Shown here: positions 1 to 64,000 of the stretch, in pieces
Position numbering within the stretch: position 1 is the stretch's first letter
How the letters are laid out: each line of letters starts with the position of its first letter
Assembly (NCBI GenBank): GCA_902543575.1
Contig: CACBYV010000004.1
Location: 47,558-111,557, forward strand
Direction of reading: 5' to 3'
Source of the DNA: an uncultured Pelagibacteraceae bacterium
GTDB taxonomy: Bacteria; Pseudomonadota; Alphaproteobacteria; Pelagibacterales; Pelagibacteraceae
Length of the DNA: 64,000 nt
Made by a program: the position numbers and the translations under genes
Notes under the pieces: generated by a model
The model's input: the letters and a program-made list of their open reading frames with translations, nothing else
What the model was told of the DNA's origin: nothing
The model's database searches: none

Positions 1-125
1 GCATCATCCTCGTTTTCAAAAGGCTGATTAAAAATTTGAAATTCATATTTTGAAGATAATTTTTTAAGATCAATAAAATCTTTTGCAATATTTTGATAAT
101 CGTCGAGTACAGCTACTTTATGCAT
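1..125 (-). CDS. partial CDS (N-terminus only): putative D-isomer-specific 2-hydroxyacid dehydrogenase family protein
   Basis: Minus-strand ATG at 125-123 reads MHKVAVLDDYQNIAKDFIDLKKL... and runs off the window. The xKxAVLDDYQ N-terminus is typical of this family. Only ~41 codons are visible. It overlaps the stop of the upstream gene by 8 nt. Confidence 0.4.
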   Translation of the reverse strand, partial: MHKVAVLDDYQNIAKDFIDLKKLSSKYEFQIFNQPFENEDD

Positions 126-1023
126 TTTTTTTGTTTGAAAGTAATATCCCTGAAATAATAAATATTCCACCGATATAATGATAAAATAATAATACCTCAT
201 CAAATATTATCATTGCAAGAATTGCTGCAAGAATTGGCATTAAATGTAAATAAATTCCTGCCCTATTAGCACCTATTAAAGCAACACCTTTTATCCAGAA
301 AAAGAAAGAAATGATACCAGGCAACAAAACAACATAAGATAAAACAAGAATGAAATTTGTATTAATTGTAATTCGATTACCAATGTAAATATAATCTATT
401 GCATACATTGGAATAAGAAATATTACACCAAGACCAATAACAACTTGAAGTAAAGTTATGGGAGATAATCCATAATTTTTTTTCTTTAAAAGAGCTGAGT
501 ATAGTGACCAGGATATCATTGCAAATAATGCAAATAAATCTCCTTTTTCAAAAGCTAAATTTTTAAAGACTTCAAAATCTGCTTTTGAAATTATAAATAA
601 TACACCCAACAAAGAAAATACAACTCCCAATACTTGAAAGGTATTTGTTTTTTCTATTTTTAAAATTATAGAAAATAAAATGATCATAACTGGAACAGTT
701 GAAATCATGAGCACACCCGTAATTACTTGTGTAGTTTTTAAAGAATAAAAAAGTGCTGAATTAAAAATACTGACTGCTGTTATCCCTAGAAAACATAAAA
801 GATAAATATTTTTAAAAATTAATTCTTTTTTTTCAATCATCTCTTTGTAAGTAATAGGTAGTAAAATTAGAAACGCTAATGACCACCTTAATATATTTAA
901 TGATATTGGGGGTATTTCATTTAAACCTGCTATTTTTCCAACAATAAAATTTCCTGACCAAAACAAAGCTGCCAAAAAAAGCAAAATCGATGCAATTATA
1001 ATATTACTTTTATTTTCAAGCAT
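118..1023 (-). CDS. EamA/DMT-superfamily permease (substrate unknown)
   Basis: 301 aa, about 10 hydrophobic helices in two halves, with composition and length typical of EamA/RhaT drug-metabolite transporters. Confidence 0.75.
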   Translation of the reverse strand: MLENKSNIIIASILLFLAALFWSGNFIVGKIAGLNEIPPISLNILRWSLAFLILLPITYKEMIEKKELIFKNIYLLCFLGITAVSIFNSALFYSLKTTQVITGVLMISTVPVMIILFSIILKIEKTNTFQVLGVVFSLLGVLFIISKADFEVFKNLAFEKGDLFALFAMISWSLYSALLKKKNYGLSPITLLQVVIGLGVIFLIPMYAIDYIYIGNRITINTNFILVLSYVVLLPGIISFFFWIKGVALIGANRAGIYLHLMPILAAILAMIIFDEVLLFYHYIGGIFIISGILLSNKKNA

Positions 1024-1050
1024 TAAATAGACTACTATAAAAGAGTGCTT

Positions 1051-2292
1051 TTAACTAAACCTTATTGAACTGTATGGTTGTAGATCTAAGTTAGTATTCT
1101 CACCTGAGATCATTTTAGATATGATTTTTCCTGATATTGCGCCAAGTGTCCAACCTAGGTGATGATGACCAAATGAATAAAAAACATTTTTATAATTTTT
1201 TGAAGGACCTAGAACTGGGAGAAAATCTGGCAACGTGGGTCTAAAACCAAGCCACTCATCTTTATGCTCTGGTAAACCATCTAGCATATCCTTTGCATTT
1301 AATATTAAGTTTTTTATTCTCGATTTAGATGGAGAGTTTTCTAAACCTCCGAATTCTACTGTTCCAACAACACGCAATCCCTGTTCCATTGGTGTCATTC
1401 CAAAACCTCTATTTGCATATACAATAGGTCTTGAAATTAAATGGTCGTAATCTTTAAAGTGAACATGGTAGCCTCTTTCAGTATCTAAAGGAATATTTTC
1501 ATGTAATTTATCAGTTAATCTTTTTGAAAATGCTCCGCATGCAATGACTAGTTTATCAAAAATAAATCTTTGCGTTTCTGTTCTAAGAACTGGTTTTTCT
1601 TCATCGAAATCTATATCTTGAATATTTAATTTTAAAAATTTTCCACCTTTATTTACAAAATTTTCAAATAATTTTATTAAAATTTTTCTTGGATTTCTTG
1701 CATGCCTTGCATAATCATAAAATACACCACCATGATAAAACGGTTTTAAGTTTGGTTCTAAATCATGAATTTCTTTTTTATTAACTAATTGTTGTTTTAC
1801 TCCTAACTGATCTCTAATTCTAATTTCCAATTCTCTACTCTTCATATTTTGATCAGTCCAAACATAAAGAATTCCGTTATTTTCAACTAACCCGCCTAAA
1901 TCTATTTCATCAAATAGTTCATCAAAAGCTGGTAATGATTGATCTAAAATTTGATGCATATTTTTTGCTGTATGCATCATTTTTTCTTCCCTACAATTTA
2001 AGATAAATCTTGCAAACCAAGGGATCATTTTAGGTACATAGTTCCATTTTAAAGCCAAAGGACCTCTCGAGCTTATTAACATCGAAGGAACATCTGCTAT
2101 GACATCCGGTCTGTTTAAAGGAACGGACGCATAAGGAGAAAAGTGACCAGCATTTCCATATGATGCTGCGCTTCCTGGTTCTTCTCTATCAAAAAGTGTT
2201 ACTTGATAACCTTTTTTTTGTAAAAACAAAGCATTACAAACACCTTGTATGCCAGCACCAACAATTCCAATTTTTAGATTTTTTTCATCCAC
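1051..2292 (-). CDS. FAD-dependent oxidoreductase, DAO family (D-amino-acid dehydrogenase-like)
   Basis: 413 aa. N-terminal Rossmann motif KIGIVGAGIQG followed by LFDRE. Length and C-terminal GHHHLGWTLG region resemble DadA/DAO enzymes. Confidence 0.8.
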   Translation of the reverse strand: MDEKNLKIGIVGAGIQGVCNALFLQKKGYQVTLFDREEPGSAASYGNAGHFSPYASVPLNRPDVIADVPSMLISSRGPLALKWNYVPKMIPWFARFILNCREEKMMHTAKNMHQILDQSLPAFDELFDEIDLGGLVENNGILYVWTDQNMKSRELEIRIRDQLGVKQQLVNKKEIHDLEPNLKPFYHGGVFYDYARHARNPRKILIKLFENFVNKGGKFLKLNIQDIDFDEEKPVLRTETQRFIFDKLVIACGAFSKRLTDKLHENIPLDTERGYHVHFKDYDHLISRPIVYANRGFGMTPMEQGLRVVGTVEFGGLENSPSKSRIKNLILNAKDMLDGLPEHKDEWLGFRPTLPDFLPVLGPSKNYKNVFYSFGHHHLGWTLGAISGKIISKMISGENTNLDLQPYSSIRFS

Positions 2293-2364
2293 ATTGTAAA
2301 TATATTTTCTAAGATTTGCTTATTATATATGATATTTGATCGCGGGTTTATTTTACTTAGATTA

Positions 2365-4515
2365 TTATTTACCTATAGATATTAAGGTTAAGTCGTCACT
2401 TAGCTTTTTATCGCCAGCAGTATTAATTACCGTATTTGATATATCTGATAATTGTTTGCTAGAATCTGTGTTAAAATTCTGCTCTATTATTTTTAATGAT
2501 CCATCTATTCCTATTTCTTCACCTGAACTATTTAAGCTTTCAGATAAACCATCAGTAAATGCATAAAACCTGTTATTTTCTAGCTTAACTTTGTGAGTTG
2601 TATAGACCGATTTATCCTTTTGAAGTATTACGCCCATAGGTGGTGAATTACTCTCAAATTGTTCATAACTTCCGGATGATGATCTAATTATAGCTGGCTG
2701 ATGACCACCATTTACCCATCTTAATTCATCAGTCCTCATATTATATTCTCCCAATATACTAGTAACAAACATACCTCCAGTTTTAGTTAAAAATAGGTCA
2801 TTATTCATATGAAACATCATTTCATCTGGATCTACTTGATCTCTAGACATAATCTCAAATAAAGTTGATGCTTTTGCCATCACCATTCCAGCATGAATTC
2901 CTTTCCCCGCAACATCTGCAATAATGAAGTAAACACTATCATTATGAGGATAAAAGCTGAAGAAGTCTCCAGAAACTTCTCTAGCAGCAATATTAATTCC
3001 ATGCACTGGGTAATTTTCTAAATTTCTTTTTGGTAAAAAGTTTTCTTGGACTTTTACTGCAAGTTTTACTTCATTTGAAATTCTGTCTCTCCACACTTTC
3101 CTTTCGGCTTCACTGGTTTCTAGTTTGTTCATTAATCTATTATAATAAAGACCGATTACGCCCCCAGCGGTAAATGGATCTTGAGGGCCTCTGATTGTTA
3201 AATCACCAGACTCAGATTGTTTTTCTAAAATTGTAATTAAATCATGTTCTACAGAAGTTGCATTGTGTTCTGCAATATTAAGCCCTAGCTCTTCATGCAG
3301 TGGACTTACTCTCAATGGATAAATGTAATTTAAAATTTTTAATAAAATATATGAACCAAAAAATGAAAATACACCAATTGAAACAATTCCAATAAATTGT
3401 ACTTTAATTTGTTCTAGTCTAGATAGTCCTGTTCCTAAAATTTCAAGATCACTAAACAAACCTACAGCAATAGTGCCCCAAACACCTGCTGCCAAATGAA
3501 CAGGCACGGCACCAACAACATCATCTATTTCAAATTTATTTAAAAATTCATTTACAAAAATTGCAACTACCGCTCCAATAATTCCAACGAATATTGAAGT
3601 CACTGATGTCATAGAATTACATCCTGCTGTGATTGCAACTAATCCTGCGAGTGGTCCAAGAATTACATAATAAGGATCTGGTTTTTTAAATAATGCAAAT
3701 GAAATTCCAAGACCCGTCAGTAATCCAAAAGAAGCAGCAAGAAATGTATTTATTAAAATTAGAGGAACAGCTTCATCCATTGCACCATTACTTCCACCAT
3801 TAAATCCAAACCATCCAAACCATAAAATTAAAGTTCCCAAAACTGCCAGAGGGAAACTTGAGCCTGTAAATTTTCCTTTATTTGCATCTGAATATTTTCC
3901 TATTCTCGGACCTAAAATTAAAACAGCTGATAAAGCAATCCAACCACCTACAGAATGAACTATTGTGCTTCCAGCAAAATCAACAAATCCAATATCTGTC
4001 AACCATCCAGTTGTTTTAACTTGTCCAGTTACTGCAAGTAATTGTCTTGTAGCATCAATATTATTTAAATAACTAGATGACCATGCCCAATGTCCAACAA
4101 TTGGATATATAATTCCTGTAGCTATAATTGTAATTATTAAATATCCGTTAAATTTCATTCTTTCAGCAACAGCACCTGAAACAATTGTTGCTGCTGTTGC
4201 AACAAACATTGCTTGAAAGACAAAGTAAGTCATGTATTCAGCTTGATCGGTTTTAAAAAAGAATAAATCAGTTCCAAAATAACCATTAAAACTTTTTCCA
4301 AACATTAAACCGAAACCAAATAGCCAAAAAATTACAACTGCAAGACCAAAGTCAGCAGCATTTTTAAGAGCAACGTTAATGCTATTTTTGTGCCTTGAGA
4401 GACCTGTTTCCATACACATAAAACCTGCTTGCATAATGAAAACAAGAATTGCACAATCTATAACCCAAAGGGTATCAACAAATGATTTTACTGACTCCAG
4501 ATCAACACTCTCCAT
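2365..4515 (-). CDS. ammonium transporter (Amt) domain fused to a PP2C/SpoIIE (RsbU-type) serine phosphatase domain
   Basis: 716 aa. N-terminal ~410 aa carry Amt signatures (MQAGFMCMETG, DFAGSTIVHSVGGW, AVPVHLAAGVWG). C-terminal ~220 aa carry PP2C/SpoIIE signatures (SGDFFSFY, IADVAGKGIHAG, GGMFVTS, FTDGLSES, DDLTLISIGK). Single uninterrupted frame. Confidence 0.85.
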   Translation of the reverse strand: MESVDLESVKSFVDTLWVIDCAILVFIMQAGFMCMETGLSRHKNSINVALKNAADFGLAVVIFWLFGFGLMFGKSFNGYFGTDLFFFKTDQAEYMTYFVFQAMFVATAATIVSGAVAERMKFNGYLIITIIATGIIYPIVGHWAWSSSYLNNIDATRQLLAVTGQVKTTGWLTDIGFVDFAGSTIVHSVGGWIALSAVLILGPRIGKYSDANKGKFTGSSFPLAVLGTLILWFGWFGFNGGSNGAMDEAVPLILINTFLAASFGLLTGLGISFALFKKPDPYYVILGPLAGLVAITAGCNSMTSVTSIFVGIIGAVVAIFVNEFLNKFEIDDVVGAVPVHLAAGVWGTIAVGLFSDLEILGTGLSRLEQIKVQFIGIVSIGVFSFFGSYILLKILNYIYPLRVSPLHEELGLNIAEHNATSVEHDLITILEKQSESGDLTIRGPQDPFTAGGVIGLYYNRLMNKLETSEAERKVWRDRISNEVKLAVKVQENFLPKRNLENYPVHGINIAAREVSGDFFSFYPHNDSVYFIIADVAGKGIHAGMVMAKASTLFEIMSRDQVDPDEMMFHMNNDLFLTKTGGMFVTSILGEYNMRTDELRWVNGGHQPAIIRSSSGSYEQFESNSPPMGVILQKDKSVYTTHKVKLENNRFYAFTDGLSESLNSSGEEIGIDGSLKIIEQNFNTDSSKQLSDISNTVINTAGDKKLSDDLTLISIGK

Positions 4516-4578
4516 CTTTTCCTCTAAGTTATTATAAAAAAGTATACATCATAGATAATAGATGCTCAAAATAGGTTA

Positions 4579-4824
4579 TTATTCTTTTTTCTTCCAAATA
4601 TAATAGAATATATAAGGAGATACAGCTGGGACTATCCCAAACCAAAACCATTCGTCCCATCTAAAGCTTTTATCTAGCATTGGACTTTTTAATCCATTCC
4701 ACCATGTTAAATAACCAATTAGAATTATCCAAGCTAAACTTATAGTTAAATAAATTTGAAAGTTTTTTGGTAAACCTCCAGAAAAGACTACTTTTACTTT
4801 TTCTAAAATTTCTTGGTAATTCAT
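4579..4824 (-). CDS. small Trp-rich membrane protein, unknown function
   Basis: 81 aa with two hydrophobic helices (IYLTISLAWIILIGYL, WFWFGIVPAVSPYIFYYIW). Lies 7 nt downstream of the second pilin gene on the same strand. No recognisable family. Confidence 0.45.
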   Translation of the reverse strand: MNYQEILEKVKVVFSGGLPKNFQIYLTISLAWIILIGYLTWWNGLKSPMLDKSFRWDEWFWFGIVPAVSPYIFYYIWKKKE

Positions 4825-4831
4825 AAAATCT

Positions 4832-5245
4832 CTAACAATTAGTTCTTACAAAAGTACCAATTGCTGTCATTGTTATTTGACAACTTCCACCAGTTTCTTT
4901 TGCAAAGACTTTAAAATTTGTTGCATCATTAGCAATACAAAGCTCATATCCCATTTCTTGAGTAATACTATCCGTGCCACCCAATAAATTAGTTTCTATT
5001 GCTGTTGAAGTCGAAGATGTTGGTGAGCATGATGTGCCGGTGCTATTTCTATAATACATACCATTATCAGAATAGTACTCTGTTTGGCCTAATGAGATTT
5101 GTTGCATAACATTTTCGGCGGATCTTTTTTTTGCAGAACTTACATATCCATTGTAGCTAACAATGCCTACCGCAGCTATTATTCCCAAAATTGCAACAAC
5201 CACCAAAAGCTCAATGAGGGTGAACCCTGAGCTTTTGGAAGTCAT
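4832..5245 (-). CDS. type IV pilin-like protein (second pilin paralog)
   Basis: 137 aa. Class III signal MTSKSSG|FTLIELLVVVAILGIIAAVG with Glu at +5. Cys pairs in the C-terminal half. Confidence 0.85.
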   Translation of the reverse strand: MTSKSSGFTLIELLVVVAILGIIAAVGIVSYNGYVSSAKKRSAENVMQQISLGQTEYYSDNGMYYRNSTGTSCSPTSSTSTAIETNLLGGTDSITQEMGYELCIANDATNFKVFAKETGGSCQITMTAIGTFVRTNC

Positions 5246-5267
5246 AAAATTTTATTCAGATTAAAAA

Positions 5268-5738
5268 TTACTCAACAGTAATTGTTTTTTCTAAAACATT
5301 CCCTGAAGTTGAACATTCAGAATCTACTGTAAAGCAAGTCTTTACATCAATTGAAGTTGTCGAAGCTGCATTTAAATTAACATATCCACCAGTTCCAGTT
5401 GAAGTGCTACTTCTTACTGCCAAAGCACTAGTTGCGTATGGATTTTTAAAATCAGCGAAGGGTCCGTCAGTTGCTGTAGCTGCAGTAATAACTTTAGCTG
5501 CTGTCTTACCGCTGCAAGTTAATTTACCCCCCATAGCTGTGCTTTCACCTAAATTACATTTTTGTAATTCAGCAGAAATATATTTAACAACGTTTGCATG
5601 GGTTGATTTTGCTGCTTGTTTTTTAGCTCCTGATGTGTAGCCAGAGTATGCAACAACACCAACTGCTGCAAGAATACCGATAATTGCTACTACGACTAAT
5701 AATTCTATAAGTGTGAAACCTTTATTATTTTTTTTCAT
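5268..5738 (-). CDS. pilA: type IVa major pilin
   Basis: 156 aa. Leader MKKNNKG|FTLIELLVVVAIIGILAAVG with Glu+5. C-terminal Cys-x7-Cys loop (KTCFTVDSEC). First gene of the pilin pair. Confidence 0.85.
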   Translation of the reverse strand: MKKNNKGFTLIELLVVVAIIGILAAVGVVAYSGYTSGAKKQAAKSTHANVVKYISAELQKCNLGESTAMGGKLTCSGKTAAKVITAATATDGPFADFKNPYATSALAVRSSTSTGTGGYVNLNAASTTSIDVKTCFTVDSECSTSGNVLEKTITVE

Positions 5739-5764
5739 AAGTTAAGATCCTATAATTAATAAAA

Positions 5765-5780
5765 ATATGTGTATACATAT
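5765..5780. repeat. 16-nt near-perfect palindrome ATATGTGTATACATAT in the pilA / STAS divergent intergenic region
   Basis: Read directly: 7 of 8 mirrored pairs are complementary. Function (operator?) is unproven, and AT-rich palindromes are common by chance here. Confidence 0.5.
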
Positions 5781-5879
5781 AAATTATATCTTTTAAAAGG
5801 CAATATCTATACTGTAATAGTATTCAAAATGGGTCATTTTTGTTGATTTAGCAAGGAAATTTAATAAATATTAATATTT

Positions 5880-6179
5880 ATGTCATATAAAGTTACAGAA
5901 GAGGGCAACATATCAACGGTTCACCTAGATGGTGAAATAGATATGGACGTAACTGAAAAAGCAAAAGAGATAATAATGCCTTTAATTGAGGCAAAAAAAG
6001 AAGTTCATCTTAATTTAAAAGAAGTTCAATACATGGACTCGTCTGGAATATCAGTTTTAATTGAAAGTCACCAAAAAGCAACTGAACTTGGAACAAAAGT
6101 TATTCTGAAAGAGATAAGTAAATCAGTTTTAAAAGTAATTATGATGGCAAAATTAGAACAAATTTTAAACTTGGACTAA
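5880..6179 (+). CDS. STAS-domain anti-sigma-factor antagonist (RsbV/SpoIIAA-like)
   Basis: 99 aa. Conserved YMDSSGISVL motif; the phospho-acceptor-equivalent Ser54 codon is at 6039-6041. Immediately followed by an RsbW-like kinase gene. Confidence 0.85.
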   Translation: MSYKVTEEGNISTVHLDGEIDMDVTEKAKEIIMPLIEAKKEVHLNLKEVQYMDSSGISVLIESHQKATELGTKVILKEISKSVLKVIMMAKLEQILNLD

Positions 6180-6182
6180 TTA

Positions 6183-6614
6183 ATGAATGTAGCGATCAAA
6201 TCTATAAAAGAACAAAGGGATTTTGTAGTAAGTTCTTCGAGTTTGAAGCAGGTTAGATCATTCTCAAGAGAAGTATTTGAAAAAGTAAATATTGATCAAG
6301 ATTTAAAAGACGAGTTAGTTTTAGCTATTGCAGAGGCTGCACAAAATATTGTCAAACATGCATATCAAGGTGAAGATACAGATGACAAAATGGAGATTAA
6401 AATTTCATTAGAAAAAGGACATCTTGAGATTGGTTTTTTTGACAAAGGAAGACCCGTAGAAGAAAAAAATGTAAGACATAGAAAAATTGATGATATTAAA
6501 CCAGGTGGATTAGGAACTTTTTTTATTCAACAAATAATGGATGCAGTAGTTTTTAAAGAAGGTGAGAAGCCATGGATAAATCATTTAGTCTTAACTAAAA
6601 ATTTAAACTCTTAA
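6183..6614 (+). CDS. anti-sigma regulatory serine kinase (RsbW/SpoIIAB-like GHKL ATPase)
   Basis: 143 aa. N-box AEAAQNIVKHAY, G1-like FFDKGRP, G2 box KPGGLGTFFIQQIMD. 3-nt gap after the STAS gene. Confidence 0.8.
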   Translation: MNVAIKSIKEQRDFVVSSSSLKQVRSFSREVFEKVNIDQDLKDELVLAIAEAAQNIVKHAYQGEDTDDKMEIKISLEKGHLEIGFFDKGRPVEEKNVRHRKIDDIKPGGLGTFFIQQIMDAVVFKEGEKPWINHLVLTKNLNS

Positions 6615-7852
6615 CCGCCAATAATTGCACCAACATTAAAGATTGGTGAATACATGGCGATCATCAATCCACCAATCATTGTTCCCATAAATACAATCAT
6701 GATCGGTTCAATTAAGCTAGACATATTGTCTACCGCTGTATCAAATTCCTCTTCATAGTAAGAAGATACTGAAGTAAACATTTCATCTAAATTTCCTGTT
6801 TGCTCACCAACAGAAATTAGCTGACTGAAGGTAGGTGGAAAAACTGGTTCTTTTAAAAATAATTTTGTAAGTGTGTCTCCTGAAAAAACTCCTTTTTTAA
6901 CATTTTCTAATGCTTGAGTTACAACATCGTTATTACTTACTTGTTTAGCGATTTCTATACTTTCTAAAAGGTTTACCCCTGCTGCACTAAGATTACCCAT
7001 TATTAATGCAATTCTAGCAATCAATGATTTTAAAATCATATCGCCAAAAACTGGCATTTTTAAAACTCGTTGGTGCCACTTGTATCTAATTGTAGGAATT
7101 TTAGTTGTAGTATATTTAAATATAACAAAACCTATTATTGATACTATTCCGAGTGTTAGTCCACCAGCACCTCTCATAAAATTACTTGCATTCATAATGA
7201 CAGCTGTTGGGGTAGGTAATGCAACACCCATTCCCTCATACATTTCAGCAAAAACTGGAACAACTTTAATTAACATGAACACCATGACAGTTATCGCAAC
7301 CGTAAACATAACTACTGGATAGGTTAATGCACTTTTAATTTTCTTTTTAACTTTTTCTCTTTTTTCTAATGAATCTACTAATTTTAATAGGAAATCATCA
7401 AGTTTACCGCTGGCCTCTCCAGCTTTAATCAAATTTATATAAATATTATCAAATATCTTTGGATATTTTTCAAAACATTTAGAAAGAGTTATACCACCTT
7501 CTAAACTTTTTCTAATATCTTCAATAATTTCTTTCATAGTAGGGTGTTCTATTTGGTCTCTAAGCATCGTTAAAACATTTAAAATTGGCAAACCTGCTTT
7601 TACCATTGTTGCAAATTGCTTAGAGAAAAGCATTACATCTGCTGGAGTGACTTTTTTCTTACCAAAAGAAAAGCCACTTTTTTTGCCCTTTTCTTTTTCG
7701 GCTTTTTTCTTTTTAACTTTGATTAAGTTTGTAATTATTATTTTTTGTTCTTTAAGTTTAAAAGAGGCTTCTTCTTGATTTATAGCCTCTATTTCACCTT
7801 CAATATATTTACCTGCAGATATTCCTTTATAAGAAAAAGTTTCGGCTGACAT
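6611..7852 (-). CDS. pilC: type IV pilus platform protein PilC (GspF family)
   Basis: 413 aa. Duplicated GspF-type cytoplasmic domains with three TM segments, C-terminal EPIMIVFMGTMIGGLMIAMYSPIF motif. Adjacent to pilB. Confidence 0.9.
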   Translation of the reverse strand: MSAETFSYKGISAGKYIEGEIEAINQEEASFKLKEQKIIITNLIKVKKKKAEKEKGKKSGFSFGKKKVTPADVMLFSKQFATMVKAGLPILNVLTMLRDQIEHPTMKEIIEDIRKSLEGGITLSKCFEKYPKIFDNIYINLIKAGEASGKLDDFLLKLVDSLEKREKVKKKIKSALTYPVVMFTVAITVMVFMLIKVVPVFAEMYEGMGVALPTPTAVIMNASNFMRGAGGLTLGIVSIIGFVIFKYTTTKIPTIRYKWHQRVLKMPVFGDMILKSLIARIALIMGNLSAAGVNLLESIEIAKQVSNNDVVTQALENVKKGVFSGDTLTKLFLKEPVFPPTFSQLISVGEQTGNLDEMFTSVSSYYEEEFDTAVDNMSSLIEPIMIVFMGTMIGGLMIAMYSPIFNVGAIIGG

Positions 7853-7855
7853 TTG

Positions 7856-9604
7856 CTACTCCATAGAGAGAACTCTATCATACTCTCTAAAATTAAGATC
7901 ACCTGTTAGAATTAATTCTCTTCCCATATCTTGCATTGTCCTAAACCCTTCATTTGAAGCAATTTCTTTAAGCTCAGGGGTTGTTGCTTTTCTTAGGATT
8001 GCCTCTTTAATTGGTTTTGTAACATTTAAAATTTCATAAATACCCATTCTACCTTTATAGCCAGTATCTTTACATTTAGGACAGCCACTACCCTTTTGAA
8101 CTTTTGCCCTTGAAGCCTGTTCAACTGTAAATCCCAAATCAGCTAAAGCCTTAGGTGTTATGTCTTCATCTGGCACTCTACACTCTGAGCAGGTTTTTCT
8201 TGCTAATCTTTGTGCCAAAACAAGTGAAACGGCTGCACTAATCAAATAATCGGGTGTTCCCATGTTTTGTAACCTTGTAATGGTACTTGGTGCATCATTA
8301 GTGTGAAGTGTGCTAAATACCAAGTGACCTGTTAAGGCTGCTTTCAATCCAATATCAACTGTTTCTTTATCCCTCATCTCACCAACTAGAATTATTTCTG
8401 GGTCTTGTCTTAAAAAAGATCTCAGGGCAGTAGAAAAGTTAAAACCAATATCATCTTTAATTTGAACTTGTCCAACACCATCCAATTCATATTCGACAGG
8501 ATCTTCCGCAGTTAAAATATTTAGGTGAGGTTTAGAAACTTCTTTTAGAATACTATAAAGTGTTGTTGTTTTACCTGATCCAGTAGGACCTGTTACAAGA
8601 ACCAAACCTTGTGTTCCATGAATTGCTTTTCTTAAATTTTTTAGATCCGTTTCTTCAAAATTTAGTTGCTCTAAACTAATATCTCCAGCATCTTTATTAA
8701 GAACCCTCATTACTATTCTTTCATTAGTTGCTGTTGGTAAAATCGAAAGACGAAGATCAACTACTTTGCCATCAATTTTAAAAGGTATTGCTCCATCCTG
8801 AGGCAATCTTCTCTCAGCAATATCTAGCTTACCCATAATTTTAAATCTTGTAACTACAGCGCCATAATTTGAATGAAGAAATTTTTTGAAATGTTCTTGT
8901 TCTTGTAGAATTCCATCAAGTCTATATCTAACTCTTGAAGTAAATCTATATGGTTCAATATGAATATCAGATACTCCTGATTTAATTGCTTCTGCTACTA
9001 CAGCTGTACTAAATTTTATAACCTCAGATTCATTTTCAATAGCTTCAATATCTTCCTCAGGTGGTTTTTCTAAAACTTCAGCCTGTTCATCAACATCGTA
9101 GTCAAAAGTTTTTGTTTTTTCTGCATTTGTTTGTCTGATGTCAGATATAGTTCTTTCACCATCAGCTAAAAGTTTATCAACGAAACTGGAAATATCTGAA
9201 ACTTTAGCTGCATGAAGCTCAATATCCATTTTTGTTATAGTTCTCAAATTCCTCATCAAACTTAATTTGGAAATATCTGAGATTGCTATATGCAAAACTT
9301 TGCCTTCAATTTTAAAAGGCGCAATAAAATTCATATTAATATAATTAGAAGGAAGTACTGCTTTTAGCTCATCAGTTACCTCAACTTTTGATAAATCAAT
9401 CACATCTAAAGATTGATCTTTAACGAGAAGATCTAAAATCTTTTCTTCATCGGTCAAGTTTAGTTCGAAGACAGCATCTAACTGAGATTTTTCACCATCC
9501 CCTGATATCTTTTTAATCTCAGCTAAATCTTTTCCAGAAATAATATCTTGGTCAATTAAGATATTAATCAAGTTTATTTCAGATTCTCTACTTATATTAA
9601 TCAT
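7856..9604 (-). CDS. pilB: type IV pilus extension ATPase PilB (GspE family)
   Basis: 582 aa. N-terminal T2SSE_N-like domain, Walker A GPTGSGKTT, Walker B ILVGEMRD, His box LVFSTLHTND, tetracysteine CSEC...CPKC. Confidence 0.92.
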   Translation of the reverse strand: MINISRESEINLINILIDQDIISGKDLAEIKKISGDGEKSQLDAVFELNLTDEEKILDLLVKDQSLDVIDLSKVEVTDELKAVLPSNYINMNFIAPFKIEGKVLHIAISDISKLSLMRNLRTITKMDIELHAAKVSDISSFVDKLLADGERTISDIRQTNAEKTKTFDYDVDEQAEVLEKPPEEDIEAIENESEVIKFSTAVVAEAIKSGVSDIHIEPYRFTSRVRYRLDGILQEQEHFKKFLHSNYGAVVTRFKIMGKLDIAERRLPQDGAIPFKIDGKVVDLRLSILPTATNERIVMRVLNKDAGDISLEQLNFEETDLKNLRKAIHGTQGLVLVTGPTGSGKTTTLYSILKEVSKPHLNILTAEDPVEYELDGVGQVQIKDDIGFNFSTALRSFLRQDPEIILVGEMRDKETVDIGLKAALTGHLVFSTLHTNDAPSTITRLQNMGTPDYLISAAVSLVLAQRLARKTCSECRVPDEDITPKALADLGFTVEQASRAKVQKGSGCPKCKDTGYKGRMGIYEILNVTKPIKEAILRKATTPELKEIASNEGFRTMQDMGRELILTGDLNFREYDRVLSME

Positions 9605-11154
9605 TATAAAATTCTTGGTGCAATAAATACTAAAAGCTCATCTAGATTATCAGAGTTTGCTTTGCCTTTAAAGAGATTGCCTATCACAGGCATATTTCCT
9701 ATTGCAGGAACTTGATTTTTGTTATTTGCAATCACATTTTTCTTAATACCACCAATTACAACTATATCTCCATCTGCAACTAGTAATTTAGTTACAATTT
9801 CCATTTTATTAATCGGAGGTTCGTCAGATGAAGCTGTTCTATTTGGTGTATCGTTATTCACTTGAATAGTGAGTAGAACATTTCCATCACCAATGATACT
9901 CGGAGTTACTTCTAATTTTAAAGCCGCTTCTTTAAAAGAAGTTGATGTAGTCCCGTCAGATGTAGTTTGGTAAGGGATTTCCTCACCTTGAGTAACTGTT
10001 GCAACTTGATTATCTAAAGTAAATACCTTTGGATTTGAAATTGTTTTACCCATACCCATGCTTTCTAGTGCAGTAATCTCTGCTTTTAAAACTCCAGAGC
10101 CTGTTCTTCTTAAAATACCTATTCCACTTGTTGCTCCAGTTACTGGGAAATTAGACAATGTATCTGAAACACTACCTAATCCAGCACCATCTCCAGGAAC
10201 AGTTCCAAGCTCACTTCCTGAACTTGTACCCGCAACACCTCCTGCAATATTTCCAGCTCTATTATAATATCCACCAAGTCTAGCACCTAAAGCTCTTTCA
10301 AAATCTGAATTTGCTTCTACTATAAAAGCTTCAATTAAAACTTGTTTTGTTCTTATATCAATTTCTTTAATAACTTTATCAACAACATCTAAGTCTTTTT
10401 CCTTACCTCTTACTATAATTGATCTTGTAGTTACCTCTTCTGTTATTTGTATTGGCGTGTAAGAACTTTCTCCTGTAGTGGATGTAAATAATTCTTCAAT
10501 TGTAGATTTTGCTTGCTTCGGTGTTATATAATATAGTCTAAATATCTCTGAATATATTGGTTCAACACTGTCTTCTAATTCAACTTTCTTTTTTACAGCT
10601 TGTGCCCTTTCAGATTTATAAGTTTCTTGAGCGGTTAAAGTTTCTGGTGAGTGTACTCTTATTAAATTACTTGCAACATCCACATCAGATGCATAATTTT
10701 TCATATCTAACAAAGCCTGAAAGGCTTTATCCCATGGTACATCAATTAATTCTGCTGATATAGCCCCAGCTACTTCATCTCCAACTAAAACATTAATCTC
10801 TCCAATTTTACCCATTAATTTCATAGTTTCTTTATAATCTAAGTTCTTAAATTTAAGTGTTACTCTTTGTTTTAATAATGGGTAGTCGTCTGGAATAATT
10901 AAATAATTTCTTTGAGCTTCAGAAGATATTTTTTTTCTTTTGCCTAATTTTTTTCCATCTCCTTCAATTGGTTTAGGTCCCATTTCAAGAGTTTTTGATA
11001 TTTCTGATTGTCCTGATTTTACAACATCTTTATTTTTTATAAGAGGAACATTGTGTTTAAAAGGCTTGTCATATTTTTTCATATTTTGACATGCGTTAAG
11101 CACAAACAAAAATAAAACTAAACCAATATATGTAGATATTTTTTTAATAATCAT
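9604..11154 (-). CDS. pilQ: type IV pilus secretin PilQ (short form)
   Basis: 516 aa. Signal peptide ending VLNAC. Secretin core VLIEAFIVEA ... VPAIGNMPVIGNLFKG ... ELLVFIAPRIL. Confidence 0.88.
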   Translation of the reverse strand: MIIKKISTYIGLVLFLFVLNACQNMKKYDKPFKHNVPLIKNKDVVKSGQSEISKTLEMGPKPIEGDGKKLGKRKKISSEAQRNYLIIPDDYPLLKQRVTLKFKNLDYKETMKLMGKIGEINVLVGDEVAGAISAELIDVPWDKAFQALLDMKNYASDVDVASNLIRVHSPETLTAQETYKSERAQAVKKKVELEDSVEPIYSEIFRLYYITPKQAKSTIEELFTSTTGESSYTPIQITEEVTTRSIIVRGKEKDLDVVDKVIKEIDIRTKQVLIEAFIVEANSDFERALGARLGGYYNRAGNIAGGVAGTSSGSELGTVPGDGAGLGSVSDTLSNFPVTGATSGIGILRRTGSGVLKAEITALESMGMGKTISNPKVFTLDNQVATVTQGEEIPYQTTSDGTTSTSFKEAALKLEVTPSIIGDGNVLLTIQVNNDTPNRTASSDEPPINKMEIVTKLLVADGDIVVIGGIKKNVIANNKNQVPAIGNMPVIGNLFKGKANSDNLDELLVFIAPRIL

Positions 11155-11593
11155 CTGCCTCTCTTAATTGATTATTAAAATCAATAATCATATATTTACC
11201 ATCATCTTTTTTAAAGATAGCTTCTGTTAATCTTAAATCAACTAATTGAATTGGCCCTAAATATTGTCCAAGTGTAAGAGTTAAAACTTCTCCTCCAGAA
11301 TTAACTAATGAAATATAACTATGATCTTTACCTGAAATCAAACCTACTAATTTAAAATTATATAAGCTCAATTCATTTTCTTGCTCTTCTTCTGGTATAT
11401 TTCCTGACATCGAGCTAGTTCCTTCATTGCCAGCAAATGGATCATTTAAAGGAACTTCGTCTTCTTCTTGTAATTCTTTAGCGATTTCTTTTGCAGCGTC
11501 TAACACTTCTTGTTTTTGATCATGATTATCTGCAAAAGAAGTTTTCGATATTAAAAGAAATATTAATATGAATAATATTTTAGAAAAATTCAT
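11144..11593 (-). CDS. pilP: PilP-like pilus assembly protein
   Basis: 149 aa. Cleavable signal peptide (SKTSFA|DN), acidic linker, small C-terminal beta domain. Called mainly from its position between pilO and pilQ, with overlaps on both sides. Confidence 0.5.
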   Translation of the reverse strand: MNFSKILFILIFLLISKTSFADNHDQKQEVLDAAKEIAKELQEEDEVPLNDPFAGNEGTSSMSGNIPEEEQENELSLYNFKLVGLISGKDHSYISLVNSGGEVLTLTLGQYLGPIQLVDLRLTEAIFKKDDGKYMIIDFNNQLREADDY

Positions 11594-12218
11594 TTGGTAA
11601 ACCTACAATTGTTAATTCTCCAGTTGCAACTATCGCTCCAGTTGAATCGTTTTGTACTACACTTATAGTCTCTTTGTCAAAATTTAACATTTTATTCTGT
11701 CTAGACACTGCTCTTTTAAACTTAATGTAACCTAAGAAATTTCCCTTAATTTCATAATCTACTGGAATTTTGTAGTACGAGACCATTTCTTTTGTCAGAT
11801 TATTTTCTGCTTGATCTGTGACCCCGCCTTTTAAGACTGGTTTTGGTTTTTTCTTTTCAATTTTAGAAATCACAAGACCATTTACTGCAGCGTATTTACT
11901 AAGGCTCTGATATAGATCTTCAACTTCAGCTTTTGAATGAAATAAAGTTGATGTTTTTTCAAAGTCAGGTTTCATTTTTTTAATTCTTGCTTTGAAAGTA
12001 ATTATCTCATTTTCAAATTGTGCAATTTCATTTTGCTTTAAAATTTTATCATTATATTTTGCTTTTCTTTCTTTAACCATCGGATTTAAAATGATGTAAT
12101 AAATAATTAAAAATAATATGATTGCTCCAAAACCAGAGCCGAATTTAATTAAAGTTTTCTTTTCAACAGAAGCTAGCTTCTGTTTTAAATCATCCATTGT
12201 AATATTTTTTAAATCCAT
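11580..12218 (-). CDS. pilO: PilO-like pilus assembly protein
   Basis: Single N-terminal TM (FGAIILFLIIYYIIL), coiled coil, C-terminal domain. I prefer the ATG at 12218, which forms a TAATG overlap with the pilMN stop. The ORF track extends to a TTG at 12239. Confidence 0.6.
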   Translation of the reverse strand: MDLKNITMDDLKQKLASVEKKTLIKFGSGFGAIILFLIIYYIILNPMVKERKAKYNDKILKQNEIAQFENEIITFKARIKKMKPDFEKTSTLFHSKAEVEDLYQSLSKYAAVNGLVISKIEKKKPKPVLKGGVTDQAENNLTKEMVSYYKIPVDYEIKGNFLGYIKFKRAVSRQNKMLNFDKETISVVQNDSTGAIVATGELTIVGLPNEFF

Positions 12219-13936
12219 TAAACGCTCTCCAATACACAAGCTATTTTAAAGCCCTTCATAGTTTGCGAATTTTGCTGTTCATTAGGTAATGTCATGCTCG
12301 CTAAAGATGCTTGCGATATAAGCTTCTTATTATTTAAATTACTAATGAGTTTTAAAATGTCTTGATCGCTAAATGCTGATCCTTCGATTATAACTAGGTC
12401 TGCCCCATTATATTCTATAGACTTAAACTTAACTCTTTTAGGTACTGCTGATGCAATTTGAGCCAAAACTCTGAAACTTACAGTTTTATTTGACTTAATT
12501 GATTTGCTAAGTTGCAAAGATTTTAAAATAATTCCAATTTCTTTAGCATACTTATTTTTCTCTAAAGTTTTTAATTCATGAGTTTGGACAATTTCATCGT
12601 AATCGACAATTTTTTTATTTAAATCAGTTATTTGCCAAAAAGCGAAACCAAAAAGTACAATGTATATAACTGCAACAATTCCAACAACTCCTTTGAAAGC
12701 AAAATTTGAAAAAGCTTTTGCCTTTTTTTGCGCAATCATATTTTCTCTATTAGGTAATAAGTTTATATTCTTAACTGCGGTTACAAATTTATAGTATCCA
12801 AATACATCAAGTTTTCTAAATGCCAATCCCATCACAGTTGAAAAATATGAACGATTGTCAATTTTTACATCGTTTTCTAATTGAGCAGGAATTTTAATTC
12901 CTTCAAATGGATCAAATAAATTATATCCTGTATTGACCATATTTTTTCTAAAGCTGCCTAAATAGTCTTCTACATTTTGCAAATTAGATACTACTTTTAA
13001 GTTTCTAATCCTTTTTTCATATTTCTGTTCAAAATCCTGCACAGCTTGTTTAACTTGAGTCATGTATCTTCTTACTAAAGCGTCCATTTCCTCTTGGTTA
13101 TTACTTTCTTGGAGTGTTTTTCTATCCTGTGATCTTATAAAAATATCCGTTATGATTGGATTGTTCTCATATAGTATCATTACATAATTCTCATCTAGAC
13201 CAAATTCCAAAACTGCTGTTAAATTAGAATCTTCAATGGATCCTGCAATTTGATTAATTTGATCTACTGCAGATTTTAGTGCAAAACATTTAACATCAAT
13301 AATTACTGCATTAAGCCCACCTTTTTTAATAATATCTGTGTAGCTATTTATGTCTGATAGCTTTGAAGCTACAAATAAAATATCCATAGTATTTCCAGTT
13401 TTGTCTCTATTAATTACTTGATGAAAAATTGAATAATCATTTAAATTATCAGTTAACTGAACTAAATTTTCCCATAGTGAGTCTGTATCTATTGCTTTTT
13501 TTAATTCTTCATCAGTCATTAAAGGTGCGGTAACTACTCTTATAATTGCACTAGTGACTGGAATTGCTATTGCAGCATTTGTTGTTGTAATTTTCGATTT
13601 TTGTAAGGCTAATTTTAATTCATCAGCGACTTTATCTGGATTTTCTAAAACTGTTCCATTTTCAGGTAAGCCTTCAAATTTATGTACATAAAATCTATCT
13701 AATACCCATTGATTAGCCTTGTTACTTGAAACTTGTGATAATCTTATTTCATTAGATGTTAATTCAACACCTAAAATCTCTTCTCCTTTTATAGCTTGCT
13801 TGCCTAGCCTCTTTTTTAAAAATTTATCAAAAAATCCCTCTTTCTTCTTTTTGCCATCAGCTGCCTGAGGAACTGGAGGTGTATTGCCCTGTTCCTTACT
13901 TTTCTTTTTGAATAGGTTTGCAAAAGGATTTTTCAT
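12218..13936 (-). CDS. pilM: PilM-PilN fusion protein
   Basis: 572 aa. Actin-like PilM region starts at about aa 53 (ILGVELTSNEIRL). The PilN signature INLLP (aa 391-395, nt 12766-12752) is followed by the TM helix GVVGIVAVIYIVLFGFAFW and a PilN-like periplasmic part. Confidence 0.8.
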   Translation of the reverse strand: MKNPFANLFKKKSKEQGNTPPVPQAADGKKKKEGFFDKFLKKRLGKQAIKGEEILGVELTSNEIRLSQVSSNKANQWVLDRFYVHKFEGLPENGTVLENPDKVADELKLALQKSKITTTNAAIAIPVTSAIIRVVTAPLMTDEELKKAIDTDSLWENLVQLTDNLNDYSIFHQVINRDKTGNTMDILFVASKLSDINSYTDIIKKGGLNAVIIDVKCFALKSAVDQINQIAGSIEDSNLTAVLEFGLDENYVMILYENNPIITDIFIRSQDRKTLQESNNQEEMDALVRRYMTQVKQAVQDFEQKYEKRIRNLKVVSNLQNVEDYLGSFRKNMVNTGYNLFDPFEGIKIPAQLENDVKIDNRSYFSTVMGLAFRKLDVFGYYKFVTAVKNINLLPNRENMIAQKKAKAFSNFAFKGVVGIVAVIYIVLFGFAFWQITDLNKKIVDYDEIVQTHELKTLEKNKYAKEIGIILKSLQLSKSIKSNKTVSFRVLAQIASAVPKRVKFKSIEYNGADLVIIEGSAFSDQDILKLISNLNNKKLISQASLASMTLPNEQQNSQTMKGFKIACVLESV

Positions 13937-14061
13937 AATTTTTTTTCTAGATTTTAACTATATACTCAACTTTTACTAGAATAAAAACTTAGTTATCCAG
14001 TTTGGGGCATTTAGTAAAATTAATTGATAAATTATGTATAATTTATAGTAAATATATAAAT

Positions 14062-15078
14062 ATGTTTGAAAAGTTAGAAGAGCTTGCAAAAAATAATAAA
14101 AAAATATCTGATTTCCACATTAGATCGGGCTCCCCATTAGCCTATAGGCAAACAGGTGAAATTATAAAAGTCGAAGAAGTTAAGGTAACAGCTCAAGATT
14201 TAAAAGATTTATTGTCTATGAATTGTAATGAGCATGAGCTTAATAAGTTTGATAAAACACATGAACTTGATACCTCGGTTACATTAAGTGGACTAAGATT
14301 TAGGGCAAATTTTTATAAAACTATAAATGGGCCTGCATGCGTTTGTAGAAGAGTAGAAAGTAAAATTCCTGATATGGATCAGTTTAACTTACCACAATCT
14401 TTATATGATATTGTAGATTTTCATAAAGGCTTGGTTTTGGTCACAGGCCCAACTGGATCTGGAAAATCCACTACACTTGCAGCAATTGTAAATGAAATTA
14501 ATAAAACACGAACAGCAAATATTATAACTGTCGAGGATCCAGTAGAATTTATTCATAAAGATATTAAAAGTATTATTTCACATCGAGAAGTTGGAAAACA
14601 AACTGAAACTTTTGCTGCTGCATTGAAAGCTGCTTTAAGAGAAGATCCCGATGTAATTTTAGTTGGAGAAATGCGAGACCTTGAAACTATAAGTTTAGCA
14701 TTAACTGCTGCTGAAACAGGTCACTTAGTTTTTGGAACATTACACACTAGTGGAGCTCCAAGCACTATAAACAGAATAATTGATGTATTTCCACCTGAGC
14801 AACAAGAACAGATTAGAGCACAAATTTCTACATCTTTAAAAATGGTTGTTACTCAAAGATTACTTAAAACAAGAGATGGGATGGGTAGAGTTGGCGCATT
14901 TGAAATAATGAAATGCACAGCCCCAATTCAAAACTTAATAAGAGAAGCAAAAATTCACCAAATTCCAAGTATTATGCAAACAGCTGTTAGAGAAGGAATG
15001 ATTACTATGGAAAAATCTCTTGAAGAATTAGCAAAATCTGGGAAGATAGATCCCGGTGCAGCAAGATCAGAACATTAA
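14062..15078 (+). CDS. pilT: twitching-motility retraction ATPase PilT
   Basis: Walker A GPTGSGKST, ILVGEMRD, LVFGTLHTSGA, PilT-specific PIQNLIREAKIHQI. ATG at 14062 preferred; the ORF track begins at a TTG at 14002. Confidence 0.92.
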   Translation: MFEKLEELAKNNKKISDFHIRSGSPLAYRQTGEIIKVEEVKVTAQDLKDLLSMNCNEHELNKFDKTHELDTSVTLSGLRFRANFYKTINGPACVCRRVESKIPDMDQFNLPQSLYDIVDFHKGLVLVTGPTGSGKSTTLAAIVNEINKTRTANIITVEDPVEFIHKDIKSIISHREVGKQTETFAAALKAALREDPDVILVGEMRDLETISLALTAAETGHLVFGTLHTSGAPSTINRIIDVFPPEQQEQIRAQISTSLKMVVTQRLLKTRDGMGRVGAFEIMKCTAPIQNLIREAKIHQIPSIMQTAVREGMITMEKSLEELAKSGKIDPGAARSEH

Positions 15079-15706
15079 AGGTTTTACTATTTTAGAATTG
15101 CTAGTTGTTATAACAATTGTAGCAATTGTATCAGCTATTGGTTATCCAAATTTTATGAAGTGGAGAGAAGATAGAGAGATACGTGCTGCAATGGAGTCAG
15201 CAGCAACAATGTTATCTTCAATTAATAATTTATCACAAAGAGGCAATTTCCCTTTTGTTCAATTAAAAATTACACCTAATGGAACAACTAATACAACAAT
15301 AACAAGTAAAGGTATGAATGTTAAAACTTTATCTACAAGATTAAATAGTGGGAGTGTAATTGACTGCAATTTAACAAATAGTGGTTATTGGGATAATCAT
15401 TTGGTAGATAAAACCACAAAAGATGTATCAACACATATTAATGCTGAGGGCTCAGTTTGTTTTTCGCAGGATGGCACTCATTACAAAACTTTAGGTAAAT
15501 TAAATTCAAATGTAAATGTTACTGTAGAAGGTAGGATTACTAATCAATATTTAATCATTTGTTCAACATCTAATGCATCAGGCAGTGGCAAATGTCCCAC
15601 CAATCAGGCAGACGGTTTGAAACAACCCGCATATTTGGTAGAGTGGACAAGATTTGGTAACATAAGCAAATTTAAATGGAGTGGTAGTGGTTGGAATAGA
15701 CAATAA
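15056..15706 (+). CDS. minor pilin, FimT/GspH-like
   Basis: 216 aa. GTG start, prepilin leader MQQDQNIKG|FTILELLVVITIVAIV with Glu+5. First of four consecutive prepilin-like genes after pilT. Confidence 0.7.
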   Translation: MQQDQNIKGFTILELLVVITIVAIVSAIGYPNFMKWREDREIRAAMESAATMLSSINNLSQRGNFPFVQLKITPNGTTNTTITSKGMNVKTLSTRLNSGSVIDCNLTNSGYWDNHLVDKTTKDVSTHINAEGSVCFSQDGTHYKTLGKLNSNVNVTVEGRITNQYLIICSTSNASGSGKCPTNQADGLKQPAYLVEWTRFGNISKFKWSGSGWNRQ

Positions 15707-16277
15707 AATTAAAAAATGCGAAAAGGGAATGACATTGCTTGAGGCACTTGTCTCAACTGCAATAATAGGAATTGGTTTTGTTGCTGTTTTTCAAATGGTA
15801 AACTATTCAGTCCAATCTATAGATGTGTCTGGTGAAAGAACAAAAGCTAATTATTTAGTTTCAATGGTAGCAGAGGATCTTATTTCAGAAAAAGAGTCTA
15901 ATTCTCCGACAAAAGACGTCAAATTCATGGATTACTTATTAAGTAATAAGACTAGCTCAAATTCATCATGGAGAATGGGATCATGTTCATCGGGATCGAG
16001 TACCACAGGAAATTTTACTAATGCTGCTCAAAATAAATTTAAAAAGTGGGATGATCGTTTCTCGACGCGGAGAATTAAATGTAAAGGAGCACAAGATATA
16101 AAATATCTAAAAGTTTTTGATATTTGCAACAATAATGCCAGTGGGAATAATTGCACTTACAATAATACAAGAAATTATAACGGCACAGGAATATATGAAA
16201 AATGGATTGTTGGAAAAATGGAGGTCAATCTTAATAGTGGTAAAAAGAAAAAGTTTTTATATTTCCAGATTGATTAA
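15681..16277 (+). CDS. pilV: minor pilin, PilV-like
   Basis: 198 aa. Leader ...KKCEKG|MTLLEALVSTAIIGIGFVAV with Glu+5. Exact start uncertain (GTG at 15681). Confidence 0.6.
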   Translation: MVVVGIDNKIKKCEKGMTLLEALVSTAIIGIGFVAVFQMVNYSVQSIDVSGERTKANYLVSMVAEDLISEKESNSPTKDVKFMDYLLSNKTSSNSSWRMGSCSSGSSTTGNFTNAAQNKFKKWDDRFSTRRIKCKGAQDIKYLKVFDICNNNASGNNCTYNNTRNYNGTGIYEKWIVGKMEVNLNSGKKKKFLYFQID

Positions 16278-17116
16278 TGAAAAAAAAATTATCTAATATT
16301 GCTGGTGTTACATTAATTGAAATTCTTATTGGGATATTGATTTCAGTAATAATGATGGGAGCAATGTTCACATCTTATACTGTAGTAAACAACACGTACT
16401 CTCAAGTTACTGATCGAGCAAAAATTTCAACTGCTGGAAGAGACGTTGTTGGAATGATTATGAGAGATGTTAGAAACGCTGGTTTTAAATATTTTGGAGA
16501 TAATATTAAAACAACTAATGCTCATGCTCCAATTCTCATTACCAAAAGCTCAAATTTCAATACAAGCTGTGATAAAATAGATATTGTCTATGGTGGTGTG
16601 AATTATAATGCCACTAGAAATCCTAAATATCAGTATGAAAGATTTAAAGTAACTTACGAATGTAAAGCTTCAACAATTCCAGATAAAACTTCACCTAAAC
16701 TAAGTGGTGGCGGTTATCCACCAATAAAAGCTTTTGCAATTTATAAAACTAAAGTTAAATGGAATAACACCTCGAATAGTTGGGATAATCCATCAACTGA
16801 TGGAAATGATGCAACTTATCCATCACAGTTGATAGTAGATTATATAGTTGATTTAATATTTAATCCAATTGATGAAACTGGGGTTTTAATAAGCCCTCCT
16901 CCAACTCCCACAAATTCCAACAAAGATAAATTATATAAAATTAAAACTATTGATATCGCAATGACAGTAAGATCAACGAAAGATTTTTTTAGAACATCTA
17001 AAGTTAGAAAAGTATTAGCGATGATTGATAAAAAAAGAGACAAATCAAAAACCGATAAATATTTAAGAGATACTATTGTAGTAACGGCTCATGCTAGAAA
17101 TTTAGGATTAGAATAA
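16277..17116 (+). CDS. pilW: minor pilin, PilW-like
   Basis: 279 aa. Leader MKKKLSNIAG|VTLIEILIGILISVIMM with Glu+5. ATGA-type overlap with the previous gene. Confidence 0.6.
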   Translation: MKKKLSNIAGVTLIEILIGILISVIMMGAMFTSYTVVNNTYSQVTDRAKISTAGRDVVGMIMRDVRNAGFKYFGDNIKTTNAHAPILITKSSNFNTSCDKIDIVYGGVNYNATRNPKYQYERFKVTYECKASTIPDKTSPKLSGGGYPPIKAFAIYKTKVKWNNTSNSWDNPSTDGNDATYPSQLIVDYIVDLIFNPIDETGVLISPPPTPTNSNKDKLYKIKTIDIAMTVRSTKDFFRTSKVRKVLAMIDKKRDKSKTDKYLRDTIVVTAHARNLGLE

Positions 17117-17790
17117 TGAAAAAAAACGAACAAGGATTTGCATTAGTATTATCATTAGTTTTGATGTTAGCAATGTCGTTAATGGGTGGGGCTTTAATTG
17201 TTATTTCAGCAGGAGATCACCGTAGCAATAATAAGAGTGATGAATACCAGCAAACTTTCTATGTCGCAGAAACAGCTTTGATTGAGGGTGAAAAATATGT
17301 TCTTAATAAATTTTTAGGACCTTGGAATACATCTAACCATAAAAGAGATACTTCAAAAAGAGCTTTGCCAGCAAATCAAACTTCTGTTTGGAACGGCGCA
17401 ATGACAAAAAAAAATTATACAACAAGTGACAGCTTCTATTTTAATACTAGTACAAATTGTTATCAAAGTTTCTCAGAAATAGACAAAAGTACTCTTAAAG
17501 TTGTTGCATCCGAAAGTTGGAATTTTGGAAAAGTCTTAAGAGATAGTTTTAATACTAATGCATCAAACCAGGAAAAAACTGAAGCTGAGAGATTGCAGTC
17601 TTATTATTACGAGTTTTTTATATCGAGAATTGGAGCCGCACCTTTTAGAGGATACGGATCAAGCGTTAAAAAAGGCGCTACAGACAAAGGAAACGATGGA
17701 ATGGCCTATAGAGTTTATGGTTGTGGTATAAAAAAAGATGATGACAGAATGATTGTGGCACTAGAGAGCACTATTGTTCTTCCAAAATAA
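17116..17790 (+). CDS. pilX: minor pilin-like protein, PilX-like
   Basis: 224 aa. N-terminus MKKNEQG|FALVLSLVLMLAMSLMGGALIV, lacking Glu+5 as is typical of PilX_N. Position precedes pilY1. Confidence 0.55.
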   Translation: MKKNEQGFALVLSLVLMLAMSLMGGALIVISAGDHRSNNKSDEYQQTFYVAETALIEGEKYVLNKFLGPWNTSNHKRDTSKRALPANQTSVWNGAMTKKNYTTSDSFYFNTSTNCYQSFSEIDKSTLKVVASESWNFGKVLRDSFNTNASNQEKTEAERLQSYYYEFFISRIGAAPFRGYGSSVKKGATDKGNDGMAYRVYGCGIKKDDDRMIVALESTIVLPK

Positions 17791-17853
17791 TTTATAATAA
17801 TAAATTAATTTTGAGACAAAAATAAAGGTATAATGTATTAATTATAACTAATT

Positions 17854-18408
17854 ATGAAAAGATTAGTCCAATTTTTTATAATATTCTTTCTATTTTCAGT
17901 GCCTGCTAATGCTGCGTGTGATTTTATGATTAAAATTGGTGAGAAAGGCACAAAAGTATTTGAAAAGTTTGCAATTCCTCTGCCTGGTTTTAAAGGAATG
18001 TGGTACATGCCTGTTCAATCTCCAGAGGTTTGTCCTAATGATAATTTAAACGAAAATATTGCAGTAGAATATGTATTTTTAGGAGATAAACATGAACAAG
18101 CTAAATTAGCAGCTATAAGAATAATTGTTCTTAATGATGGAAATAATACTGAAAACAATAAATTAACATTGATGAATTATGCTAAAAAAGTTTATGGAGA
18201 TTTTGATACTGGTCAAAATCCTGAAATATTCAACAGCTATAATATTTGGGAAAACGGACAAAGTATTGTCATCTATAAAAGAATGTTAGATGCAAATGAT
18301 TTAATTGAAGAAGAAATTATGATTACAAATTTGGAATATGATAAAAAACTAGGTTTATTTTTTAACGAAATTGAAGCAGAAGCAGAAGGGTTTGATAAGA
18401 AGGAATAA
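17854..18408 (+). CDS. secreted protein of unknown function, translationally coupled to pilY1
   Basis: 184 aa. Signal peptide MKRLVQFFIIFFLFSVPANA|AC. TAATG overlap with the pilY1 start at 18408. No family recognised. Confidence 0.5.
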   Translation: MKRLVQFFIIFFLFSVPANAACDFMIKIGEKGTKVFEKFAIPLPGFKGMWYMPVQSPEVCPNDNLNENIAVEYVFLGDKHEQAKLAAIRIIVLNDGNNTENNKLTLMNYAKKVYGDFDTGQNPEIFNSYNIWENGQSIVIYKRMLDANDLIEEEIMITNLEYDKKLGLFFNEIEAEAEGFDKKE

Positions 18409-21400
18409 TGAATAAGATAAAAATTTTACTATTTAAAATTTTATTTTCTTTAATACTTTTAAGTAACTCAAGTTATGCAAAAAATATACCACCGGGTTCA
18501 GGGATTGGGGATGTTCCAGCAAATATATTAATCTTACTCGATAAATCTGGAAGTATGAGTGTCCGTATGACCAGTGGATCCGGATTTATGTATCCTTACG
18601 CTTCAGCAGCTGATAGCAGTGGAGATCTTTATATTGGACAATACTGGCGCTATGGGATTAAAAAATTCAATTACTCTACTGCAACTGTAGATACAACTTT
18701 TGCATCTAATGGAACATATGTGGGCTCTGGTAGTTGTAGAAGTTATTATCCTTTAAATATGAAAATTCATAATGGATATTTGTATGTAGCCTCTTATTAT
18801 GATCACAGAGTTTTCAGAGTAAATATATCTACTGGAGCATGTGACTGGAATCACTATATCAGATATCCAAGAAATATAGCCATTGATACTGGTAACAGCA
18901 TTCTTTATGCAAATGGGATATATGGAAATGCGGTCGTTCGAAATTTATCTACAAATACAAATATAAATTGTTCTTGGTCTGGTAATTTAAATGGTCAAAC
19001 CAGATATGGTTCAACAGCAGTAGATGCATCTGGAAATAACTTTTACAGCATTAGTTACTCTAGAATGTACAGATTTACAATAAATCAGTCTACAAGATGC
19101 CCAAATACAAATTATTCAGCACAATGGTACTGGGGTGGAAGTTATTCTTTTGGAATGGATAATCATCCCTCTGATGATAACATTTTTTATTTAAACAATT
19201 ATTACTCTCACAGAGTTGAGAAAATAACTTTAAATTCTTCTAAAAATAGAATTCAATCTAGAAAGACAGCAGGAAGATGCTGTACTGGTAAGTCATCATC
19301 AACAAATATTAGAATGTATTACCCATGGGGTGTATCAGTAGATAAAACAAATAATAGAGTGATAAGTACTACATATTATAAAATGTCAGTACATGCGTTT
19401 GATCTCGATCTAGGTTTTTTAAAAGAATTTGGTGGATCCTCTGGAACTAGAATGGATGGGGCAAAAGAAGCTATAAAAGCAATAGTAACTGACTCATCTT
19501 TAACTGCAGGAGTTAACTTTGGTTATGCTTATTGGTCATCAGGTGGAGCTGGTTTTAGATCTTGGAGTGGAAATATTACAACAGGAAGAGCTAATCCCTG
19601 TAATTCTCGAGCATGCTTAAAAGTAAGAGTTCATAAACAAGGTGCATCAAGGATAAACCAAATAATTGGAAGTTTAAACCCTGGTGGCGGAACAAATGCA
19701 GATGACTGGGCTAGAATTGCTGAAGATTATTATCTGAGCAGTAGTTATTCTCCAATTGATAAAAATTTATCCTGTCAAAATAGCTATATATTGGTTATTG
19801 GTGATGGTGATTGGTACAATCATAGCAGAGCTCAAAGTAGAGTTGTCAAACTTTTAAACAAACACAAAATTAAAACTTTTACCGTTGCATTTGGTGGAGG
19901 GTTATCAAGCAATGGTATTAGAAATTTCAGAAGAATGGCCCAAGCGGGTGGAACTAATGATGTTATAATTGCAAACACAACAGCATCGCTTAAATCACAA
20001 TTAAAAGCAGCGATATCACAGGTTATTGCATCTAAACTATCTTTTACTGCTCCTGCAATTACAGCTACTATAGAAAAAGGTGGATCATTATACCAAGCAC
20101 AGTTTGATTATATCCAAAATAAAGAATGGCAAGGTAAATTAACAAGAACAAAATTAAATCCAGATGGAAGTTTAGATCTTAATGATAAAGGAAATTGGGA
20201 CGCTTCAGACAAACTTGAAAAAAGAACAAGTGCTAGAAAAATTTGGAGCCAAGTGCCTGGGGTAGATTATAGAACAAATTATAATAACTTTGTTGATACT
20301 AATTGGAGTTCAATAAACACGCTATTTGAGACAACAGGGAATGAAGTTGCTGGATATCATAATAAAACTGATAGTCCATCAAATACACAAAGATGTAAAA
20401 ATGTTTCTTCGGTCAAAGATGCTGTCAGTGGTGTTAATGAAGATGATATTAAAGGACTAATCAATTTTATTAGAGGTAAAGACTATTTTGATTACGATGG
20501 TGATTGTAATTTAACTGAGAAAAGATCTAAGGCATTGGGAGATATATATCATTCTGAGTTGGTGGTTATTGGAAATCCAGAAGCTGAAACTGCATTTGTT
20601 GGTTCCAATCAAGAATCTTATTGGAGATCTATTAAAGGATATGATGCATGGGCAGCTTCTGTAAAAAGAGATGAAATCATTTATGTTGGTGCCAATGATG
20701 GAATGCTTCATGCATTCAATGCATCAAATGGAGAAGAAGAATGGGCATTCGTTCCTCCATTGTTAGCTGCATCTTTCCCAAGCATGGTTAATGTTAATTT
20801 AAATAGATCTGTTGGTGGTTCAAATGCAATTTATGGTGTAGATGGATCGCTGGTTGCACACGATATGTATTTCAAAAGTGCATTTGACAGCTCTAAACAG
20901 TGGCATACTATTTTAATGGTGCCGTATGGAAGAGGTGGTGGAGGTTTTTCTGTTTTAGATGTAACTAATCCTAAGAAACCGTTACATTTATACTCAGTTT
21001 TGAACGATAAAACTAGACGTGAAGTTCATATAATGGATCATAATGGAACGATAAATACATATAATTACATCCCAACATCATGGCCATTAAGCCAAATGGC
21101 AGAGTCCATTGCAGTCGGTGCAAGTCAATCAACTGACTTTACTTGTAAGACAGATCAAAGCACTAAATGTCAAACACACAATGTTTGGACAATACCTAAT
21201 GTAACTTTATCAAAATCAGATTTAAGAATTACAATAGATGATAAAAATTATACAAGCTTTAGTGTTACTACTAATCTTCAAGGCACAGAGATCAGATTAA
21301 ATAGAAATTTAACGTATTATGGTGGCGATCCAGGGGATGCATCAAAATCAAGCACAAATATGGGTGTATATTTAAGACCAGGTTCTGTTAATACTGGAGT

Positions 21401-22499
21401 AACGACACAACCAGAATATGATTATAGTCAACTTGGTGAAACATGGTCAGCACCTAGAATTTTAAGACTACCTAACAGTGGTGCAGGAGATACAAATATT
21501 GAGGATGATATTTATGTAGCTGTAATGGGTGGAGGATTTGGAACTCAATACGAAGGAGTTGGCTCTAATTTAACTATAGTTAATCTTGAAGACACAAGTT
21601 TCCCAGGAAGAATTCATAAATCTATCCCAATTGACGATTTAACAAGTAACGATATTGTTAATTCTACTCCTGGTACACCAGTCGTTATTACACCTGATAC
21701 AGCAAGAGGAGTGAATTATAGAGGAGCCTTAGTTTACATAAATGATTTAGAAGGAAAAATTACGAAGTTTAATTTAACTAATATGTCTGATGACGGTGCT
21801 GGGAGTGCTATTTCGTTGTATGATAGCACAACATTATTTACTGCAGGCTCTAATCAAACAAATGGAAGATATATGTATCATTCAATGGATGCAACAATTG
21901 GTCAAACAACAAATTCGTTGTGGTTATATACTGGTACTGGAGACTATGAAAGAATTGGATCCACTAATAAAGGAACAGATAATTTAATGCTAGGAATTAG
22001 TGATCCACATTACCCAGCTTACAGAGATGTAGCTGTTGCAACTAAAGCATCAGATTTAACAAATTGTAAAAATACAACTAAAGATACTACGGGAGCTAAA
22101 TGTCCTCAAACCCCTAAAGATGTTGGATGGTATATAACCTTAGATGATTTCCAAAAAGTTACAGCGGAGCCAACGGTATCTAGTGGTTTAGTATATTTTC
22201 CAATATATAAACCTAGCTCATCAGTTAATAAATGTAGCTTAGGTGATGCATTTATTTGTGGAGTAGATGATGAATGTGGAACAAATGTATCAAATAAACT
22301 TGGATCATTTAGGAATAAAAAAGATACTTGCATGTATGTAGGTCAGGGTGTTTTATCTAGAATAGTAGTTTATGCTAACAAGTTATTTGCAAATATTGCA
22401 GGTCAATCAACAAATGCACAGAAGAAAGATTTAGTTGTGCTTGATGCAGCAGCTGGAGGCACTTCTAGCTACAGAAGTTCTTGGAGACAGAACTATTAA
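18408..22499 (+). CDS. pilY1: PilY1-like pilus tip adhesin with N-terminal vWA domain interrupted by NHL-like repeats
   Basis: 1363 aa. Signal peptide, MIDAS DKSGSMS, later vWA elements GGTNADDW and LVIGDGDW. PilY1 C-domain signatures ALGDIYHSELVVIG and IYVGANDGMLHAFNASNGEEEWAFVP. Confidence 0.85.
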   Translation: MNKIKILLFKILFSLILLSNSSYAKNIPPGSGIGDVPANILILLDKSGSMSVRMTSGSGFMYPYASAADSSGDLYIGQYWRYGIKKFNYSTATVDTTFASNGTYVGSGSCRSYYPLNMKIHNGYLYVASYYDHRVFRVNISTGACDWNHYIRYPRNIAIDTGNSILYANGIYGNAVVRNLSTNTNINCSWSGNLNGQTRYGSTAVDASGNNFYSISYSRMYRFTINQSTRCPNTNYSAQWYWGGSYSFGMDNHPSDDNIFYLNNYYSHRVEKITLNSSKNRIQSRKTAGRCCTGKSSSTNIRMYYPWGVSVDKTNNRVISTTYYKMSVHAFDLDLGFLKEFGGSSGTRMDGAKEAIKAIVTDSSLTAGVNFGYAYWSSGGAGFRSWSGNITTGRANPCNSRACLKVRVHKQGASRINQIIGSLNPGGGTNADDWARIAEDYYLSSSYSPIDKNLSCQNSYILVIGDGDWYNHSRAQSRVVKLLNKHKIKTFTVAFGGGLSSNGIRNFRRMAQAGGTNDVIIANTTASLKSQLKAAISQVIASKLSFTAPAITATIEKGGSLYQAQFDYIQNKEWQGKLTRTKLNPDGSLDLNDKGNWDASDKLEKRTSARKIWSQVPGVDYRTNYNNFVDTNWSSINTLFETTGNEVAGYHNKTDSPSNTQRCKNVSSVKDAVSGVNEDDIKGLINFIRGKDYFDYDGDCNLTEKRSKALGDIYHSELVVIGNPEAETAFVGSNQESYWRSIKGYDAWAASVKRDEIIYVGANDGMLHAFNASNGEEEWAFVPPLLAASFPSMVNVNLNRSVGGSNAIYGVDGSLVAHDMYFKSAFDSSKQWHTILMVPYGRGGGGFSVLDVTNPKKPLHLYSVLNDKTRREVHIMDHNGTINTYNYIPTSWPLSQMAESIAVGASQSTDFTCKTDQSTKCQTHNVWTIPNVTLSKSDLRITIDDKNYTSFSVTTNLQGTEIRLNRNLTYYGGDPGDASKSSTNMGVYLRPGSVNTGVTTQPEYDYSQLGETWSAPRILRLPNSGAGDTNIEDDIYVAVMGGGFGTQYEGVGSNLTIVNLEDTSFPGRIHKSIPIDDLTSNDIVNSTPGTPVVITPDTARGVNYRGALVYINDLEGKITKFNLTNMSDDGAGSAISLYDSTTLFTAGSNQTNGRYMYHSMDATIGQTTNSLWLYTGTGDYERIGSTNKGTDNLMLGISDPHYPAYRDVAVATKASDLTNCKNTTKDTTGAKCPQTPKDVGWYITLDDFQKVTAEPTVSSGLVYFPIYKPSSSVNKCSLGDAFICGVDDECGTNVSNKLGSFRNKKDTCMYVGQGVLSRIVVYANKLFANIAGQSTNAQKKDLVVLDAAAGGTSSYRSSWRQNY

Positions 22500-22511
22500 T
22501 CATTAAAAATA

Positions 22512-25109
22512 ATGAAAAAGATTTTACTAAGTATAGTCTTCTTTTTTTTATTTAGTTCAGTTGGTTATGCTGGCCCATGTTTAACAACCATTGCTAGTGC
22601 ATCGACAAATCAATTAGCTTGCGCGGATGATGATATTTTAAAAGTTACTTCTGCTGGGTCAATTACTTACAGTGATAATAAGGCAGTTGATCTAGAAGAT
22701 ATCAGTGGAGTTCAAATTACTAATGATGGAACAATTCAAACAGAGAGCGGAACTAATAAACAAATCGCCATAAATGCTGAGTCATCTTTGAATACTACAA
22801 TTACAAATAACGGAACAATCAACTCAGATAATAAGTATGGTGTAATATTAAGTTATGCAGAAAATGTTGTAATTACTAATAATGCAGGGGCAACAATAAG
22901 TGCTGACGGTAATACTGCAATTTATGGAAAAAACGTTGGTAATTGTCATTTTAATGGTACTAATTGCCATTCAGATTTATCTGGTCAGTCAAATGGTGTT
23001 GGTCTTACACTACATAATCATGGAACCATTACCTCTCAACATGAAACCGTTTGGTTAGGTTCAGGAAGTTCAGGTGCTCACAGGAGCAAAGGTATTAAAA
23101 TCTATAACTATGATGGTGGAATTATTAAAACAACAGATGAAGGAGATAGTCCGATTAAAGGTTTTCATTTAGTTGATTTTGAATTTATTAATTATCAGGG
23201 AGGTACAATTGAAGGTGACGACAGACATGCAGTAAATACTGAACAATCTGAAGATATCAATTTTACTAATAATGGTACAATAACTGCAACAGATAAAAGT
23301 GCATTTTATTGTAAAACATGCTCGGATGTTACTTTTAATAATACCGGAACAATGACATCTGGAAATAACGCTGTAGTAATTTCAAACGGGGATAATATAA
23401 GTATAACAAATTCTGGAACAATAACTGCCACTGCTGATAATTCAGGTTTAAATATAAGTGCATCCGACGGTACCGTCGTTACTAATACAGGGACTATTTC
23501 TGGGGTTGATCATGGAATGCAATCTTCAAATGTAGATAATTCTACAATAACAAATCATGGAACTATTTCTGCAAGCTCCAATTCAGGATATGGACTAGTG
23601 TATGAAAATGATGGAACCAACAGAGTAAATAATACTTTAAACAATTATGGTACAATTAGCGCAACATCAGGTTCTCTTGCAGATGGAATTGGTATTGGAA
23701 AAGGTGCAAGTCCAATGTTTAATATTACGATAAATAATTATGGTACAATTTCAGGATCTGATGATTCTATAAAAATGCTTAATTCTTCAAACACGGGTAT
23801 AAATATAGTTACCAAAGGTGACGGTACATATGTTGGTGAGATTAACCTAAATGATTCATCGACAACAATGACATTAGATTGCAGTATTTCAAAAGATCAA
23901 AAAATAGAAATCCATAACAAAACAAATATGGTTATCACAAATAATCTTTGTGGAAACGATACCTATGAAATATTAGATAGCAATAGCGATCCAGATTCAG
24001 ATAATTCAGAAACAAATGGTTTCTTATATGTTTATGGTGAAGATTTAGATATTGATAGCCATAATAAAAAATATAGATCTGAAATATTTTTATCTAATTT
24101 AAATGATATTTTTAATTCGGTTTCAGAAGAAAAAAAATCTAGTGGATATTATTCTGTAAAAAAAAGAGACAATATTTATGAAAATGAAACAACAGGGATA
24201 ACTGGGGACTTTAAAATTGAAAATGATAATTTTACACCGTTTTTAAGTTATTCTAGCCAGCAAGCAAAATTTAATAATGGAGAGGCTTTAGATAGTGAAA
24301 ATTTAGCTATTGGTTTAAAAAAAGATATTGATTACGAGAAATTTAAATTTTCTGTTGTTTCAATTTTTGGATTAACTCAAAATAAATATTTAGATCTTGA
24401 AACTGAAACACAACAAACAATTTTAAAAGAAAATCTAGGTCAGTTTGCTGCTGTAAATTATAAAGCATCTAAAGAAATAGAATTTGATGATAGTCAAAGT
24501 TTAAATATTGAAGTAGATGGTAAATATGGTTTAAGAAGACTTCCAACTTACTTAACATCTTTTACAGATGGAGATCTTTCAGTTGATGATGCTGTTGATC
24601 AAGTATTATCAGGTGGATTTAATGTTGAGTATTCAAAATCTTTTGAAAATGGCTTCGTTCTTAAGCCATATACTGGCCTATCTTTAAATCAAACTTTGAG
24701 TGAAAAAATTGACATTGTTGCAGACGGTGAAAGAAAAGATATGGCCCATTATATGGATGATGATTTAGCAGTAAAAGCTGGTTTAAATATTAGCAAAAAT
24801 ACTGATAATTTCGGCCTAAACTTTAATCTAGAATTTAATGAACAGAATGGACTTAAAGACAGCCAAGTAAGTATTTCATTAACTAAAGTAATTCAAAATA
24901 ATATTAGCAAAAAAATAGAGGGTCTACCTATTGATCCAGAACTAGAAAAATTATTTGATCAATTACAATTAGCTAAAGAAAATGAGAGATTGGCTGACAT
25001 AAGTGGTAGAGCAGTTGAAGAGAATATAATAATGAAAGAAATGATTATTCAGTTGATAAAAGAAAATAATAAACTAAAGACTGAAAGAAATCTTCTATTA
25101 AAAAACTAA
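22512..25109 (+). CDS. autotransporter-like surface protein: beta-helix passenger with about 13 N-x-G-T-I repeats, putative beta-barrel, C-terminal coiled coil
   Basis: 865 aa. Signal peptide ...SSVGYA|GP. ITNxGTIxA-type motifs recur every 23-31 aa between about aa 68-440. Aa ~560-793 show alternating hydrophobic beta-strand patterns. The last 71 aa are heptad-like. Confidence 0.55.
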   Translation: MKKILLSIVFFFLFSSVGYAGPCLTTIASASTNQLACADDDILKVTSAGSITYSDNKAVDLEDISGVQITNDGTIQTESGTNKQIAINAESSLNTTITNNGTINSDNKYGVILSYAENVVITNNAGATISADGNTAIYGKNVGNCHFNGTNCHSDLSGQSNGVGLTLHNHGTITSQHETVWLGSGSSGAHRSKGIKIYNYDGGIIKTTDEGDSPIKGFHLVDFEFINYQGGTIEGDDRHAVNTEQSEDINFTNNGTITATDKSAFYCKTCSDVTFNNTGTMTSGNNAVVISNGDNISITNSGTITATADNSGLNISASDGTVVTNTGTISGVDHGMQSSNVDNSTITNHGTISASSNSGYGLVYENDGTNRVNNTLNNYGTISATSGSLADGIGIGKGASPMFNITINNYGTISGSDDSIKMLNSSNTGINIVTKGDGTYVGEINLNDSSTTMTLDCSISKDQKIEIHNKTNMVITNNLCGNDTYEILDSNSDPDSDNSETNGFLYVYGEDLDIDSHNKKYRSEIFLSNLNDIFNSVSEEKKSSGYYSVKKRDNIYENETTGITGDFKIENDNFTPFLSYSSQQAKFNNGEALDSENLAIGLKKDIDYEKFKFSVVSIFGLTQNKYLDLETETQQTILKENLGQFAAVNYKASKEIEFDDSQSLNIEVDGKYGLRRLPTYLTSFTDGDLSVDDAVDQVLSGGFNVEYSKSFENGFVLKPYTGLSLNQTLSEKIDIVADGERKDMAHYMDDDLAVKAGLNISKNTDNFGLNFNLEFNEQNGLKDSQVSISLTKVIQNNISKKIEGLPIDPELEKLFDQLQLAKENERLADISGRAVEENIIMKEMIIQLIKENNKLKTERNLLLKN

Positions 25110-26990
25110 TTTAAATATTTTTATAAAACCCAACTTATTGTCAGAATATACTTCTTCCTCAAAAACTTTAAAAAATATTTTATATTTATGTTTATCGTAA
25201 CTTGAAAGTTTATAGTAAATTTGTTGCAAAGTGTCAGATTTTAAAATATTTAATTTTTTTCTTTTTCCTAATAAAATAATAAATAATCTCAATTTGAGTA
25301 AATTAATTGAATTTATATTCAATATTGATCTTATGATTATATATATTAGTAGTGGAGCAAAAATCCAAACAAATATTTTTGAAAATTGTAAATTTAAGAT
25401 TTTTTCGACGAAATCTTTTCTTTTTTTATCATCATAAGATAGTAAATGCTGTGTCCATACAAAATCTGCATAATTGAAATAAAAACTTAAAGTTTTCATA
25501 AATCTTGATGAGAACAAACCTTTTGAAGAAAAGTCATCTGTGCTAAAAACATTATTTAAACTATTAATAATATTTTCTTTCGGAATAGCTCTTGTAGGAT
25601 CTACTCTCACCCAGCCCTTATCATCTAACCAAACTTCTGCCCAAGCATGAGTATCTTTTTGTTTAAATAAATAAAAGTTACCAATTTCATTCAGTTCTCC
25701 ACCATGGTAACCAGTTACAATTCTACTCGGTATGCCGCCTAACCTTGAAAGTAAAACAAATGTTCCTGCATAATATTCACAATATCCTTCTCTATCTTTA
25801 AAAAAGAAATTTTCATAATTATTTATTGATGTTTGCTTTGGACTTAAATTATAAAAATAAGATCCATCAGAAAATTTTGCGTAAATTTTATTTATAAAGT
25901 CCTCTTTTGTAGAATTATTATTTTCTTTAACCCATAGTTTTAATTTATTTGAAACTGTTTTAGGTAATAAAGTATAATAACTTTTAATATCCTCATCTAA
26001 GTCAAAAGTAGTTTTAATGTTATGAAATTTAATTTGTTTTTTTCTATCTATTAGATCTCTGCTAATAAATGTTTGATTAAATAAATCTTTTGAGATTTTA
26101 ATATTTTCATTTGCTAATTGTGAATTCTTTAAACTAGGTATCCACTTTTTTTTGTAAGGTTCTAAAATTATTTGGTAAGAATTATTTAAATCTGTCTTGT
26201 CAGAGATTTTAAAATTATCTTTAAATTTACTGAATAAAAAATAGCTAGATGATGGTCTCCAAGATTGATTGTTCTCCATATAGTCAAATATTTTTACCCT
26301 AAAATATAGATCATCTTGTTTATAACCATTGTTTATTAAGGTAAATATCTCCTCATCAGAATTAGAGAATTGACTAAAAGAGCCTAAACTTATTGTATCT
26401 GGAATACCCAAAGAACTTACTGAATTATCAAATAGTCTAAAGTTAACCTCTGCTCTTGGAAATATTAGATAAAATATGATTATAAAAGGAAATATACTTA
26501 GCCCAAATCCTAAATATTTTAAAATATTTTTAAAACTAAATTCCAAGAGTTCTCTCTGTTGAATAAGGTACATGTTTATTACTAATAAGATAATTATAGA
26601 CAAAGAAACTAGTGAGCTAATAATGCCTTGGTCTTTAATCAAACTTGAAACAGCAATAATCATACAAATTAAATTAAATGATAAATTATTATTTTTATTG
26701 GATAATTCAGAAAATTTGATGATTAGTAAAACGGCTAAACAATTTAAAAAATATTCTTCTGACATCACATACTGATTTAAAACAAGTTGAATGTATAAAG
26801 CTGCAATCGCAAATATTCCTATGAATATAGATTTATATTTAAAAATAAGATTAGAAAAAAGATAACTGATAAAAAATAATGCCGCCCAAAATATTAAATT
26901 ATTAAAAATTAAGTTTTTTGATAAATTAAAAATACATAATGCTAATAGAACATATGTAATTAAATTTATATTTTTATTAATTTTTAGCAT
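25098..26990 (-). CDS. membrane transglutaminase-like protein (TgpA-like: N-terminal multi-TM region + TGase core)
   Basis: 630 aa. About 6 N-terminal TM helices. Cys-His-Asp core EGYCEYYAGTFVLLSRLGGIPSRIVTGY ... DTHAWAEVWL ... GWVRVDPT. C-terminal TM helix. Confidence 0.85.
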   Translation of the reverse strand: MLKINKNINLITYVLLALCIFNLSKNLIFNNLIFWAALFFISYLFSNLIFKYKSIFIGIFAIAALYIQLVLNQYVMSEEYFLNCLAVLLIIKFSELSNKNNNLSFNLICMIIAVSSLIKDQGIISSLVSLSIIILLVINMYLIQQRELLEFSFKNILKYLGFGLSIFPFIIIFYLIFPRAEVNFRLFDNSVSSLGIPDTISLGSFSQFSNSDEEIFTLINNGYKQDDLYFRVKIFDYMENNQSWRPSSSYFLFSKFKDNFKISDKTDLNNSYQIILEPYKKKWIPSLKNSQLANENIKISKDLFNQTFISRDLIDRKKQIKFHNIKTTFDLDEDIKSYYTLLPKTVSNKLKLWVKENNNSTKEDFINKIYAKFSDGSYFYNLSPKQTSINNYENFFFKDREGYCEYYAGTFVLLSRLGGIPSRIVTGYHGGELNEIGNFYLFKQKDTHAWAEVWLDDKGWVRVDPTRAIPKENIINSLNNVFSTDDFSSKGLFSSRFMKTLSFYFNYADFVWTQHLLSYDDKKRKDFVEKILNLQFSKIFVWIFAPLLIYIIIRSILNINSINLLKLRLFIILLGKRKKLNILKSDTLQQIYYKLSSYDKHKYKIFFKVFEEEVYSDNKLGFIKIFKLVF

Positions 26991-27894
26991 TAGCTAGGTA
27001 TTTATAAATTTGATTTAATGATTTTTTGTTTTCATCAAGTAAGAAAATTCTTCCTTGATGTTTTACTGTTAGATTTATCTTATTTTGATGAAAATATTGA
27101 ATAATATAAACAGAATAACTAAGCAGTAATTCGAAAGCTAATTCGTTGTATTTGTCTAAATCTAAAATTAATTTCTGAGTTTTTTCTTTATCTTTAAATA
27201 TTTTAATATATTTTTTATCTATTGTTGATTTTTTCCAAGCTATTTTAGAATAACTATCTCCATTTTTAAATTCATCTATTCCATCAAATTCATCGGCATC
27301 AATTGATTTATGAATATTAAATTCATTTAAAAGTTCTTGGTTGGGCTTTATACTTTGTGGATAAACAATTATATCACAGTTGGGGTTATGATTTACTTTT
27401 GTTTTTATTACACCAAATGGATAAATTGAATTTAGAGTGATTGTATCCAATAAATATAGACCTCTCAATTTTTTATTATAATTTAATTTTAAATTATTAA
27501 TTTTTTGAGAGAAATTATAGTTTCCTATGTTTTGTTTTTGATAATTTATATTTATATTAAGTTTTTTTTCTTTTGATAAATTTTCCATTACAAAAGTTAA
27601 TTTATTATTTTTATTGGCCTCAACATAATATTCATTTAAAGAACTTATCTTTAAATTATTAATATTTTGATGCGATATAAGTATGGATATAAAAAAAATA
27701 AAAAAAATAATAATTGATAAAAGTAATCCTGAGTTATTTTCATAAAATACTGAAATCAAAAAACAAAAAAAAACAAAAAATGAAAGGCCAATGCCATTCA
27801 AATTTGGATAGATATATATTTTTGAATTGTTTTTTAATTTGAAGAAATTTTTAAAATTTATTTGATTGAATCTATTTAGAGACTGAATTGACAT
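26977..27894 (-). CDS. DUF58 family protein (vWA-like partner of MoxR)
   Basis: 305 aa. N-terminal TM hairpin. Motif DADEFDGIDEFKNGDSYSKIAWKKS matches the DUF58 G-x-F-x-x-[LI]-R-x-Y-x-x-GD-x-x-x-I-x-WK pattern. Lies between moxR and the TGase gene. Confidence 0.72.
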   Translation of the reverse strand: MSIQSLNRFNQINFKNFFKLKNNSKIYIYPNLNGIGLSFFVFFCFLISVFYENNSGLLLSIIIFFIFFISILISHQNINNLKISSLNEYYVEANKNNKLTFVMENLSKEKKLNININYQKQNIGNYNFSQKINNLKLNYNKKLRGLYLLDTITLNSIYPFGVIKTKVNHNPNCDIIVYPQSIKPNQELLNEFNIHKSIDADEFDGIDEFKNGDSYSKIAWKKSTIDKKYIKIFKDKEKTQKLILDLDKYNELAFELLLSYSVYIIQYFHQNKINLTVKHQGRIFLLDENKKSLNQIYKYLANAKN

Positions 27895-28772
27895 TAACTG
27901 ATATCAATTTTATCAAGGATCTCTTTATTCACGAATTCTATTTTTTCCTCTTGATTTAAAAACCTTATTCTATGCCTTAAAATATAAGGAATTGTATCTT
28001 TGATATCCTGGTGAGTTACATAATCTTTATTATTAATAATTGCCCAACCCCTAGCCAAATCAATTATTTGTTTTAAACATCTGGCAGAAACATAAATTTT
28101 TTGATCAAGACTTTGAATTCTTTGCTCTACACTTACAACATATTTATAAATCTCATCTTTAACAGTTATTATATTTTTTCTTTCTTTAATTTTTTGCCAA
28201 TCTATATTTTCAGATTTTTGTTGATCAAAATTAATTTCTTTCTTTAACATCTCTATTTTGTCGTCATCATTTAAATCTGATAAAGAATAGGAAATCATAA
28301 ATCTATCTAGTTGAGAATCTGGAAGAGAACTTGTTCCAGATGAGTCCATAGGATTTTGTGTGGCAATTACAAAAAAGGGCTCTGGAAGAGAGTGACTTAT
28401 TCCATCAATTGAAACTTTTTTTTCTTCCATTGCTTCAAGAAAAGCACTTTGAGATTTTGGACTACCTCTATTTAATTCATCTGCCAGAACAATATTTGTA
28501 AAAATTGGACCTTTCTGGAAATTCAATTTACCATCTAAAAAAATATTAAATCCAAGTATATCACTTGGTAAAAGATCTGAAGTAAACTGAACTCTTTTAA
28601 AATTTAGACCTAAACTTTGTGTAATAGCTTTAGCAAATGTTGTCTTGCCTGATCCTGGATAATCTTCTATCAATATACTTCCTTCAGAAACGATTGCTGC
28701 CAATGTCAATTTAATTTTCTCAGAATTGCCAACGACTATTTTAGAAGTATTACTTATTATTTTTTCAAACAT
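27894..28772 (-). CDS. MoxR-family AAA+ ATPase
   Basis: 292 aa. Walker A YPGSGKTTFAKA, Walker B/sensor IVLADELNRGSPKSQSAFLEAMEE, FFVIATQNP. Confidence 0.85.
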   Translation of the reverse strand: MFEKIISNTSKIVVGNSEKIKLTLAAIVSEGSILIEDYPGSGKTTFAKAITQSLGLNFKRVQFTSDLLPSDILGFNIFLDGKLNFQKGPIFTNIVLADELNRGSPKSQSAFLEAMEEKKVSIDGISHSLPEPFFVIATQNPMDSSGTSSLPDSQLDRFMISYSLSDLNDDDKIEMLKKEINFDQQKSENIDWQKIKERKNIITVKDEIYKYVVSVEQRIQSLDQKIYVSARCLKQIIDLARGWAIINNKDYVTHQDIKDTIPYILRHRIRFLNQEEKIEFVNKEILDKIDIS

Positions 28773-28784
28773 AAATTTAAATGA

Positions 28785-29549
28785 TTAATAAAAAATTATT
28801 GATCTAATATTACTTTCAAATATCAAATATATCAATGTTCCAAGAATAATATAAGGACCAAATGGAATTTGAGAAGAAAATTTTTTTGATTTATTTATCA
28901 AACTTGGCGCAACAGACAATAATGCAATTATTGATGATAGAAAAATCACAAAAGGTATTGAAAACCATCCAAACCAAAATCCAATAGCAGATAATAATTT
29001 AGCGTCTCCTAATCCCATGCCTTCTTTTTTTCTTATTTGTTTATAAAAAAAAATTATAGACCAGATAATTCCATATCCAAATATTCCGCCAATCAAGGAA
29101 TTTATATAATTAGGAAACATAGGATGCAAACTTGGTAAAAAAGATTTTATAAAACCTAGAGACATCATGGAAAAAGTTAAAACGTTTGGAATAATATAAT
29201 GTTTAAAATCGATAAAAAAAATTATTAAAAAACTTAAACTTAAAATTAATAAAAGTAGTGTTGTGATACTTAAACCATAAAGAATGTAAATAATTAAAAA
29301 TAGTAAAACACTCATCGCCTCTACTAATAAGTATTGCGAAGAAATTTTTTTGTTACAATTTCTACACCTACCCCTCAAGAATAAAAAAGAAATAATTGGA
29401 ATATTGTCCTTCCAGGTTATTAATTTATTACACTTTGGACAAAATGATCTTCCAGACACAACTCCTTTTTCTAAAGGTAAACGGTGAATGCAAACATTAG
29501 CAAAACTTCCCCAAAGTGCTCCTAGAACAAGTACAAATATGAAATCCAC
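28785..29549 (-). CDS. pilD: prepilin peptidase / N-methyltransferase PilD (A24 family)
   Basis: 254 aa polytopic protein. Cys motifs CPKC...CRNC, catalytic-Asp motif GMGLGDAKLL. Confidence 0.9.
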   Translation of the reverse strand: MDFIFVLVLGALWGSFANVCIHRLPLEKGVVSGRSFCPKCNKLITWKDNIPIISFLFLRGRCRNCNKKISSQYLLVEAMSVLLFLIIYILYGLSITTLLLLILSLSFLIIFFIDFKHYIIPNVLTFSMMSLGFIKSFLPSLHPMFPNYINSLIGGIFGYGIIWSIIFFYKQIRKKEGMGLGDAKLLSAIGFWFGWFSIPFVIFLSSIIALLSVAPSLINKSKKFSSQIPFGPYIILGTLIYLIFESNIRSIIFY

Positions 29550-29717
29550 AGAATATGATTATAATTTAATGTTTGATGTAATATGAATTAATCCGTCAAT
29601 TACATACTGCACCATTAAGACTGCATCCTGAAGATGGATGTATAAATTAGGTGTATTAATTATAATCTCCATTGTTGAAAAATTTACCAAAAATTGCTTA
29701 AAATACTAGTTAAATAA

Positions 29718-31007
29718 ATGTTTCTATTTAAATCAAAAAAACCGATCGAACCTAAAAAAGAAGCTGAACAAGTTAACGTTGATTTAGAGCTTGTCACAAA
29801 AATGAATCAAGACTTTGCTTTATCTCTTGATTTAAATGACACTCTTATGAATGCATTGCGGGTAATTATTGCAAGACTGAATGCAGAAGCTGCAAACATT
29901 TTTTTAATAAATGAGCAAAAGAAAAAATTTGAATGTATTGCATCACTTCATCAAGATTATTTGGATGAATATGAATTAGATCTAAAAGACGGTGTTATGG
30001 GTAAAGCTGTTCAGCAAAGAAAGTGTATTCGTGTAGGAAACGTTAGAAAAGATGTAAGAGAAATCGCAGAATTTTATTTTGACTTAGATAATAAAACAAA
30101 CTTTACAACATATTCAGTTTTGTGTTCGCCTTTGATTGCTGCAAATGAGTGTATTGGAGTTATTCATTGTTTAAATAAGAAAACTCAAGATAAACTATTT
30201 ATAGAAGATGATAGAAAACTTTTAGAAACGCTTTCTGCTCCTGCTGCACTAGCAATTAGAAATGCAAAAATGGCAAAAGAAATGGTTGAAAAAAATAAAA
30301 TTCAAAAAGAAGTAGAAATTGTAGGAGAGATTCAAAGATCTTTATTGTCTAAAAACAAAGAGAAAGACTTTCCTATTTCAGGTATCAATATTCCTGCCAA
30401 AGTTGTCTCTGGTGACTTTTATAATTTTTCAGATTTAGGAGATGGAAAATATGGATTTGGGGTTGCTGATGTATCGGGAAAAGGTATTAAGTCATCTTTG
30501 TTGATGTCAAAAGCATCCAGTCTTTATAGATGCTTAAGTAAAACTAATCTTTCAGCATCAGATTTATTATTTCAGCTAAATAATGAAATATGTGAAACTA
30601 TTTCAAGAGGTATGTTTGTTACGATGCTAATTGGAATATACGACTCAAATAAAAAAGAGCTACTTCTCTCAAGTGCAGGTCATGAACCTCCGTTGATACT
30701 TTCTTCTGATGGTACTTTCAGTAATTTTTCAGAAGCAGGCCCACCATTAGGCATCATGCCTAAAACGAAATATCCTGAGCACACCATTCCTTTTGAAAAA
30801 AGCTCAATGTATATTTTTACAGATGGAATTACTGAGATAAAAAATCCAAGCGGAGAAATGTTAGGATCTGAAGGATTTGAAAATTATATAAAAAAATATC
30901 AATCAACTCCAATTAATGAAAGACTTAAAACTATGATAGATGATATTTTGGGAGCTGGCCACTTACAAAAAGATGATTTAACAATAGTTGCTATAGATGG
31001 AAAATAA
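29718..31007 (+). CDS. GAF domain + PP2C/SpoIIE serine phosphatase
   Basis: 429 aa. N-terminal about 30-190 is GAF-like (ANIFLINE..., CSPLIAANECIGVIHCLNK). The C-terminus has SGDFYNFS, VADVSGKGIKSS, GMFVTMLIG, FTDGITE, DDLTIVAIDG. Confidence 0.85.
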   Translation: MFLFKSKKPIEPKKEAEQVNVDLELVTKMNQDFALSLDLNDTLMNALRVIIARLNAEAANIFLINEQKKKFECIASLHQDYLDEYELDLKDGVMGKAVQQRKCIRVGNVRKDVREIAEFYFDLDNKTNFTTYSVLCSPLIAANECIGVIHCLNKKTQDKLFIEDDRKLLETLSAPAALAIRNAKMAKEMVEKNKIQKEVEIVGEIQRSLLSKNKEKDFPISGINIPAKVVSGDFYNFSDLGDGKYGFGVADVSGKGIKSSLLMSKASSLYRCLSKTNLSASDLLFQLNNEICETISRGMFVTMLIGIYDSNKKELLLSSAGHEPPLILSSDGTFSNFSEAGPPLGIMPKTKYPEHTIPFEKSSMYIFTDGITEIKNPSGEMLGSEGFENYIKKYQSTPINERLKTMIDDILGAGHLQKDDLTIVAIDGK

Positions 31008-32138
31008 CTAATAGACTGATATCTGTTCCTGATTATAAATTTTACAACTCATAACAATACTCAACCCCAACATAATAGATAATAAAGATGATCCACCATA
31101 AGACATTATAGGTAATGGTGCACCAACAATTGGTAACATTCCTAAAACCATTGCTATGTTAACAAATACATATAAAAAAATTGCTGTAGCAAAACCAAAA
31201 CAGTATAATTTTGCAAAGAAGCTCCTTGAGACTAGTCCAACATTTATTATTCTATAAATTAATAATATGTATAAAAATAAAAGTATAATTGAACCAAGAA
31301 ATCCAAACTCTTCTGAAAAAAGTGTAAATATAAAATCGGTATGTTTTTCAGGTAAAAATTCTAGATAGCTTTGAGTTCCTTTTAAATATCCTTTTCCAAA
31401 AAAGCCACCAGATCCAATGGCTATTTTAGATTGAATTATTTGATATCCAGCTCCTAAAGGATCTCTATCAGGGTTAAAGAAAGTTAAAATTCTAGATTTT
31501 TGATAAGGTTTTAAAATGGATATAGCAAAAGGTAATGAGACCAGTAACAATAGTCCTGAGTAAACAAAGTATTTAATATTTAATCCTGCCAGCCAGATTA
31601 TCGCAATACCACTTCCTGCAATTAAAATAGAGGTTCCTAAATCAGGTTGTTGTATTACAAGATAACAAGGAACTATTAAAAGTATAATTGGTTGAATTAA
31701 AAACTTGATGCTTTGAATATCTGAACTTTGAATTCTATGATAATATCTTGCAAAACATATTATCACTGCGATCTTCATTAATTCTGAAGGTTGTAAATTT
31801 AGAAAGTATAAGTTTATCCACCTAGTAGCTCCTGATGCTGAAATTCCAAAAAATAAAACTACGAGTAATAAAATTAGTCCTATTAAATAAAATAAATATG
31901 CATTTTTATACCAAGTTGACACCCTTACAAAAGATAAAACTAAAAATAAACTAAAAAATACAGATAATCTAATTATGTGATTTTTTGTATAAAAAGAAAA
32001 TTTTCCTCCTTCGGTAGAATAAATTGCAAATACACTGATTGATCCGATAGCTAAAATTAATAAAATTAATAAATAATCTATTGATTTTAATTTGTCCAAA
32101 AAACTATAATTGCTTGCTGGTATTCTTTCTCTTAACAT
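31008..32138 (-). CDS. rodA: rod-shape peptidoglycan glycosyltransferase RodA (SEDS family)
   Basis: 376 aa polytopic FtsW/RodA/SpoVE-like protein (PEKHTDFIF, SYGGSS motifs) directly downstream of PBP2. Confidence 0.9.
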   Translation of the reverse strand: MLRERIPASNYSFLDKLKSIDYLLILLILAIGSISVFAIYSTEGGKFSFYTKNHIIRLSVFFSLFLVLSFVRVSTWYKNAYLFYLIGLILLLVVLFFGISASGATRWINLYFLNLQPSELMKIAVIICFARYYHRIQSSDIQSIKFLIQPIILLIVPCYLVIQQPDLGTSILIAGSGIAIIWLAGLNIKYFVYSGLLLLVSLPFAISILKPYQKSRILTFFNPDRDPLGAGYQIIQSKIAIGSGGFFGKGYLKGTQSYLEFLPEKHTDFIFTLFSEEFGFLGSIILLFLYILLIYRIINVGLVSRSFFAKLYCFGFATAIFLYVFVNIAMVLGMLPIVGAPLPIMSYGGSSLLSIMLGLSIVMSCKIYNQEQISVY

Positions 32139-34087
32139 TATGCTAAACTAGTATTTCCATTATTAAATTGTTCTCGTAATTTGTGTCTATCTATAATTCT
32201 TTTAATTAATTTACTCGCAAGCGGAGCTGCAGCTTTACTCCCAGATCCCCCATGTTCAATAATAACACTTATTGCATATCGTGGATCCTTATAAGGTGCA
32301 AAAGCAACGTATAATGCATGATCTCTTTTTTTGTAATCAATTTGTTCGGTATCTAAATCTAATTCTCTATCAAGATCAGTGATTCTTCTGACCTGTGACG
32401 TTCCAGTTTTTCCTGCAAATTGATACTTGGGATCATCATAACGAGATTTATATGAAGTTCCATATTGTTCATTTGTAGAACCAAACATTGCATCTAAAAC
32501 AAAATTAATATTAGACTTTTTGTGATACATTCTCTGATAATATTCAACATTTATATCATCTAAGTAATTTCTCTCATGCAAAGGGAAACTAGATTGATCT
32601 ATTTTAATTTTATTTATTACGTCCTTATAATTTATAGAGTCATCTTTTATGATATGGGGTTTTATTTTATATCCTCCATTTGCAATTTGTGCCGTCATTA
32701 AACAAAGCTGAAGTGGCGTAGTCTGAATATAACCTTGTCCTATTCCATTAATTACTGTTTCTCCCAAATACCAACTTTGCTCCAATGTACGTCTTTTCCA
32801 TTTAGTATCAGGAACCAATCCATTCTTTTCATCATTATAAAGATCTCCAAGTACATTGGTTCCAAGTCCATATCTTTTTGCAATTATAGATAATTTATCT
32901 ACACCAAGTAATCTTGCCATTTCATAAAAGTATATATCGCAAGATTGTTTGATGGCATTTCTCAACTTCATGTACCCATGACCTTCTTTTTTCCAACAAT
33001 GATATTTTACTCCGTATAGTTCATATGGATGCTTATGACCCTTGCATCTTATTGTTTTATTAGGATCTAGTATTCCATACTCAAGAGCTGCAAGGGCAAC
33101 TAATGGCTTAAAAGTTGATCCAGGAGAATAAAGTCCTGCAATAGACTTATTTATCAAAGGTTTTAAAGGATTATTTCTGATTTCTTGCCAATCTTTTTGA
33201 TTAATTCCATGCGTAAATTTGTTTGGATCGTATGTTGGTGATGATGCCATTGCAACAACTTCTCCAGTAAATATGTCCATTGCACATATTGAACCTGCTT
33301 TTCCTTTTAACAACTCTTGGGCATATTTTTGAATTTCTATATCTATTGTTAAGTTTACTTTATTACCCTGCCTTTCTTTGATGTAGTCTATTTGGCTTAT
33401 TCTTTTTCCAGATGCATTAACTTCGTATCTTTTTATACCGTAGTTACCTATTAACATTTTTTCTTGTGAACTTTCTATTCCATATTTTCCTACTTTTAGA
33501 CCTGGAACAAAATTTTCTTTTATCTCAGGTTTTTCAAGATCTTTTGGACTAGCATCACCAACATAACCAACTATATGTACCAAATCATTTGCGTAAGGAT
33601 AAAATCTAGATGTTGATAGTACAGGTTTTGCACCTTCCAATTCGTGTAAATATAAGTTAATTTTTGAGAATTGTTCCCAAGTTAAATTATCTGAAACTAC
33701 TAGTGTATCCCAAGGTTTTAATCTTTCTTTTTTTTTATATAATTTTTGAACTTGAAACTTATCTAATCCAATAATATTTTTGATTTTAAATATTGTTACA
33801 TCAAAATCATTTATTTCATCTAATATTAAGTGTAATTGAAACACTCTATCGTTACTCGCTAAAACTTTATTAAAGTTATCTACAATTATCCCTCGCTGTG
33901 GAGGAGTTTTCCATTCACGGATCCTATTTTTATCAGATAAAATTTCATATTTTTCTCTATCAGAAATTTGTAAATTGTATAATCTTGAAGATATACCAGC
34001 AAAAAGTAATATTTTTGCTGCAGCTAATATAAACATCCTCCTTGTTATAACTCTACCTTTTTCTATGTTTCTTCCTCTATTCAGCAT
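32138..34087 (-). CDS. mrdA: penicillin-binding protein 2 (elongasome transpeptidase)
   Basis: 649 aa. N-terminal anchor, SxxK (PGSTFKP), KTG (GKTGTSQ). Located between mreD and rodA. Confidence 0.9.
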   Translation of the reverse strand: MLNRGRNIEKGRVITRRMFILAAAKILLFAGISSRLYNLQISDREKYEILSDKNRIREWKTPPQRGIIVDNFNKVLASNDRVFQLHLILDEINDFDVTIFKIKNIIGLDKFQVQKLYKKKERLKPWDTLVVSDNLTWEQFSKINLYLHELEGAKPVLSTSRFYPYANDLVHIVGYVGDASPKDLEKPEIKENFVPGLKVGKYGIESSQEKMLIGNYGIKRYEVNASGKRISQIDYIKERQGNKVNLTIDIEIQKYAQELLKGKAGSICAMDIFTGEVVAMASSPTYDPNKFTHGINQKDWQEIRNNPLKPLINKSIAGLYSPGSTFKPLVALAALEYGILDPNKTIRCKGHKHPYELYGVKYHCWKKEGHGYMKLRNAIKQSCDIYFYEMARLLGVDKLSIIAKRYGLGTNVLGDLYNDEKNGLVPDTKWKRRTLEQSWYLGETVINGIGQGYIQTTPLQLCLMTAQIANGGYKIKPHIIKDDSINYKDVINKIKIDQSSFPLHERNYLDDINVEYYQRMYHKKSNINFVLDAMFGSTNEQYGTSYKSRYDDPKYQFAGKTGTSQVRRITDLDRELDLDTEQIDYKKRDHALYVAFAPYKDPRYAISVIIEHGGSGSKAAAPLASKLIKRIIDRHKLREQFNNGNTSLA

Positions 34088-34598
34088 GTTCTTGTTTTAA
34101 ACCTAGTAAATAAATTTGATTAAATATTTTTGCTACTGCTGGATAAATTAAAAATGAAAAAAAGGCTGTTGACATTAAAGTCCCATAACTAATATTTTTG
34201 TCAAAGAAAATTGCTAATACTGTAAAATGAATTGAGCTTACAATTAATATTGCAATAAAAAATAATATCCAATCGTAAATTAAATTAGGAACTAAAGTCC
34301 TTGTCCTAAAAAAAGAAGCAATAACACATAGTAAAAGATAATTTATTGATGAAACACCTATTGGTAAGTTTTGTACAACGTCGTTAATTACTCCTGCGAA
34401 AAAAATAAGCCCATAACCTAGCATCTCAGGTTTTCTCAACACCCAATAAAAAACAATTAAGTGAACAAAATTGAAAGATATATTTATTTTAAATACGTTA
34501 AACGAGAATGAGTAACCTGTTAGAGCAAAGAAAAATAATAAAATAATTGGAAAACTATTTAGTAAAAATTGATAAAATTTTATATCTCCTCTGGCCAT
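34077..34598 (-). CDS. mreD: rod shape-determining protein MreD
   Basis: 173 aa, about 5 TM helices, positioned after mreC. Confidence 0.7.
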   Translation of the reverse strand: MARGDIKFYQFLLNSFPIILLFFFALTGYSFSFNVFKINISFNFVHLIVFYWVLRKPEMLGYGLIFFAGVINDVVQNLPIGVSSINYLLLCVIASFFRTRTLVPNLIYDWILFFIAILIVSSIHFTVLAIFFDKNISYGTLMSTAFFSFLIYPAVAKIFNQIYLLGLKQEHAE

Positions 34599-35435
34599 TT
34601 ACTTATTTACCTGCACATAATTAAGTTGATTTAAGTTACTAAAAAACTTTACATACTTTTTATTATCCTGAATTATTATTTTTCCAACAGGAATTGATGC
34701 AGGAATTGTACCATCTGAACCTGAGGTATATACAATTTCATTCTCTTTTATTTCATTATCTTTCGGTAGGTATTCTAGCTCTGCATATTCATCATTCCCA
34801 TTTCCTGAGAGTATTGCATTGATGCCGCTTGGCTCAATAATAATTGGGATTTTGCTATTAAGATCATTAGCGAGTAATACTCTAGAGCTCAAAAAGTTAA
34901 CATTTACAACCTTTCCAATGTAATATAATCGATCTTTAACAGCTGATCCTAATTTAACTCCATTTTTTTGACCTTTATTAATTATCAAAGACTTTAAATA
35001 TGGACTTTGTTTATCCAATAAAATCTTTGTTAACATATACTCTTTAGAAAAAAGATCTCTTTCCTCTATTAATTTTTTTAGCAGAGCATTTTCTGATTTG
35101 TAAAAATCAACTTCTTTTCTGAGTGAATCAAGATCAAGGTTCTTATCTCTTAAAACTGAAAATTCTTCATACATACTCATATGATCTTGGAACAAATAAT
35201 ATTTGTCTTTAACATATTTAAAGGGACTTGATACTACATATGAGCCTCTAAATATTATATCTTTTGTGATTGACCTAAATTGATTAACGGGTCCAGTTTT
35301 AAAATACTCTAATGATAAAACTAGAATAGATATGATTAGAAGAGTAAATAATGAAAATTTTTGTCTGTTTCCTTTTTTTAGAAATGCTGAACGAATAGCA
35401 ATAATAAAATCATCTCTACTCGTTTCTGTTGACAT
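34599..35435 (-). CDS. mreC: rod shape-determining protein MreC
   Basis: 278 aa. N-terminal TM, coiled coil (ENALLKKLIEE), C-terminal beta domain. Positioned after mreB. Confidence 0.8.
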   Translation of the reverse strand: MSTETSRDDFIIAIRSAFLKKGNRQKFSLFTLLIISILVLSLEYFKTGPVNQFRSITKDIIFRGSYVVSSPFKYVKDKYYLFQDHMSMYEEFSVLRDKNLDLDSLRKEVDFYKSENALLKKLIEERDLFSKEYMLTKILLDKQSPYLKSLIINKGQKNGVKLGSAVKDRLYYIGKVVNVNFLSSRVLLANDLNSKIPIIIEPSGINAILSGNGNDEYAELEYLPKDNEIKENEIVYTSGSDGTIPASIPVGKIIIQDNKKYVKFFSNLNQLNYVQVNK

Positions 35436-35440
35436 AATAT

Positions 35441-36472
<1,032 letters not shown>

Positions 36473-36476
36473 TTAA

Positions 36477-38072
36477 CTATATTCCTTTCACTTTTTGATG
36501 TTTAATATTTTGAGAAGGTGCTTTTTTCTCACGTTTTATAAGCATTTTATTCAATGCATTTAAATATGCATTTGCTGATGCTACTAAAGTATCTGTGTCA
36601 GCTGATTGACCTACTGTGGTCCTATCATTTTCTTCAATTTTTACACTAACAGTTGCTTGAGCATCCGTACCTTCTGTTACTGCATGTACTTGATAAAGAG
36701 ATAATTTTACATCATGAGGAAATAATTTTTTTATACATTTAAATATTGCATCAACAGGTCCATCTCCTGTTTCTGTGGTATTTTTAATTTCGCCATATAC
36801 ATCCAATGTCATTTCAGCTTTTTGTGGTTCTCCTGTACCAGCAAATACTTTTAAAGATTTTAAATTAATCGCATTTATTTTATTATCTACAATTAAACTA
36901 TCATCAACTAACGCTACTATATCTTCATCATATATATGTTTCTTTTTATCCGCTAAAACTTTAAATTTTCCAAAAGCAGCTTGAATAATATCGTCTGTAA
37001 GATCTGAATAACCTAAGTCTGATAATTTATCCTTAAAAGCATGTCTTCCTGAATGTTTTCCCATAACAAGCGAGGTTTTTTTAACACCTACGCTCTCTGG
37101 TGTCATAATTTCATAAGTTTCTCTATTTTTTAGCATTCCATCTTGATGAATTCCCGACTCATGTGCAAAAGCGTTTTTCCCAACTATTGCTTTATTAAAT
37201 TGAACTGGAAAACCAGTAGCATTTGAAACTATTTTAGAGGCTTTGCTAATTAATTCTGTTTTAATACCTGTATTATATGGCATCAAATCATTTCTTGTTT
37301 TAATTGCCATAACTACTTCTTCTAATGCAGCATTTCCTGCTCTTTCACCTATTCCATTAATTGTACATTCTATTTGTCTTACACCTTCTGAGACTCCAGC
37401 TAATGCATTTGCTACTGCTAAGCCAAGATCATTGTGACAGTGTGCAGATAATATTGCTTTATCTATATTTGGAACTTTATTTTTTAAGTGTTTAATTGTT
37501 TTTGCAAATTCCTCAGGGATAGAATAGCCAACTGTATCTGGAATATTAATTGTTTTAGCCCCACATTTAATTGCAAGTTCAACAGTTTTACACATAAAAT
37601 CCATATCTGTCCTTGTTCCATCCTCGCAGGACCATTCAACATCATCAGTAAAGTTTCTTGCATATGTTACACTTTCTTTTATTGCATCTAGAACCTGATC
37701 ATTTGTCATTTCAAGTTTGTGTTTCATATGTAAAGGACTTGTAGAAATAAAAGTATGAATTCTAAATCTTGGAGCATGTTTCAACGACTCATGGCATGCA
37801 TCAATATCTTTTTTTAGTGCTCTAGAAAGACCACATGGAATTGAGTTTTTCATTATTTTACTTATTTCAGAAACTGCTTCAAAATCTCCTGGTGATGCTA
37901 TTGGAAAACCCGCTTCAACAATGTCTATTCCCATTTCATCAAAAACTCTAGATATCTGAATTTTCTCCTCGACACTCATAGATGCGCCTGGCGATTGCTC
38001 ACCATCTCGCATGGTCGTATCAAATATGTATAATTTTTCTTTATCTGACATTGTATTTTTTAGCCCGAGCAT
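36477..38072 (-). CDS. leuA: 2-isopropylmalate synthase
   Basis: 531 aa. IFDTTMRDGEQSPG, HCHNDLGLAVANA, C-terminal LeuA regulatory domain. An alternative ATG at 38051 gives MSDKEKLYIFDTT. Confidence 0.93.
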   Translation of the reverse strand: MLGLKNTMSDKEKLYIFDTTMRDGEQSPGASMSVEEKIQISRVFDEMGIDIVEAGFPIASPGDFEAVSEISKIMKNSIPCGLSRALKKDIDACHESLKHAPRFRIHTFISTSPLHMKHKLEMTNDQVLDAIKESVTYARNFTDDVEWSCEDGTRTDMDFMCKTVELAIKCGAKTINIPDTVGYSIPEEFAKTIKHLKNKVPNIDKAILSAHCHNDLGLAVANALAGVSEGVRQIECTINGIGERAGNAALEEVVMAIKTRNDLMPYNTGIKTELISKASKIVSNATGFPVQFNKAIVGKNAFAHESGIHQDGMLKNRETYEIMTPESVGVKKTSLVMGKHSGRHAFKDKLSDLGYSDLTDDIIQAAFGKFKVLADKKKHIYDEDIVALVDDSLIVDNKINAINLKSLKVFAGTGEPQKAEMTLDVYGEIKNTTETGDGPVDAIFKCIKKLFPHDVKLSLYQVHAVTEGTDAQATVSVKIEENDRTTVGQSADTDTLVASANAYLNALNKMLIKREKKAPSQNIKHQKVKGI

Positions 38073-38135
38073 AATACATGCTCTCGCTCAGATTGCAAAA
38101 TAATTTGAGAAAATTAACCCAATTTTAACATCAAG

Positions 38136-39176
<1,041 letters not shown>

Positions 39177-39725
39177 TTATTTAAATATATCTGCACCTCT
39201 TGTCATAGCTACGGCTCCTGTTCTTGAAACACTCACCAATCCAAATTTTTTTAAATCCTTTGACATTTTGTCTATTTCACGTCTTAAAGCTGTTATTTGA
39301 ATAACATTTGATTTTTTTGTTTTGTCTAGTAATACAGGATTATATTTTTTACAAGCTTTCAATGCACTTTCTAATTTATTGTTTGGACCAACAATTTTAA
39401 ATAACGCCATCTCCTTAAAGATGACTGCTTTATCTTCTCTTTTAAAATCTGCAACTTTATGAACAGGTACAAGTTTTCTTAATTGAAGTTTAATTTGATT
39501 AATAACTTGTGGTGTTCCTGTAGTTACAATTGTTATCCTTGATATTTTTAATTTTTCATCAACTTGGGCAACTGCTAAAGATTCAATATTATAACCCCTA
39601 CCGGAGAATAGACCGACTACTCTAGCCAATACACCAGCTTCATTGTCTACCCAAACAACTATAATATGTGTATCAAATTTCTCTTTTTTATTAGAAAAAC
39701 TATACGCTGATTTTGAGTTAGGCAT
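39177..39725 (-). CDS. ilvH: acetolactate synthase small (regulatory) subunit
   Basis: 182 aa. ACT domain (VDNEAGVLARVVGLFSGRGYNIESL). Abuts the large subunit gene. Confidence 0.9.
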   Translation of the reverse strand: MPNSKSAYSFSNKKEKFDTHIIVVWVDNEAGVLARVVGLFSGRGYNIESLAVAQVDEKLKISRITIVTTGTPQVINQIKLQLRKLVPVHKVADFKREDKAVIFKEMALFKIVGPNNKLESALKACKKYNPVLLDKTKKSNVIQITALRREIDKMSKDLKKFGLVSVSRTGAVAMTRGADIFK

Positions 39726-41491
39726 TAAACTAAGGACTTACCTTTGCCGGTAATTTTCTTACTTTCTTGATCTTTGGGACCTAAAATCATCTGATTATGA
39801 GGCTTTCCTGATGGTATCATTGGAAAACAATTCTCTACTTTATCAACCATACAATCAAATATTACAGGTCTATCTGTATTCAACATTTCAATAATTTTAT
39901 CGTCTAACTCTTCTGGTGTTTTTGCTCTTATACCAACACAGTTATATGCTTCAGCTAATTTAACAAAATCTGGTAAAGCAGCAGTATAACTTTCAGAATA
40001 GTTTTTATCATGTAAAAGTTCTTGCCATTGTCTGACCATACCCATGTATTGATTATTCAATATAAATATTTTAATTGGAAGGTTGTATTGTACAGCTGTA
40101 GACATTTCCTGTATTGTCATTAATACCGATGCCTCACCTGCAATATCTATAACTAATTTTTTTGGATGAGCGACTTGTACACCCACTGCTGCTGGTAAAC
40201 CATATCCCATGGTACCTAAGCCACCAGATGTCATCCAACGATTTGGTTTGTTAAATTTATAATGTTGTGCAGCCCACATCTGATGCTGTCCTACTTCAGT
40301 TGTAATGTATGAGTCTTTGTCTTTAGTCAATTCATACAATCTTTCAATCGCATACTGAGGTTTTATAGTCTCTTCACTTCCAATATAATCTAAAGATCTA
40401 ACCGACCTCCATTTTTGAATTTTTTCCCACCACTTAGAAGTTTTTTGTTTATTTGATTTTAAAAATTTTGATTTTTTTTGTTTTAAACTTTTTAAAGTAG
40501 ATGAAAGAACAGTTTTTACATCTCCCACAATAGCTAAATCAACCTTAACATTTTTATTAATAGAAGATGGATCTATATCAATATGAACTTTTTTTGATTT
40601 GGGTGAAAATTCATCTATTTTTCCTGTTATCCTATCATCGAAACGTGCTCCAATGTTAATCATTAAATCACAATCGTGCATTGCATTATTTGCTTCATAA
40701 GTTCCATGCATACCCAACATTCCCAAAAATTGATTATCATCACCTGGGAAAGATCCTAATCCTTGCAAAGTTGATGTAATTGGAAAACCTGTTGCGTAAA
40801 CAAGTTCCCTTAAAAGTTCACTAGCCTTTGGTCCAGAATTAATTACTCCTCCACCAGTATAAAAAATAGGTTTTGAAGATTTACTCATTAATTCAATTAA
40901 TTCATCAATGCTGTTTTGATTAAAATGGTTGTGAGATTTACCGTTTAATTTATTTTCTTTTTTAGGTTTTGAATATTTTGTTTTTTGAAATTGAATATCT
41001 TTTGGTATATCGACCAAAACTGGCCCTGGTCTACCAGTAGTTGCTACCTCAAAAGCTTTATGTATTGTACTAGCTAAATCATTTATATCCTTGACTAACC
41101 AATTATGTTTAGTGCAAGGTCTGGTTATTCCAGTTGTATCACATTCTTGAAATGCATCTGTGCCAATTAAATGAGTTGGAACTTGTCCAGAGATACAAAC
41201 TAGTGGAATAGAATCCATATAGGCATCTGTCAAAGCTGTAACTACATTTGTTGCGCCCGGTCCCGAGGTTACTAAAATAACACCTGGTTTACCAGATGAT
41301 CTTGCATATCCTTCTGCAGCATGACCTGCGCCTTGTTCATGTCTTACTAAAACGTGTTTGATTGATTTAAAATTTTGTAGTTCGTCATAAATTGGAAGAA
41401 CAGCACCGCCTGGATAACCAAAGATATGATCAACATTTTGATCCTCCATACACTTAAATACGATTTCAGCTCCAGAGTATAATTTTGACAT
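39725..41491 (-). CDS. ilvB: acetolactate synthase large subunit
   Basis: 588 aa. ThDP enzyme, GGLGTMGYGLPAAVG and ILNNQYMGMV motifs. Confidence 0.95.
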   Translation of the reverse strand: MSKLYSGAEIVFKCMEDQNVDHIFGYPGGAVLPIYDELQNFKSIKHVLVRHEQGAGHAAEGYARSSGKPGVILVTSGPGATNVVTALTDAYMDSIPLVCISGQVPTHLIGTDAFQECDTTGITRPCTKHNWLVKDINDLASTIHKAFEVATTGRPGPVLVDIPKDIQFQKTKYSKPKKENKLNGKSHNHFNQNSIDELIELMSKSSKPIFYTGGGVINSGPKASELLRELVYATGFPITSTLQGLGSFPGDDNQFLGMLGMHGTYEANNAMHDCDLMINIGARFDDRITGKIDEFSPKSKKVHIDIDPSSINKNVKVDLAIVGDVKTVLSSTLKSLKQKKSKFLKSNKQKTSKWWEKIQKWRSVRSLDYIGSEETIKPQYAIERLYELTKDKDSYITTEVGQHQMWAAQHYKFNKPNRWMTSGGLGTMGYGLPAAVGVQVAHPKKLVIDIAGEASVLMTIQEMSTAVQYNLPIKIFILNNQYMGMVRQWQELLHDKNYSESYTAALPDFVKLAEAYNCVGIRAKTPEELDDKIIEMLNTDRPVIFDCMVDKVENCFPMIPSGKPHNQMILGPKDQESKKITGKGKSLV

Positions 41492-41532
41492 TCAGACAAT
41501 CTAGCTGAAGTTGTGCTTATAGGTCAAGCAAT

Positions 41533-42453
41533 CTATGCTGATTTAGGAAATTTTTTTAAAAATGATTTAAGAGTATTAAATTTTATTTTTTGCCAATCAG
41601 ACATTTGTCCTCTTGCCCAAGTGGACTGTCTCTTGGCATATTGCCTTGTTTTTATTGATATTTTTTCTTTCAATTCTGTAAGATCTATTCTTTTGTCTAA
41701 ATATTCTTTAATCTCACTTAGACCAATAACTTTATTAGATGATAAATCTTTCTTAATTTGTAATTTATAAAACCTCTTAGCCTCTTTTATTGCCCCATCT
41801 CTCAACATATCATTTGTTCTTAATGAAATTCTCTCAAGTAACTTATCTCTGGGATAATCAATATGTAACTTTATGAAACTTTCTTGAGTAAAATCAGAAT
41901 ATGTTTCATTATACCAATCAAACAAAGATTTATTTGTAAACTTTTTTACTTCATAGGCTCTTATAGATCTTTGAGAATCGTTTTTGCTAATTTTTTTTTT
42001 GCAAAGTGGGTCTAGCTTAATAAGTTCAGAATAAAATTTAATTTGTCCTATTTTTGATTGTTTTTTTCTTATTTTATTTCGAAAGGTAGGTGGAATATCA
42101 GGGATTTTAACTATACCATCGATAAGTGCTTTAAAATATAAACCTGTTCCACCAACAAGAATTGGAATTTTATTGTTTTTCTTAATATTATTAATTTTTT
42201 TTTTGGCATCCTTAAGCCAATTTCCTGTAGAATAATTATCCTTTACACTTTTAAATCCATATAAGTGATGTTTTATATTCTTTAAATCATTTCGCTTTGG
42301 TCTTGCAGTAAGAATTTTTAATTCTTTAAAGATTTGCATACTATCTGCATTTATAACTTCACCATTTATTTTTTTTGCAAGCTGTATAGCAAATTTTGAT
42401 TTTCCAGATGCTGTTGGTCCTGAAATAAGAATTATTTTGGACTTTAAGTCCAT
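41533..42453 (-). CDS. miaA: tRNA dimethylallyltransferase
   Basis: 306 aa. P-loop ISGPTASGKS, IPILVGGTGLY. Confidence 0.9.
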   Translation of the reverse strand: MDLKSKIILISGPTASGKSKFAIQLAKKINGEVINADSMQIFKELKILTARPKRNDLKNIKHHLYGFKSVKDNYSTGNWLKDAKKKINNIKKNNKIPILVGGTGLYFKALIDGIVKIPDIPPTFRNKIRKKQSKIGQIKFYSELIKLDPLCKKKISKNDSQRSIRAYEVKKFTNKSLFDWYNETYSDFTQESFIKLHIDYPRDKLLERISLRTNDMLRDGAIKEAKRFYKLQIKKDLSSNKVIGLSEIKEYLDKRIDLTELKEKISIKTRQYAKRQSTWARGQMSDWQKIKFNTLKSFLKKFPKSA

Positions 42454-43871
42454 TAGTTTAGTTTAACACCAATATATCTTCTTTGATTATTGTTATTGTA
42501 AATTGCGATAAGTAAACTTTTATCATTACCTTTTAGGGCTAGTTTTACAATGTTATCGAGATCGCCAATGGTGTTGATTTTTTTCTTTTGTGCCTCAACA
42601 ATAATGTTATTTACTTGAAGATAATTGACTGGGCTATCTTTATCGATTTCTGTAATAACTAATCCTGTTGTATTTTTAGGTAGATTTCTTTCTTTAATAT
42701 CATCTTTATTTAGCAATCTCACTTTTATTTTTAAGCCATCAATTGTGTCTTCTTTTGGTTTTTCAGTTACTAATCCTTGAGATTTAAAGTCTTCAGATGT
42801 TTCCAATCTTCCAAGTATAATTTCCTTAGTTATTTCCCTTTTATTTCTCCAAACTTTTAATTTTACTTTTTTTCCAACTTCAGTTTCTGCAACTATTCTG
42901 GGAAGTTCACTCATTTCATTAATTTTTTTACCATCAAATTCTAAAATTATATCTCCAGCTTTAATCCCTCCCTTATCTGATGGACTATTTTCAGCTACAC
43001 TTGCAACAAGTGCTCCTCTTGGTTCATCTAATTTTTCAACATCTGCAATATCTTTTGTGACTGTTTGAATTCTTACACCTAGCCATCCTCTTTTAGTTTC
43101 ACCAAATTCGATTAATTGATTAATTACTTTTTGAGCACTATTAGAGGGAATTGCAAAACCAATTCCAATTGAACCTGATTGACCTAATATTGCAGTATTA
43201 ATTCCAACTACATCTCCATCCATGTTAAACAAAGGACCTCCTGAATTACCTTGGTTTATAGATGCATCAGTTTGAATGTAGTCTTCATACCTTGAAAGAC
43301 CAATACTTCTGTTTCTTGCTGAGATTATTCCAGCAGTAACCGTTCCACCTAAGCCAAATGGATTTCCAATTGCAATAACCCAATCACCAATTCTTGCAGT
43401 ATCAGAGTCTCCAAATTTAACTGGGGTAAATTTCTGATCTGACTCTATTTGAAGAACTGCCAAATCCATACCAGGATCAGCTCCAATTACTTTTGCCTTT
43501 ATATTTTTTTCACCATTAACTCTAACAAAAACATCCTCTGCACCCTGTATCACGTGATTATTTGTAATAACAATTCCTTTTTCATCTATTATAAAACCTG
43601 ATCCAAGCGCACTTGTCTGTCTTTTTTGAGGAGTTCCATAATCTTTGAACATATCTTCAAAAGGAGATCCAGGAGGAAATTCAAATGGAAATGGATTAGA
43701 CCTTGTTGTTACTGTTGTTGTAGTCGAGATATTTACTACTGACGGCATTAATTTTTCAGCTAGATCTGCAAAAGACGCAGGCATATTTGCTGCGCTGGAA
43801 GTATTTTGGATATTAATTGAAAATAATATTAGTAGTAAAATCTTTATGTATCTCATCTTTTTAAGTACCAA
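42453..43871 (-). CDS. degP: periplasmic serine endoprotease DegP/DegQ (HtrA family)
   Basis: 472 aa. Signal peptide, catalytic GNSGGPL, two PDZ-like C-terminal regions. Confidence 0.9.
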   Translation of the reverse strand: MVLKKMRYIKILLLILFSINIQNTSSAANMPASFADLAEKLMPSVVNISTTTTVTTRSNPFPFEFPPGSPFEDMFKDYGTPQKRQTSALGSGFIIDEKGIVITNNHVIQGAEDVFVRVNGEKNIKAKVIGADPGMDLAVLQIESDQKFTPVKFGDSDTARIGDWVIAIGNPFGLGGTVTAGIISARNRSIGLSRYEDYIQTDASINQGNSGGPLFNMDGDVVGINTAILGQSGSIGIGFAIPSNSAQKVINQLIEFGETKRGWLGVRIQTVTKDIADVEKLDEPRGALVASVAENSPSDKGGIKAGDIILEFDGKKINEMSELPRIVAETEVGKKVKLKVWRNKREITKEIILGRLETSEDFKSQGLVTEKPKEDTIDGLKIKVRLLNKDDIKERNLPKNTTGLVITEIDKDSPVNYLQVNNIIVEAQKKKINTIGDLDNIVKLALKGNDKSLLIAIYNNNNQRRYIGVKLN

Positions 43872-44038
43872 ATAATAAAAAAACCAATCACTGCAAATAT
43901 TAATCCACCAGTTCTTAACTGATTATCAGTAGCATCTTTTAATTTCATTATCATATTTTTCATTTTTGATGGAAATATGGCGTAAAGAATACCTTCAATA
44001 AAAAGGAATAGACCAAATGCTATGATCAATTCTCTCAT
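43853..44038 (-). CDS. DUF2065 (YjeT-like) small membrane protein
   Basis: 61 aa, two TM helices, conserved position between hflC and degP. Confidence 0.6.
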   Translation of the reverse strand: MRELIIAFGLFLFIEGILYAIFPSKMKNMIMKLKDATDNQLRTGGLIFAVIGFFIIWYLKR

Positions 44039-44043
44039 GAGAT

Positions 44044-44913
44044 TTACTCTACTTTTTGATCAATATTTCCGAAAAATTTAAAAAATTCACTGTCTGGTGA
44101 AAGTATCATTGAAGTCTCACCGCCGATTAAAGCTTTTTGGTATGCCTGCATAGCTCTATAAAATGCGAAAAATTCAGGATCTTGTCCAAAGGCGTCAGCG
44201 AAAATCTTGTTTTTCAAACCATCACCTTCACCCTTCATAATCTCAGATTTTTTTTGTGCATCTGCAAGTATAACGGTTACTTCTTTGTCAGCAGTTGAGG
44301 TAATTGTTACTGCCATCTCTGCACCTTTTGCTCTAAATTCTTTTGCCTCTCTTTCCCTTTCAGTTTGCATTCTTCTAAAAATTGCGTCACTGTTTGCTTG
44401 AGGAAGATCTGCTCTTTTAATTCTTACATCAACAATACTAATACCAAAATTTTCTGCTTCATTATTTACACCTTCTTGAATTAAAGACATTTGTTTTGTT
44501 CTATCTTCAGATAAAAGTGTTTGCAATTCTTGTTGACCAAGTACGTTTCTTATCCTTGAATTTATAATTGTTGCCAGTCTTGATCTTGCAACTCTTTCAT
44601 TTCCAACAGATATATAAAATTTAAGAGGATCAATTATTTGAAACCTTGCAAATGCATCGACTATTAATCTTTTTTGATCTGATGCAATGACCTCTTCTGG
44701 TGGTGTATCTAGATTTAAAATTCTTTTATCTAAGAATACAACGTTTTGTATGAATGGAATTTTAAAATTAATTCCTGGTTTCGATATAATTCTTTTAGGA
44801 TCACCAAATTGAAGAACAATAGCTTGATTAACCTCTTTTACTATAAAAACTGAAAAGTAAATTGTTGCAGCGATTAGTATTATTATTGGTAATAAAAATT
44901 TTCCAGCTTTCAT
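44044..44913 (-). CDS. hflC: FtsH protease modulator HflC (SPFH/band 7)
   Basis: 289 aa. N-terminal TM plus SPFH domain, follows hflK. Confidence 0.9.
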   Translation of the reverse strand: MKAGKFLLPIIILIAATIYFSVFIVKEVNQAIVLQFGDPKRIISKPGINFKIPFIQNVVFLDKRILNLDTPPEEVIASDQKRLIVDAFARFQIIDPLKFYISVGNERVARSRLATIINSRIRNVLGQQELQTLLSEDRTKQMSLIQEGVNNEAENFGISIVDVRIKRADLPQANSDAIFRRMQTEREREAKEFRAKGAEMAVTITSTADKEVTVILADAQKKSEIMKGEGDGLKNKIFADAFGQDPEFFAFYRAMQAYQKALIGGETSMILSPDSEFFKFFGNIDQKVE

Positions 44914-44914
44914 T

Positions 44915-46006
44915 TTAATTAGTTCCTGTCTTTAATTCTTGTAATGGTAGATATGGTACTACGCCTTCACCTGAATTTTTGTCGATTATTATTTTATTAA
45001 TATCAGCTAAAACTTCTTCCATTGTCTCAAGATACATTCTTTCTTGAGTTACTTTTTTAGCTTTTGCATACTCATTATAAATTGATAAAAATCTACTTGC
45101 TTCTCCTTCTGCCTTGGCAACAACTTCTTTTTTATAAGCTTCTGCTGCTTGAAGAATTTTTGCTGCTTCTCCTCGTGCTCTTGGGATTACATCGTTAGCA
45201 TATGCTTCTGCTTCGTTTTTAGATCTTTCCATATCCGCTCTAGCTGCCTGTACATCTCTAAATGCATCAATAACTTGGTCTGGTGGATCAGCTTTTTGAG
45301 TTTGAACTTGTGTAATTTGAATTCCACTTGTGTATTCATCTAAAATTTCTTGAATTATTTCTTGAGTATCAGCTTCTATGAGAGATCTACCTTCAGTCAG
45401 AATTGGTTGAATATCAGATCGTGCAATCACCTCTCTCATCGCTGTTTCAGCAGCTGCTTTAACTGTTCCTTCTGGATCTTGAATTTTGAATAGAAAATTA
45501 CCAGCATCTTTAATTACCCAAAATACTGAAAAATCTATGTTAACTATGTTTTCATCACCTGTTAACATTAAACTTTCTTCTGGAACATCTGCAACTCCGC
45601 CTGAAGAAAATCCGCTATCTCTTTCTGACCTAAATCCAATATCCATTCGATTAACTTTTGTGACCTTAGGGGTTAGTACATTTTCTATTGGAAAAGGAAG
45701 ATGATAATTTAATCCAGGTTGGGTAGTTTTAACAAATTTTCCAAATCTTAATACAACTCCTTGTTCATCAGGTAAAACTCTATAAAGGCCACTTAAAGTC
45801 CAAACAATTAGAAGAATTATCAGACCAATTATTATTGGCTTAGCACCCCCTTTGCCACCACCTAAAAATCTATTTATTATTGATTGTAATTTACTTATAA
45901 CTTCATCAATATTTGGGGGAGTAGGACCTTTTCTAAATCCACCATTTCCACTACCGCCTCCTCCTGGAGGTGATCCCCATGGGCTTTGATTTCTAAAATC
46001 GCTCAT
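44915..46006 (-). CDS. hflK: FtsH protease modulator HflK (SPFH/band 7)
   Basis: 363 aa. Gly-rich N-terminus, TM, SPFH domain, C-terminal coiled coil. Confidence 0.9.
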   Translation of the reverse strand: MSDFRNQSPWGSPPGGGGSGNGGFRKGPTPPNIDEVISKLQSIINRFLGGGKGGAKPIIIGLIILLIVWTLSGLYRVLPDEQGVVLRFGKFVKTTQPGLNYHLPFPIENVLTPKVTKVNRMDIGFRSERDSGFSSGGVADVPEESLMLTGDENIVNIDFSVFWVIKDAGNFLFKIQDPEGTVKAAAETAMREVIARSDIQPILTEGRSLIEADTQEIIQEILDEYTSGIQITQVQTQKADPPDQVIDAFRDVQAARADMERSKNEAEAYANDVIPRARGEAAKILQAAEAYKKEVVAKAEGEASRFLSIYNEYAKAKKVTQERMYLETMEEVLADINKIIIDKNSGEGVVPYLPLQELKTGTN

Positions 46007-46009
46007 AAT

Positions 46010-46031
46010 AAGACACTCTATATAGTGTCTT
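46010..46031. repeat. 22-nt palindrome AAGACACTCTATATAGTGTCTT (10 of 11 pairs) between divergent hflK and mrp
   Basis: Read directly. 8-bp perfect GC-containing arms AAGACACT/AGTGTCTT. Begins 4 nt upstream of the hflK ATG. Function unknown. Confidence 0.6.
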
Positions 46032-46060
46032 TATTAGTAAAAACAAGATAATGGTAAATT

Positions 46061-46885
46061 ATGGGTGAAAAAAAAGTAGGTTTAAGTGACACAACAAAGG
46101 CAAAAACTGAGCCAAAAACCTTCAGACGGAACCCAATTATTGGAACAAAGTTTACAATTGCAATATCAAGTGCAAAAGGAGGAGTAGGAAAGTCGACATT
46201 TGCCTCGAATCTTGCTTTGGCATTAAAAAAAATGGGCTTAAATGTTGGTTTGCTTGATGCAGATATATATGGACCATCATTGCCAAAATTATTCTCAATT
46301 AATGAAAAGCCTGAAAGTGATGGGCAAAAATTAAAGCCTATTTCAAAATATGGAATACAATGTATGTCCATAGGATTTTTAACAGAGGAACAAACACCAA
46401 TGATTTGGCGAGGTCCAATGGTTATTTCTGCGATAAAAACTTTTACACAAAAAGTTTTGTGGGAAAATTTAGATTTTTTAATTGTTGATATGCCACCAGG
46501 AACTGGTGATACGCAATTGACTTTTGCGCAAGAGATTAATGTGGATGGAGTAATTATTATATCTACACCACAAGAAATAGCCTTACAGGATGTAAAACGT
46601 GGAATAAGGATGTTCGATAAACTTAAAGTAAAAATATTAGGACTTATAGATAATATGAGTCATTTCGTTGGAGATGATGGAAAAAAATATGCAATATTCG
46701 GTGAAGGTGGCGTAAAAAAGACTGCTGAAGAATTTAAAAAAGATTTTATGGGAGAAATACCAATTGATCCTGAAGTTGGAAAGCAAGGCGATTTAGGTTC
46801 ACCAATAGTAGAAAGCAAGCCAGACCATGAGGTATCAAAAATATATTTTAAGTTTGCCGAAAAAATTAAATCAATTTATCTTTAA
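46061..46885 (+). CDS. apbC: Fe-S cluster carrier ATPase Mrp/ApbC (short form)
   Basis: 274 aa. Deviant Walker [20 protein letters not shown], CxxC-less short C-terminus. Confidence 0.88.
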
Positions 46886-47813
46886 GATCAAAAGCTTCCA
46901 TAAGTTCGTTCCATTCTCTTTTCGATAAACCTGTGTCATCGATAGAAACATTTTCACCTTTTATAAGTTTTTGAATAATAATTTTTCCTTTTGCAGAAAC
47001 TTCTGTTCCACCAACCCTATAATCCATAAAAGCTTCATAAGTTATTGGTACCCATTTTTTAACAGTATCAAGCATAGCATCAGCATAAGCTCTAATCTCG
47101 TACTGAGCATGATGATCTGCTCTGAGCCTCAAAAAATTCATCAGATTTAGTAAATCTGTTTTCCAATACCATTGAGTATAAGTATTTAATGTTAAGTTCA
47201 TTCTAGCAAGCTCTCTTGCTAAACCTACGGCATTTTCATCTATAGTTGATCCATCATATCTTTCATTAAGCATAGTTTCATAATTATTATAAGTTTGTTC
47301 AGCATCTCCTTTTAATAAATTCAAAACTTTTTTTGCTTTTTCTCCATCTAAAATATCACCTCTACCTTGTCTATTACTCTGTGATTGAGCGGCAAGATGT
47401 TGCGGCTCTGGTAGATAAAATTCTTTATCTAAAATCGAGTATCTTGCAGAGTATTCATTTACATTTGCTGTTCTATGTCTAATCCATTGCCTTGCTATAA
47501 ATATAGGTAGCTTTACATGATATTTTATTTCACACATTTCAAAAGGAGTACTGTGCCAATGTCTCATCAAATATTTAATTAAACCAGCATCTGTTGAAAC
47601 TTTTTTTGTGCCTTTTCCATAAGAAACTCTAGCTGATTGGACTACTGAAGTATCATCTCCCATATAGTCAACAACTCTTATAAAACCGTGGTCTAATATT
47701 GGAATTGCATCGTATAGAATTTTTTCAAGTTCCGGGGCTGTTACTCTTTTTGTTGAATTTTGCTGAGATTGCTGGTCTTTTATTTCTTTTATTTGTTCGT
47801 CAGTTAACTTCAT
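46866..47813 (-). CDS. thyX: FAD-dependent thymidylate synthase ThyX
   Basis: 315 aa. ThyX motif [17 protein letters not shown]. Confidence 0.9.
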
Positions 47814-47855
47814 GAATAATTTATTGAATCTATTGAATTTGGTTTTATATTATTA

Positions 47856-48115
47856 ATGTTGGTTTTCCAACTATGACGATAAACGAATTTCGTAATAACC
47901 ATTACGGACGTGGGGGCAGTACCCACCACCTCCACCATTTTCAACTTATGGGGGTGAATTAGGATCGACGGATGACTAAAAGTTATTCTTTCGTTCGGTA
48001 TTGTTCCGCCGTGAAGGGCAAATTTATAAATGCTAACGAAAGTTACGCACTTGCAGCTTAATTAACTTATTAATTAAGTTACGGGGTCCGGGGCACCTGG
48101 CAACAGAACGCCCCT
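47856..48115 (+). ncRNA. ssrA: circularly permuted (two-piece) tmRNA gene: acceptor piece ending CCA at 47937, ~12-nt spacer, coding piece from 47950
   Basis: T-arm GTGGG-GGCAGTA-CCCAC (47910-47926). The 3' acceptor strand CACCTCC+ACCA (47927-47937) pairs with the 5' GGGGGTG (47950-47956) and includes a G3:U pair. GGATCGACGG box present. Tag frame ends YALAA-TAA. Outer boundaries are approximate. Confidence 0.8.
48032..48061 (+). other. tmRNA tag reading frame ANESYALAA + TAA (resume codon assignment tentative)
   Basis: GCT AAC GAA AGT TAC GCA CTT GCA GCT TAA. Canonical (Y)ALAA ending. The stop is followed by hairpin TAACTTA-TTAAT-TAAGTTA (48063-48081). Confidence 0.6.
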
Positions 48116-48132
48116 AAAAAAATATTTGTTTT

Positions 48133-48218
48133 TGGTGCGGTCAGAGAGACTCGAACTCTCATGGGCTAGTCCCACACGGCCCTCAACCGTGCCTGTCTAC
48201 CAGTTTCAGCATGACCGC
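48133..48218 (-). tRNA. tRNA-Leu (anticodon GAG), CCA encoded
   Basis: The reverse complement folds as acceptor GCGGTCA/TGACCGC, a 3-bp D stem with AAACTGGTAGA loop, anticodon stem CACGG/CCGTG with loop TTGAGGG, a long variable arm, T arm GAGAG-TTCGAGT-CTCTC, and ACCA. Confidence 0.9.
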
Positions 48219-48276
48219 ATGTTATGCGGCAGATTAAATGAATGACAATTCTATTTCAAGTTGATAAGTTTTTTTT

Positions 48277-49266
48277 ATGGAATTTACTAGTGAAATAAAA
48301 AAAGCAACAAGCTCAATTTATAACAAAGTATCAAAAAAAATTCCTGAGATAGAATGGGCAACACATGCGCCTTATATTTATAAAATTAATAAATTAAAGA
48401 AAGAGAAGAATGCTGTAATTCTCGCACACAATTATCAAACACCAGAAATTTATCACGGCATTTCAGATTTTTCAGCAGATTCTTTAGCTTTAGCAGTAGA
48501 GGCTGCAAAAACAAAAGCAGATATAATTGTAATGTGTGGAGTTCATTTTATGGCTGAAACTGCAAAATTAATGAGTCCAGAAAAAAAAGTTTTATTACCA
48601 GATATGAAGGCAGGTTGTTCACTCTCTTCGTCTATAACAGGCGATGATGTAAGAAATCTCAAAAAAAAATACCCTGGTGTTCCAGTAGTCTCGTATGTAA
48701 ATACATCTGCTGATGTTAAAGCTGAAACTGACGTTTGCTGTACATCTGCAAATGCAGTAAAAATTGTAGAATCACTAGGAGTAAAAAAAGTAATATTTTT
48801 ACCCGATGATTTTTTAGCTAAATATGTAGCATCGCAAACCGATATAGAAATAATTTCTTGGAAGGGAACTTGTGAAGTTCACGAACAATTCAATGATCAA
48901 GAAATTAATGATATTAGAAAAGCTAATCCAGGTATAAAAATAATAGCCCATCCAGAATGTCCACCTGATGTTATACAAGCGTCTGATTTTGCAGGTTCTA
49001 CAAGTGGAATGATTAAATACGTAAGAGATAATCAACCAGAAAAAGTCATGATGGTTACTGAATGCTCAATGAGCGACAATGTACAAATTGATAATCCAAA
49101 TGTTGAATTTATTAGACCATGTAATCTTTGTCCTCATATGAAAAGAATAACTTTGCCTAAAATATTAGATTGTTTAGAAAATGAAACTAACGAATTAATA
49201 ATGGACAGTGAGACAATCGAAAAAGCAAGAAAATCTGTAGAGAGAATGGCAGAAATAGGCAGATAA
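48277..49266 (+). CDS. nadA: quinolinate synthase
   Basis: 329 aa. ILAHNYQ, VHFMAETAK, HPECP signature segments. Confidence 0.92.
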   Translation: MEFTSEIKKATSSIYNKVSKKIPEIEWATHAPYIYKINKLKKEKNAVILAHNYQTPEIYHGISDFSADSLALAVEAAKTKADIIVMCGVHFMAETAKLMSPEKKVLLPDMKAGCSLSSSITGDDVRNLKKKYPGVPVVSYVNTSADVKAETDVCCTSANAVKIVESLGVKKVIFLPDDFLAKYVASQTDIEIISWKGTCEVHEQFNDQEINDIRKANPGIKIIAHPECPPDVIQASDFAGSTSGMIKYVRDNQPEKVMMVTECSMSDNVQIDNPNVEFIRPCNLCPHMKRITLPKILDCLENETNELIMDSETIEKARKSVERMAEIGR

Positions 49267-49271
49267 AATCT

Positions 49272-50108
49272 GTGTCTAAAATTCAATTAAGTAAAAGTTT
49301 TATAAAATCATCATGTAAATTGGCTTTGAATGAGGACTTATATCCATCAGGCGATATTACTTCAGAACTAATTGAAAAAAACATTAAAAAAAAAGTTAAA
49401 ATGATATGTAATCAAAATGGAATTTTAGGTGGGATAGATTTTGCTAAAGAGACCTTTAAATTAGTAGATAGAAAAATAAATTTTAAAAATAAAAAAAAAG
49501 ATGGATCTCGAATAAGAAAAGGCGATGTAGTTGCGACTATTGATGGTAACCTAAAAAATATTCTAACTGGCGAAAGAGTAGCATTAAACTTTGTTTCCCA
49601 TATTTCTGGAATAGCAACGAAAACAAATATGTTTGTAAAAAAAGTTAGAAAAAAAACTAAAATATGCTGCACAAGAAAAACGATCCCAAATCTTAGAGTA
49701 ATCCAAAAATATGCTGTAAAATTAGGTGGTGGAACAAACCACAGATTTAACTTAAGTGATGAATACTTAATAAAAGACAACCATATAAGTTCTGAAAAAA
49801 ATTTTGAAAATTTAATTCAAAGAGCCATAAAAAAGAAGGGAAGAAAAAAAATTACAGTAGAGGTTGATAATTTATCTCAGTTAAAGAAAATATTGGGCCT
49901 GAAATTTGATAGAATTTTGTTTGATAATATGAGTTCAAAAAATTTAAAAAAAGCAGTCAAAATGTCTAGGAAATTTTATGAAACTGAAGCATCAGGAGGA
50001 ATTAACTTAAAGAATGTTAAAAATGTTTCCTTTACTGGTGTAGATAGAATTTCCGTAGGATCTTTGACTCATTCAATAAATGCATTAGACTTAAAATTGG
50101 AAATATAA
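49272..50108 (+). CDS. nadC: nicotinate-nucleotide pyrophosphorylase (quinolinate phosphoribosyltransferase)
   Basis: 278 aa. GTG start. TRKTIPNLR, GGGTNHRFNLSD, VEVDNL motifs. Follows nadA. Confidence 0.88.
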   Translation: MSKIQLSKSFIKSSCKLALNEDLYPSGDITSELIEKNIKKKVKMICNQNGILGGIDFAKETFKLVDRKINFKNKKKDGSRIRKGDVVATIDGNLKNILTGERVALNFVSHISGIATKTNMFVKKVRKKTKICCTRKTIPNLRVIQKYAVKLGGGTNHRFNLSDEYLIKDNHISSEKNFENLIQRAIKKKGRKKITVEVDNLSQLKKILGLKFDRILFDNMSSKNLKKAVKMSRKFYETEASGGINLKNVKNVSFTGVDRISVGSLTHSINALDLKLEI

Positions 50109-50111
50109 AAT

Positions 50112-52775
50112 TTAATTTAATTTTTTTAATTGAGCTTGAGCAGCAGCAAGTCTTGCAATAGGCACTCTATATGGTGAACAGGATACATAGTCTAAACCAG
50201 CGCGTGCACAAAAGTCGATACTTTTAGGGTCACCTCCGTGTTCACCGCATATACCAAGTTTAATTTTTTTGTTAATTTTTCTACCTTTTTTTGTTGCAAT
50301 TTCTATCAAATCCCCAACTCCGTCGTCTATAGAAACAAATGGATCAACATCGAAAATTTTATTATCAATATAATCATTTAAAAACTTACCACTATCATCT
50401 CTGCTAATTCCAAAAGTTGTTTGTGTTAAATCATTAGTACCAAAACTAAAGAATTCTGCATGTTTAGATATATCATCTGCTTTGATTGCTGCTCTAGGGA
50501 GCTCAATCATTGTACCCACTAAAAAATTTAGTTTTGTTTTAGTTTTGTTTTCAACTTCTTTTGCAACTTTAATTACTAAATCTTTCATTATTTTTATTTC
50601 TGCTTCAGTCGATACCAAAGGTATCATGATCTCTGGAATAATAGATTTTATGTTTAGTTTTTTACATTCAACTAATGCATGAAAAATCGCAGTACACTGC
50701 ATCTCGTATATCTCTGGAAATGATATACCCAATCTACAACCTCTATGACCGAGCATTGGATTTTGTTCGTGCAGTTCTGTTATTCTAACCTCTAATTCAG
50801 AACTTTTGATATTTAAAGCATTTGCTACATCGCTAATTTCTTTTTGATTTTTTGGTAAAAATTCATGAAGTGGTGGATCTAATAATCTAACTGTAACCGG
50901 GAGACCATTCATAATTTTAAAGATATCAATAAAATCTTTTTTTTGAAAAGGAAGTAGTTTCTTTAAAGCATTAGCCCTATCTTCTTTTGATTTTGATAAA
51001 ATCATTTCTCTCACAGATAAAATTCGCTCTTCATCAAAAAACATATGTTCAGTTCTACAAAGACCTATTCCTTCAGCTCCAAATTCTCTAGCAGCTTTAC
51101 TATCTAGAGGCGTTTCAGAATTAGTTCTAATTTTTAGTTTTCTAAATTTATCAGCCCAGCTCATAAGTTTAGAAAAATCTCTTGAAATTTCAGGTTTAAC
51201 AGTTTTAACCTCTCCTTTTATAATTCTACCAGTTGATCCATCAATAGTAATTAAATCACCTTCTTTAATTTCATTATTTTTCGTTTTAAAAATTTTATTT
51301 TGGTAATCTATTTCTATTTCGCTTGAACCAGATACACAAGGTCTGCCCATTCCTCTTGCAACTACTGCAGCATGACTGGTCATTCCTCCTCTTGCAGTAA
51401 GAATTCCTTTAGCTGCATGCATTCCATTAATATCTTCAGGTGATGTTTCTACTCTTACTAGGATTGTATTTTGCATCATTCCATTTAATCTCTCAGCTTC
51501 ATCAGAAGTAAATACTACTTTTCCACTAGCTGCTCCTGGCGAAGCTGGAAGGCCTTTGGCTATTACCTCTAAATATGCTGTTTCATCCAAAGTTGGATGA
51601 AGCAAAGTATCTAATGAATTTGGCTGTACTCTTAGCACTGCTTCTTTTTTTGTTATAAGTTTTTCCATTGCCATATCGACAGCAATTTTTACTGATGATT
51701 TTGCAGTTCTTTTTCCAGATCTTGTTTGCAACATCCATAACTTATTATTTTCAACTGTGAACTCTACATCCTGCATATCTTTATAATGCTTCTCTAGTTT
51801 GATAAGAATATTTTTTAGATTTTTGTAAACTCTAGGCATAGACTCCTCCATTGAAAGAAGTGTCTCTTTTGCATCTTTTCTAGCTTTCTTGGTTATATGT
51901 TGGGGGGTCCTTGTTCCCGCAACAACATCTTCTCCTTGAGCATTTATCAAATATTCACCATAGATTTCATTGATTCCATTTGAAGGATTACGTGTAAATA
52001 CAACACCTGTCGCACAATCATCACCCATATTACCAAAAACCATGGACTGAACATTTACTGCAGTTCCCCACTCTGAAGGTATATGATTTAATTTTCTGTA
52101 AACCTTTGCTCTGTTACTCTCCCATGACAAAAAGACTGCACTAATTGCACCTAGTAATTGTTCATTAATATTTTGAGGAAAATTTTTTTTTGTTTTTTCT
52201 CTTACAATATTTTTAAAGTCTTTGATCAATCCATCCCAATCATCTTCATCCAAATCAGTGTCTAGCAAAACACCTTTTGTAAGTTTGTAATTTTCAATTA
52301 ATTCTTCAAAATTGTAACTTTCAACACCCATAACAACATTTGCATACATTTGTATAAATCTTCTATAACTATCTTTTGCAAATCTCATATTTGATGTTTT
52401 ATTTGCTAAAGCAATCACAGTTTTGTCATTTAGTCCAAGATTTAAAATAGTATCCATCATTCCTGGCATGGATACTCTCGCGCCAGATCTTACAGATAAC
52501 AACAAAGGATTTTTCAAATCTCCAAATTTTTTACCAGAATCTTTTTCAATATTTTTTAATTCTTTATTTATTTCATTTATGATTTTAGGCTTTAATTTCT
52601 TTTTATTTTTATAAAATAAATCACAAACTTCAGTAGAAATCGTAAATCCAGGTGGGACAGGTAAACCCATCCTTCCCATTTCTGATAAATTTGCACCTTT
52701 GCCTCCTAAAATATTTTTTGGGTTTTTTATTTTTATTGTGTCTTTAGATTTAAAATTAAAAACTAATTTTGGCAT
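50112..52775 (-). CDS. ppdK: pyruvate, phosphate dikinase
   Basis: 887 aa. Phosphohistidine motif GGMTSHAAVVARG, C-terminal PEP-utilising domain (GICGEHGGDP). Confidence 0.95.
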   Translation of the reverse strand: MPKLVFNFKSKDTIKIKNPKNILGGKGANLSEMGRMGLPVPPGFTISTEVCDLFYKNKKKLKPKIINEINKELKNIEKDSGKKFGDLKNPLLLSVRSGARVSMPGMMDTILNLGLNDKTVIALANKTSNMRFAKDSYRRFIQMYANVVMGVESYNFEELIENYKLTKGVLLDTDLDEDDWDGLIKDFKNIVREKTKKNFPQNINEQLLGAISAVFLSWESNRAKVYRKLNHIPSEWGTAVNVQSMVFGNMGDDCATGVVFTRNPSNGINEIYGEYLINAQGEDVVAGTRTPQHITKKARKDAKETLLSMEESMPRVYKNLKNILIKLEKHYKDMQDVEFTVENNKLWMLQTRSGKRTAKSSVKIAVDMAMEKLITKKEAVLRVQPNSLDTLLHPTLDETAYLEVIAKGLPASPGAASGKVVFTSDEAERLNGMMQNTILVRVETSPEDINGMHAAKGILTARGGMTSHAAVVARGMGRPCVSGSSEIEIDYQNKIFKTKNNEIKEGDLITIDGSTGRIIKGEVKTVKPEISRDFSKLMSWADKFRKLKIRTNSETPLDSKAAREFGAEGIGLCRTEHMFFDEERILSVREMILSKSKEDRANALKKLLPFQKKDFIDIFKIMNGLPVTVRLLDPPLHEFLPKNQKEISDVANALNIKSSELEVRITELHEQNPMLGHRGCRLGISFPEIYEMQCTAIFHALVECKKLNIKSIIPEIMIPLVSTEAEIKIMKDLVIKVAKEVENKTKTKLNFLVGTMIELPRAAIKADDISKHAEFFSFGTNDLTQTTFGISRDDSGKFLNDYIDNKIFDVDPFVSIDDGVGDLIEIATKKGRKINKKIKLGICGEHGGDPKSIDFCARAGLDYVSCSPYRVPIARLAAAQAQLKKLN

Positions 52776-54839
52776 TTATGCTTCTATTTTTGAAAAGTTA
52801 AAATAATTATCGAAGCTTTTACACAACATTTTTAAAAGTTCTAGTCTGTTTTTTTTAATTAATTCTTCTTGATCATTAACTATTACATTATCAAAAAACT
52901 CATTAACCTCTATTTTGGCACTAGAGAGTGTTTTAAGACTTTCATCATAATCCTCGTCTCTACCTATGCTTGAAAAATACTTTCTTATAGTATGTATTTT
53001 TTTATAAAGATTTTTTTCATAATCATTTTTAAAGAGACCAGGATCGGCAGAACCAACAATTTCTAGTTTTGATTTACTTTCGCTATTTAAAATATTTGCA
53101 GATCTTTTATAAATTGCAATAACATCAAGACCGAAATCTTTTTTAATATTTTTATTCAAATTTAATGATTTATTAAAAATTTTTAGTAAATCATCTATTC
53201 CATAAGAATTAGTGGAGCATTCAATAATATCCGACCTAATATTTTTTTCTTTTAAATAATTTTTTAATCTATCTAAAATAAAATCTCCCAATTCATAATT
53301 TATCAATTTTGAGTCAAAAGAGTAATTTTGCTCTTTGTATAAATTTATTGAATAATTTATTAGATCTCTTAATTTTATTTTTTTTTGATTTTCAATTATT
53401 AACCTTAATAAACTAATTGCCATTCTTCTTAAAGCATAAGGATCTTTTGAACTAGTTGGTTTGAGATTAATTCCAAAAAATCCAACTAAAGAGTCAATTT
53501 TGTCACTTAACGATAATGCTATGCTGTATGGTTTTTTTGGAACTTTACTATCAATTCCACTTGGTAAGTAATGCTCTGAAACAGCTAAACTTATTTCTTC
53601 GTCAAAACCTTGCTCTCTTGCGAAATATCCACCCATTACGCCTTGTAATTCGGGAAACTCTCCAACTAAATCCGACATCAAATCTACTTTGCAAATTGAG
53701 GAGGCAATTTCTATCTTTTCTTTACTTATTAAAAGTTCATCTGATATTCTTCCGCTAAGTTTTCTTACTCTTTGTATTTTATCAAAATAACTTCCCAACC
53801 CCTTAAAATAATTAATTTGCTTCAATCTAGACACCTGTTTAACTAAATTTTGAGACTTATTTCTATTCCAAAAAAATTCTGCATCTGCCAACCTTGCATC
53901 TACAACATTTTGATTTCCTAATTTAACTAATCCCTTTTTGTCATTGCAATCTGCTACAACTATAAAATTATTTGTTATTTTATTTTTGCTATCAAATGTA
54001 GGAAAATATTTTTGGTGATTCTGCATTGTTATAATAAGTATTTCTTGTGGAATTTCTAAAAATTTCTTATTAAACTCACAAACTAAAATTTTTGGTTTTT
54101 CAACAATATTTATTATTTCGTCCAACAGTTTTTCATTCACTTTTATATGAATTTTTTTTTGATTAGTTGCCTTGTTTATTTCTTTAATTATAAATTCTTT
54201 CCTTTTATCTTGATCAATTGTTACTCCTTTTTGTTTAAAAAATTTTATATAAGATTTAAAATCATCAAAATTTTTTACGTCATCTTCTAGATCTTTATCT
54301 GTAAAAGTTTTATTCGAACTATGTAAATGGTTTAATTTAAATTCAATTATTTTTTTATCAAATATAGCTAATATTGATTTTAACGGTCTTCCCCAATATA
54401 AATCATGATTGCCCCATTTCATTGATTTTTTCCATGAAATTTTTAAAAGTAAACTTGCAATACTTTCTTTTAATAAATCGTATGTTTTTATTTTTTGCGA
54501 TGGTTTGTTGTAGAAGTAAAATATGCCTTTTTCAGTGCTTTTTTTGAAAACTTTTTCTTTACTTATTTTATTGGATTTTAAAAATCCTTCCAAAGCCTTT
54601 TCTGGAGCATTTATATTAGGACCTCTAATTTCCTCTGCTTTTTTTATTACATCTTTAGATATCTTATTTATATGAACAATGAGCCTATTTGGAGTTGAAA
54701 AAATATTAATCTTACCTTTAACTATAATTTCATTATCATCAAAAAATTTTTTAAAAATTTGTGTTAATTCATGTCTAGCATTGATTTGTAATCTGGAAGG
54801 TATTTCTTCACTAAATAATTCAAGGAAAAATTCAGACAT
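52776..54839 (-). CDS. glyS: glycine--tRNA ligase beta subunit
   Basis: 687 aa. N-terminal FLELFSEEIP. Follows glyQ with a 1-nt gap. Confidence 0.92.
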   Translation of the reverse strand: MSEFFLELFSEEIPSRLQINARHELTQIFKKFFDDNEIIVKGKINIFSTPNRLIVHINKISKDVIKKAEEIRGPNINAPEKALEGFLKSNKISKEKVFKKSTEKGIFYFYNKPSQKIKTYDLLKESIASLLLKISWKKSMKWGNHDLYWGRPLKSILAIFDKKIIEFKLNHLHSSNKTFTDKDLEDDVKNFDDFKSYIKFFKQKGVTIDQDKRKEFIIKEINKATNQKKIHIKVNEKLLDEIINIVEKPKILVCEFNKKFLEIPQEILIITMQNHQKYFPTFDSKNKITNNFIVVADCNDKKGLVKLGNQNVVDARLADAEFFWNRNKSQNLVKQVSRLKQINYFKGLGSYFDKIQRVRKLSGRISDELLISKEKIEIASSICKVDLMSDLVGEFPELQGVMGGYFAREQGFDEEISLAVSEHYLPSGIDSKVPKKPYSIALSLSDKIDSLVGFFGINLKPTSSKDPYALRRMAISLLRLIIENQKKIKLRDLINYSINLYKEQNYSFDSKLINYELGDFILDRLKNYLKEKNIRSDIIECSTNSYGIDDLLKIFNKSLNLNKNIKKDFGLDVIAIYKRSANILNSESKSKLEIVGSADPGLFKNDYEKNLYKKIHTIRKYFSSIGRDEDYDESLKTLSSAKIEVNEFFDNVIVNDQEELIKKNRLELLKMLCKSFDNYFNFSKIEA

Positions 54840-54840
54840 T

Positions 54841-55725
54841 TTAATTTTGTGTTTCTACCCAAATTTTTCCAATTTCTCTTGTTAGATCTCTTATCCTTGC
54901 AATATATTCTGCTCTTTGAGCAACACTTATAACTCCTCTAGCATCTAAAATATTGAACACATGACTTGATTTTAAACATTGATCATATGCTGGAAGAGAA
55001 ATTTTCTTTTCAATTAATGATTTTGCTTCTTCTTCGAGCATATCAAAAATTTTAAATAATTTATCTGTGTTTGCATACTCAAAATTATAGGCTGAAAATT
55101 CTTTTTCAGCTTGATGAAAAACATCTTTGTATAAAACTCCCTCATCATTCCAAATTAAATTAAAAACATTTTTTTTACCTTGAATAAACATACATAATCT
55201 CTCTAAACCATAAGTAATTTCAACAGATATTGGATTGCATTCCATACCTGCCATTTGTTGAAAATAAGTAAATTGAGTAACTTCCATACCATCGCACCAT
55301 ACTTCCCATCCAAGACCAGCAGCACCTAAGGTTGGACTTTCCCAATCATCCTCTACAAATCTGATATCGTGCTCTTCGTATTTAATGCCTACTGATGAAA
55401 GACTATTAAGATACATTTTTTTAATATCTTTTGGTGAAGGTTTTATTAAAACTTGAAATTGATAATAATGTTGCAAACGATTAGGATTTTCTCCATACCT
55501 TCCATCTGTTGGTCTTCTTGATGGTTGAACGTAAGCTGTTTTCCATGGTTTAGAACCTAATGATCTTAGAGTTGTTGCTGGGTGAAATGTTCCTGCACCA
55601 ACTTCTAAATCATAAGGTTGTAAAATAATGCAACCTTTTTTTGACCAGTACTTTTGAAGATTTAAAATTGTATCCTGAAAAGAAATAAATGATTTTGGAT
55701 TTTTTGTTTTTTTTTTAGAAACCAT
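54841..55725 (-). CDS. glyQ: glycine--tRNA ligase alpha subunit
   Basis: 294 aa. Highly conserved [26 protein letters not shown] segment. Confidence 0.95.
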
Positions 55726-56521
55726 ATTTTTGCCAAATAGATCTTTCTTCTAAAACACTTATCAATTTATCCGCATGGTCTTCTGAAGACGAAAGTTTTT
55801 TGGCAAGCCATCCTTTAGATTTTTCAAATTTTTTAATTTCAACATCTTCACCATATTTTTCTCTCAATATTTGTTCTGCATTCCCTATTCCATCTATCAA
55901 ACCAAGTTTTAAAGATGTTTTGCCAGACCAAAATTCTCCAGAAAAAAGCTCAACATCAGTTTTGTTTAATTTTGTTGATCTACTTTCCTCTACAACATTA
56001 ATAAATTCTTGGTGAAGTTCCAGTTGAATATTTTTTAATCTTTGAATGTCCTCTTCTTTCTCGTCTAAAAAGGGGTCCAGAGTACTTTTATTTTTTCCAG
56101 CTGTATAAACCCTTCTTTGAACCCCTATTTTTTGAATTAAATCTTTAAAACCAAAAGAAGAATAAATTACTCCTATTGATCCGATTATAGAACTTGCATT
56201 AGCATAAATCTCATCACCTGCACATGCAATTAGATAGCCTCCAGATGCAGCAACATCTTCAGCAAAAACTATTACTTTTTTTTTGTTTTTCTTAGACTGT
56301 TCTCTAATAAATTTATATATTAGATGTGATTGAACGGGTGAACCACCTGGTGAATTAATTGAAATTGCTACAGCCTCTGCTTTTTTTACTGAAAAAGCTT
56401 TTTTTATCATTTCTTCTTGAGAGGAATATTCTATTCCTTGTTTAAACTTTCCAACATTTCCTATGACACCGGTAAGTCTTAAATGACTAACAATTTTTTT
56501 TTTTTTAAAAAATGAAAACAT
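55715..56521 (-). CDS. sppA: signal peptide peptidase SppA, 36K type (S49 family)
   Basis: 268 aa. INSPGGS and AASGGYLIA catalytic-region motifs. Confidence 0.85.
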
Positions 56522-56629
56522 ACAAATGATTATAAAAATTTTACTTAATTATAAAGCTACTTATAGTTGAAGAATTAGGTGCGTCAATTGATAAGTATAT
56601 TAATAAACTTAATGTAATATTTTGAATTT

Positions 56630-57643
56630 ATGGGTTCAGTAGTTCAATTAAAAAAGCAAATAACTAATGCGTATACAGATTTAGTAAATTCTGTTGATGA
56701 AAAACTAAGTTTAGTTGAAGACAAAATTTCTTATAAATTAGATAGTAAAGTTGAGCTTGTTAAAGAAATGACAACTTACCACATGACTAGTGGAGGTAAA
56801 AGATTAAGAGCATTGCTTACTTTGGAGTGTGCTAAATTGTGTGGATATACAAAAGGTATTAGAGATGTGAACCTAGCTGCATGTGTTGAACTTATACACG
56901 CGGCAACTCTTATGCATGATGATGTAATTGACGGCGCAGATTTAAGAAGAGGCAAAAAAACTACAAATAAAATTTGGGGCAATCAGTCATCAATTCTTGT
57001 TGGGGACTATTTATTAAGTAGATGTTTTGAAATGATGGTTGAGGATGGAAGTATTGAAGTATTAAAACTTTTATCTTCTACATCATCAACTATTGCTCAA
57101 GGAGAAGTTTTGCAATTACAACATAAAGGTGACTCTGAAATGTTAGAAGATACATATTTGAATATAATTTCTTCTAAAACTGCAGCTTTATTTTCAGCAT
57201 CTTCAAAAGTTGGGTCGATAATTACTGATAAAGACAATAAATTTAAAGATGCACTAGAATTCTATGGAAAGAACCTTGGATTAACATTCCAGATTGCAGA
57301 TGACACACTTGACTATAACTCAGAATTAAAAATGTTTGGTAAAGAGATAGGGAAAGATTTCTTTGAGGGCAAGGTAACTCTCCCGATTATTTTATTAAAT
57401 CAAAAATTATCTTCAGATGAAAAATTAGTTTTAAAAAAAATATTTGAACAAAATAACAGATCTAAAGAACAATTTGACTATGTGCTTACATTGGTAAAAA
57501 AATATAATATAATTAATGAGTGTTACAAAAAAGCGGAGCACTATATAGGTTTAGCATCAAATTCATTAAGTATATTTCAAGATTGTGAAGAAAAAACTAT
57601 ACTCAAAAATTTAACTTCATTTAGTATTAAAAGAAAATTTTAA
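56630..57643 (+). CDS. ispB: polyprenyl (octaprenyl-type) diphosphate synthase
   Basis: 337 aa. First and second Asp-rich motifs LMHDDVIDGADLRRG and QIADDTLDY. Confidence 0.88.
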   Translation: MGSVVQLKKQITNAYTDLVNSVDEKLSLVEDKISYKLDSKVELVKEMTTYHMTSGGKRLRALLTLECAKLCGYTKGIRDVNLAACVELIHAATLMHDDVIDGADLRRGKKTTNKIWGNQSSILVGDYLLSRCFEMMVEDGSIEVLKLLSSTSSTIAQGEVLQLQHKGDSEMLEDTYLNIISSKTAALFSASSKVGSIITDKDNKFKDALEFYGKNLGLTFQIADDTLDYNSELKMFGKEIGKDFFEGKVTLPIILLNQKLSSDEKLVLKKIFEQNNRSKEQFDYVLTLVKKYNIINECYKKAEHYIGLASNSLSIFQDCEEKTILKNLTSFSIKRKF

Positions 57644-58263
57644 GGTGATAAGAGAATTTTTTTCCAATCATTATTTTCTTTAATATATTTTAATCTTTCG
57701 TGAATTCTATTTTCACCATCTAACCAGAATTCAATTTCGTGGTGTTTTAACCTCCATCCTGACCAATGATCAGGTCTTGGAACATTATTTTCATCTTTAT
57801 AGAGATCTTTAAATTTTTTTATAGATTGGTTTAGCTCTTCTCTATCTTTTAAAATTGAACTCTGATTTGATGCCCATGCACCAATTCTACTTCCGTAACT
57901 TCTGGATTTATAATAATTATCAGCTTCTTCATCAGAAACTTTTTCAGCAGTACCAACTATTCGAATTTGTCTGAGTAAACTTTTCCAATGAAAACACATC
58001 GAAATGTTTGGATTCTGCTTTATAGAATTTCCCTTATTACTATTAAAGTTAGTGTAAAAAACAAATCCATCCTCTCCATAATCTTTGAGCAATACCATTC
58101 TTACATTCGGATAACCTTTTTCGTTAATAGTGCCTAGAGCTAATGCATTTGGATCATTTATTTCTGTTTTCTTTGCCTCGTTGTACCATTCAGTGAATAA
58201 TAGTATTGGATTATCGAGATCTAGAAAGCATTTATCTAACCCTAAAGAATTTTTTTCGTTCAT
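57640..58263 (-). CDS. pdxH: pyridoxamine 5'-phosphate oxidase
   Basis: 207 aa. PNVRMVLLK, RIGAWASNQS, EFWLDGENRIHER motifs. Confidence 0.9.
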   Translation of the reverse strand: MNEKNSLGLDKCFLDLDNPILLFTEWYNEAKKTEINDPNALALGTINEKGYPNVRMVLLKDYGEDGFVFYTNFNSNKGNSIKQNPNISMCFHWKSLLRQIRIVGTAEKVSDEEADNYYKSRSYGSRIGAWASNQSSILKDREELNQSIKKFKDLYKDENNVPRPDHWSGWRLKHHEIEFWLDGENRIHERLKYIKENNDWKKILLSP

Positions 58264-58295
58264 AATTTAACCAAAATAATTTATATAATAATATA

Positions 58296-59381
58296 ATGTC
58301 TTTTAATACATTTGGAAAATTTTTTCGATTTACTACATGGGGTGAATCTCATGGTCCAGCCATAGGATGTGTTGTTGATGGTTGTCCTCCGAATATTAAG
58401 CTTAATATCAGAGACATTCAGTTAGAATTAAACAAAAGAAAGCCTGGTCAGTCTAAATTCACAACCCAAAGAAAAGAGGATGATAAAGTAGAAATTTTAT
58501 CAGGAACATTTGAGGGTAAAACAACTGGTACACCTATCTCAATGATTATCTTCAATAAAGATATGCGTTCTAGGGATTATAAAAATATTAAAGATAAATT
58601 TAGACCTGGTCATGCTGATTATACATATTTTAAAAAGTATGGAATTAGAGATTATAGAGGTGGAGGCAGACAGTCAGCGAGAGAGACTGCTTCAAGAGTG
58701 GCAGCAGGGGCAATAGCAAAACAAGTTTTGCAAAATATTATTGGGAAAAAGTACAGTGTAATTGGAGCAGTAACACAATTAGGAATACTAGGATGTGACA
58801 CAGAAAAATGGAATGACAGTTTCATCGCAAAAAACCCTTTATTTTGTCCTGATAAAACAGTTTTGAAATTATGGGAAAAATATTTACTTAAGATAAGAAA
58901 AGCTGGCTCATCATGTGGGGCTATTATAGAAGTAAGAGCAAGAGGTGTTCCTGTAGGATTAGGAGCTCCAATTTATTCAAAATTAGATATGGATTTAGCA
59001 TCAGCAATGATGAGTATTAACGCAGTAAAAGGGGTAAATATAGGATCAGGAATGAACTCTGCTCAACTTTCTGGTGAACAAAATTCTGATGAAATGTCCC
59101 AAACAGGAAAGAAAACAAAATTTAAATCGAATAATGCTGGGGGAATTCTTGGAGGTATTTCTAGTGGTCAAGAAATAATAGTTTCTTTTGCAGTAAAACC
59201 AACTTCATCAATTCTTTCTCAAAGAAAAACAATTAATAAATTTGGAAAAAATACTTCAATTTCAGTCACAGGGAGACATGATCCATGTGTAGGTATTAGA
59301 GCAGTGCCTATTGGCGAAGCAATGATGCATTGTGTAATTCTTGATCACTACTTAATGAATAAAGCTCAATGTGGCAATTAA
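58296..59381 (+). CDS. aroC: chorismate synthase
   Basis: 361 aa. [26 protein letters not shown] motifs. Confidence 0.95.
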
Positions 59382-61288
59382 TTAGTTTTTTTAATTAAAA
59401 CTTTAGAATTTAGAGTTTCTAAAACCTTCGCTTCAATAGATTTAGCATCTAGACCAGCTTCTTTATACATTTCTTCTGGTTTATCTTGGTCTAAAAATTT
59501 ATCAGGCAAAATCATTGATCTAAATTTTATATTATTATCTAATAAATTCTTTTCATTTAAGAAATGATTTACATGAGCTCCAAAACCTCCTATAGAGCCT
59601 TCTTCCAACGTAATTAGCACTTCATGATTTGTTGCAACTTGCCACATAAGATTTTCATCCAGAGGTTTTGCAAATCTAGCATCTATAATTGTTGGATTAA
59701 TTCCCATTTTTTTTAAACCTTCTACCGCCAATAGACATTCTTTTAATCTGTTACCAAAACTTACTAAGGCAACTTTCTTACCTTCTCTTATAACTCTACC
59801 TTTTCCAATATCTATTTTTTCATTGATATCAGGTAATTCTAAACCTGCTCCATTTCCTCTTGGATATCTAAATGCACATGGTTGATTATTAATATCTACT
59901 GACGTATTGACCATTCTTACCAATTCTGCTTCATCACTTGCTGCCATAACAATAAAATTAGGTAAAGTTGATAAATAAGTAATATCAAAAGCACCTGCAT
60001 GAGTGGCTCCATCAGCGCCAACTAAACCAGCCCTATCAATTGCAAATCTTACTGGTAAACTTTGAATTGCAACGTCATGAACTACCTGATCATAAGCTCT
60101 TTGTAAAAATGTTGAATAAATTGCTGCATAAGGCTTATAACCCTCTGTTGCTAAACCTGCAGCAAAAGTAACAGCATGTTGTTCAGCAATTCCAACATCA
60201 AAAGTTCTGTCCGGGAAAACTTTACTAAATGCGTCCATTCCTGTCCCAGATGGCATAGCAGCAGTTATACCTACAATTTTACTATCTTTCTTTGCATGCT
60301 CTATTAGTGTATTTGCAAATACCTTTGTAAAAGCAGGAGTTTTAGTTGTTGATTTTTGTTGAACTCCAGTTTGAACATCAAATTTTGTAACTCCATGATA
60401 CTTATCATCAGATTTTTCAGCAAAACTATATCCTTTCCCTTTTTGAGTTTTTATATGAATTAGTATTGGACCATTATGATTACTTTCTTTTGCATTTTTT
60501 AAAATTGGCAATAGTACATCTAAATCATGACCATCAATTGGACCAACATAATAAAAACCTAATGAATTAAATAATGTACCGCCTGTGACAGCCGATCTCA
60601 AAAAATCTTCTGCCTTTCCAGCCTTTTTGCTAAATCTTTTTGAAAATGATGAAATAATCATTTTAACAGTTTCTCTGAAACTAAAATAAATCTTACCTGA
60701 AAAAATTTTAGCAAGATAAGATTTCATTGCGCCAACTGGTTTTGCAATTGACATATCATTGTCATTCAAAATTACGATCATTTTTGTTTTTGAGTCTCCA
60801 GCATTATTCATAGCTTCATATGCCATTCCTGCGCTCATAGCACCGTCACCAATAACTGCTATAACCTGATCTGATTTATTTGATAATTTATTTGCTGTTG
60901 CAATACCAAGTCCAGCAGAAATAGAAGTGGAACTATGAGCTGCACCAAAAGGGTCAAATTCACTTTCCGATCGCTTTGTAAAACCAGATAATCCACTTCC
61001 TTGTCTTAAAGTTCGTATTTTATCTTTTCTTCCTGTTAAAATTTTATGAGGGTATGATTGATGACCAACATCCCATATCAATTTGTCCTTAGGTGTGTCA
61101 AAAACATGATGAAGTGCTACTGTTAATTCTACAACACCTAAGCCCGCACCTAGATGACCACCTGTTTTTGAAACAGCATCAATCATTTCGCTTCTTACTT
61201 CTTCTGATAGAACTTTTAATTCTTCATTATTGAGTTTTTTAATATCTGAAGGAAAATTAATATTATTTAAATATTTGTAATTTTGCAT
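59378..61288 (-). CDS. dxs: 1-deoxy-D-xylulose-5-phosphate synthase
   Basis: 636 aa. [29 protein letters not shown], transketolase-like domains. Confidence 0.95.
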
Positions 61289-62158
61289 TTATTTATTTCT
61301 ACTTAATATAAATTCAATTGTCTCTTTTAAATCACTAGCATTATTTCCATAGCTAACTAAATCATTAAATATTTCTTTTTTTAGTTTTGAAGCATATTTA
61401 ATAGCATTTTTATATCCTAGTAAACTTATTAATGTTGCTTTTCCCCTTTTTGAATCTTTATTTGTTTTTTTTCCTGCAGTTCTTGATGTACTGCTATAAT
61501 CAATTAAATCATCTGCAATTTGAAAAAGTAAACCAATTTTTTCACCAATAATTGAGAATTTTTTTATTTGATCTTTTTTATTTGTCAAAATAACTGGAGA
61601 CAAACAGCTGAATGAAAATAATTTTCCAGTCTTTTTAATCTCCATATCTATAACTTTTTGTTTAGAAACTTTTTTTCTTTCATAATTTAAATCCAAAAAT
61701 TGACCTCCAGCTATTCCTTGGTGACCTGATGATTGAGATATTAGATTTATTAGGGATATTTTTTTATTGTTATTTATATTGAACTTTGGATCAGATAAAA
61801 TTTCAAAAGCTAATGTCAAAAGAGAGTTTCCAGCTAAAACAGCTGTTGATTCTCCAAATTTTTTATGTGTAGTTAGTTTACCTCTTCTAATATCATCATC
61901 ATCCATACACGGTAAATCGTCATGTATTAGTGAATAAGCGTGTATACATTCAACAGCTGAACTTAAATATAAAAGATATTTTTTTTCTATATTAAAAATT
62001 TTTCCAACATCAAAAATAAGCTTAGATCTTATTTTTTTTCCTCCAGGAAATAAACCATACTTAATAGGTATAATTAGATCTGTTTTTTTTTGTTTTGCTA
62101 AGTAATTTTTTAAAAATTTGTTTACTTCATTAATAGTTTTAACTAATTTTTTTTTCAT
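61289..62158 (-). CDS. ispA: farnesyl diphosphate synthase
   Basis: 289 aa. LIHDDLPCMDDDDIRRG and FQIADDLIDY. xseB-ispA-dxs order. Confidence 0.88.
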   Translation of the reverse strand: MKKKLVKTINEVNKFLKNYLAKQKKTDLIIPIKYGLFPGGKKIRSKLIFDVGKIFNIEKKYLLYLSSAVECIHAYSLIHDDLPCMDDDDIRRGKLTTHKKFGESTAVLAGNSLLTLAFEILSDPKFNINNNKKISLINLISQSSGHQGIAGGQFLDLNYERKKVSKQKVIDMEIKKTGKLFSFSCLSPVILTNKKDQIKKFSIIGEKIGLLFQIADDLIDYSSTSRTAGKKTNKDSKRGKATLISLLGYKNAIKYASKLKKEIFNDLVSYGNNASDLKETIEFILSRNK

Positions 62159-62393
62159 TTTTTTTTGATGTTAATTCTTCTATTTTTAGCTTGGTACTTT
62201 CAGATATATTTTTTGAGTCCTTTTGAAATTTTTTTTCTATTATATTGTTTAATTTTATTAAATATTGATAATCTTCAATGGATTCTTCCAAATTTTTTTT
62301 ATTTTCTAATTTTTTAATTAAACGATCTGCTATATCTGTGAGTTCACTCAAAGATTTTAATTCAATATCATCTGGCAAAATTTTTTCATTCAT
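62139..62393 (-). CDS. xseB: exodeoxyribonuclease VII small subunit
   Basis: 84 aa helical protein in the conserved position upstream of ispA-dxs. Sequence support alone is modest. Confidence 0.7.
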   Translation of the reverse strand: MNEKILPDDIELKSLSELTDIADRLIKKLENKKNLEESIEDYQYLIKLNNIIEKKFQKDSKNISESTKLKIEELTSKKNEKKIS

Positions 62394-62413
62394 ATAATAG
62401 TTTGTAATATTAT

Positions 62414-63349
62414 ATGAAAATTAATGATTCAAATATTAAAAAAGCAGTAAAATATTTAAATAATAACGAATGTATTGGAATACCTACAGAAACTGTCTAT
62501 GGATTAGCTGCTAATGCCTATTCTGATATAGGCATTAAAAAAATATTTAAATTAAAAGGAAGGCCTTCTGATAACCCCTTGATAGTTCATTATTATAATA
62601 TTAAAGATTTGGAAAAAGATTGTGAGACAAATACTTTGTTTTATAAACTTTATAATTCATTATGCCCTGGACCAATTACCTTTATATTAAAACTAAAAAA
62701 TGAAAGCAAAATTTCAAAAAACGTTACTAATAACAAAAAAACATTAGGTGTAAGATTTCCAAGTCACCGAACCGCTAGAATATTATTAAAATCTTTAAAA
62801 TATCCTTTAGCAGCACCAAGTGCAAATATCTCTGAAGGGATAAGTCCGGTGACAAAAGATGATGTATATGATGAATTTGGAGAAAAAATTAAATTTATTC
62901 TAGAAGGTGGAAGATCAAAAGTTGGTGTTGAATCTACAATAATAAGTTTAGTAAAAAAACCCCAAATTTTAAGATTGGGCGGTTTAGATATTTCTATATT
63001 AAAAAAAAAATTAAAAATAAATTTAAAAACTAAATTGCATGGTAAAAACAATATAAATTCTCCAGGAAGAAGAAGAATTCACTATTCACCAGGTATACCC
63101 ATTAGATTAAACGCAGTTAAAATAAAAAAAGATGAGGCATTTATTCTAATTAAGAAGAAAAGAGAGAATAACAAGAATTATTTTTACTTAAGTAAGACAA
63201 ATAATCTAATGGAGAGTGTTAAAAATTTATATAAAACACTGAGAAAAATTAAGAAGCTAGGTTACAAAAAAATAGCTGTACAAAGAATACCAAACCGAAA
63301 CTTTGGATTAGTAATTAACGATAGACTTCTTAGAGCATCAAAAAAATGA
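62414..63349 (+). CDS. tsaC: L-threonylcarbamoyladenylate synthase (Sua5/TsaC, YrdC + Sua5 domains)
   Basis: 311 aa. GIPTETVYGLAANA, KGRPSDNPLIVH, SANISEG motifs. Confidence 0.88.
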   Translation: MKINDSNIKKAVKYLNNNECIGIPTETVYGLAANAYSDIGIKKIFKLKGRPSDNPLIVHYYNIKDLEKDCETNTLFYKLYNSLCPGPITFILKLKNESKISKNVTNNKKTLGVRFPSHRTARILLKSLKYPLAAPSANISEGISPVTKDDVYDEFGEKIKFILEGGRSKVGVESTIISLVKKPQILRLGGLDISILKKKLKINLKTKLHGKNNINSPGRRRIHYSPGIPIRLNAVKIKKDEAFILIKKKRENNKNYFYLSKTNNLMESVKNLYKTLRKIKKLGYKKIAVQRIPNRNFGLVINDRLLRASKK

Positions 63350-64000
63350 AAAATTTAGTAGAAGTTAAAAATATAAAAAAAAATTATGGAAAGAATGAGG
63401 CTGTCAAAGGGATAAGCTTTAACATAAAACAAGATGAAATTTTGGGGCTATTAGGTCCAAATGGTTCAGGCAAAACAACAACTATAGGGATGTTATTGGG
63501 GCTTTTAAAACCAACTAGTGGAGAAATTTTTATAAATGGTCAAAAATTGGAGGGAAATAGAATTGAAATCTTAGAACAAATTAATTTCATATCTCCATAT
63601 ATAGAATTACCAAAAAAACTTACAGTTAAACAAAACCTAACCGTTTATGGAAAATTATACAAAATAAATAATATTAATGAGAGAATTGAATTTTTGTCAG
63701 AAAAATTAAGATTAAAGGGATTGCTTAATAGTATTACAGGAGAATTATCTTCTGGACAAAAAAATAGAGTAAGTTTGGCAAAAGCACTAATCAATGAGCC
63801 TAAGGTATTGCTATTAGATGAACCAACTGCGTCTTTGGATCCAGAGGTAGGTGATTTTGTTAGGTCCTTTTTGGAAGATTACAAAAAAGAAAAAAAAATA
63901 TCCATACTTCTTGCTTCTCATAATATGAATGAGGTCACTAGGCTTTGTAAATCAATTCTAATGATGAAGGACGGAATTATTATTGATGAAGGAAATCCTG
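63346..64000 (+). CDS. ABC transporter ATP-binding protein (partial, runs off window)
   Basis: ATGA overlap with the tsaC stop. My translation gives MKNLVEVKNIKKNYG..., Walker A GPNGSGKTT, signature LSSGQKNR, Walker B LLLDEPTASLD. Not in the ORF track because it has no stop within the window. Confidence 0.85.
   Translation, partial: MKNLVEVKNIKKNYGKNEAVKGISFNIKQDEILGLLGPNGSGKTTTIGMLLGLLKPTSGEIFINGQKLEGNRIEILEQINFISPYIELPKKLTVKQNLTVYGKLYKINNINERIEFLSEKLRLKGLLNSITGELSSGQKNRVSLAKALINEPKVLLLDEPTASLDPEVGDFVRSFLEDYKKEKKISILLASHNMNEVTRLCKSILMMKDGIIIDEGNP

Follow-up and report, generated by a model that had tools for sequence, protein, structure and literature searches.

A single gene in the analysed window, a stretch of 64,000 nucleotides from an uncultured Pelagibacteraceae bacterium (GCA_902543575.1 CACBYV010000004.1:47558-111557), fuses an ammonium-transporter (Amt) module to a PP2C phosphatase domain via a HAMP-like linker, and its product is probably a membrane-bound ammonium receptor whose phosphatase domain acts on a STAS/RsbW switch in a type IV pilus island. 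This reading draws on the domain content of the protein, its receptor and catalytic residue signatures, fold similarity, gene linkage and Rosetta-stone fusions.

The fusion gene and its Amt module

The gene is an uninterrupted ATG-to-stop open reading frame at 2365..4515, encoding 716 amino acids plus stop; it lies on the minus strand, a detail left unmentioned by the initial annotation. On the Amt side, the motifs MQAGFMCMETG (residue 28), DFAGSTIVHSVGGW (residue 179, with His187) and AVPVHLAAGVWG (residue 336, with His340) were located, and on the PP2C side SGDFFSFY (residue 515), IADVAGKGIHAG (residue 532), GGMFVTS (residue 580), FTDGLSES (residue 653) and DDLTLISIGK (residue 707). Pfam searches returned two domains, Ammonium_transp (PF00909) at residues 17-420 (E 2.7e-111; 372 bits, cut-off 23) and SpoIIE (PF07228) at residues 526-714 (E 2.2e-34; 119.5 bits, cut-off 25; covering 3-189 of the 192 profile positions), and the NCBIfam model TIGR00836 ('amt') scored 393 bits, above its 343-bit cut-off. 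The 716-codon fusion described by the initial annotation was thus borne out by the open reading frame, by every quoted motif and by significant profile matches to both halves.

Artefactual joining of two separate genes, through assembly, a frameshift or annotation, has negligible probability; nothing was found in favour of this reading, which was rejected, and the recurrence of the full-length protein contradicts it. A survey for the Amt plus SpoIIE architecture, of the kind the initial annotation had proposed, yielded at least 120 independent clusters of full-length homologues (90% identity or more; NCBI, ENA, JGI, TARA and Logan assemblies), all of 715-716 aa with both PF00909 and PF07228, and the full-length fusion was seen in more than 100 independent assemblies. 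The same architecture was also present in Leptospira isolates, cyanobacteria and SAR324, the AF2 model was continuous and confident, and a 716-aa protein has been reported independently (PMC11796062). In the most distant ortholog the three segments have diverged in parallel, with 58% identity for the Amt, 47% for the linker and 51% for the PP2C segment. Copy number of the fusion gene varies from 0 to 2, the gene being missing from some genomes.

The Amt module (3256..4467, minus strand; residues 17-420) matches PF00909 and has 11 transmembrane helices in the AF2 model. It shares 47.2% identity over 400 aa with Sd-Amt1, the Amt-HAMP-GGDEF receptor of Shewanella denitrificans (8qj3, 8qj4, 8qpf; PMC11152129). 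A sequence search of the PDB scored Sd-Amt1 at 390 bits, Ks-Amt5 at 291, Af-Amt1 at 153 and EcAmtB at ∼108, and Foldseek comparison of the Amt AF2 model gave a TM-score of 0.94 to 8qj4, 8qj3 and 6eu6.

With the residue register taken from a HMMER alignment to 8qj3, the selectivity path was found to be complete: vestibule residues W145/S242, gate residues F104/F238 and the twin-His pair H187/H340 match W139, S225, F98, F221, H169 and H323 of Sd-Amt1. The N1/N2 pocket residues Q29, F32, E36, N52, D55, F56, T110 and S113 and the switch pair K51/Y125 are all identical to, and in register with, Q22, E29, N45, D48, F49, T104 and S107, access residue F25 and switch pair K44/Y119 of that receptor. Of 17 Sd-Amt1 positions compared, 16 were identical, the sole exception being the exit residue (Sd N269). 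Across 61 Amt-PP2C sequences from several phyla, the listed residues were invariant except for F56 (54/61, with Leu in the other seven) and S242 (60/61). Three unfused SAR11 Amts examined as a control keep the pore residues but show Q29A, D55L/K (loss of the N2 Asp), T110S and Y125F. The signature QX6EX15NX2D[F/T]X54-60TX2[S/T] was matched with a 53-residue spacer but not with one of 54-60 residues. The one-residue spacer difference maps to a loop that carries a single inserted residue in Sd-Amt1.

The narrowed exit of Sd-Amt1, in which Asn269 stands for Ser251 of Af-Amt1, was not found in the fusion, which carries Leu286 at this exit-blocking position and may therefore also transport. Two fusion paralog types of ∼54% identity occur in tandem in some SAR11 genomes; the exit residue is Leu or Ile in type A and Thr in type B, as in Ks-Amt5, and Asn in 48 of 49 non-SAR11 fusions. 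Given that Asn is present in unfused SAR11 Amts also, it does not separate receptors from transporters, and the exit residue is not part of the published receptor signature.

The best 150 relatives, taken as 50%-identity representatives, are 526-1673 aa in length and carry histidine kinase, REC, PAS, GAF, GGDEF/EAL or PP2C outputs, so that no unfused protein is among them. Most close relatives of the SAR11 fusion are histidine kinase fusions of the Ks-Amt5 kind. Ks-Amt5 itself ('Ca. Kuenenia stuttgartiensis'; 6eu6; PMC5764959) belongs to the same Amt subfamily (Foldseek TMt 0.93) and likewise combines an N1/N2 pocket with a C-terminal signalling module, but its histidine kinase feeds a two-component pathway, the positions equivalent to F56 and S113 are both Thr, and Arg replaces the switch Lys. 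The sequence evidence, with Sd-Amt1 and Ks-Amt5, the two receptors of this kind characterised so far, as the closest solved relatives, supports assignment of the Amt half to the ammonium-receptor (AmR) type of Pflueger et al. (2018/2024), which would bind ammonium, in agreement with the sensor role that had been suggested for it. Under nitrogen limitation, protein levels of SAR11_0049/0050 are reported to be unchanged and those of unfused AmtB and Amt to respond (PMC3870248).

The linker and the phosphatase domain

The Amt module is followed by a HAMP-like helix, a connector and a signalling helix (3037..3252, minus strand). In two AF2 models this segment forms a helix at residues 422-436, a loop at 437-449 (GDLTIRGPQDPFT) and a 44-residue helix at 450-493 (pLDDT 85); the linker of about 90 aa noted in the initial annotation is therefore predicted to be structured. 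The segment is conserved family-wide, histidine kinase-fused relatives included, and a 7-residue (heptad) indel in the signalling helix distinguishes lineages. A Pfam HAMP (PF00672) search of the SAR11 linker, run to E ≤10, found no match, and homologue linkers all scored below the 25-bit cut-off (23.1 for P0122, 15.6 for P0393 and 12.7 for P0126). The modelled layout, a unit of ∼50 residues after the last transmembrane helix arranged as helix-connector-helix, is that of a HAMP domain. Because the layout fits but the profile does not, the linker is classed as HAMP-like and not as a member of the HAMP family; the AF2 model published in PMC11796062 likewise gives a HAMP-like linker. The same succession of short helix, connector and long helix, leading from a membrane module to a cytoplasmic enzyme, is predicted to be shared with Sd-Amt1, and a general linker-dimer mechanism has been described for PPM, histidine kinase and GGDEF outputs (PMC12143880).

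The C-terminal domain (2368..3030, minus strand; residues 496-716) belongs to the SpoIIE/RsbU subfamily of PPM/PP2C phosphatases. It contains the four acidic motifs (GD; D-x-G-x-G; DG; DD) as D517, D534/G537/G539, D655/G656 and D707/D708, and these Asp motifs were invariant across the 61 Amt-PP2C sequences. A profile alignment with SpoIIE, SiaA, RssB, Rv1364c and RsbX placed them against VSGDSYS, SDGMGNG, SDGI and DDMT of SpoIIE, and the same motifs are present in SiaA, RssB and Rv1364c. We take D517, D534, D655 and D707/D708 to be metal ligands, as established for PPM enzymes. The C-terminal model (pLDDT 84.7) shows a PPM beta-sandwich with flanking helices, preceded by the alpha-helical linker, and was matched by Foldseek, at E values of 1e-15 to 1e-10, to RssB (3eq2/3f79), SiaA (6k4e), RsbX (3w40), Rv1364c (3ke6) and SpoIIE (5ucg), the match to the SiaA PP2C having a TMt of 0.85 and an rmsd of 2.6. 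A significant Pfam match and a full set of metal-binding Asp motifs, the two features on which the initial annotation had staked its phosphatase claim, were both found.

The pilus island and the STAS/RsbW switch

Upstream of the ATG at 4515, a promoter-like TTGAGC-17-TATACT and, after it, an AGAGGA ribosome-binding site (4541..4569, minus strand) were recognized by consensus match only, and this is weak evidence for a promoter because promoter-like sites are less frequent in this region than in shuffled sequence. A small open reading frame of 81 aa (4579..4824, minus strand), with two hydrophobic stretches judged by eye to be transmembrane helices, lies between the fusion and the pilin genes. 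It has no Pfam match. Apart from L003 and L004, where it was undetected, the SAR11 loci extending far enough keep it at this position with 58-99% identity, the fusion-less locus L147 among them. The two type IV prepilin genes (137 and 156 aa; 4832..5738, minus strand; PF07963 N_methyl, TIGR02532) are hypervariable, with 43-72% identity in most loci whose neighbouring genes exceed 90%. The type IV pilus core genes, all on the minus strand, encode PilC (6611-7852; Pfam T2SSF), the PilB ATPase (7856-9604; T2SSE and MshEN) and the PilQ secretin (9604-11154; Secretin).

Within this island, the predicted substrate of the phosphatase is an anti-sigma-antagonist-type STAS protein (5880..6179, plus strand; PF01740 E 2.6e-16; TIGR00377 above cut-off). 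Its putative phospho-acceptor, Ser54/Ser55 in YMDSSG (codons 6039-6044), aligns with YMDSTG of RsbV and FMDSSG of SpoIIAA. Directly after it lies a gene for an RsbW-type serine kinase/switch protein (HATPase_c_2; 6183..6614, plus strand; PF13581 E 2.8e-20), whose Asn-box and GGLG motifs align with those of Bacillus subtilis RsbW (6m36_A). Since its NCBIfam RsbW equivalog score is below the cut-off (51.9 versus 145), the kinase is described as RsbW-like and not as an RsbW ortholog. A second candidate input phosphatase, a GAF-PP2C protein of 429 aa (29718..31007, plus strand; PF07228 E 3e-42 plus GAF), is encoded divergently from the prepilin peptidase gene pilD (28785-29549, minus strand); it is 34.5% identical to residues 470-714 of the fusion and has every catalytic Asp. 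This protein could be a competing input to the same STAS/RsbW switch and could serve as the main STAS phosphatase. No sigma factor genes were found among the Pfam-scanned locus genes (118-12239). Sigma-70 and sigma-32 are reported to be the sole sigma factors of SAR11, which therefore lacks the classical anti-sigma output.

In metagenome loci anchored on RsbW, STAS lay upstream in 71/71, PilC downstream in 70/71, pilin genes were present in 53/53 and Amt-PP2C in 14/15. Loci L001-L004 keep the order STAS, RsbW, PilC, PilB, PilQ and pilins, Amt-PP2C, and a 55%-identical lineage (L085/L086) keeps the same gene set together despite rearrangement. SAR11 genomes are in general highly syntenic, and within-clade synteny arguments are therefore weakened. 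In other phyla, Amt-PP2C proteins are fused to an RsbW-type HATPase_c_2 kinase (P0124, P0308 and P0320), and STAS genes are adjacent to such fusions in L087 and L090/L091 and ∼2.6 kb off in L089. Linkage is weak in Leptospira and SAR324, where STAS genes are 5-8 kb from Amt-PP2C. In locus L147 the STAS, RsbW and pilus genes are kept and Amt-PP2C is absent, indicating an accessory rather than an essential input role for the fusion.

In HTCC1062, the STAS orthologs are phosphorylated at S54/S55, one phosphopeptide having 1199 PSMs (PMC13198564 supplementary table 3), and SAR11_0057, the RsbW ortholog, is reported to be the sole Ser/Thr kinase of the genome (PMC13198564). Conserved linkage, the Rosetta-stone fusions and this published in vivo Ser54 phosphorylation together support a link between the PP2C domain and STAS/RsbW, and the fusion phosphatase most likely resets the neighbouring switch. 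The same evidence supports the proposal of the initial annotation that this STAS protein, whose gene lies at a distance of 1.4 kb, is the likely substrate.

Competing readings, mechanism and related systems

It is unlikely that the fusion is instead a transceptor or self-regulating transporter, whose Amt half would import ammonium and whose PP2C would regulate it or nearby transport proteins rather than STAS, in a manner resembling the control of plant AMT1 by phosphorylation and PP2C-type phosphatases. The intact pore and an exit Leu in place of the Asn that narrows Sd-Amt1 would suit such a protein; some unfused Amts with the N1/N2 signature are known transporters (PMC11152129), and CIPK23 and ABI1 regulate plant AMT1s (PMC9516733). 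However, the nearest characterised relatives bind ammonium rather than transporting it, SAR11 has separate unfused Amts that respond to nitrogen limitation, characterised SpoIIE/RsbU-subfamily PP2Cs act on STAS proteins, and the RsbW-type kinase fusions with adjacent STAS genes point elsewhere.

SpoIIE-family PPMs are as a rule substrate-specific, which argues against the PP2C being a broad Ser/Thr phosphatase for the ∼1000 reported SAR11 phosphosites, with STAS as one, or a non-preferred, substrate. Membrane tethering and sensor coupling also fit a dedicated switch better than such a role, and a flexible gene of 0-2 copies is an improbable carrier of it. We thus regard this reading as quite unlikely, even though the HTCC1062 phosphoproteome of 1014 S/T/Y sites in 555 proteins is set against an annotation with one Ser/Thr kinase and without a protein phosphatase (PMC13198564), and pilin, PilB and RsbW are phosphorylated as well. 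That the ligand is methylammonium or another small amine, or differs between the paralog types, is very unlikely given that the filter and N1/N2 ligands of both types are identical to those of ammonium-specific receptors. The tandem occurrence of two paralogs, the Ala that replaces vestibule Ser242 in type B, a SAR11-specific 12-residue insertion in a periplasmic loop relative to Sd-Amt1, and the speculation of Smith et al. that some SAR11 Amts handle methylated amines (PMC3870248) nevertheless speak for such a ligand.

For an ammonium receptor acting on the STAS/RsbW switch, the mechanism that we infer, including ammonium binding, the sign of regulation, the STAS substrate and the pilus output, would run as follows. 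External NH4+ would pass selection at the usual Amt filter, made up of the vestibule Trp/Ser, the gate Phe and the twin-His pair, and would be diverted to the lateral two-ion N1/N2 pocket (E36, N52, D55, T110 and S113), as in Sd-Amt1 and Ks-Amt5, pocket binding replacing efficient conduction into the cell. Occupancy of the pocket would flip the Lys51/Tyr125 switch and move the cytoplasmic end of the last transmembrane helix, and this movement would be relayed via the HAMP-like helix-loop-helix and the 44-residue coiled-coil-type helix to the RsbU/SpoIIE-type PP2C, which is probably activated when two of the three protomers pair. The active phosphatase would remove phosphate from Ser54 of STAS, which the adjacent RsbW kinase would rephosphorylate; unphosphorylated STAS would capture RsbW and free the partner held by it. 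Lying in the type IV pilus island, the switch would most likely tune pilus production or use to ammonium supply, and the GAF-PP2C beside pilD may provide its second input.

The mismatch between a trimeric sensor and a dimeric output is common to the fusion and Sd-Amt1. By contrast, Sd-Amt1 has a diguanylate cyclase output and Asn269, and the SAR11 fusion, known from sequence and model, has PP2C, Leu286 and the periplasmic insertion. The RsbU-RsbV-RsbW and SpoIIE-SpoIIAA-SpoIIAB switches of Bacillus share with it the Pfam family of the PPM phosphatase, a DSSG/DSTG STAS protein, an adjoining HATPase_c_2 kinase and an alpha-helical linker preceding the PPM domain (PMC12143880), but their input is RsbT/stressosome or FtsZ-linked domains in place of an integral-membrane Amt receptor, and SAR11 has no target of the sigma-B/sigma-F type. 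The Rsb system of Chlamydia trachomatis (RsbU, RsbV1/RsbV2 and RsbW acting on sigma-66; PMC11619594) also operates in a reduced genome without sigma-B, with a membrane-bound sensor PP2C that reads an extracytoplasmic metabolite, as is predicted for SAR11, and with one RsbW and two STAS paralogs, as in some SAR11 strains. Chlamydial RsbU, however, senses 2-oxoglutarate or PEP through a periplasmic domain, has no Amt pore and belongs to a system whose output is assigned to the housekeeping sigma factor. SiaABCD of Pseudomonas aeruginosa (6k4e; PMC7647112, PMC8457831), the best compact PP2C structural match, likewise has a membrane-anchored PP2C and a phospho-switch (kinase SiaB) whose output is the SiaD cyclase and not a sigma factor; it differs in its sensor module, in SiaC, which is no canonical STAS antagonist of an anti-sigma factor, and in the presence of the cyclase gene within its operon. 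In Mycobacterium tuberculosis, Rv1364c (PAS-PP2C-RsbW-STAS; 3ke6) joins PP2C to an RsbW-type kinase, as do the three kinase fusions noted above, but is cytoplasmic, has a PAS input and has STAS fused as well.

SpoIIE domains were noted on two Pelagibacter AMTs by McDonald et al. in 2010 (PMC2944026), and a 716-aa 'Amt-GI5' of SAR11 gMED with a phosphatase domain and HAMP-like linker was proposed as an ammonium sensor in Microbiome in 2025 (PMC11796062). 'Amt-GI5', located in a flexible island, and SAR11_0049/0050 of HTCC1062 are evidently of the same family as the present fusion and probably the same ortholog. The novelty claimed by the initial annotation was overstated to the extent that the fusion and the sensor idea had been published; the Amt-to-PP2C-to-STAS route itself appears to be undescribed. 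The PII/NtrBC-independent nitrogen response of SAR11 to which the annotation had referred is as it stated (PMC3870248). In PMC11796062 no cognate partner and no other phosphatase domains were found in the genomes, and the fusion was judged SAR11-exclusive; unlike that study, the present analysis identified a partner switch (STAS/RsbW), a paralogous GAF-PP2C and numerous members outside SAR11. New here are the partner-switch connection, the second, GAF-linked PP2C, the 0-2 copy variation and the spread to Leptospira, cyanobacteria and SAR324, and the downstream partners found fill gaps left by three recent SAR11 papers.

Architecture and setting of the fusion gene

The uninterrupted ORF described in the initial annotation was present at 2365..4515 on the minus strand, running from ATG to stop codon and encoding 716 amino acids, and every motif quoted for it was found at the protein position claimed. 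Pfam assigned residues 17-420 to Ammonium_transp (E 2.7e-111) and residues 526-714 to SpoIIE (E 2.2e-34), both far over the curated cut-offs, and the match to NCBIfam TIGR00836 ('amt') also exceeded its cut-off. An assembly artefact was rejected as the source of the fusion because a protein-database search yielded at least 120 clusters (≥90% identity) of full-length 715-716-residue proteins from independent assemblies, all carrying both Pfam domains, because the same architecture occurs outside SAR11, and because a length of 716 residues has been reported independently (PMC11796062). A genome-collection scan gave full-length copies in at least five Pelagibacteraceae species, a lower bound rather than a distribution.

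In this 'Candidatus Pelagibacter' DNA of ∼30% GC, the minus strand first carries two prepilin genes (5268-5738 and 4832-5245), followed by a small ORF (4579-4824; 81 residues, two hydrophobic stretches) and then the fusion gene, beyond which lie genes for a DAO-family oxidoreductase and an EamA transporter. The STAS gene (5880-6179, plus strand) and the RsbW-type HATPase_c_2 kinase (6183-6614, plus strand) diverge from the pilins, and convergent PilC, PilB and PilQ genes follow the kinase. A terminator scan gave no convincing candidate between the pilins and the fusion gene, and promoter-like sites were rarer than in shuffled sequence. An Rfam scan of the whole window returned no riboswitch near the fusion gene and only an alphaproteobacterial two-piece (permuted) tmRNA gene at 47820-48118 on the plus strand (RF01849, 229 bits).

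The 81-residue ORF had no Pfam match. It is kept at 58-99% identity in SAR11 loci reaching that far, including L147 despite the absence there of the fusion gene, and was not detected in L003/L004; in L085, from a distant lineage, its position is taken by an unrelated 111-residue ORF with a GMxCxxC-like motif. The pilin genes (4832-5738, minus strand) are hypervariable, with 43-72% identity in most loci where flanking genes exceed 90%. Among 80 metagenome loci anchored on RsbW (L092-L171), 26 contigs stop 1.5-2.4 kb upstream of RsbW, within the pilins, a pattern suggesting that pilin diversity at the population level broke the assemblies. A few kilobases past the main pilus cluster lies a second T2SSE-family ATPase, ∼30-36% identical to PilB (∼14341-15048, plus strand), directly followed by a pilin-like N-terminal sequence (∼15077-15226, plus strand).

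Amt module, linker and phosphatase half

The best matches of the Amt module among solved structures were the characterized ammonium receptors Sd-Amt1 from Shewanella denitrificans (8qj3, 8qj4 and 8qpf; 390 bits) and Ks-Amt5 from 'Ca. Kuenenia stuttgartiensis' (6eu6; 291 bits), with weaker matches to assimilatory Af-Amt1 (153 bits) and Escherichia coli AmtB (∼108 bits). Identity to Sd-Amt1 was 47.2% over 400 residues. Foldseek analysis of a full-length AlphaFold2 model (pLDDT 85.2) returned 8qj4, 8qj3 and 6eu6 as its top entries, with TM-scores of 0.93-0.94 on the target. A periplasmic-loop insertion of ∼12 residues relative to Sd-Amt1 (residues 148-166; ∼4018-4074, minus strand) is SAR11-specific and is the sole segment of the model with a pLDDT below 50.

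Receptors of this type are defined by a lateral two-ion NH4+ pocket (N1/N2) under the twin-His and by a Lys/Tyr switch that responds to binding (Pflueger et al. 2024, PMC11152129). The fusion is identical to Sd-Amt1 at 16 of 17 positions checked, namely those of the vestibule (W145, S242), Phe gate (F104, F238), twin-His (H187, H340), N1/N2 pocket and access (Q29, F32, E36, N52, D55, F56, T110, S113) and switch (K51, Y125). These residues were invariant across 61 aligned Amt-PP2C proteins from SAR11, Leptospira, cyanobacteria and others, except at F56 (Phe in 54, Leu in 7) and S242 (Ser in 60). Three unfused Pelagibacteraceae Amt paralogs, used as a control, kept the pore residues but carried Q29 to Ala, D55 to Leu/Lys, T110 to Ser and Y125 to Phe replacements. 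The published receptor pattern specifies a spacer of 54-60 residues; that of the fusion is 53, one residue short of this range. The single differing position is at the exit, where the narrowing Asn269 of Sd-Amt1 corresponds to Leu286. Asn269 was rejected as a marker of absent transport, and the exit residue is uninformative, because unfused SAR11 Amts also have Asn there. Judged from sequence, the Amt half falls in the ammonium-receptor class and may still conduct ammonium.

The linker has the same layout in both AlphaFold2 models: a short helix (residues 422-436) is joined by a 13-residue connector to an unbroken helix of 44 residues (450-493) that runs into the phosphatase. Lineages differ in this last helix by exactly seven residues, and length differences of seven are typical of coiled-coil signaling helices. 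Pfam HAMP had no match on the SAR11 linker, and in homolog P0122 the corresponding segment scored 23.1 bits, short of the cut-off of 25; the term HAMP-like therefore reflects structure alone. Its layout matches the published AlphaFold2 model of Sd-Amt1 and a published model of the same SAR11 protein (PMC11796062).

An exhaustive search of 1.84 billion representatives placed this Amt module within a subfamily of fusions, since the best 150 matches were all 526-1673 residues long and thus none was an unfused Amt. PP2C domains were found in 11 of these 150; a sample of 47 others contained HATPase_c (35), HisKA (30) and receiver (17) domains, with PAS, GAF, GGDEF and EAL also seen. The juxtamembrane segment is kept across outputs, reading SGDLxLRxPVEPFTEVGxIAxRYNxVMxSL in non-SAR11 PP2C fusions and very similarly in kinase fusions. 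In RsbU, an alpha-helical linker dimerizes and activates the phosphatase (Ho and Bradshaw, PMC12143880), and the PPM, histidine kinase and GGDEF outputs discussed in that study are the three found on this Amt subfamily. A single chassis, ammonium-receptor Amt plus HAMP-like linker, drives histidine kinases, diguanylate cyclases and PPM phosphatases, all three of the major output types in bacteria.

Amt-PP2C fusions also occur beyond SAR11. With a profile built from non-SAR11 members, all 120 matches listed had both domains; among the carriers are many cultured species of Leptospira, filamentous cyanobacteria (Amt-PAS-PP2C), SAR324 and Spirochaetota. Most of these matches, with few exceptions, bear the name 'ammonium transporter'. 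In Leptospira, cyanobacteria and SAR324, proteins of this kind with only a transporter annotation number in the hundreds.

In the phosphatase half, four acidic motifs were invariant in all alignments: D517 (SGD), D534 (ADVAGKG), D655 (TDG) and D707/D708 (DDLT). A profile search aligned them with VSGDSYS, SDGMGNG, SDGI and DDMT of SpoIIE, and the same motifs align with SiaA, Pseudomonas aeruginosa RssB and Rv1364c. Most family members carry a second Asp after the GD motif; SpoIIE has Ser at this position, so Ser520 of the SAR11 fusion is not a defect. A model of the cytoplasmic part (pLDDT 84.7) matched RssB, SiaA-PP2C (TMt 0.85, rmsd 2.6 Å), RsbX, Rv1364c and SpoIIE in Foldseek. All five belong to STAS-type or related phospho-switches, and Rv1364c is itself an RsbU-RsbW fusion. 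The phosphatase half is predicted, from its motifs and model, to be intact and of partner-switching type.

Linkage to the STAS/RsbW switch and a second PP2C gene

The YMDSSG motif of the STAS protein aligns over the phospho-serine motifs of RsbV (YMDSTG) and SpoIIAA (FMDSSG), and the kinase aligns with Bacillus subtilis RsbW across the ATP-binding motifs. Gene order is kept in Pelagibacteraceae genomes down to 80% identity. Among the RsbW-anchored loci, counting only those long enough to tell, STAS lay directly upstream of RsbW in 71 of 71, PilC was convergent downstream in 70 of 71, a pilin was upstream in 53 of 53, and Amt-PP2C was on the pilin side in 14 of the 15 contigs reaching at least 3 kb. 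In L085, with a 55%-identical ortholog, the order is rearranged (PilQ, PilB, PilC, pilin, small ORF, Amt-PP2C, globin, PilD, ORF, STAS, RsbW) and the same gene set stays together.

Beyond SAR11, Rosetta-stone fusions join the parts in single proteins: Amt-PP2C-HATPase_c_2, Amt-PAS-PP2C-HATPase_c_2 and Amt-GAF-PAS-PP2C-HATPase_c_2. In three lineages with such kinase-fused Amt-PP2C genes, STAS genes of ∼110 codons are found nearby: 14 nt past the fusion gene in L087, immediately before it as a tandem pair in L090/L091, and ∼2.6 kb upstream in L089. Two of these lineages also carry an ATP-grasp gene (PF24923/PF18105; L089 3510-4772, L090 2441-4024) that immediately precedes either the fusion gene or the STAS genes and may be part of the output of that system. 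Leptospira and SAR324 neighborhoods, with STAS genes 5-8 kb away, were rejected as linkage evidence that is too weak.

The HTCC1062 phosphoproteome contains phospho-Ser54/55 in the YMDSSG motif of both STAS paralogs, AAZ20880 and AAZ20881, with 1199 PSMs for one phosphopeptide (PMC13198564, supplementary table 3); the window STAS matches in both residues and numbering. The sole Ser/Thr kinase named in that study is RsbW (SAR11_0057), and no annotated phosphatase was predicted to act on proteins (PMC13198564). The PP2C domains encoded within 'ammonium transporter' genes seem to have escaped notice there. The same dataset lists pilin AAZ20879 (pT97/pT99), PilB AAZ20884 (pT543) and RsbW AAZ20882 (pS2, pS76) as phosphorylated, and on account of the pilin and PilB sites, pilus components may themselves be targets of the kinase/phosphatase pair. 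The STAS gene, single in the window, is duplicated in two of the compared Pelagibacteraceae genomes; tandem copies occur in L003 (8210-8787), L004 (5580-6157) and HTCC1062 (AAZ20880/AAZ20881), the second being ∼58-64% identical to the window STAS.

A second PP2C gene, encoding a 429-residue GAF-SpoIIE protein (GAF-PP2C; 29718-31007, plus strand), is divergent from that for the prepilin peptidase PilD (28785-29549, minus strand). Given that all its catalytic Asp residues are present, the STAS/RsbW switch probably has at least two input phosphatases. Both window PP2C genes adjoin pilus genes. A third PP2C-like region, ∼32% identical to the phosphatase half of the fusion, was seen in L003 (16154-16924), ∼4 kb past Amt-PP2C.

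The Amt-PP2C slot itself holds zero to two copies across loci. One type A copy is present in the window and most loci, one copy of the ∼54%-identical type B in L165 and L005, and A and B in tandem in L100, L110 and L170; L147 has none, EamA there abutting the small ORF and the DAO oxidoreductase also being absent. We infer that SAR11_0049/0050 of HTCC1062 represent this tandem arrangement. In type B, the N1/N2, switch and catalytic residues are all retained; Ala replaces the vestibule Ser, and position 286 is Thr.

Prior proposals and a candidate pathway

A SpoIIE Pfam domain was noted in Pelagibacter AMT2.2 and AMT2.3 in 2010 (McDonald et al. 2010, PMC2944026). More recently, the 716-residue 'Amt-GI5' was described as a single-gene flexible island in 6 of 64 gMED single-cell genomes, with an IPR001932 phosphatase domain joined via a 'HAMP-like domain' in an AlphaFold2 model; it was equated with SAR11_0049/0050 and said to point 'towards an ammonium sensor' by analogy with Amts fused to histidine kinases or diguanylate cyclases (Microbiome 2025, PMC11796062). 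That paper held its biological role not to be assessable and makes no reference to pili, STAS or anti-sigma factors; GI-6, which comes next in its island numbering, is a 27-gene 'type IV secretion' island. Its report of no other phosphatase domains in those genomes is contradicted by GAF-PP2C, and the apparent SAR11 exclusivity of the fusion in its marine dataset by the non-SAR11 fusions.

The candidate ammonium sensor of the initial annotation had therefore already been published as an in silico proposal, whereas the route from PP2C to STAS/RsbW had not: no paper on an Amt-PP2C-STAS pathway was found in the open-access text searched. The observation itself was confirmed and its interpretation supported, with novelty reduced by the 2010 and 2025 papers. 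The comparisons support a reading in which Amt-PP2C would act as an ammonium receptor and, through its PPM output, feed the STAS/RsbW partner switch, receptor and switch both being of kinds already known.

In the proposed mechanism, NH4+ would enter the Amt filter and occupy N1/N2, the Lys/Tyr switch and the TM11 terminus would shift, and the HAMP-like unit and signaling helix would alter how two PP2C domains pair and thereby metal binding and activity; STAS-P would then lose its phosphate and STAS capture RsbW. Ammonium turns the output on in Ks-Amt5 and Sd-Amt1 (PMC11152129). By analogy, we infer that ammonium would favor dephosphorylated STAS.

Three candidates may be considered for the output of the switch. 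A pilus component is suggested by the fixed position of the switch between pilins and PilC in SAR11, and would fit the proposal, made for a genome with pilus genes from nitrogen-limited water, that the pilus may take up DNA for nitrogen (Freel et al., PMC12789548). In the neighborhoods examined beyond SAR11, Amt-PP2C genes do not adjoin pilus genes, so any pilus link, if real, is lineage-specific. A housekeeping or heat-shock sigma factor is a candidate by analogy with Chlamydia, where RsbW controls sigma-66 (PMC11619594); only sigma-70 and sigma-32 have been reported in SAR11 (PMC13198564). STAS might also be the effector itself, like SiaC.

With the pilus as output, the receptor phosphatase and GAF-PP2C of SAR11 would together set STAS/RsbW phosphorylation and act on the pilus island, so that external ammonium would directly gate pilus-mediated scavenging of DNA or nucleotides as a nitrogen source, with zero to two receptor copies tuning the response between ecotypes; we regard this full scenario as rather unlikely. 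SAR11 is the most abundant heterotroph of the surface ocean and is often nitrogen-limited. It is without the standard PII/NtrBC nitrogen-sensing machinery (PMC3870248). The locus connects gaps in three recent SAR11 papers: a pangenome study that proposed the Amt-GI5 sensor without a partner (PMC11796062), a phosphoproteome in which phospho-proteins abound, RsbW is the one Ser/Thr kinase and 'no' protein phosphatase was found (PMC13198564), and an isolate-genome study in which the pilus island, a feature with no known regulation, was enriched in nitrogen-poor water (PMC12789548). A PP2C hidden under the name 'ammonium transporter' and linked to STAS/RsbW in the pilus island provides a concrete hypothesis, testable in culturable strains. 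If true, ammonium-gated pilus scavenging would represent a previously undescribed kind of sensing-to-pilus route.

Follow-up and report, generated by a model that had tools for sequence, protein, structure and literature searches.

A flexible type IVa pilus island of SAR11 and its putative multi-input partner switch

Described partner switches and pilus regulators

The Bacillus partner switches RsbU/RsbP-RsbV-RsbW and SpoIIE-SpoIIAA-SpoIIAB are built from three families (STAS proteins whose phospho-serine lies in DSSG, GHKL serine kinases and PPM phosphatases), all shared with the pilus island of SAR11, the most abundant bacteria of the ocean, that we describe here. Just as RsbU and RsbP converge on RsbV, several sensor phosphatases accompany one STAS protein in the island, and the helical linker between sensor and PP2C that figures in the RsbU activation model is found there as well. 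In contrast to Bacillus, SAR11 lacks a sigma-B/F-type target, the island kinase falls far below RsbW ortholog thresholds (51.9 bits against an equivalog cut-off of 145), sensing falls to an Amt membrane receptor, CHASE2 and GAF instead of to RsbT-binding or PAS domains, and the switch genes lie in a pilus island, not in a sigma-factor operon.

In Nostoc punctiforme, the PP2C/STAS/kinase module HmpU/HmpV/HmpW is required for hormogonium development and for motility, which is driven by type IV pili. Its STAS protein serves as the output, through an undefined effector other than a sigma factor, and is a precedent for sigma-free STAS output. The Nostoc module is cyanobacterial and resembles the island at the level of module type; it acts in a developmental programme with dedicated sigma factors, is not reported between pilA and pilC and has no Amt receptor input. 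In SiaABCD of Pseudomonas aeruginosa and SypE/SypA of Vibrio fischeri, a small partner protein is the target of a PP2C and a kinase, and its unphosphorylated form drives surface or aggregation behaviour with no anti-sigma step. These systems are like the island in setting a sensor- or membrane-linked PP2C and a kinase on a small partner protein, but they lead to a diguanylate cyclase or to polysaccharide production, the island yielded no GGDEF gene, and the match to SiaA is weak (20.9 bits, cut-off 700).

PilS/PilR, the Chp chemosensory system and FimX/PilZ regulate an equivalent machine, type IVa pili, but their domains are absent from the island and from the remainder of the 64-kb window, the whole stretch of DNA analysed. 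Reported SAR11 sigma factors are sigma-70 and sigma-32 only, alongside four two-component systems; lacking sigma-54, these bacteria do not have PilR/sigma-54 control available to them.

The pilus island and its linked signalling genes

Pfam scans place a complete type IVa pilus gene set within window positions 2365-31007, on the strands and coordinates implied by an earlier sequence-only reading. They agree with its claim that every structural gene lies in this 29-kb block, except that "pilP" (11144-11593) has zero family matches and takes its name solely from its position and a signal peptide. The features are as follows.

1051-2292: DAO, flanking core gene
2365-4515, minus strand: Amt::PP2C (Pfam Ammonium_transp 2.7e-111, SpoIIE 2.2e-34)
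4579-4824, minus strand: orf81, a small predicted membrane protein, between pilA2 and the sensor-phosphatase slot
4832-5245 and 5268-5738, minus strand: pilA2 and pilA1 (N_methyl motif matches; G/FTLIELLVV prepilin sites)
5825-5836: conserved element in the divergent pilA/STAS-kinase promoter region (minus strand reads TGACCCATTTTG)
5880-6179, plus strand: single-domain STAS of the anti-sigma-antagonist type (Pfam STAS 2.6e-16; NCBIfam TIGR00377 71.3 bits, cut-off 53.45)
6183-6614, plus strand: RsbW-like GHKL serine kinase (Pfam HATPase_c_2 2.8e-20)
6611-13936, minus strand: pilC, pilB (MshEN N-domain), pilQ, pilP-like, pilO and a pilM-pilN fusion (Pfam T2SSF, T2SSE+MshEN, Secretin, PilO, PilM_2+PilN)
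14002-15078, plus strand: pilT (Pfam T2SSE)
15056-17790, plus strand: four minor pilins (Pfam N_methyl, PilX_N; prepilin motifs checked)
17854-18408, plus strand: orf184
18408-22499, plus strand: PilY1 (Pfam T4P_PilY1)
22512-25109, plus strand: orf865
25098-28772, minus strand: TgpA transglutaminase, orf305 and MoxR AAA+ ATPase (Pfam TgpA_N + Transglut_core; AAA_3 + AAA_lid_2)
28785-29549, minus strand: pilD prepilin peptidase (Pfam A24_N_bact, Peptidase_A24)
29718-31007, plus strand: GAF::PP2C, cytoplasmic sensor phosphatase (Pfam GAF/GAF_2, SpoIIE 3e-42)
31008-32138: RodA, flanking core gene

This block makes up a flexible genomic island of SAR11, with DAO and RodA as the core genes on either side. 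The limits first drawn for it are its exact start and end; many SAR11 contigs fuse RodA straight to DAO. The scans also bear out that its sole regulators are Amt::PP2C, STAS, the RsbW-like kinase and GAF::PP2C, and that PilS/PilR-type, sigma-54 activator, PilZ/FimX and Chp genes are missing, since domains of response regulators, histidine kinases, sigma-54 activators, PilZ, GGDEF/EAL and Che were all absent from the block's ORFs. The intergenic gaps are too short for a hidden gene, an Rfam search of the block gave zero matches, and a pattern search found no c-di-GMP motif in the MshEN domain of PilB.

If the signalling genes belong with the pili, they should travel with the pil cluster through SAR11 and be lost with it. 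The former is clear for STAS and the kinase, the latter for all four genes at the RodA-DAO junction. Across 80 SAR11 species representatives (denominators being the loci with enough sequence), 77/77 loci have the kinase adjoining pilC and 75/75 contain STAS, a linkage that holds over PilC identities of 71-100% and over inversion of half the island. RodA abuts DAO in 45 of 56 informative metagenome contigs, with pil and all four signalling genes, GAF::PP2C included, gone from these empty sites; these are RodA-flank contigs and not whole genomes, and the absence refers to that site alone. Linked presence together with joint absence at RodA-DAO makes the block one unit of insertion or deletion. 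The linkage of pilus and switch genes is thus strongly supported, and we infer that STAS, kinase and PP2C proteins function in pilus control.

The assembly operon from pilC to pilM-pilN keeps its order in 80/80 loci. In "type 2" genomes, the segment 14002-25109 plus 25098-31007 is inverted, which places GAF::PP2C (69-76% identity) directly upstream of pilMN; its position at the right edge, as first described, is correct for the window and does not extend to this arrangement. The divergent pair of pilD and GAF::PP2C is retained in both. The kinase gene begins in frame with STAS, 4 bp past it, and overlaps pilC at the 3' ends of both. The STAS-kinase pair is transcribed away from pilA and towards pilC. 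The STAS motif YMDSSGISVLIE with its phospho-serine is invariant in 54 unique sequences, and the median identity of STAS (82.8%) is the highest among island proteins in distant loci, on par with PilB; the pilA genes evolve fast (median ~50% across loci). RsbV and SpoIIAA are its nearest structures. STAS is predicted to be the phospho-substrate of the switch and is probably its output. The N-box (EAAQNIVKHA) and G2 box (GGLGTFFI) of the kinase are conserved.

Amt::PP2C and the interchangeable sensors

Between two and four PPM/PP2C phosphatases carry a fused sensor, and the catalytic motifs of all are intact: SGDFF, DVAGKG, FTDG and DDLT in Amt::PP2C, and SGDFY, DVSGKG, FTDG and DDLT in GAF::PP2C. 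In Amt::PP2C, an Amt module (residues 1-~420) is followed by a helical linker (~421-525) and the SpoIIE/PPM phosphatase (526-714). Its top PDB relatives are Sd-Amt1 (8QJ3, 1e-119) and Ks-Amt5 (6EU6, 3e-85), with AmtB at 1e-29. With 46% identity to Sd-Amt1 and all N1/N2 ligands kept (Q29, E36, N52, D55, F56, T110, S113), the Amt module belongs by sequence to the ammonium-receptor class. With Sd-Amt1 (Amt-HAMP-GGDEF) and Ks-Amt5 (Amt-histidine kinase) it shares the N1/N2 signature, the pore residues and, behind a helical linker, a C-terminal transducer in the cytoplasm, but here the transducer is a PP2C phosphatase, and the AmR paper makes no mention of phosphatase, PP2C or SpoIIE. The exit-constricting Asn-269 of those receptors is Leu-286 in Amt::PP2C, for which ligand binding and non-transport are predicted. 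Activation of Sd-Amt1 involves HAMP pairs that dimerise the transducer domain, and RsbU-type phosphatases with diverse sensors are activated by linker-mediated dimerisation. In HTCC1062, the abundance of the Amt::PP2C proteins SAR11_0049 and SAR11_0050 is unchanged with nitrogen status, a point against nitrogen-tuned piliation.

Amt::PP2C matches in type and length "Amt-GI5" of SAR11 gMED (Microbiome 2025, PMC11796062), a flexible 716-aa protein with an Amt and a phosphoprotein-phosphatase domain, proposed there as an ammonium sensor and exclusive to SAR11 among the ~12,000 marine SAGs of that dataset. In that study, Amt-GI5 is an orphan single-gene island without a cognate transducer, in genomes with "no other PPP domains". 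Here, Amt::PP2C adjoins the pilus island, which is the neighbouring GI-6 of PMC11796062 (27 genes, labelled "type IV secretion system") and, unlike the orphan view, provides STAS, a kinase and a second PP2C for the Amt-GI5 type.

The slot after pilA holds one Amt::PP2C, two, Amt together with CHASE2::PP2C, CHASE2::PP2C alone, or nothing. A complete CHASE2 module with Amt absent occupies it in 13 of the 69 classifiable loci, a further 9 carry OMP/FecR with CHASE2::PP2C not in view, and in 2 the pilA side lacks a sensor phosphatase altogether. The island can do without Amt, and nitrogen or nutrient sensing is one optional input. The sequence-only reading, which had the switch fed by nitrogen or metabolite status, is supported as regards a receptor-type Amt with its full signature, with Amt being one of several interchangeable sensors.

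Amt-PP2C fusions also occur in high-GC bacteria, as single polypeptides Amt-PP2C-HATPase_c_2 (the last an RsbW-like kinase) with STAS genes adjacent; in L179 and L180, the protein lies directly 3' of two STAS genes. It follows that Amt::PP2C does work in partner switches. No pil genes were found near these modules, which are therefore not intrinsically pilus regulators, and the OMP-FecR-CHASE2::PP2C cassette of SAR11 likewise occurs beside RodA or an ABC transporter with pil genes absent within 7-10 kb. Such pil-free settings are what would be expected if STAS, kinase and PP2C formed a general SAR11 Ser/Thr system for nitrogen or carbon metabolism or stress that hitch-hikes in the island, with pili not its target. 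The HTCC1062 ortholog of the kinase (SAR11_0057), a pil-embedded RsbW detected in the proteome, is the one Ser/Thr kinase reported for a genome with 1014 reported S/T/Y phosphosites on 555 proteins. Against this, the module is gone along with pil from 45/56 sampled RodA-DAO junctions and so cannot be a core regulator, and STAS and kinase stay between pilA and pilC in 77 loci despite inversion and heavy turnover of neighbours. Kinases of the RsbW/SpoIIAB family are, moreover, normally dedicated to their own STAS substrate. We regard the hitch-hiking explanation as rather unlikely.

A possible route from sensors to pili

On balance, we lean towards an optional type IVa pilus island that carries its own multi-input partner switch, with piliation tuned through STAS phosphorylation. 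The kinase would keep STAS phosphorylated, and each sensor phosphatase would dephosphorylate STAS~P once its signal dimerises the helical linker and PP2C domain. The signal could be periplasmic NH4+ occupying the N1/N2 sites for Amt::PP2C, some periplasmic cue for CHASE2::PP2C and some cytoplasmic ligand for GAF::PP2C. Dephosphorylated STAS would change partners, and STAS or the freed kinase may bind PilB, PilC or PilM-N or may adjust the levels of pilus proteins post-transcription in some other way. Ammonium and other cues would in this way set the degree of piliation and, with it, adhesion or the capture of DNA or substrates. Since SAR11 has neither a sigma-B/F-type factor nor sigma-54, the output is most likely sigma-independent.

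In HTCC1062 under nitrogen limitation, PilP protein (SAR11_0061) rises 1.58-fold with an mRNA change of just 1.23-fold; this rise is the sole experimental hint of a nitrogen link to pili. An ecological hint comes from two related genomes: the pil island was noted in the one from nitrogen-poor water and not in the other, from more nitrogen-replete water.

Alternatively, the kinase might act as has been suggested for chlamydial RsbW and sequester sigma-70 or sigma-32 until STAS frees the factor, shifting transcription of pilA and other genes rather than the machine itself. The kinase does resemble RsbW and SpoIIAB most, phosphosites are reported on RpoD and RpoH of HTCC1062, and STAS-kinase and pilA share a divergent promoter region with a conserved element, which in other lineages is a perfect palindrome (e.g. 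GCTCATTATGAGC or ACCCATTATGGGT); YYCA-WWW-TGR occurs in 51/72 unique intergenic sequences, where shuffles expect 0.93. However, SAR11 has no group-3 sigma factor, the kinase scores far under the RsbW equivalog cut-off, the PilP shift is at the protein and not the mRNA level, and SAR11 transcriptional responses have been described as generally weak. Such sigma sequestration seems improbable to us.

The island has no gene for a DNA-binding protein, and the conserved palindrome implies an additional trans-acting DNA-binding regulator encoded outside it. Such a regulator counts against the reading in which the switch controls the pilus.

The switch could also act on other cargo (autotransporter adhesins, PilY1, TgpA/MoxR) and so govern general surface adhesion instead of the pilus fibre. 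Several loci (L031, L069, L080, L081) have autotransporter genes adjoining pilD or the sensor phosphatases, a published survey always places the SAR11 adhesin beside genes for pili or type II secretion, and FecR + CHASE2 operons of Burkholderia are tied to biofilm control. Yet the window and most loci have no autotransporters while STAS and kinase are universal, and the pair sits between pilA and pilC, away from the cargo. We therefore consider a cargo target quite improbable.

Several genes were passed over in the earlier description, namely orf81, orf184, orf865 and the TgpA transglutaminase/orf305/MoxR AAA+ operon. Zero family matches were obtained for orf81, which is present at the equivalent position in 40 loci (48-98% identity). 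The TgpA/orf305/MoxR stretch has a GC content of 21-25%, and the trio also follows pilD in L081 and L082.

Gene content of the pilus island and its switch

The island (window 2365-31007) lies between the core genes DAO (1051-2292) and RodA (31008-32138), in a window of about 30% G+C. The nearest relatives of the window come from Pelagibacteraceae (SAR11) single cells, in whose genomes PilC is up to 100% identical. Pfam scans covered each ORF of at least 80 aa in window 1-36000.

Features of the pilus island, with the tmRNA further along the window
2365-4515, minus strand: Amt::SpoIIE/PP2C (Pfam)
4832-5738, minus strand: two pilins (Pfam; prepilin cleavage motifs)
5880-6179, plus strand: STAS protein (Pfam STAS)
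6183-6614, plus strand: HATPase_c_2 kinase (Pfam HATPase_c_2, 2.8e-20)
6611-13936, minus strand: pilC, pilB, pilQ, pilP-like, pilO and a pilM-pilN fusion (Pfam; pilP-like by position)
14002-22499, plus strand: pilT, four minor pilins and PilY1 (Pfam; minor pilins with prepilin cleavage motifs)
22512-25109: orf865, a secreted protein of 865 aa, inside the pilus island
25098-28772: TgpA-transglutaminase / orf305 / MoxR AAA+ ATPase operon (21-25% GC, the most AT-rich stretch of the window)
28785-29549, minus strand: pilD (Pfam)
29718-31007, plus strand: GAF::SpoIIE/PP2C (Pfam)
47820-48118: alphaproteobacterial two-piece tmRNA (Rfam RF01849, 228.8 bits)

These scans agree with the inventory of pilus genes in the sequence-only reading: the type IVa set is complete by Pfam (major pilin, PilB, PilC, PilD, PilM, PilN, PilO, PilQ, PilT, minor pilins and PilY1), with PilP assigned by position alone. 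Zhao et al. are said to have seen pili by cryo-ET in 2017. The inventory left out orf81, orf184, orf865 and the TgpA / orf305 / MoxR operon. Its further claim, that the block holds no two-component, sigma-54, PilZ or Che genes, was borne out by Pfam, which likewise gave no GGDEF or EAL domain. In the 64-kb window as a whole, no ORF of 80 aa or longer encodes a histidine kinase, sigma-54 activator, CheA/CheY-like protein or PilZ, GGDEF or EAL domain, and neither the island nor the window encodes a sigma factor. An Rfam scan of the island returned no RNA element, and a pattern search of PilB gave no match to the c-di-GMP-binding MshEN motif. Outside the block, the window codes for cell-shape and housekeeping genes and the tmRNA. 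The TgpA / orf305 / MoxR trio also follows pilD in L081 and L082, two further pilus loci, with an autotransporter sometimes inserted. Autotransporters (type V secretion) adjoin sensor phosphatases or pilD in some islands (L031 18216-20351, L069 18688-21051, L081 13394-15973), in agreement with the published observation that SAR11 autotransporter adhesins always lie beside pilus or type II secretion genes.

The STAS protein has a YMDSSG motif with a phosphorylatable serine, Ser54, and passes the cut-off of the curated anti-sigma-antagonist model TIGR00377; its counterpart in the SAR11 strain HTCC1062 is SAR11_0056. Its stop lies 4 bp from the start of the kinase, in the same frame (window 6179-6183). 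The kinase contains an N-box (EAAQNIVKHA) and a G2 box (GGLGTFFI), and in related loci the motifs of both proteins are invariant or nearly so (54 unique STAS and 67 unique kinase sequences), DSSG being the same in all 54. The best 120 matches in a kinase homolog search were all near-identical SAR11 proteins, and the closest solved structure is RsbW in the RsbW-RsbV complex. Orthology to RsbW is ruled out, the score of 51.9 bits being far below the cut-off of 145. Two to four SpoIIE-domain proteins lie near the kinase; the PP2C domains of both window phosphatases (Amt- and GAF-linked) have intact GDF, DVxGKG, TDG and DD motifs, and relatives of the window locus also encode CHASE2-linked PP2C phosphatases. 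Like systems of the RsbU/V/W type, the SAR11 island thus has a STAS protein with its serine, an adjoining GHKL HATPase_c_2 kinase and sensor-fused PPM/PP2C phosphatases; it differs from that class in that no cognate alternative sigma factor is coded in island or window. Natural STAS-kinase fusions of 243-244 aa with both Pfam domains occur in metagenomes (P0118, P0120).

RsbW has been reported as the sole Ser/Thr kinase of the SAR11 strain HTCC1062, with "no protein phosphatase" in the genome (PMC13198564). The SpoIIE/PP2C genes beside RsbW contradict this statement, and judged by their domains the Amt- and GAF-fused proteins are obvious candidates for the overlooked phosphatases.

Co-inheritance of the switch and the pilus genes

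The sequence-only reading proposed to check whether the signalling genes travel with the pil cluster and disappear when it is absent. A PilC scan with one genome per species gave 80 SAR11 loci (71-100% identity), onto which all window proteins were mapped. The kinase adjoins pilC in every one of the 77 loci with enough sequence, at a distance of 60 bp or less in 73 and of about 0.5 kb or less in 4, and none of the 75 loci in which STAS could be scored lacks it; in sixteen loci a second STAS gene stands in tandem. STAS is also the best-conserved island protein in the 40 most distant loci, where median identities are 82.8% for STAS, 80.7% for PilB, 76.1% for PilC and 68.1% for the kinase.

The loci fall into two arrangements. 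In type 1, as in the window, pilMN is followed by pilT and the minor pilins; in type 2, a divergent pilD / GAF::PP2C pair lies immediately upstream of pilMN. Type 2 corresponds to an inversion of the pilT-to-GAF::PP2C segment (L041-L080 compared with window 14002-31007; L108, L112, L115), by which GAF::PP2C and an ORF of 100 aa come to lie immediately upstream of pilMN, and pilT beside RodA. That type 2 loci might lack pilT and the minor pilins is ruled out by the contigs that read RodA-pilT-minor pilins. In either arrangement GAF::PP2C is paired with pilD and so remains linked to the pilus genes. A search for inverted repeats at the inversion breakpoints brought up nothing clear, just chance matches in AT-rich sequence and the pair of PP2C domains, which face each other. 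The PilM-PilN fusion is longer in type 2 (about 800-835 aa; L043 3039-5486 and others) than in the window (572 aa), through about 240 additional N-terminal residues that match no family.

The converse, whether the signalling genes are missing where the pilus is missing, was addressed by searching metagenomes for RodA, the core gene that abuts GAF::PP2C; this gave 80 SAR11 contigs (58-95% identity). Among the 56 with an identifiable neighbour, 45 read RodA-DAO(-EamA), 5 RodA-OMP-FecR, 4 RodA-pilT (type 2) and 2 RodA-GAF::PP2C (type 1). In the window, DAO(-EamA) bound the opposite end of the block. At the 45 empty sites, RodA and DAO are no more than 132 bp apart in 17, and in 26 there is just a bactofilin gene between them. 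STAS, kinase, Amt::PP2C and GAF::PP2C had no match in any empty-site contig, so that all four are missing at 45 of 56 RodA-flank sites; emptiness was scored at the RodA-DAO site alone, and absence there is no proof of genome-wide absence. The 45 empty sites carry neither pil nor signalling genes, and the block 2365-31007 is thus a single insertion/deletion unit. All 80 PilC loci are compatible with a single RodA-DAO site, which the window, L081-L082 and those PilC loci that have DAO/EamA at their flank show filled; independent contigs show DAO-EamA as the far boundary of islands with a CHASE2 module as well. The block thus shows the presence/absence polymorphism between conserved core flanks by which SAR11 flexible islands are recognized, in line with published work in which the pil genes of SAR11 are flexible. 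The bactofilin (153-154 aa; Pfam 1.7e-18) occupies the gap in more divergent lineages (L100, L127, L141 and about 23 others) and is absent from the lineage of the window.

The comparison supports the view that switch and pilus island are inherited together, and for STAS and the kinase the case is very strong. For the sensor phosphatases it differs in strength: the case is good for GAF::PP2C, good for Amt::PP2C as an optional plug-in, and weak for CHASE2::PP2C.

The sensor slot and the probable ammonium receptor

What lies 3' of pilA2 and orf81 varies among loci.

Content of the sensor slot in 69 classifiable loci
One Amt::PP2C: 19/69
Two Amt::PP2C split by a small ORF: 11/69
Amt::PP2C plus an OMP / FecR-domain / CHASE2::PP2C module: 13/69
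CHASE2 module alone: 13/69
Truncated versions of the Amt/CHASE2 layouts: 10/69
OMP and FecR, with room for CHASE2::PP2C but none found: 1/69 (L058)
No sensor phosphatase: 2/69 (L020, L040)

A third apparently sensor-less locus, L032, was ruled out as a contig truncation. The two-copy layout fits the gene numbering of HTCC1062 (SAR11_0049 and SAR11_0050 Amt, SAR11_0057 RsbW, SAR11_0061 PilP). Similarity between Amt- and CHASE2-phosphatases starts about 75 residues before PP2C, pointing to a common linker-PP2C chassis that carries different sensors. Such a plug-in slot, in which sensor-phosphatase cassettes are swapped onto one switch, would offer a streamlined genome a compact way to diversify its signal inputs. 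The OMP-FecR-CHASE2::PP2C cassette also sits after pilY1 and, elsewhere, directly after RodA (L184 6338-10621), after an ABC transporter (L175 10001-14728, L181 6820-11822, L182) and after a TctCBA transporter (L176), with no pil genes within 7-10 kb in these five contigs. It therefore behaves as mobile, and CHASE2::PP2C, at least, is not confined to the island. Beside the second or divergent Amt::PP2C copy (L024 13381-13719; L005, L011, L012 and others) lies an ORF of 112 aa with a signal peptide, a metal-binding-like GMMCIKC (MxCxxC) motif and no Pfam match. Its length is that of PII/GlnK, an identity that the signal peptide and the MxCxxC motif rule out. The sole DNA-binding protein seen near any CHASE2 cassette is one of 315 aa with two winged-helix domains, between RodA and the CHASE2 module of a RodA-OMP-FecR contig (L086 3173-4120).

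The closest solved relatives of the Amt module are Sd-Amt1 (8QJ3/8QJ4/8QPF; E 1e-119, 46% identity) and Ks-Amt5 (6EU6; 3e-85), the two characterised ammonium receptors, whereas E. coli AmtB is matched at just 1e-29. Measured against the receptor N1/N2 signature, Q-X6-E-X15-N-X2-D-[F/T]-X54-60-T-X2-[S/T], all ligands are kept (Q29, E36, N52, D55, F56, T110 and S113, equivalent to Q22, E29, N45, D48, F49, T104 and S107 of Sd-Amt1), with the long spacer shortened by a one-residue deletion to 53 rather than 54. The pore residues are conserved, and Leu-286 replaces the exit-constricting Asn-269 of Sd-Amt1. The PP2C domain (residues 526-714) follows a linker of about 100 residues; in the same protein type this linker has been modelled as HAMP-like (PMC11796062). 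When Sd-Amt1 is activated, pairing of its HAMP domains makes the transducer dimerise. Dimerisation through the linker also activates phosphatases of the RsbU type, and it has been proposed that sensors share this mechanism. By inference, NH4+ binding would activate the Amt-linked PP2C. That Amt::PP2C senses ammonium is well supported at the level of sequence, and the nitrogen input posited by the sequence-only reading stands to this extent; it is not a general property of the pilus switch, as Amt::PP2C is optional in the sensor slot and absent from some pil loci. An earlier study (PMC11796062) describes the SAR11 Amt-phosphatase Amt-GI5 as an orphan, a sensor of ammonium for which no transducer was found. 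A PP2C phosphatase would be a third type of output for the ammonium-receptor class.

An exhaustive search for Amt modules among 1.84 billion cluster representatives points to a partner for this phosphatase. The nearest modules belong almost all to long fusion proteins, several of them Amt-SpoIIE. The domain order is Amt-(GAF)-(PAS)-SpoIIE-HATPase_c_2 in three and Amt-HisKA-HATPase-REC-SpoIIE in one. The kinase domain of the fusions aligns end to end with the window kinase. In a non-SAR11 operon of 55-57% GC, a gene for an 856-aa Amt::PP2C::RsbW-like kinase directly follows two STAS genes (L179 9072-12571; L180 139-3225), which is evidence that PP2Cs fused to Amt act on STAS proteins together with RsbW-like kinases. 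No pil genes lie near these high-GC operons, and the Amt module is thus not inherently tied to pili. On the strength of such architectures, partner switches driven by an ammonium receptor appear to form a wider class, of which the literature searched gives no description.

Proposed output of the switch

SAR11 has been reported with sigma-70 and sigma-32 alone and four two-component systems. This inventory makes a PilR/sigma-54 circuit impossible and leaves RsbW without a canonical sigma partner. A partner switch with STAS output and no sigma target is known in Nostoc (HmpU/V/W), where it is needed for hormogonium development and for motility run by type IV pili. Since SAR11 offers no canonical sigma target and such sigma-free precedents exist, we favour, by inference, an output that acts post-translationally on the pilus machinery. 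One datum from HTCC1062 under N limitation agrees with this: PilP rose 1.58-fold as protein, with an mRNA change of 1.23-fold. The two Amt::PP2C proteins were unchanged, as sensors would be.

The system belongs to two kinds already known, being both a partner-switching system and an ammonium receptor, and the switch may plausibly govern piliation. A full mechanism can be proposed only tentatively, and we consider it somewhat doubtful as a whole: STAS and the sole Ser/Thr kinase would form a sigma-independent, pilus-dedicated switch, in which Amt::PP2C would read external NH4+. Amt::PP2C and the interchangeable phosphatases with CHASE2 or GAF sensors would jointly determine how far STAS is phosphorylated, and STAS would then bind PilB, PilC or PilM-N, as motor or platform of the pilus, and switch assembly on or off. 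If true, pilus-mediated capture of DNA or substrates in the most abundant ocean bacterium would be gated directly by nitrogen status, and for ammonium receptors whose output is a protein phosphatase a downstream pathway would have been identified for the first time. SAR11 has almost no transcriptional regulators and no PII/NtrBC, and how it senses nitrogen is an open question in the literature. The flexible pilus island has been noted in a genome from N-poor water and not in a relative from more N-replete water. Three loose ends, the Amt-phosphatase sensor (PMC11796062), the lone RsbW (PMC13198564) and the flexible pilus island, are joined here as one co-inherited system; a full-text literature search found no paper joining Amt-GI5, RsbW and the island. 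The system is of real interest for SAR11 biology, and ammonium sensing, STAS phosphorylation and piliation can be tested directly in culturable strains, of which HTCC1062 and HIMB1556 carry the pil genes.

Regulation may also act at the DNA. The island has no gene for a DNA-binding protein, and a sigma-70 promoter scan gave fewer matches than shuffled sequences, being uninformative in DNA this rich in AT. The divergent pilA / STAS promoter region carries a partly palindromic element, YYCA-WWW-TGR, at window 5825-5836 and in the STAS-pilA intergenic regions of L001-L080; of 72 unique sequences 51 contain it, where shuffles predict 0.93, and in some lineages the palindrome is perfect (GCTCATTATGAGC or ACCCATTATGGGT). 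The element looks like a putative operator, and its conservation implies an additional DNA-binding regulator.

Follow-up and report, generated by a model that had tools for sequence, protein, structure and literature searches.

A STAS–kinase pair between pilA and pilC of a Pelagibacteraceae type IV pilus cluster: proposed core of a partner-switching module with ammonium- and GAF-linked phosphatases

What does a pair of genes drawn from the families of the Bacillus sigma-factor switches do in the middle of a type IV pilus (T4P) cluster? The question concerns SAR11, the most abundant heterotroph of the surface ocean, which has very few regulators and, to our knowledge, only two sigma factors, sigma-70 and sigma-32. 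Within the 64-kb window (the whole stretch of 64,000 nucleotides that was analysed), the original prediction had noted a STAS protein and an RsbW-like kinase as an orphan pair with no sigma-factor gene nearby. Two outputs had been offered for it, titration of a primary sigma factor as in Chlamydia or direct binding to a pilus machine component. From the results described below, we are inclined to see the pair as the core of a complete partner-switching module that lies in, and probably serves, the T4P cluster, its inputs being ammonium and a GAF ligand and its output something other than a sigma factor.

The STAS–kinase pair and its surroundings

The pair lies among the following features, given in positions of the window.

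2365–4515, minus strand: Amt-PP2C, an ammonium-receptor-type phosphatase of 716 aa (Amt module 17–420, linker, SpoIIE/PP2C 526–714), 1.4 kb from the pair
4579–4824, minus strand: predicted membrane protein of 81 aa, between Amt-PP2C and the pilins
4832–5245, minus strand: second pilin, pseudopilin or ComP-like (Pfam N_methyl 9.9e-09; ComP_DUS 2.5e-05, under cut-off)
5268–5738, minus strand: major pilin pilA (Pfam N_methyl 1.4e-10), divergent from the STAS gene
5739–5879, no strand: divergent intergenic region between pilA and the STAS gene, exactly 141 bp
5880–6179, plus strand: STAS-type switch protein of the anti-sigma-antagonist type, 99 aa, acceptor Ser54 (codon tcg, 6039–6041)
6183–6614, plus strand: serine kinase of the SpoIIAB/RsbW fold (GHKL), 143 aa, starting 3 nt past the STAS stop
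6611–7852, minus strand: pilC (Pfam T2SSF), convergent on the kinase gene
7856–9604, minus strand: pilB with an MshEN domain (Pfam T2SSE and MshEN)
9604–11154, minus strand: pilQ secretin (Pfam Secretin)
11144–29549, no single strand: remaining T4P cluster (Pfam and NCBIfam), with a 149-aa ORF, a pilO-like gene, a pilM-pilN fusion, minor pilins, a PilY1-like protein of 1363 aa, an 865-aa protein, a TgpA transglutaminase, a 305-aa ORF and a MoxR ATPase, as well as the two genes that follow
14002–15078, plus strand: pilT
28785–29549, minus strand: pilD
29718–31007, plus strand: GAF-PP2C (GAF 37–180, SpoIIE/PP2C 242–427), divergent from pilD

The STAS gene product matches Pfam STAS (E=2.6e-16; 59.7 bits, cut-off 22.6) and scores above the threshold of NCBIfam TIGR00377 (71.3 versus 53.45 bits) and under that of the SpoIIAA equivalog (49.4 versus 114.75 bits); a weak NCBIfam match to MlaB (1.2e-05) stays under the cut-off. 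Its YMDSSG motif aligned with the phospho-serine motifs of RsbV (YMDSTG) and SpoIIAA (FMDSSG), and the D-S-S/T-G serine motif was retained in all relatives examined. ORF, Pfam and TIGR00377 assignments all agree with the 99-aa STAS protein, YMDSSG motif and Ser54 codon that had been predicted. By analogy with the SpoIIAA/RsbV family (TIGR00377), such a protein may free a sigma factor from its partner kinase. In HTCC1062 the orthologue (AAZ20881) is phosphorylated at Ser54 in vivo, its DSSG peptide having been recorded in 1199 PSMs, and a second STAS paralogue (AAZ20880) is phosphorylated at S54/S55 (published phosphoproteome supplement). Phosphorylation of Ser54, which had been proposed as a check of the prediction, is therefore already documented for the HTCC1062 orthologue. 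Accessions of the supplement were mapped as AAZ(20825 + locus number), a rule that applies to this region, was checked with kinase and pilin peptides and drifts elsewhere in the genome.

The kinase is a single-domain protein with a GHKL (Bergerat) fold of the SpoIIAB type, as judged from its AF2 model (pLDDT 86.4, pTM 0.82), Foldseek and Pfam (HATPase_c_2, E=2.8e-20). The best Foldseek matches of the model were SpoIIAB 1L0O/1TH8 (TM 0.77–0.80, E 5e-10), with RsbW 6M37 also among them, and the top PDB match by sequence was RsbW 6M36. An alignment of 15 family members sharing 27–70% identity revealed invariant residues in the N-box (E51/N55/H59), in G1 (D87) and in G2 (G108–G111), as well as R25. 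The prediction of a 143-aa GHKL kinase 3 nt behind the STAS gene thus proved correct, with intact ATP-binding boxes. Its scores fall short of the equivalog cut-offs (51.9 versus 145 bits for NF003144 RsbW and 30.3 versus 135 for TIGR01925 SpoIIAB), so we regard it as a member of the wider family and not as an RsbW or SpoIIAB orthologue. Since relatives occur in 168 species-level genomes and among more than 6000 database proteins, the two genes are no chance ORFs; natural STAS-kinase fusion proteins (P0118, P0120) were also found in metagenomes.

The coordinates bear out that the pair is transcribed divergently from pilA over 141 bp and that it overlaps pilC at its end, the kinase stop TAA (6612–6614) partly covering the complement of the pilC stop (6611–6613). 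Alignment of 63 distinct intergenic sequences revealed a conserved block, TTTTTGTTGATTT...AATAAATATTA, at about 5838–5873, in which TTGATT...AATATT resembles a weak −35/−10 pair directly upstream of the STAS start. A consensus scan of positions 4400–6900 for promoters and terminators found no plus-strand site before the STAS gene, and its promoter-like matches were fewer than in shuffled sequences; as a promoter, the conserved block is thus a weak candidate. On the pilin side, pilA is hypervariable (45–100% identity among loci) and the corresponding region of HTCC1062 is the hypervariable region HVR1, which collects assorted genes; in HVR4 of the same strain another "sigB-regulator phosphatase" lies between two pilin genes. 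The 81-aa membrane protein has no match in Pfam or NCBIfam. It is the counterpart of SAR11_0052, annotated as "unknown", and is retained at the same position in the related loci with sufficient upstream flank and in L084 and L085.

Two sensor-linked phosphatases in the pilus cluster

The description of the pair as an orphan did not hold, as two genes for SpoIIE-type PP2C phosphatases, the third class of partner-switch protein and one overlooked in the original prediction, are present in the same pilus cluster, at 2365–4515 and 29718–31007. With these two PP2Cs and their putative ammonium and GAF inputs, the meaning of the module changes.

GAF-PP2C, which we propose as the core input phosphatase, matches Pfam SpoIIE (3e-42) and GAF_2 (1.5e-10) and retains the catalytic motifs. 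Its divergent neighbour is pilD in all 68 metagenome loci with sufficient flank (68/68). It is 39% identical over 411 aa to the GAF-PP2C of L090, a GC-rich relative in which GAF-PP2C, kinase and STAS genes form one operon; this operon and the presence of a co-located PP2C in every arrangement seen argue that the phosphatases are coupled to the pair. The aspartates D233, D251, D369 and D419 (GAF-PP2C numbering) and the motifs SGD, DVSGKG, GH and TDG were invariant in seven sequences, and the metal-binding Asp residues are common to GAF-, Amt- and CHASE2-linked PP2C relatives. Family precedent and intact active sites suggest that the PP2Cs would dephosphorylate the phosphorylated STAS protein. 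We consider it very probable that the three-component module (STAS, kinase and PP2C) is complete.

Amt-PP2C matches Pfam Ammonium_transp (2.7e-111) and SpoIIE (2.2e-34) and retains the catalytic Asp motifs SGDF, DVAGKG, TDG and DDLT. The top PDB matches of its Amt module are the ammonium receptors Sd-Amt1 (8QJ3, 1e-115) and Ks-Amt5 (6EU6, 1e-85), as compared with 1e-43 and 4e-30 for transporters. All six residues of the N1/N2 signature are retained (Q29, E36, N52, D55, T110 and S113, for Q22, E29, N45, D48, T104 and S107 of Sd-Amt1; PMC11152129), and NH4+ binding at this site is predicted from them. No Pfam HAMP match was obtained in the linker at E<=0.01; a HAMP-like linker has been described from the AlphaFold model of Amt-GI5 (PMC11796062). 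Amt-GI5 is the same 716-aa protein, composed of Amt and a PPM phosphatase and considered a likely ammonium sensor. It was present in only 6 of 64 gMED SAGs, and neither a cognate transducer nor another PPM domain could be found in the genome (PMC11796062). Of 65 related loci, 59 have Amt-PP2C adjoining the pilins, and the other 6 lack it at that site. The abundance of the HTCC1062 Amt-PP2C paralogues is unchanged under nitrogen limitation, which says nothing on their activity. We propose that Amt-PP2C is an ammonium-controlled input phosphatase, and ammonium is likely to be one input of the module.

The closest solved relatives, the Amt-histidine kinase Ks-Amt5 (PMC5764959) and the Amt-HAMP-diguanylate cyclase Sd-Amt1 (PMC11152129), likewise carry a C-terminal cytoplasmic transducer. 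In Amt-PP2C the transducer is a PP2C, and its partner would be the STAS/kinase switch, where the two receptors act on a response regulator or on c-di-GMP. This transducer type is not mentioned in the main text of PMC11152129, and the protein described here would extend the Amt-receptor class by a PP2C/partner-switch branch.

This locus brings together three points of the literature that had so far stood apart. The kinase orthologue SAR11_0057 ("RsbW"), which was found in the proteome, is the sole Ser/Thr kinase reported in HTCC1062, where no protein phosphatase is known, as stated in PMC13198564; Amt-GI5 was left with no partner; and nitrogen limitation evokes a response in SAR11 although PII is missing (PMC3870248). 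Whereas PMC11796062 and PMC13198564 treat Amt-GI5 and RsbW apart, the locus described here contains both GAF-PP2C and the STAS/kinase pair. The kinase, its putative and heavily phosphorylated STAS substrate, the Amt-phosphatase and the GAF-phosphatase are parts of one pilus-embedded gene set, which would supply the "missing" phosphatases, offer a path open to testing by which ammonium could reach a cellular output and provide a candidate regulator for SAR11 pili. Our literature search returned no described link between Amt-PP2C, partner switch and pilus.

Gene neighbourhood in relatives and the search for a sigma factor

The initial protein search with the kinase returned near-identical SAR11 proteins only, and distant relatives were reached by a search of 50% representatives and two follow-ups. 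For the best 80 of the 168 genomes, every one of the 80 species-level Pelagibacteraceae loci has the pair between pilA and pilC, and the order pilC-pilB-pilQ is identical in all of them. It has the same place in L084 and L085, where the kinase is 70% identical. More distant, AT-rich loci with kinases of 36–42% identity have the kinase and a sensor-PP2C beside pil genes in three other gene orders: pilD, a PilT-like ATPase and CHASE2-PP2C, with a STAS gene called (L086/L087); a PilT-like gene and CHASE2-PP2C, without a called STAS gene (L082/L083); and pilin, pilD, Amt-PP2C, PP2C and pilins, with a STAS gene called (L088/L089/L172). Kinase and PP2C are thus pil-linked in four gene orders in all, three of which have a called STAS gene. 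Where Amt-PP2C is absent (L065, L069 and L078–L080), the STAS-kinase pair and GAF-PP2C are still linked to pil genes. Location beside pil genes is therefore not peculiar to this genome, a restriction that would have spoken against the original prediction, and extends to the distant relatives. In the GC-rich relatives L090 and L091, GAF-PP2C, kinase and STAS genes lie directly upstream of MlaE-MlaF-MlaD, with no pil genes beside them; this proximity to lipid-transport genes indicates that the output is not fixed throughout the family. A stretch of about 3.5 kb without listed ORFs in L140, considered as an unusual feature, was rejected as it is occupied by a large ORF running off the locus end.

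No ORF of 90 aa or more in the 64-kb window matched a sigma-factor family in a Pfam scan, and tblastn with HTCC1062 RpoH over the window and 172 related loci (2.1 Mb) yielded no match at E<=1, a search that very divergent ECF sigmas could escape. With the same caveat for ECF sigmas, the 10 kb around the pair in related loci likewise yielded no gene of the sigma-70 family (RpoH tblastn, and precomputed Pfam calls for distant loci). Both searches uphold the predicted absence of a sigma factor from the 64 kb, and no dedicated one, which would have weighed against the prediction, accompanies the orthologous pairs within 10 kb in related loci. Since the module comes with no sigma gene, a dedicated sigma factor is most likely not what it acts on.

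The Bacillus systems RsbU/RsbP-RsbV-RsbW-sigmaB and SpoIIE-SpoIIAA-SpoIIAB-sigmaF are built from the same three families, and their STAS and kinase genes are likewise adjacent and co-directional. Unlike these switches, the present pair has no sigma gene in its operon or in the 64 kb and a kinase under the equivalog cut-offs; its phosphatases, with Amt or GAF sensors, are encoded apart from the two genes, and the module is placed inside a T4P cluster. Non-sigma outputs are known for Bordetella BtrU-BtrV-BtrW (type III secretion locus), Vibrio fischeri SypE-SypA (syp locus) and Pseudomonas HptB-HsbR-HsbA. Rhodobacter RbaV/W/Y is also a partner switch with a non-sigma output (PMC3999984; reviewed in PMC8256260). 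In these systems the genes of the STAS/kinase/PP2C module adjoin those of its target, an envelope machine or a polysaccharide locus, and its action is post-transcriptional or runs through non-sigma partners. None of them, however, is known to lie in a T4P locus or to possess an ammonium-receptor phosphatase, and their outputs are experimentally defined whereas ours is a proposal. The arrangement found here, with STAS, kinase and PP2C all inside the T4P cluster and no dedicated sigma factor, is that of non-sigma partner switches.

Candidate outputs of the module

We propose that the RsbW-like kinase would phosphorylate Ser54 of the STAS protein with ATP, and that the two SpoIIE-type PP2Cs, one gated by Amt/NH4+ and one by GAF, would take the phosphate off. 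The unphosphorylated STAS protein would then bind the kinase, so that the partner of one of both proteins would be swapped. The output would be some part of the T4P machine or the expression of that machine, and the neighbourhood leads us to favour direct action on PilC, PilM or the ATPases PilB and PilT. Of the two outputs offered in the original prediction, the putative binding of a pilus component gains support from comparative genomics, and titration of a primary sigma factor gains none. Whether T4P is the output, as gene neighbourhood suggests, is in our view evenly balanced: adjacency is a weaker signal in a streamlined genome, and Amt-PP2C could be island cargo in HVR1, which counts against the pilus reading. 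Action on PilB or PilT analogous to that of MlaB on MlaF is a speculation; MlaB, a STAS protein regulating an ABC ATPase, shows that the ATPase of an envelope machine can be the target of such a protein, with the difference that no Mla genes are present here. In the most specific form of the proposal, the Amt-receptor phosphatase would sense external ammonium and set the phospho-state of the STAS protein, and STAS or the kinase would directly gate PilB/PilT or PilC, so that DNA or nutrient uptake would be switched post-translationally by nitrogen status. We put this forward tentatively, as a possibility less probable than not in its full detail. An independent proposal assigns to the T4P of SAR11 a role in taking up DNA where the water is poor in nitrogen (PMC12789548); a genome without T4P (GCA_902533445.1) and a relative that has them (HIMB1556) come from the same paper. 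If the pilus reading is true, T4P would join the machines governed by sigma-less partner switches. If the specific form holds as well, the module would be the first partner switch controlling T4P, and no earlier signalling route would have been defined behind an Amt-PP2C receptor.

The module might instead work as in Chlamydia, the kinase sequestering a general sigma factor (sigma-70 or sigma-32) and the unphosphorylated STAS protein releasing it; global transcription would be tuned and the pil location would be historical. The Chlamydia trachomatis Rsb system (RsbU, RsbV1/RsbV2 and RsbW; PMC4552016, PMC11619594) likewise belongs to a reduced genome with few sigma factors, has no dedicated target sigma and includes a membrane sensor PP2C, and its target is reported as sigma-66. 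The best structural matches of our kinase are anti-sigma factors complexed with sigma F or antagonists, no dedicated sigma gene lies nearby, and HTCC1062 has two STAS paralogues for one kinase, which recalls RsbV1 and RsbV2. The high abundance of phosphorylated STAS suits a global regulator and, together with the status of the kinase as the sole Ser/Thr kinase, would fit a global role. However, the Chlamydia module is not known to lie in a pilus or secretion locus and its RsbU senses metabolites by a periplasmic domain, in place of which an Amt module is found here; a target such as sigma-66 has no support in the present locus. Sequestration of a general sigma factor also leaves unexplained why kinase and PP2C lie beside pil genes in four orders, down to 36% kinase identity, and why sensor PP2Cs lie beside pilD or pilins. 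The kinase scores under the RsbW and SpoIIAB equivalog cut-offs, and in relatives the module is attached to operons for Mla transporters, a setting that involves no sigma factor. On balance we find such a switch unlikely.

To the same low degree we would credit a nitrogen-status module working apart from pili, in which Amt-PP2C, STAS and kinase would steer nitrogen assimilation or transport in replacement of PII/NtrBC and pil adjacency would reflect a shared hypervariable hot spot. SAR11 lacks PII, GlnD and NtrBC, yet its response to nitrogen limitation is largely post-transcriptional; the Amt module bears the ammonium-receptor signature, and Amt-PP2C belongs to HVR1, or island GI-5. The STAS-kinase pair and GAF-PP2C, by contrast, occupy the conserved pil part outside the variable island and stay pil-linked without Amt-PP2C. 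The linkage also persists with a CHASE2 sensor in place of Amt, and no nitrogen-assimilation gene was found as a conserved neighbour.

Because SpoIIAB/RsbW-family kinases are highly specific for their STAS partner, it is very improbable that the kinase is a broad-specificity Ser/Thr enzyme phosphorylating many of the roughly 1000 HTCC1062 sites, with STAS as one among many. Such breadth would account for a sole reported Ser/Thr kinase facing 1014 S/T/Y sites on 555 proteins, including sites on the neighbouring PilB (T543), on the pilin (T97/T99) and on the kinase itself (S2, S76) (PMC13198564). As about 40% of all proteins carry phospho-sites, those on PilB and the pilin are uninformative. The DSSG peptide of the STAS orthologue was recorded with its 1199 PSMs against 1–81 for the neighbouring sites shown, a distribution that suits one dominant substrate.

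The STAS-kinase pair and two sensor phosphatases

The genes considered here lie in and around a single type IV pilus (T4P) cluster.

Genes of the candidate switch and of the pilus cluster
2365-4515, minus strand: Amt-PP2C, 716 aa, ammonium-transporter module fused to a SpoIIE-type PP2C domain (Pfam)
5880-6179, plus strand: STAS protein, 99 aa (Pfam STAS, 2.6e-16; above the NCBIfam TIGR00377 cut-off)
6183-6614, plus strand: single-domain GHKL kinase, 143 aa (Pfam HATPase_c_2, 2.8e-20)
29718-31007, plus strand: GAF-PP2C, 429 aa, GAF and SpoIIE/PP2C domains (Pfam), divergent from the prepilin peptidase gene pilD
4.6-29.5 kb: T4P cluster (Pfam, NCBIfam) with two pilins, an 81-aa membrane ORF, pilC, pilB, pilQ, a pilO-like gene, a pilM-pilN fusion, pilT, minor pilins, a PilY1-like giant protein, a TgpA/305-aa/MoxR trio and pilD

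The STAS and kinase ORFs are co-directional, 3 nt apart. The STAS protein has a YMDSSG motif (Ser54 codon at 6039-6041) that lines up with the motifs phosphorylated on serine in RsbV and SpoIIAA. RsbW (6M36) was the only PDB match of the kinase in a sequence search, and its AlphaFold model (pLDDT 86, pTM 0.82) was structurally closest to SpoIIAB (TM 0.80), then to RsbW and UsfX. Residues E51, N55 and H59 of the N-box, D87 of G1, G108-G111 of G2 and R25 were invariant in an alignment of 15 family sequences sharing 27-70% identity. The kinase scored under the NCBIfam equivalog cut-offs of both RsbW and SpoIIAB and is thus a member of the wider family, orthologous to neither. Domain, PDB, motif and fold comparisons all uphold the original prediction of a STAS protein with Ser54 followed by a GHKL kinase, and the window coordinates agree with the flanks it described: 141 bp separate the STAS gene from the divergent pilA, and the kinase stop codon overlaps that of pilC.

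The same prediction regarded the pair as an orphan, a view that did not hold since Pfam detected two SpoIIE-type PP2Cs in the window. To our knowledge, every classical partner switch has a SpoIIE-family PP2C as its third component. Amt-PP2C is located 1.4 kb from the STAS gene and GAF-PP2C beside pilD at the opposite end of the cluster; the two phosphatases bracket the cluster, and the STAS-kinase pair lies inside it. Both possess the catalytic motifs SGD, DVSGKG, GH, TDG and D-D-L-T, which are invariant among GAF-, Amt- and CHASE2-linked relatives. The parts are ordinary members of well-known families, and we are confident that together they make up a complete three-component module.

The Amt module matched the solved ammonium receptors Sd-Amt1 (8QJ3/8QJ4/8QPF, E 1e-115) and Ks-Amt5 (6EU6, 1e-85), these entries being identified as receptors in PMC11152129, whereas matches to the true transporters Af-Amt1 (1e-43) and AmtB (4e-30) were far weaker. 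The six N1/N2 ligand residues that form the signature of the receptor class in Sd-Amt1 (Q22, E29, N45, D48, T104 and S107; PMC11152129) are all identical in the window (Q29, E36, N52, D55, T110 and S113). By sequence, the Amt module belongs with the receptors, and ammonium is probably one input of the switch. The 716-aa 'Amt-GI5' has been described as probably sensing ammonium and as restricted to SAR11, and neither a cognate transducer nor another PPM domain could reportedly be found for it (PMC11796062). GAF-PP2C and the adjacent STAS-kinase pair contradict this statement for the present genome; GAF-PP2C also contradicts published claims that SAR11 lacks further PPM domains and any protein phosphatase, partners having been explicitly reported missing in two 2025 papers. 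Kinase and cyclase transducers have been described for Amt-based receptors; the one found here is a PP2C. Our literature searches returned no description of an Amt-PP2C receptor tied to a STAS/kinase switch, nor of any partner switch encoded within a cluster of type IV pilus genes.

Conservation of the module in close and distant relatives

Kinase relatives were present in 168 species-representative genomes, the best 80 of which were all Pelagibacteraceae (76-99% identity). The neighbourhood comparison suggested by the original prediction showed that the pair is no single-genome oddity: all 80 loci kept it beside pilA and pilC, with pilin2 and pilA followed by divergent STAS and kinase genes and convergent pilC, pilB and pilQ. 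Among the 65 loci with sufficient upstream flank, Amt-PP2C stood beside the pilins singly in 34, as a tandem double with a small HMA-like ORF in 25, and was absent in 6. We confirmed 444 GAF-PP2C relatives in metagenome contigs; the divergent neighbour was pilD in 68/68 loci with sufficient flank, while the opposite flank was variable.

Several local variants were observed. The tandem Amt-PP2C paralogues (25 loci, among them L014 at 3521-8328, L017 and L020) are 745 and 716 aa long, with a 120-aa secreted ORF between them that bears an HMA-like CxxC motif, and comparable small HMA-like ORFs lie close to the module in the distant loci L082 (11181-11552) and L087 (18-356). One SAR11 subgroup (L061-L071) carries a 97-aa lipoprotein-like ORF between kinase and pilC (about 10420-10713, minus strand), which breaks the stop-codon overlap seen in the window. 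Some SAR11-like metagenome contigs encode STAS and kinase as single proteins of 243-244 aa (P0118, P0120), and 191-aa kinase variants (e.g. P0002) extend past the stop into pilC antisense; these may be genuine fusions or may stem from errors in assembly or sequencing.

Among the 1.84 billion cluster representatives searched, kinase identity dropped from 65% to about 42%, and contexts were examined on either side of this gap. L084/L085 (kinase 70% identical) keep the window gene order, with a CHASE2-PP2C, a FecR-like gene and a TPR gene added between Amt-PP2C and the pilins. In L088/L089/L172 (42%), the genes run as pilin, pilD, Amt-PP2C (53% identical over its full length), bactofilin, a second PP2C and two pilins, after which comes STAS, divergent from the kinase. 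In L086/L087 (37%), STAS-kinase is divergent from pilD and a 331-aa ORF and convergent with a PilT-like ATPase, behind which lies a CHASE2-PP2C; transglutaminase and MoxR genes are close by. In L082/L083 (36%), where no STAS gene was called, the kinase neighbours a PilT-like ATPase, a CHASE2-PP2C and a FecR-like gene. Together with the close relatives, these contexts show pil genes accompanying the kinase and a sensor-PP2C in at least four gene orders (STAS called in three). The CHASE2-PP2C brings to three the sensor types seen with this switch. CHASE2-PP2Cs accompany the kinase, along with FecR-domain and TPR or unknown proteins, in L084 (3650-8334), L082, L083, L086 and L087; their carriers are other AT-rich marine lineages, with STAS called in L084-L087.

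The GC-rich loci L090 (Myxococcota-like, 6706-11936) and L091 (alphaproteobacterial MAG, 1-3387) carry the module, as GAF-PP2C-kinase-STAS or kinase-STAS, directly upstream of MlaE-MlaF-MlaD. Elsewhere, then, GAF-PP2C, kinase and STAS make up a single operon, and the Mla context shows that the module family attaches to non-sigma machinery; the position upstream of lipid-transport genes suggests a phospho-regulated MlaB-like STAS protein. The GAF-PP2Cs of L090 and the window share 39% identity over 411 aa.

Published phosphorylation data and the possible output of the switch

In the SAR11 strain HTCC1062, the kinase orthologue SAR11_0057 is reported to be the only Ser/Thr kinase of the genome and was detected in the proteome, and no protein phosphatase is stated to be known (PMC13198564). 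The supplementary phosphopeptide table of that study localises phosphate to S54 of the STAS protein AAZ20881 (SAR11_0056), whose DSSG peptide NVALNLSNVQYMDSSGISVLIESHQK gave 1199 spectra compared to 1-81 for the neighbouring entries shown. Ser54, predicted as the phospho-site, is phosphorylated in vivo in this orthologue, which strongly supports the first step of the proposed mechanism, phosphorylation of STAS, presumably by the kinase. The other STAS paralogue, AAZ20880, has its phosphate on S54/S55 (PMC13198564 supplement); the paralogues SAR11_0055/0056 are in tandem, both modified at the DSSG serine. Sites were also listed on the kinase (S2, S76), PilB (T543) and pilin (T97/T99), those of PilB and pilin carrying little weight given the 555 phosphoproteins reported (PMC13198564). 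A broad-specificity kinase would agree with its status as the only one, but is very improbable, given that kinases of this family are known to be specific and that the STAS peptide is dominant.

The data show which domains the four proteins contain, that their active sites are intact, that the Amt module bears the ammonium-receptor signature, that co-location with pil genes is conserved and that Ser54 of the orthologue is phosphorylated in vivo. We propose that the kinase would generate STAS-P (Ser54) and that the two PP2Cs would strip the phosphate, gated by ammonium (Amt) and by a GAF ligand; ammonium could shift the response in either direction. Unphosphorylated STAS would bind the kinase, and this partner change would target the pilus machine, or pilus expression, instead of a dedicated sigma factor. 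Sigma-less partner switches within the loci they control are already known (BtrUVW, SypE/SypA, HsbR/HsbA). We give T4P even chances of being the output.

As originally predicted, no sigma factor gene was detected in the window: Pfam gave no sigma-family match for any ORF of at least 90 aa across the 64 kb, and tblastn with HTCC1062 RpoH gave no RpoH-like sequence at E<=1 in the window and 172 fetched loci (2.1 Mb in all), a search that very divergent ECF sigmas might slip past. Titration of sigma-70 or sigma-32, as in Chlamydia, would fit the kinase fold and the two STAS paralogues; it leaves the persistent pil linkage unexplained and we consider it unlikely. No better placed is a nitrogen-metabolism module merely neighbouring the pil genes: the island location of Amt-PP2C agrees with it, but the core, pil-internal position of the pair and GAF-PP2C, and the lineages using CHASE2 sensors, do not. 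The interest of the module lies in the organism and in turning the question of SAR11 nitrogen sensing into one of specific experiments. SAR11 T4P genes are variably present, and a role in DNA uptake in nitrogen-poor water has been suggested (PMC12789548).

Other features of the locus

Hypervariable region 1 of HTCC1062 comprises SAR11_0049 and 0050 (Amt), 0051, 0052, and 0053 and 0054 (pilins), and region 4 a 'phosphatase, sigB regulator' flanked by two pilin genes (Wilhelm et al. 2007). The latter adjoins a globin gene (SAR11_1216-1219). SAR11_0052 corresponds to the 81-aa Trp-rich predicted membrane protein of the window (4579-4824, minus strand), which has no family match and always lies between Amt-PP2C and the pilins. 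The PilM-PilN fusion (12218-13936, minus strand; 572 aa) has PilM_2 at 56-261 and PilN at 489-568. Downstream of the minor pilins, 17854-25109 (plus strand) encodes three ORFs: 184 aa without family match, 1363 aa with only a short PilY1 propeller match, and 865 aa without Pfam or NCBIfam match. Adjoining pilD, 25098-28772 (minus strand) encodes a TgpA-like transglutaminase (630 aa), a 305-aa ORF without Pfam match and a MoxR AAA+ ATPase; genes for Transglut_core and MoxR proteins are likewise present near the STAS-kinase module of the distant locus L086. Outside the cluster, 47820-48218 encodes a two-piece (permuted) alphaproteobacterial tmRNA (Rfam RF01849, 229 bits; tag ANESYALAA), and a convergent tRNA-Leu(GAG) comes next.
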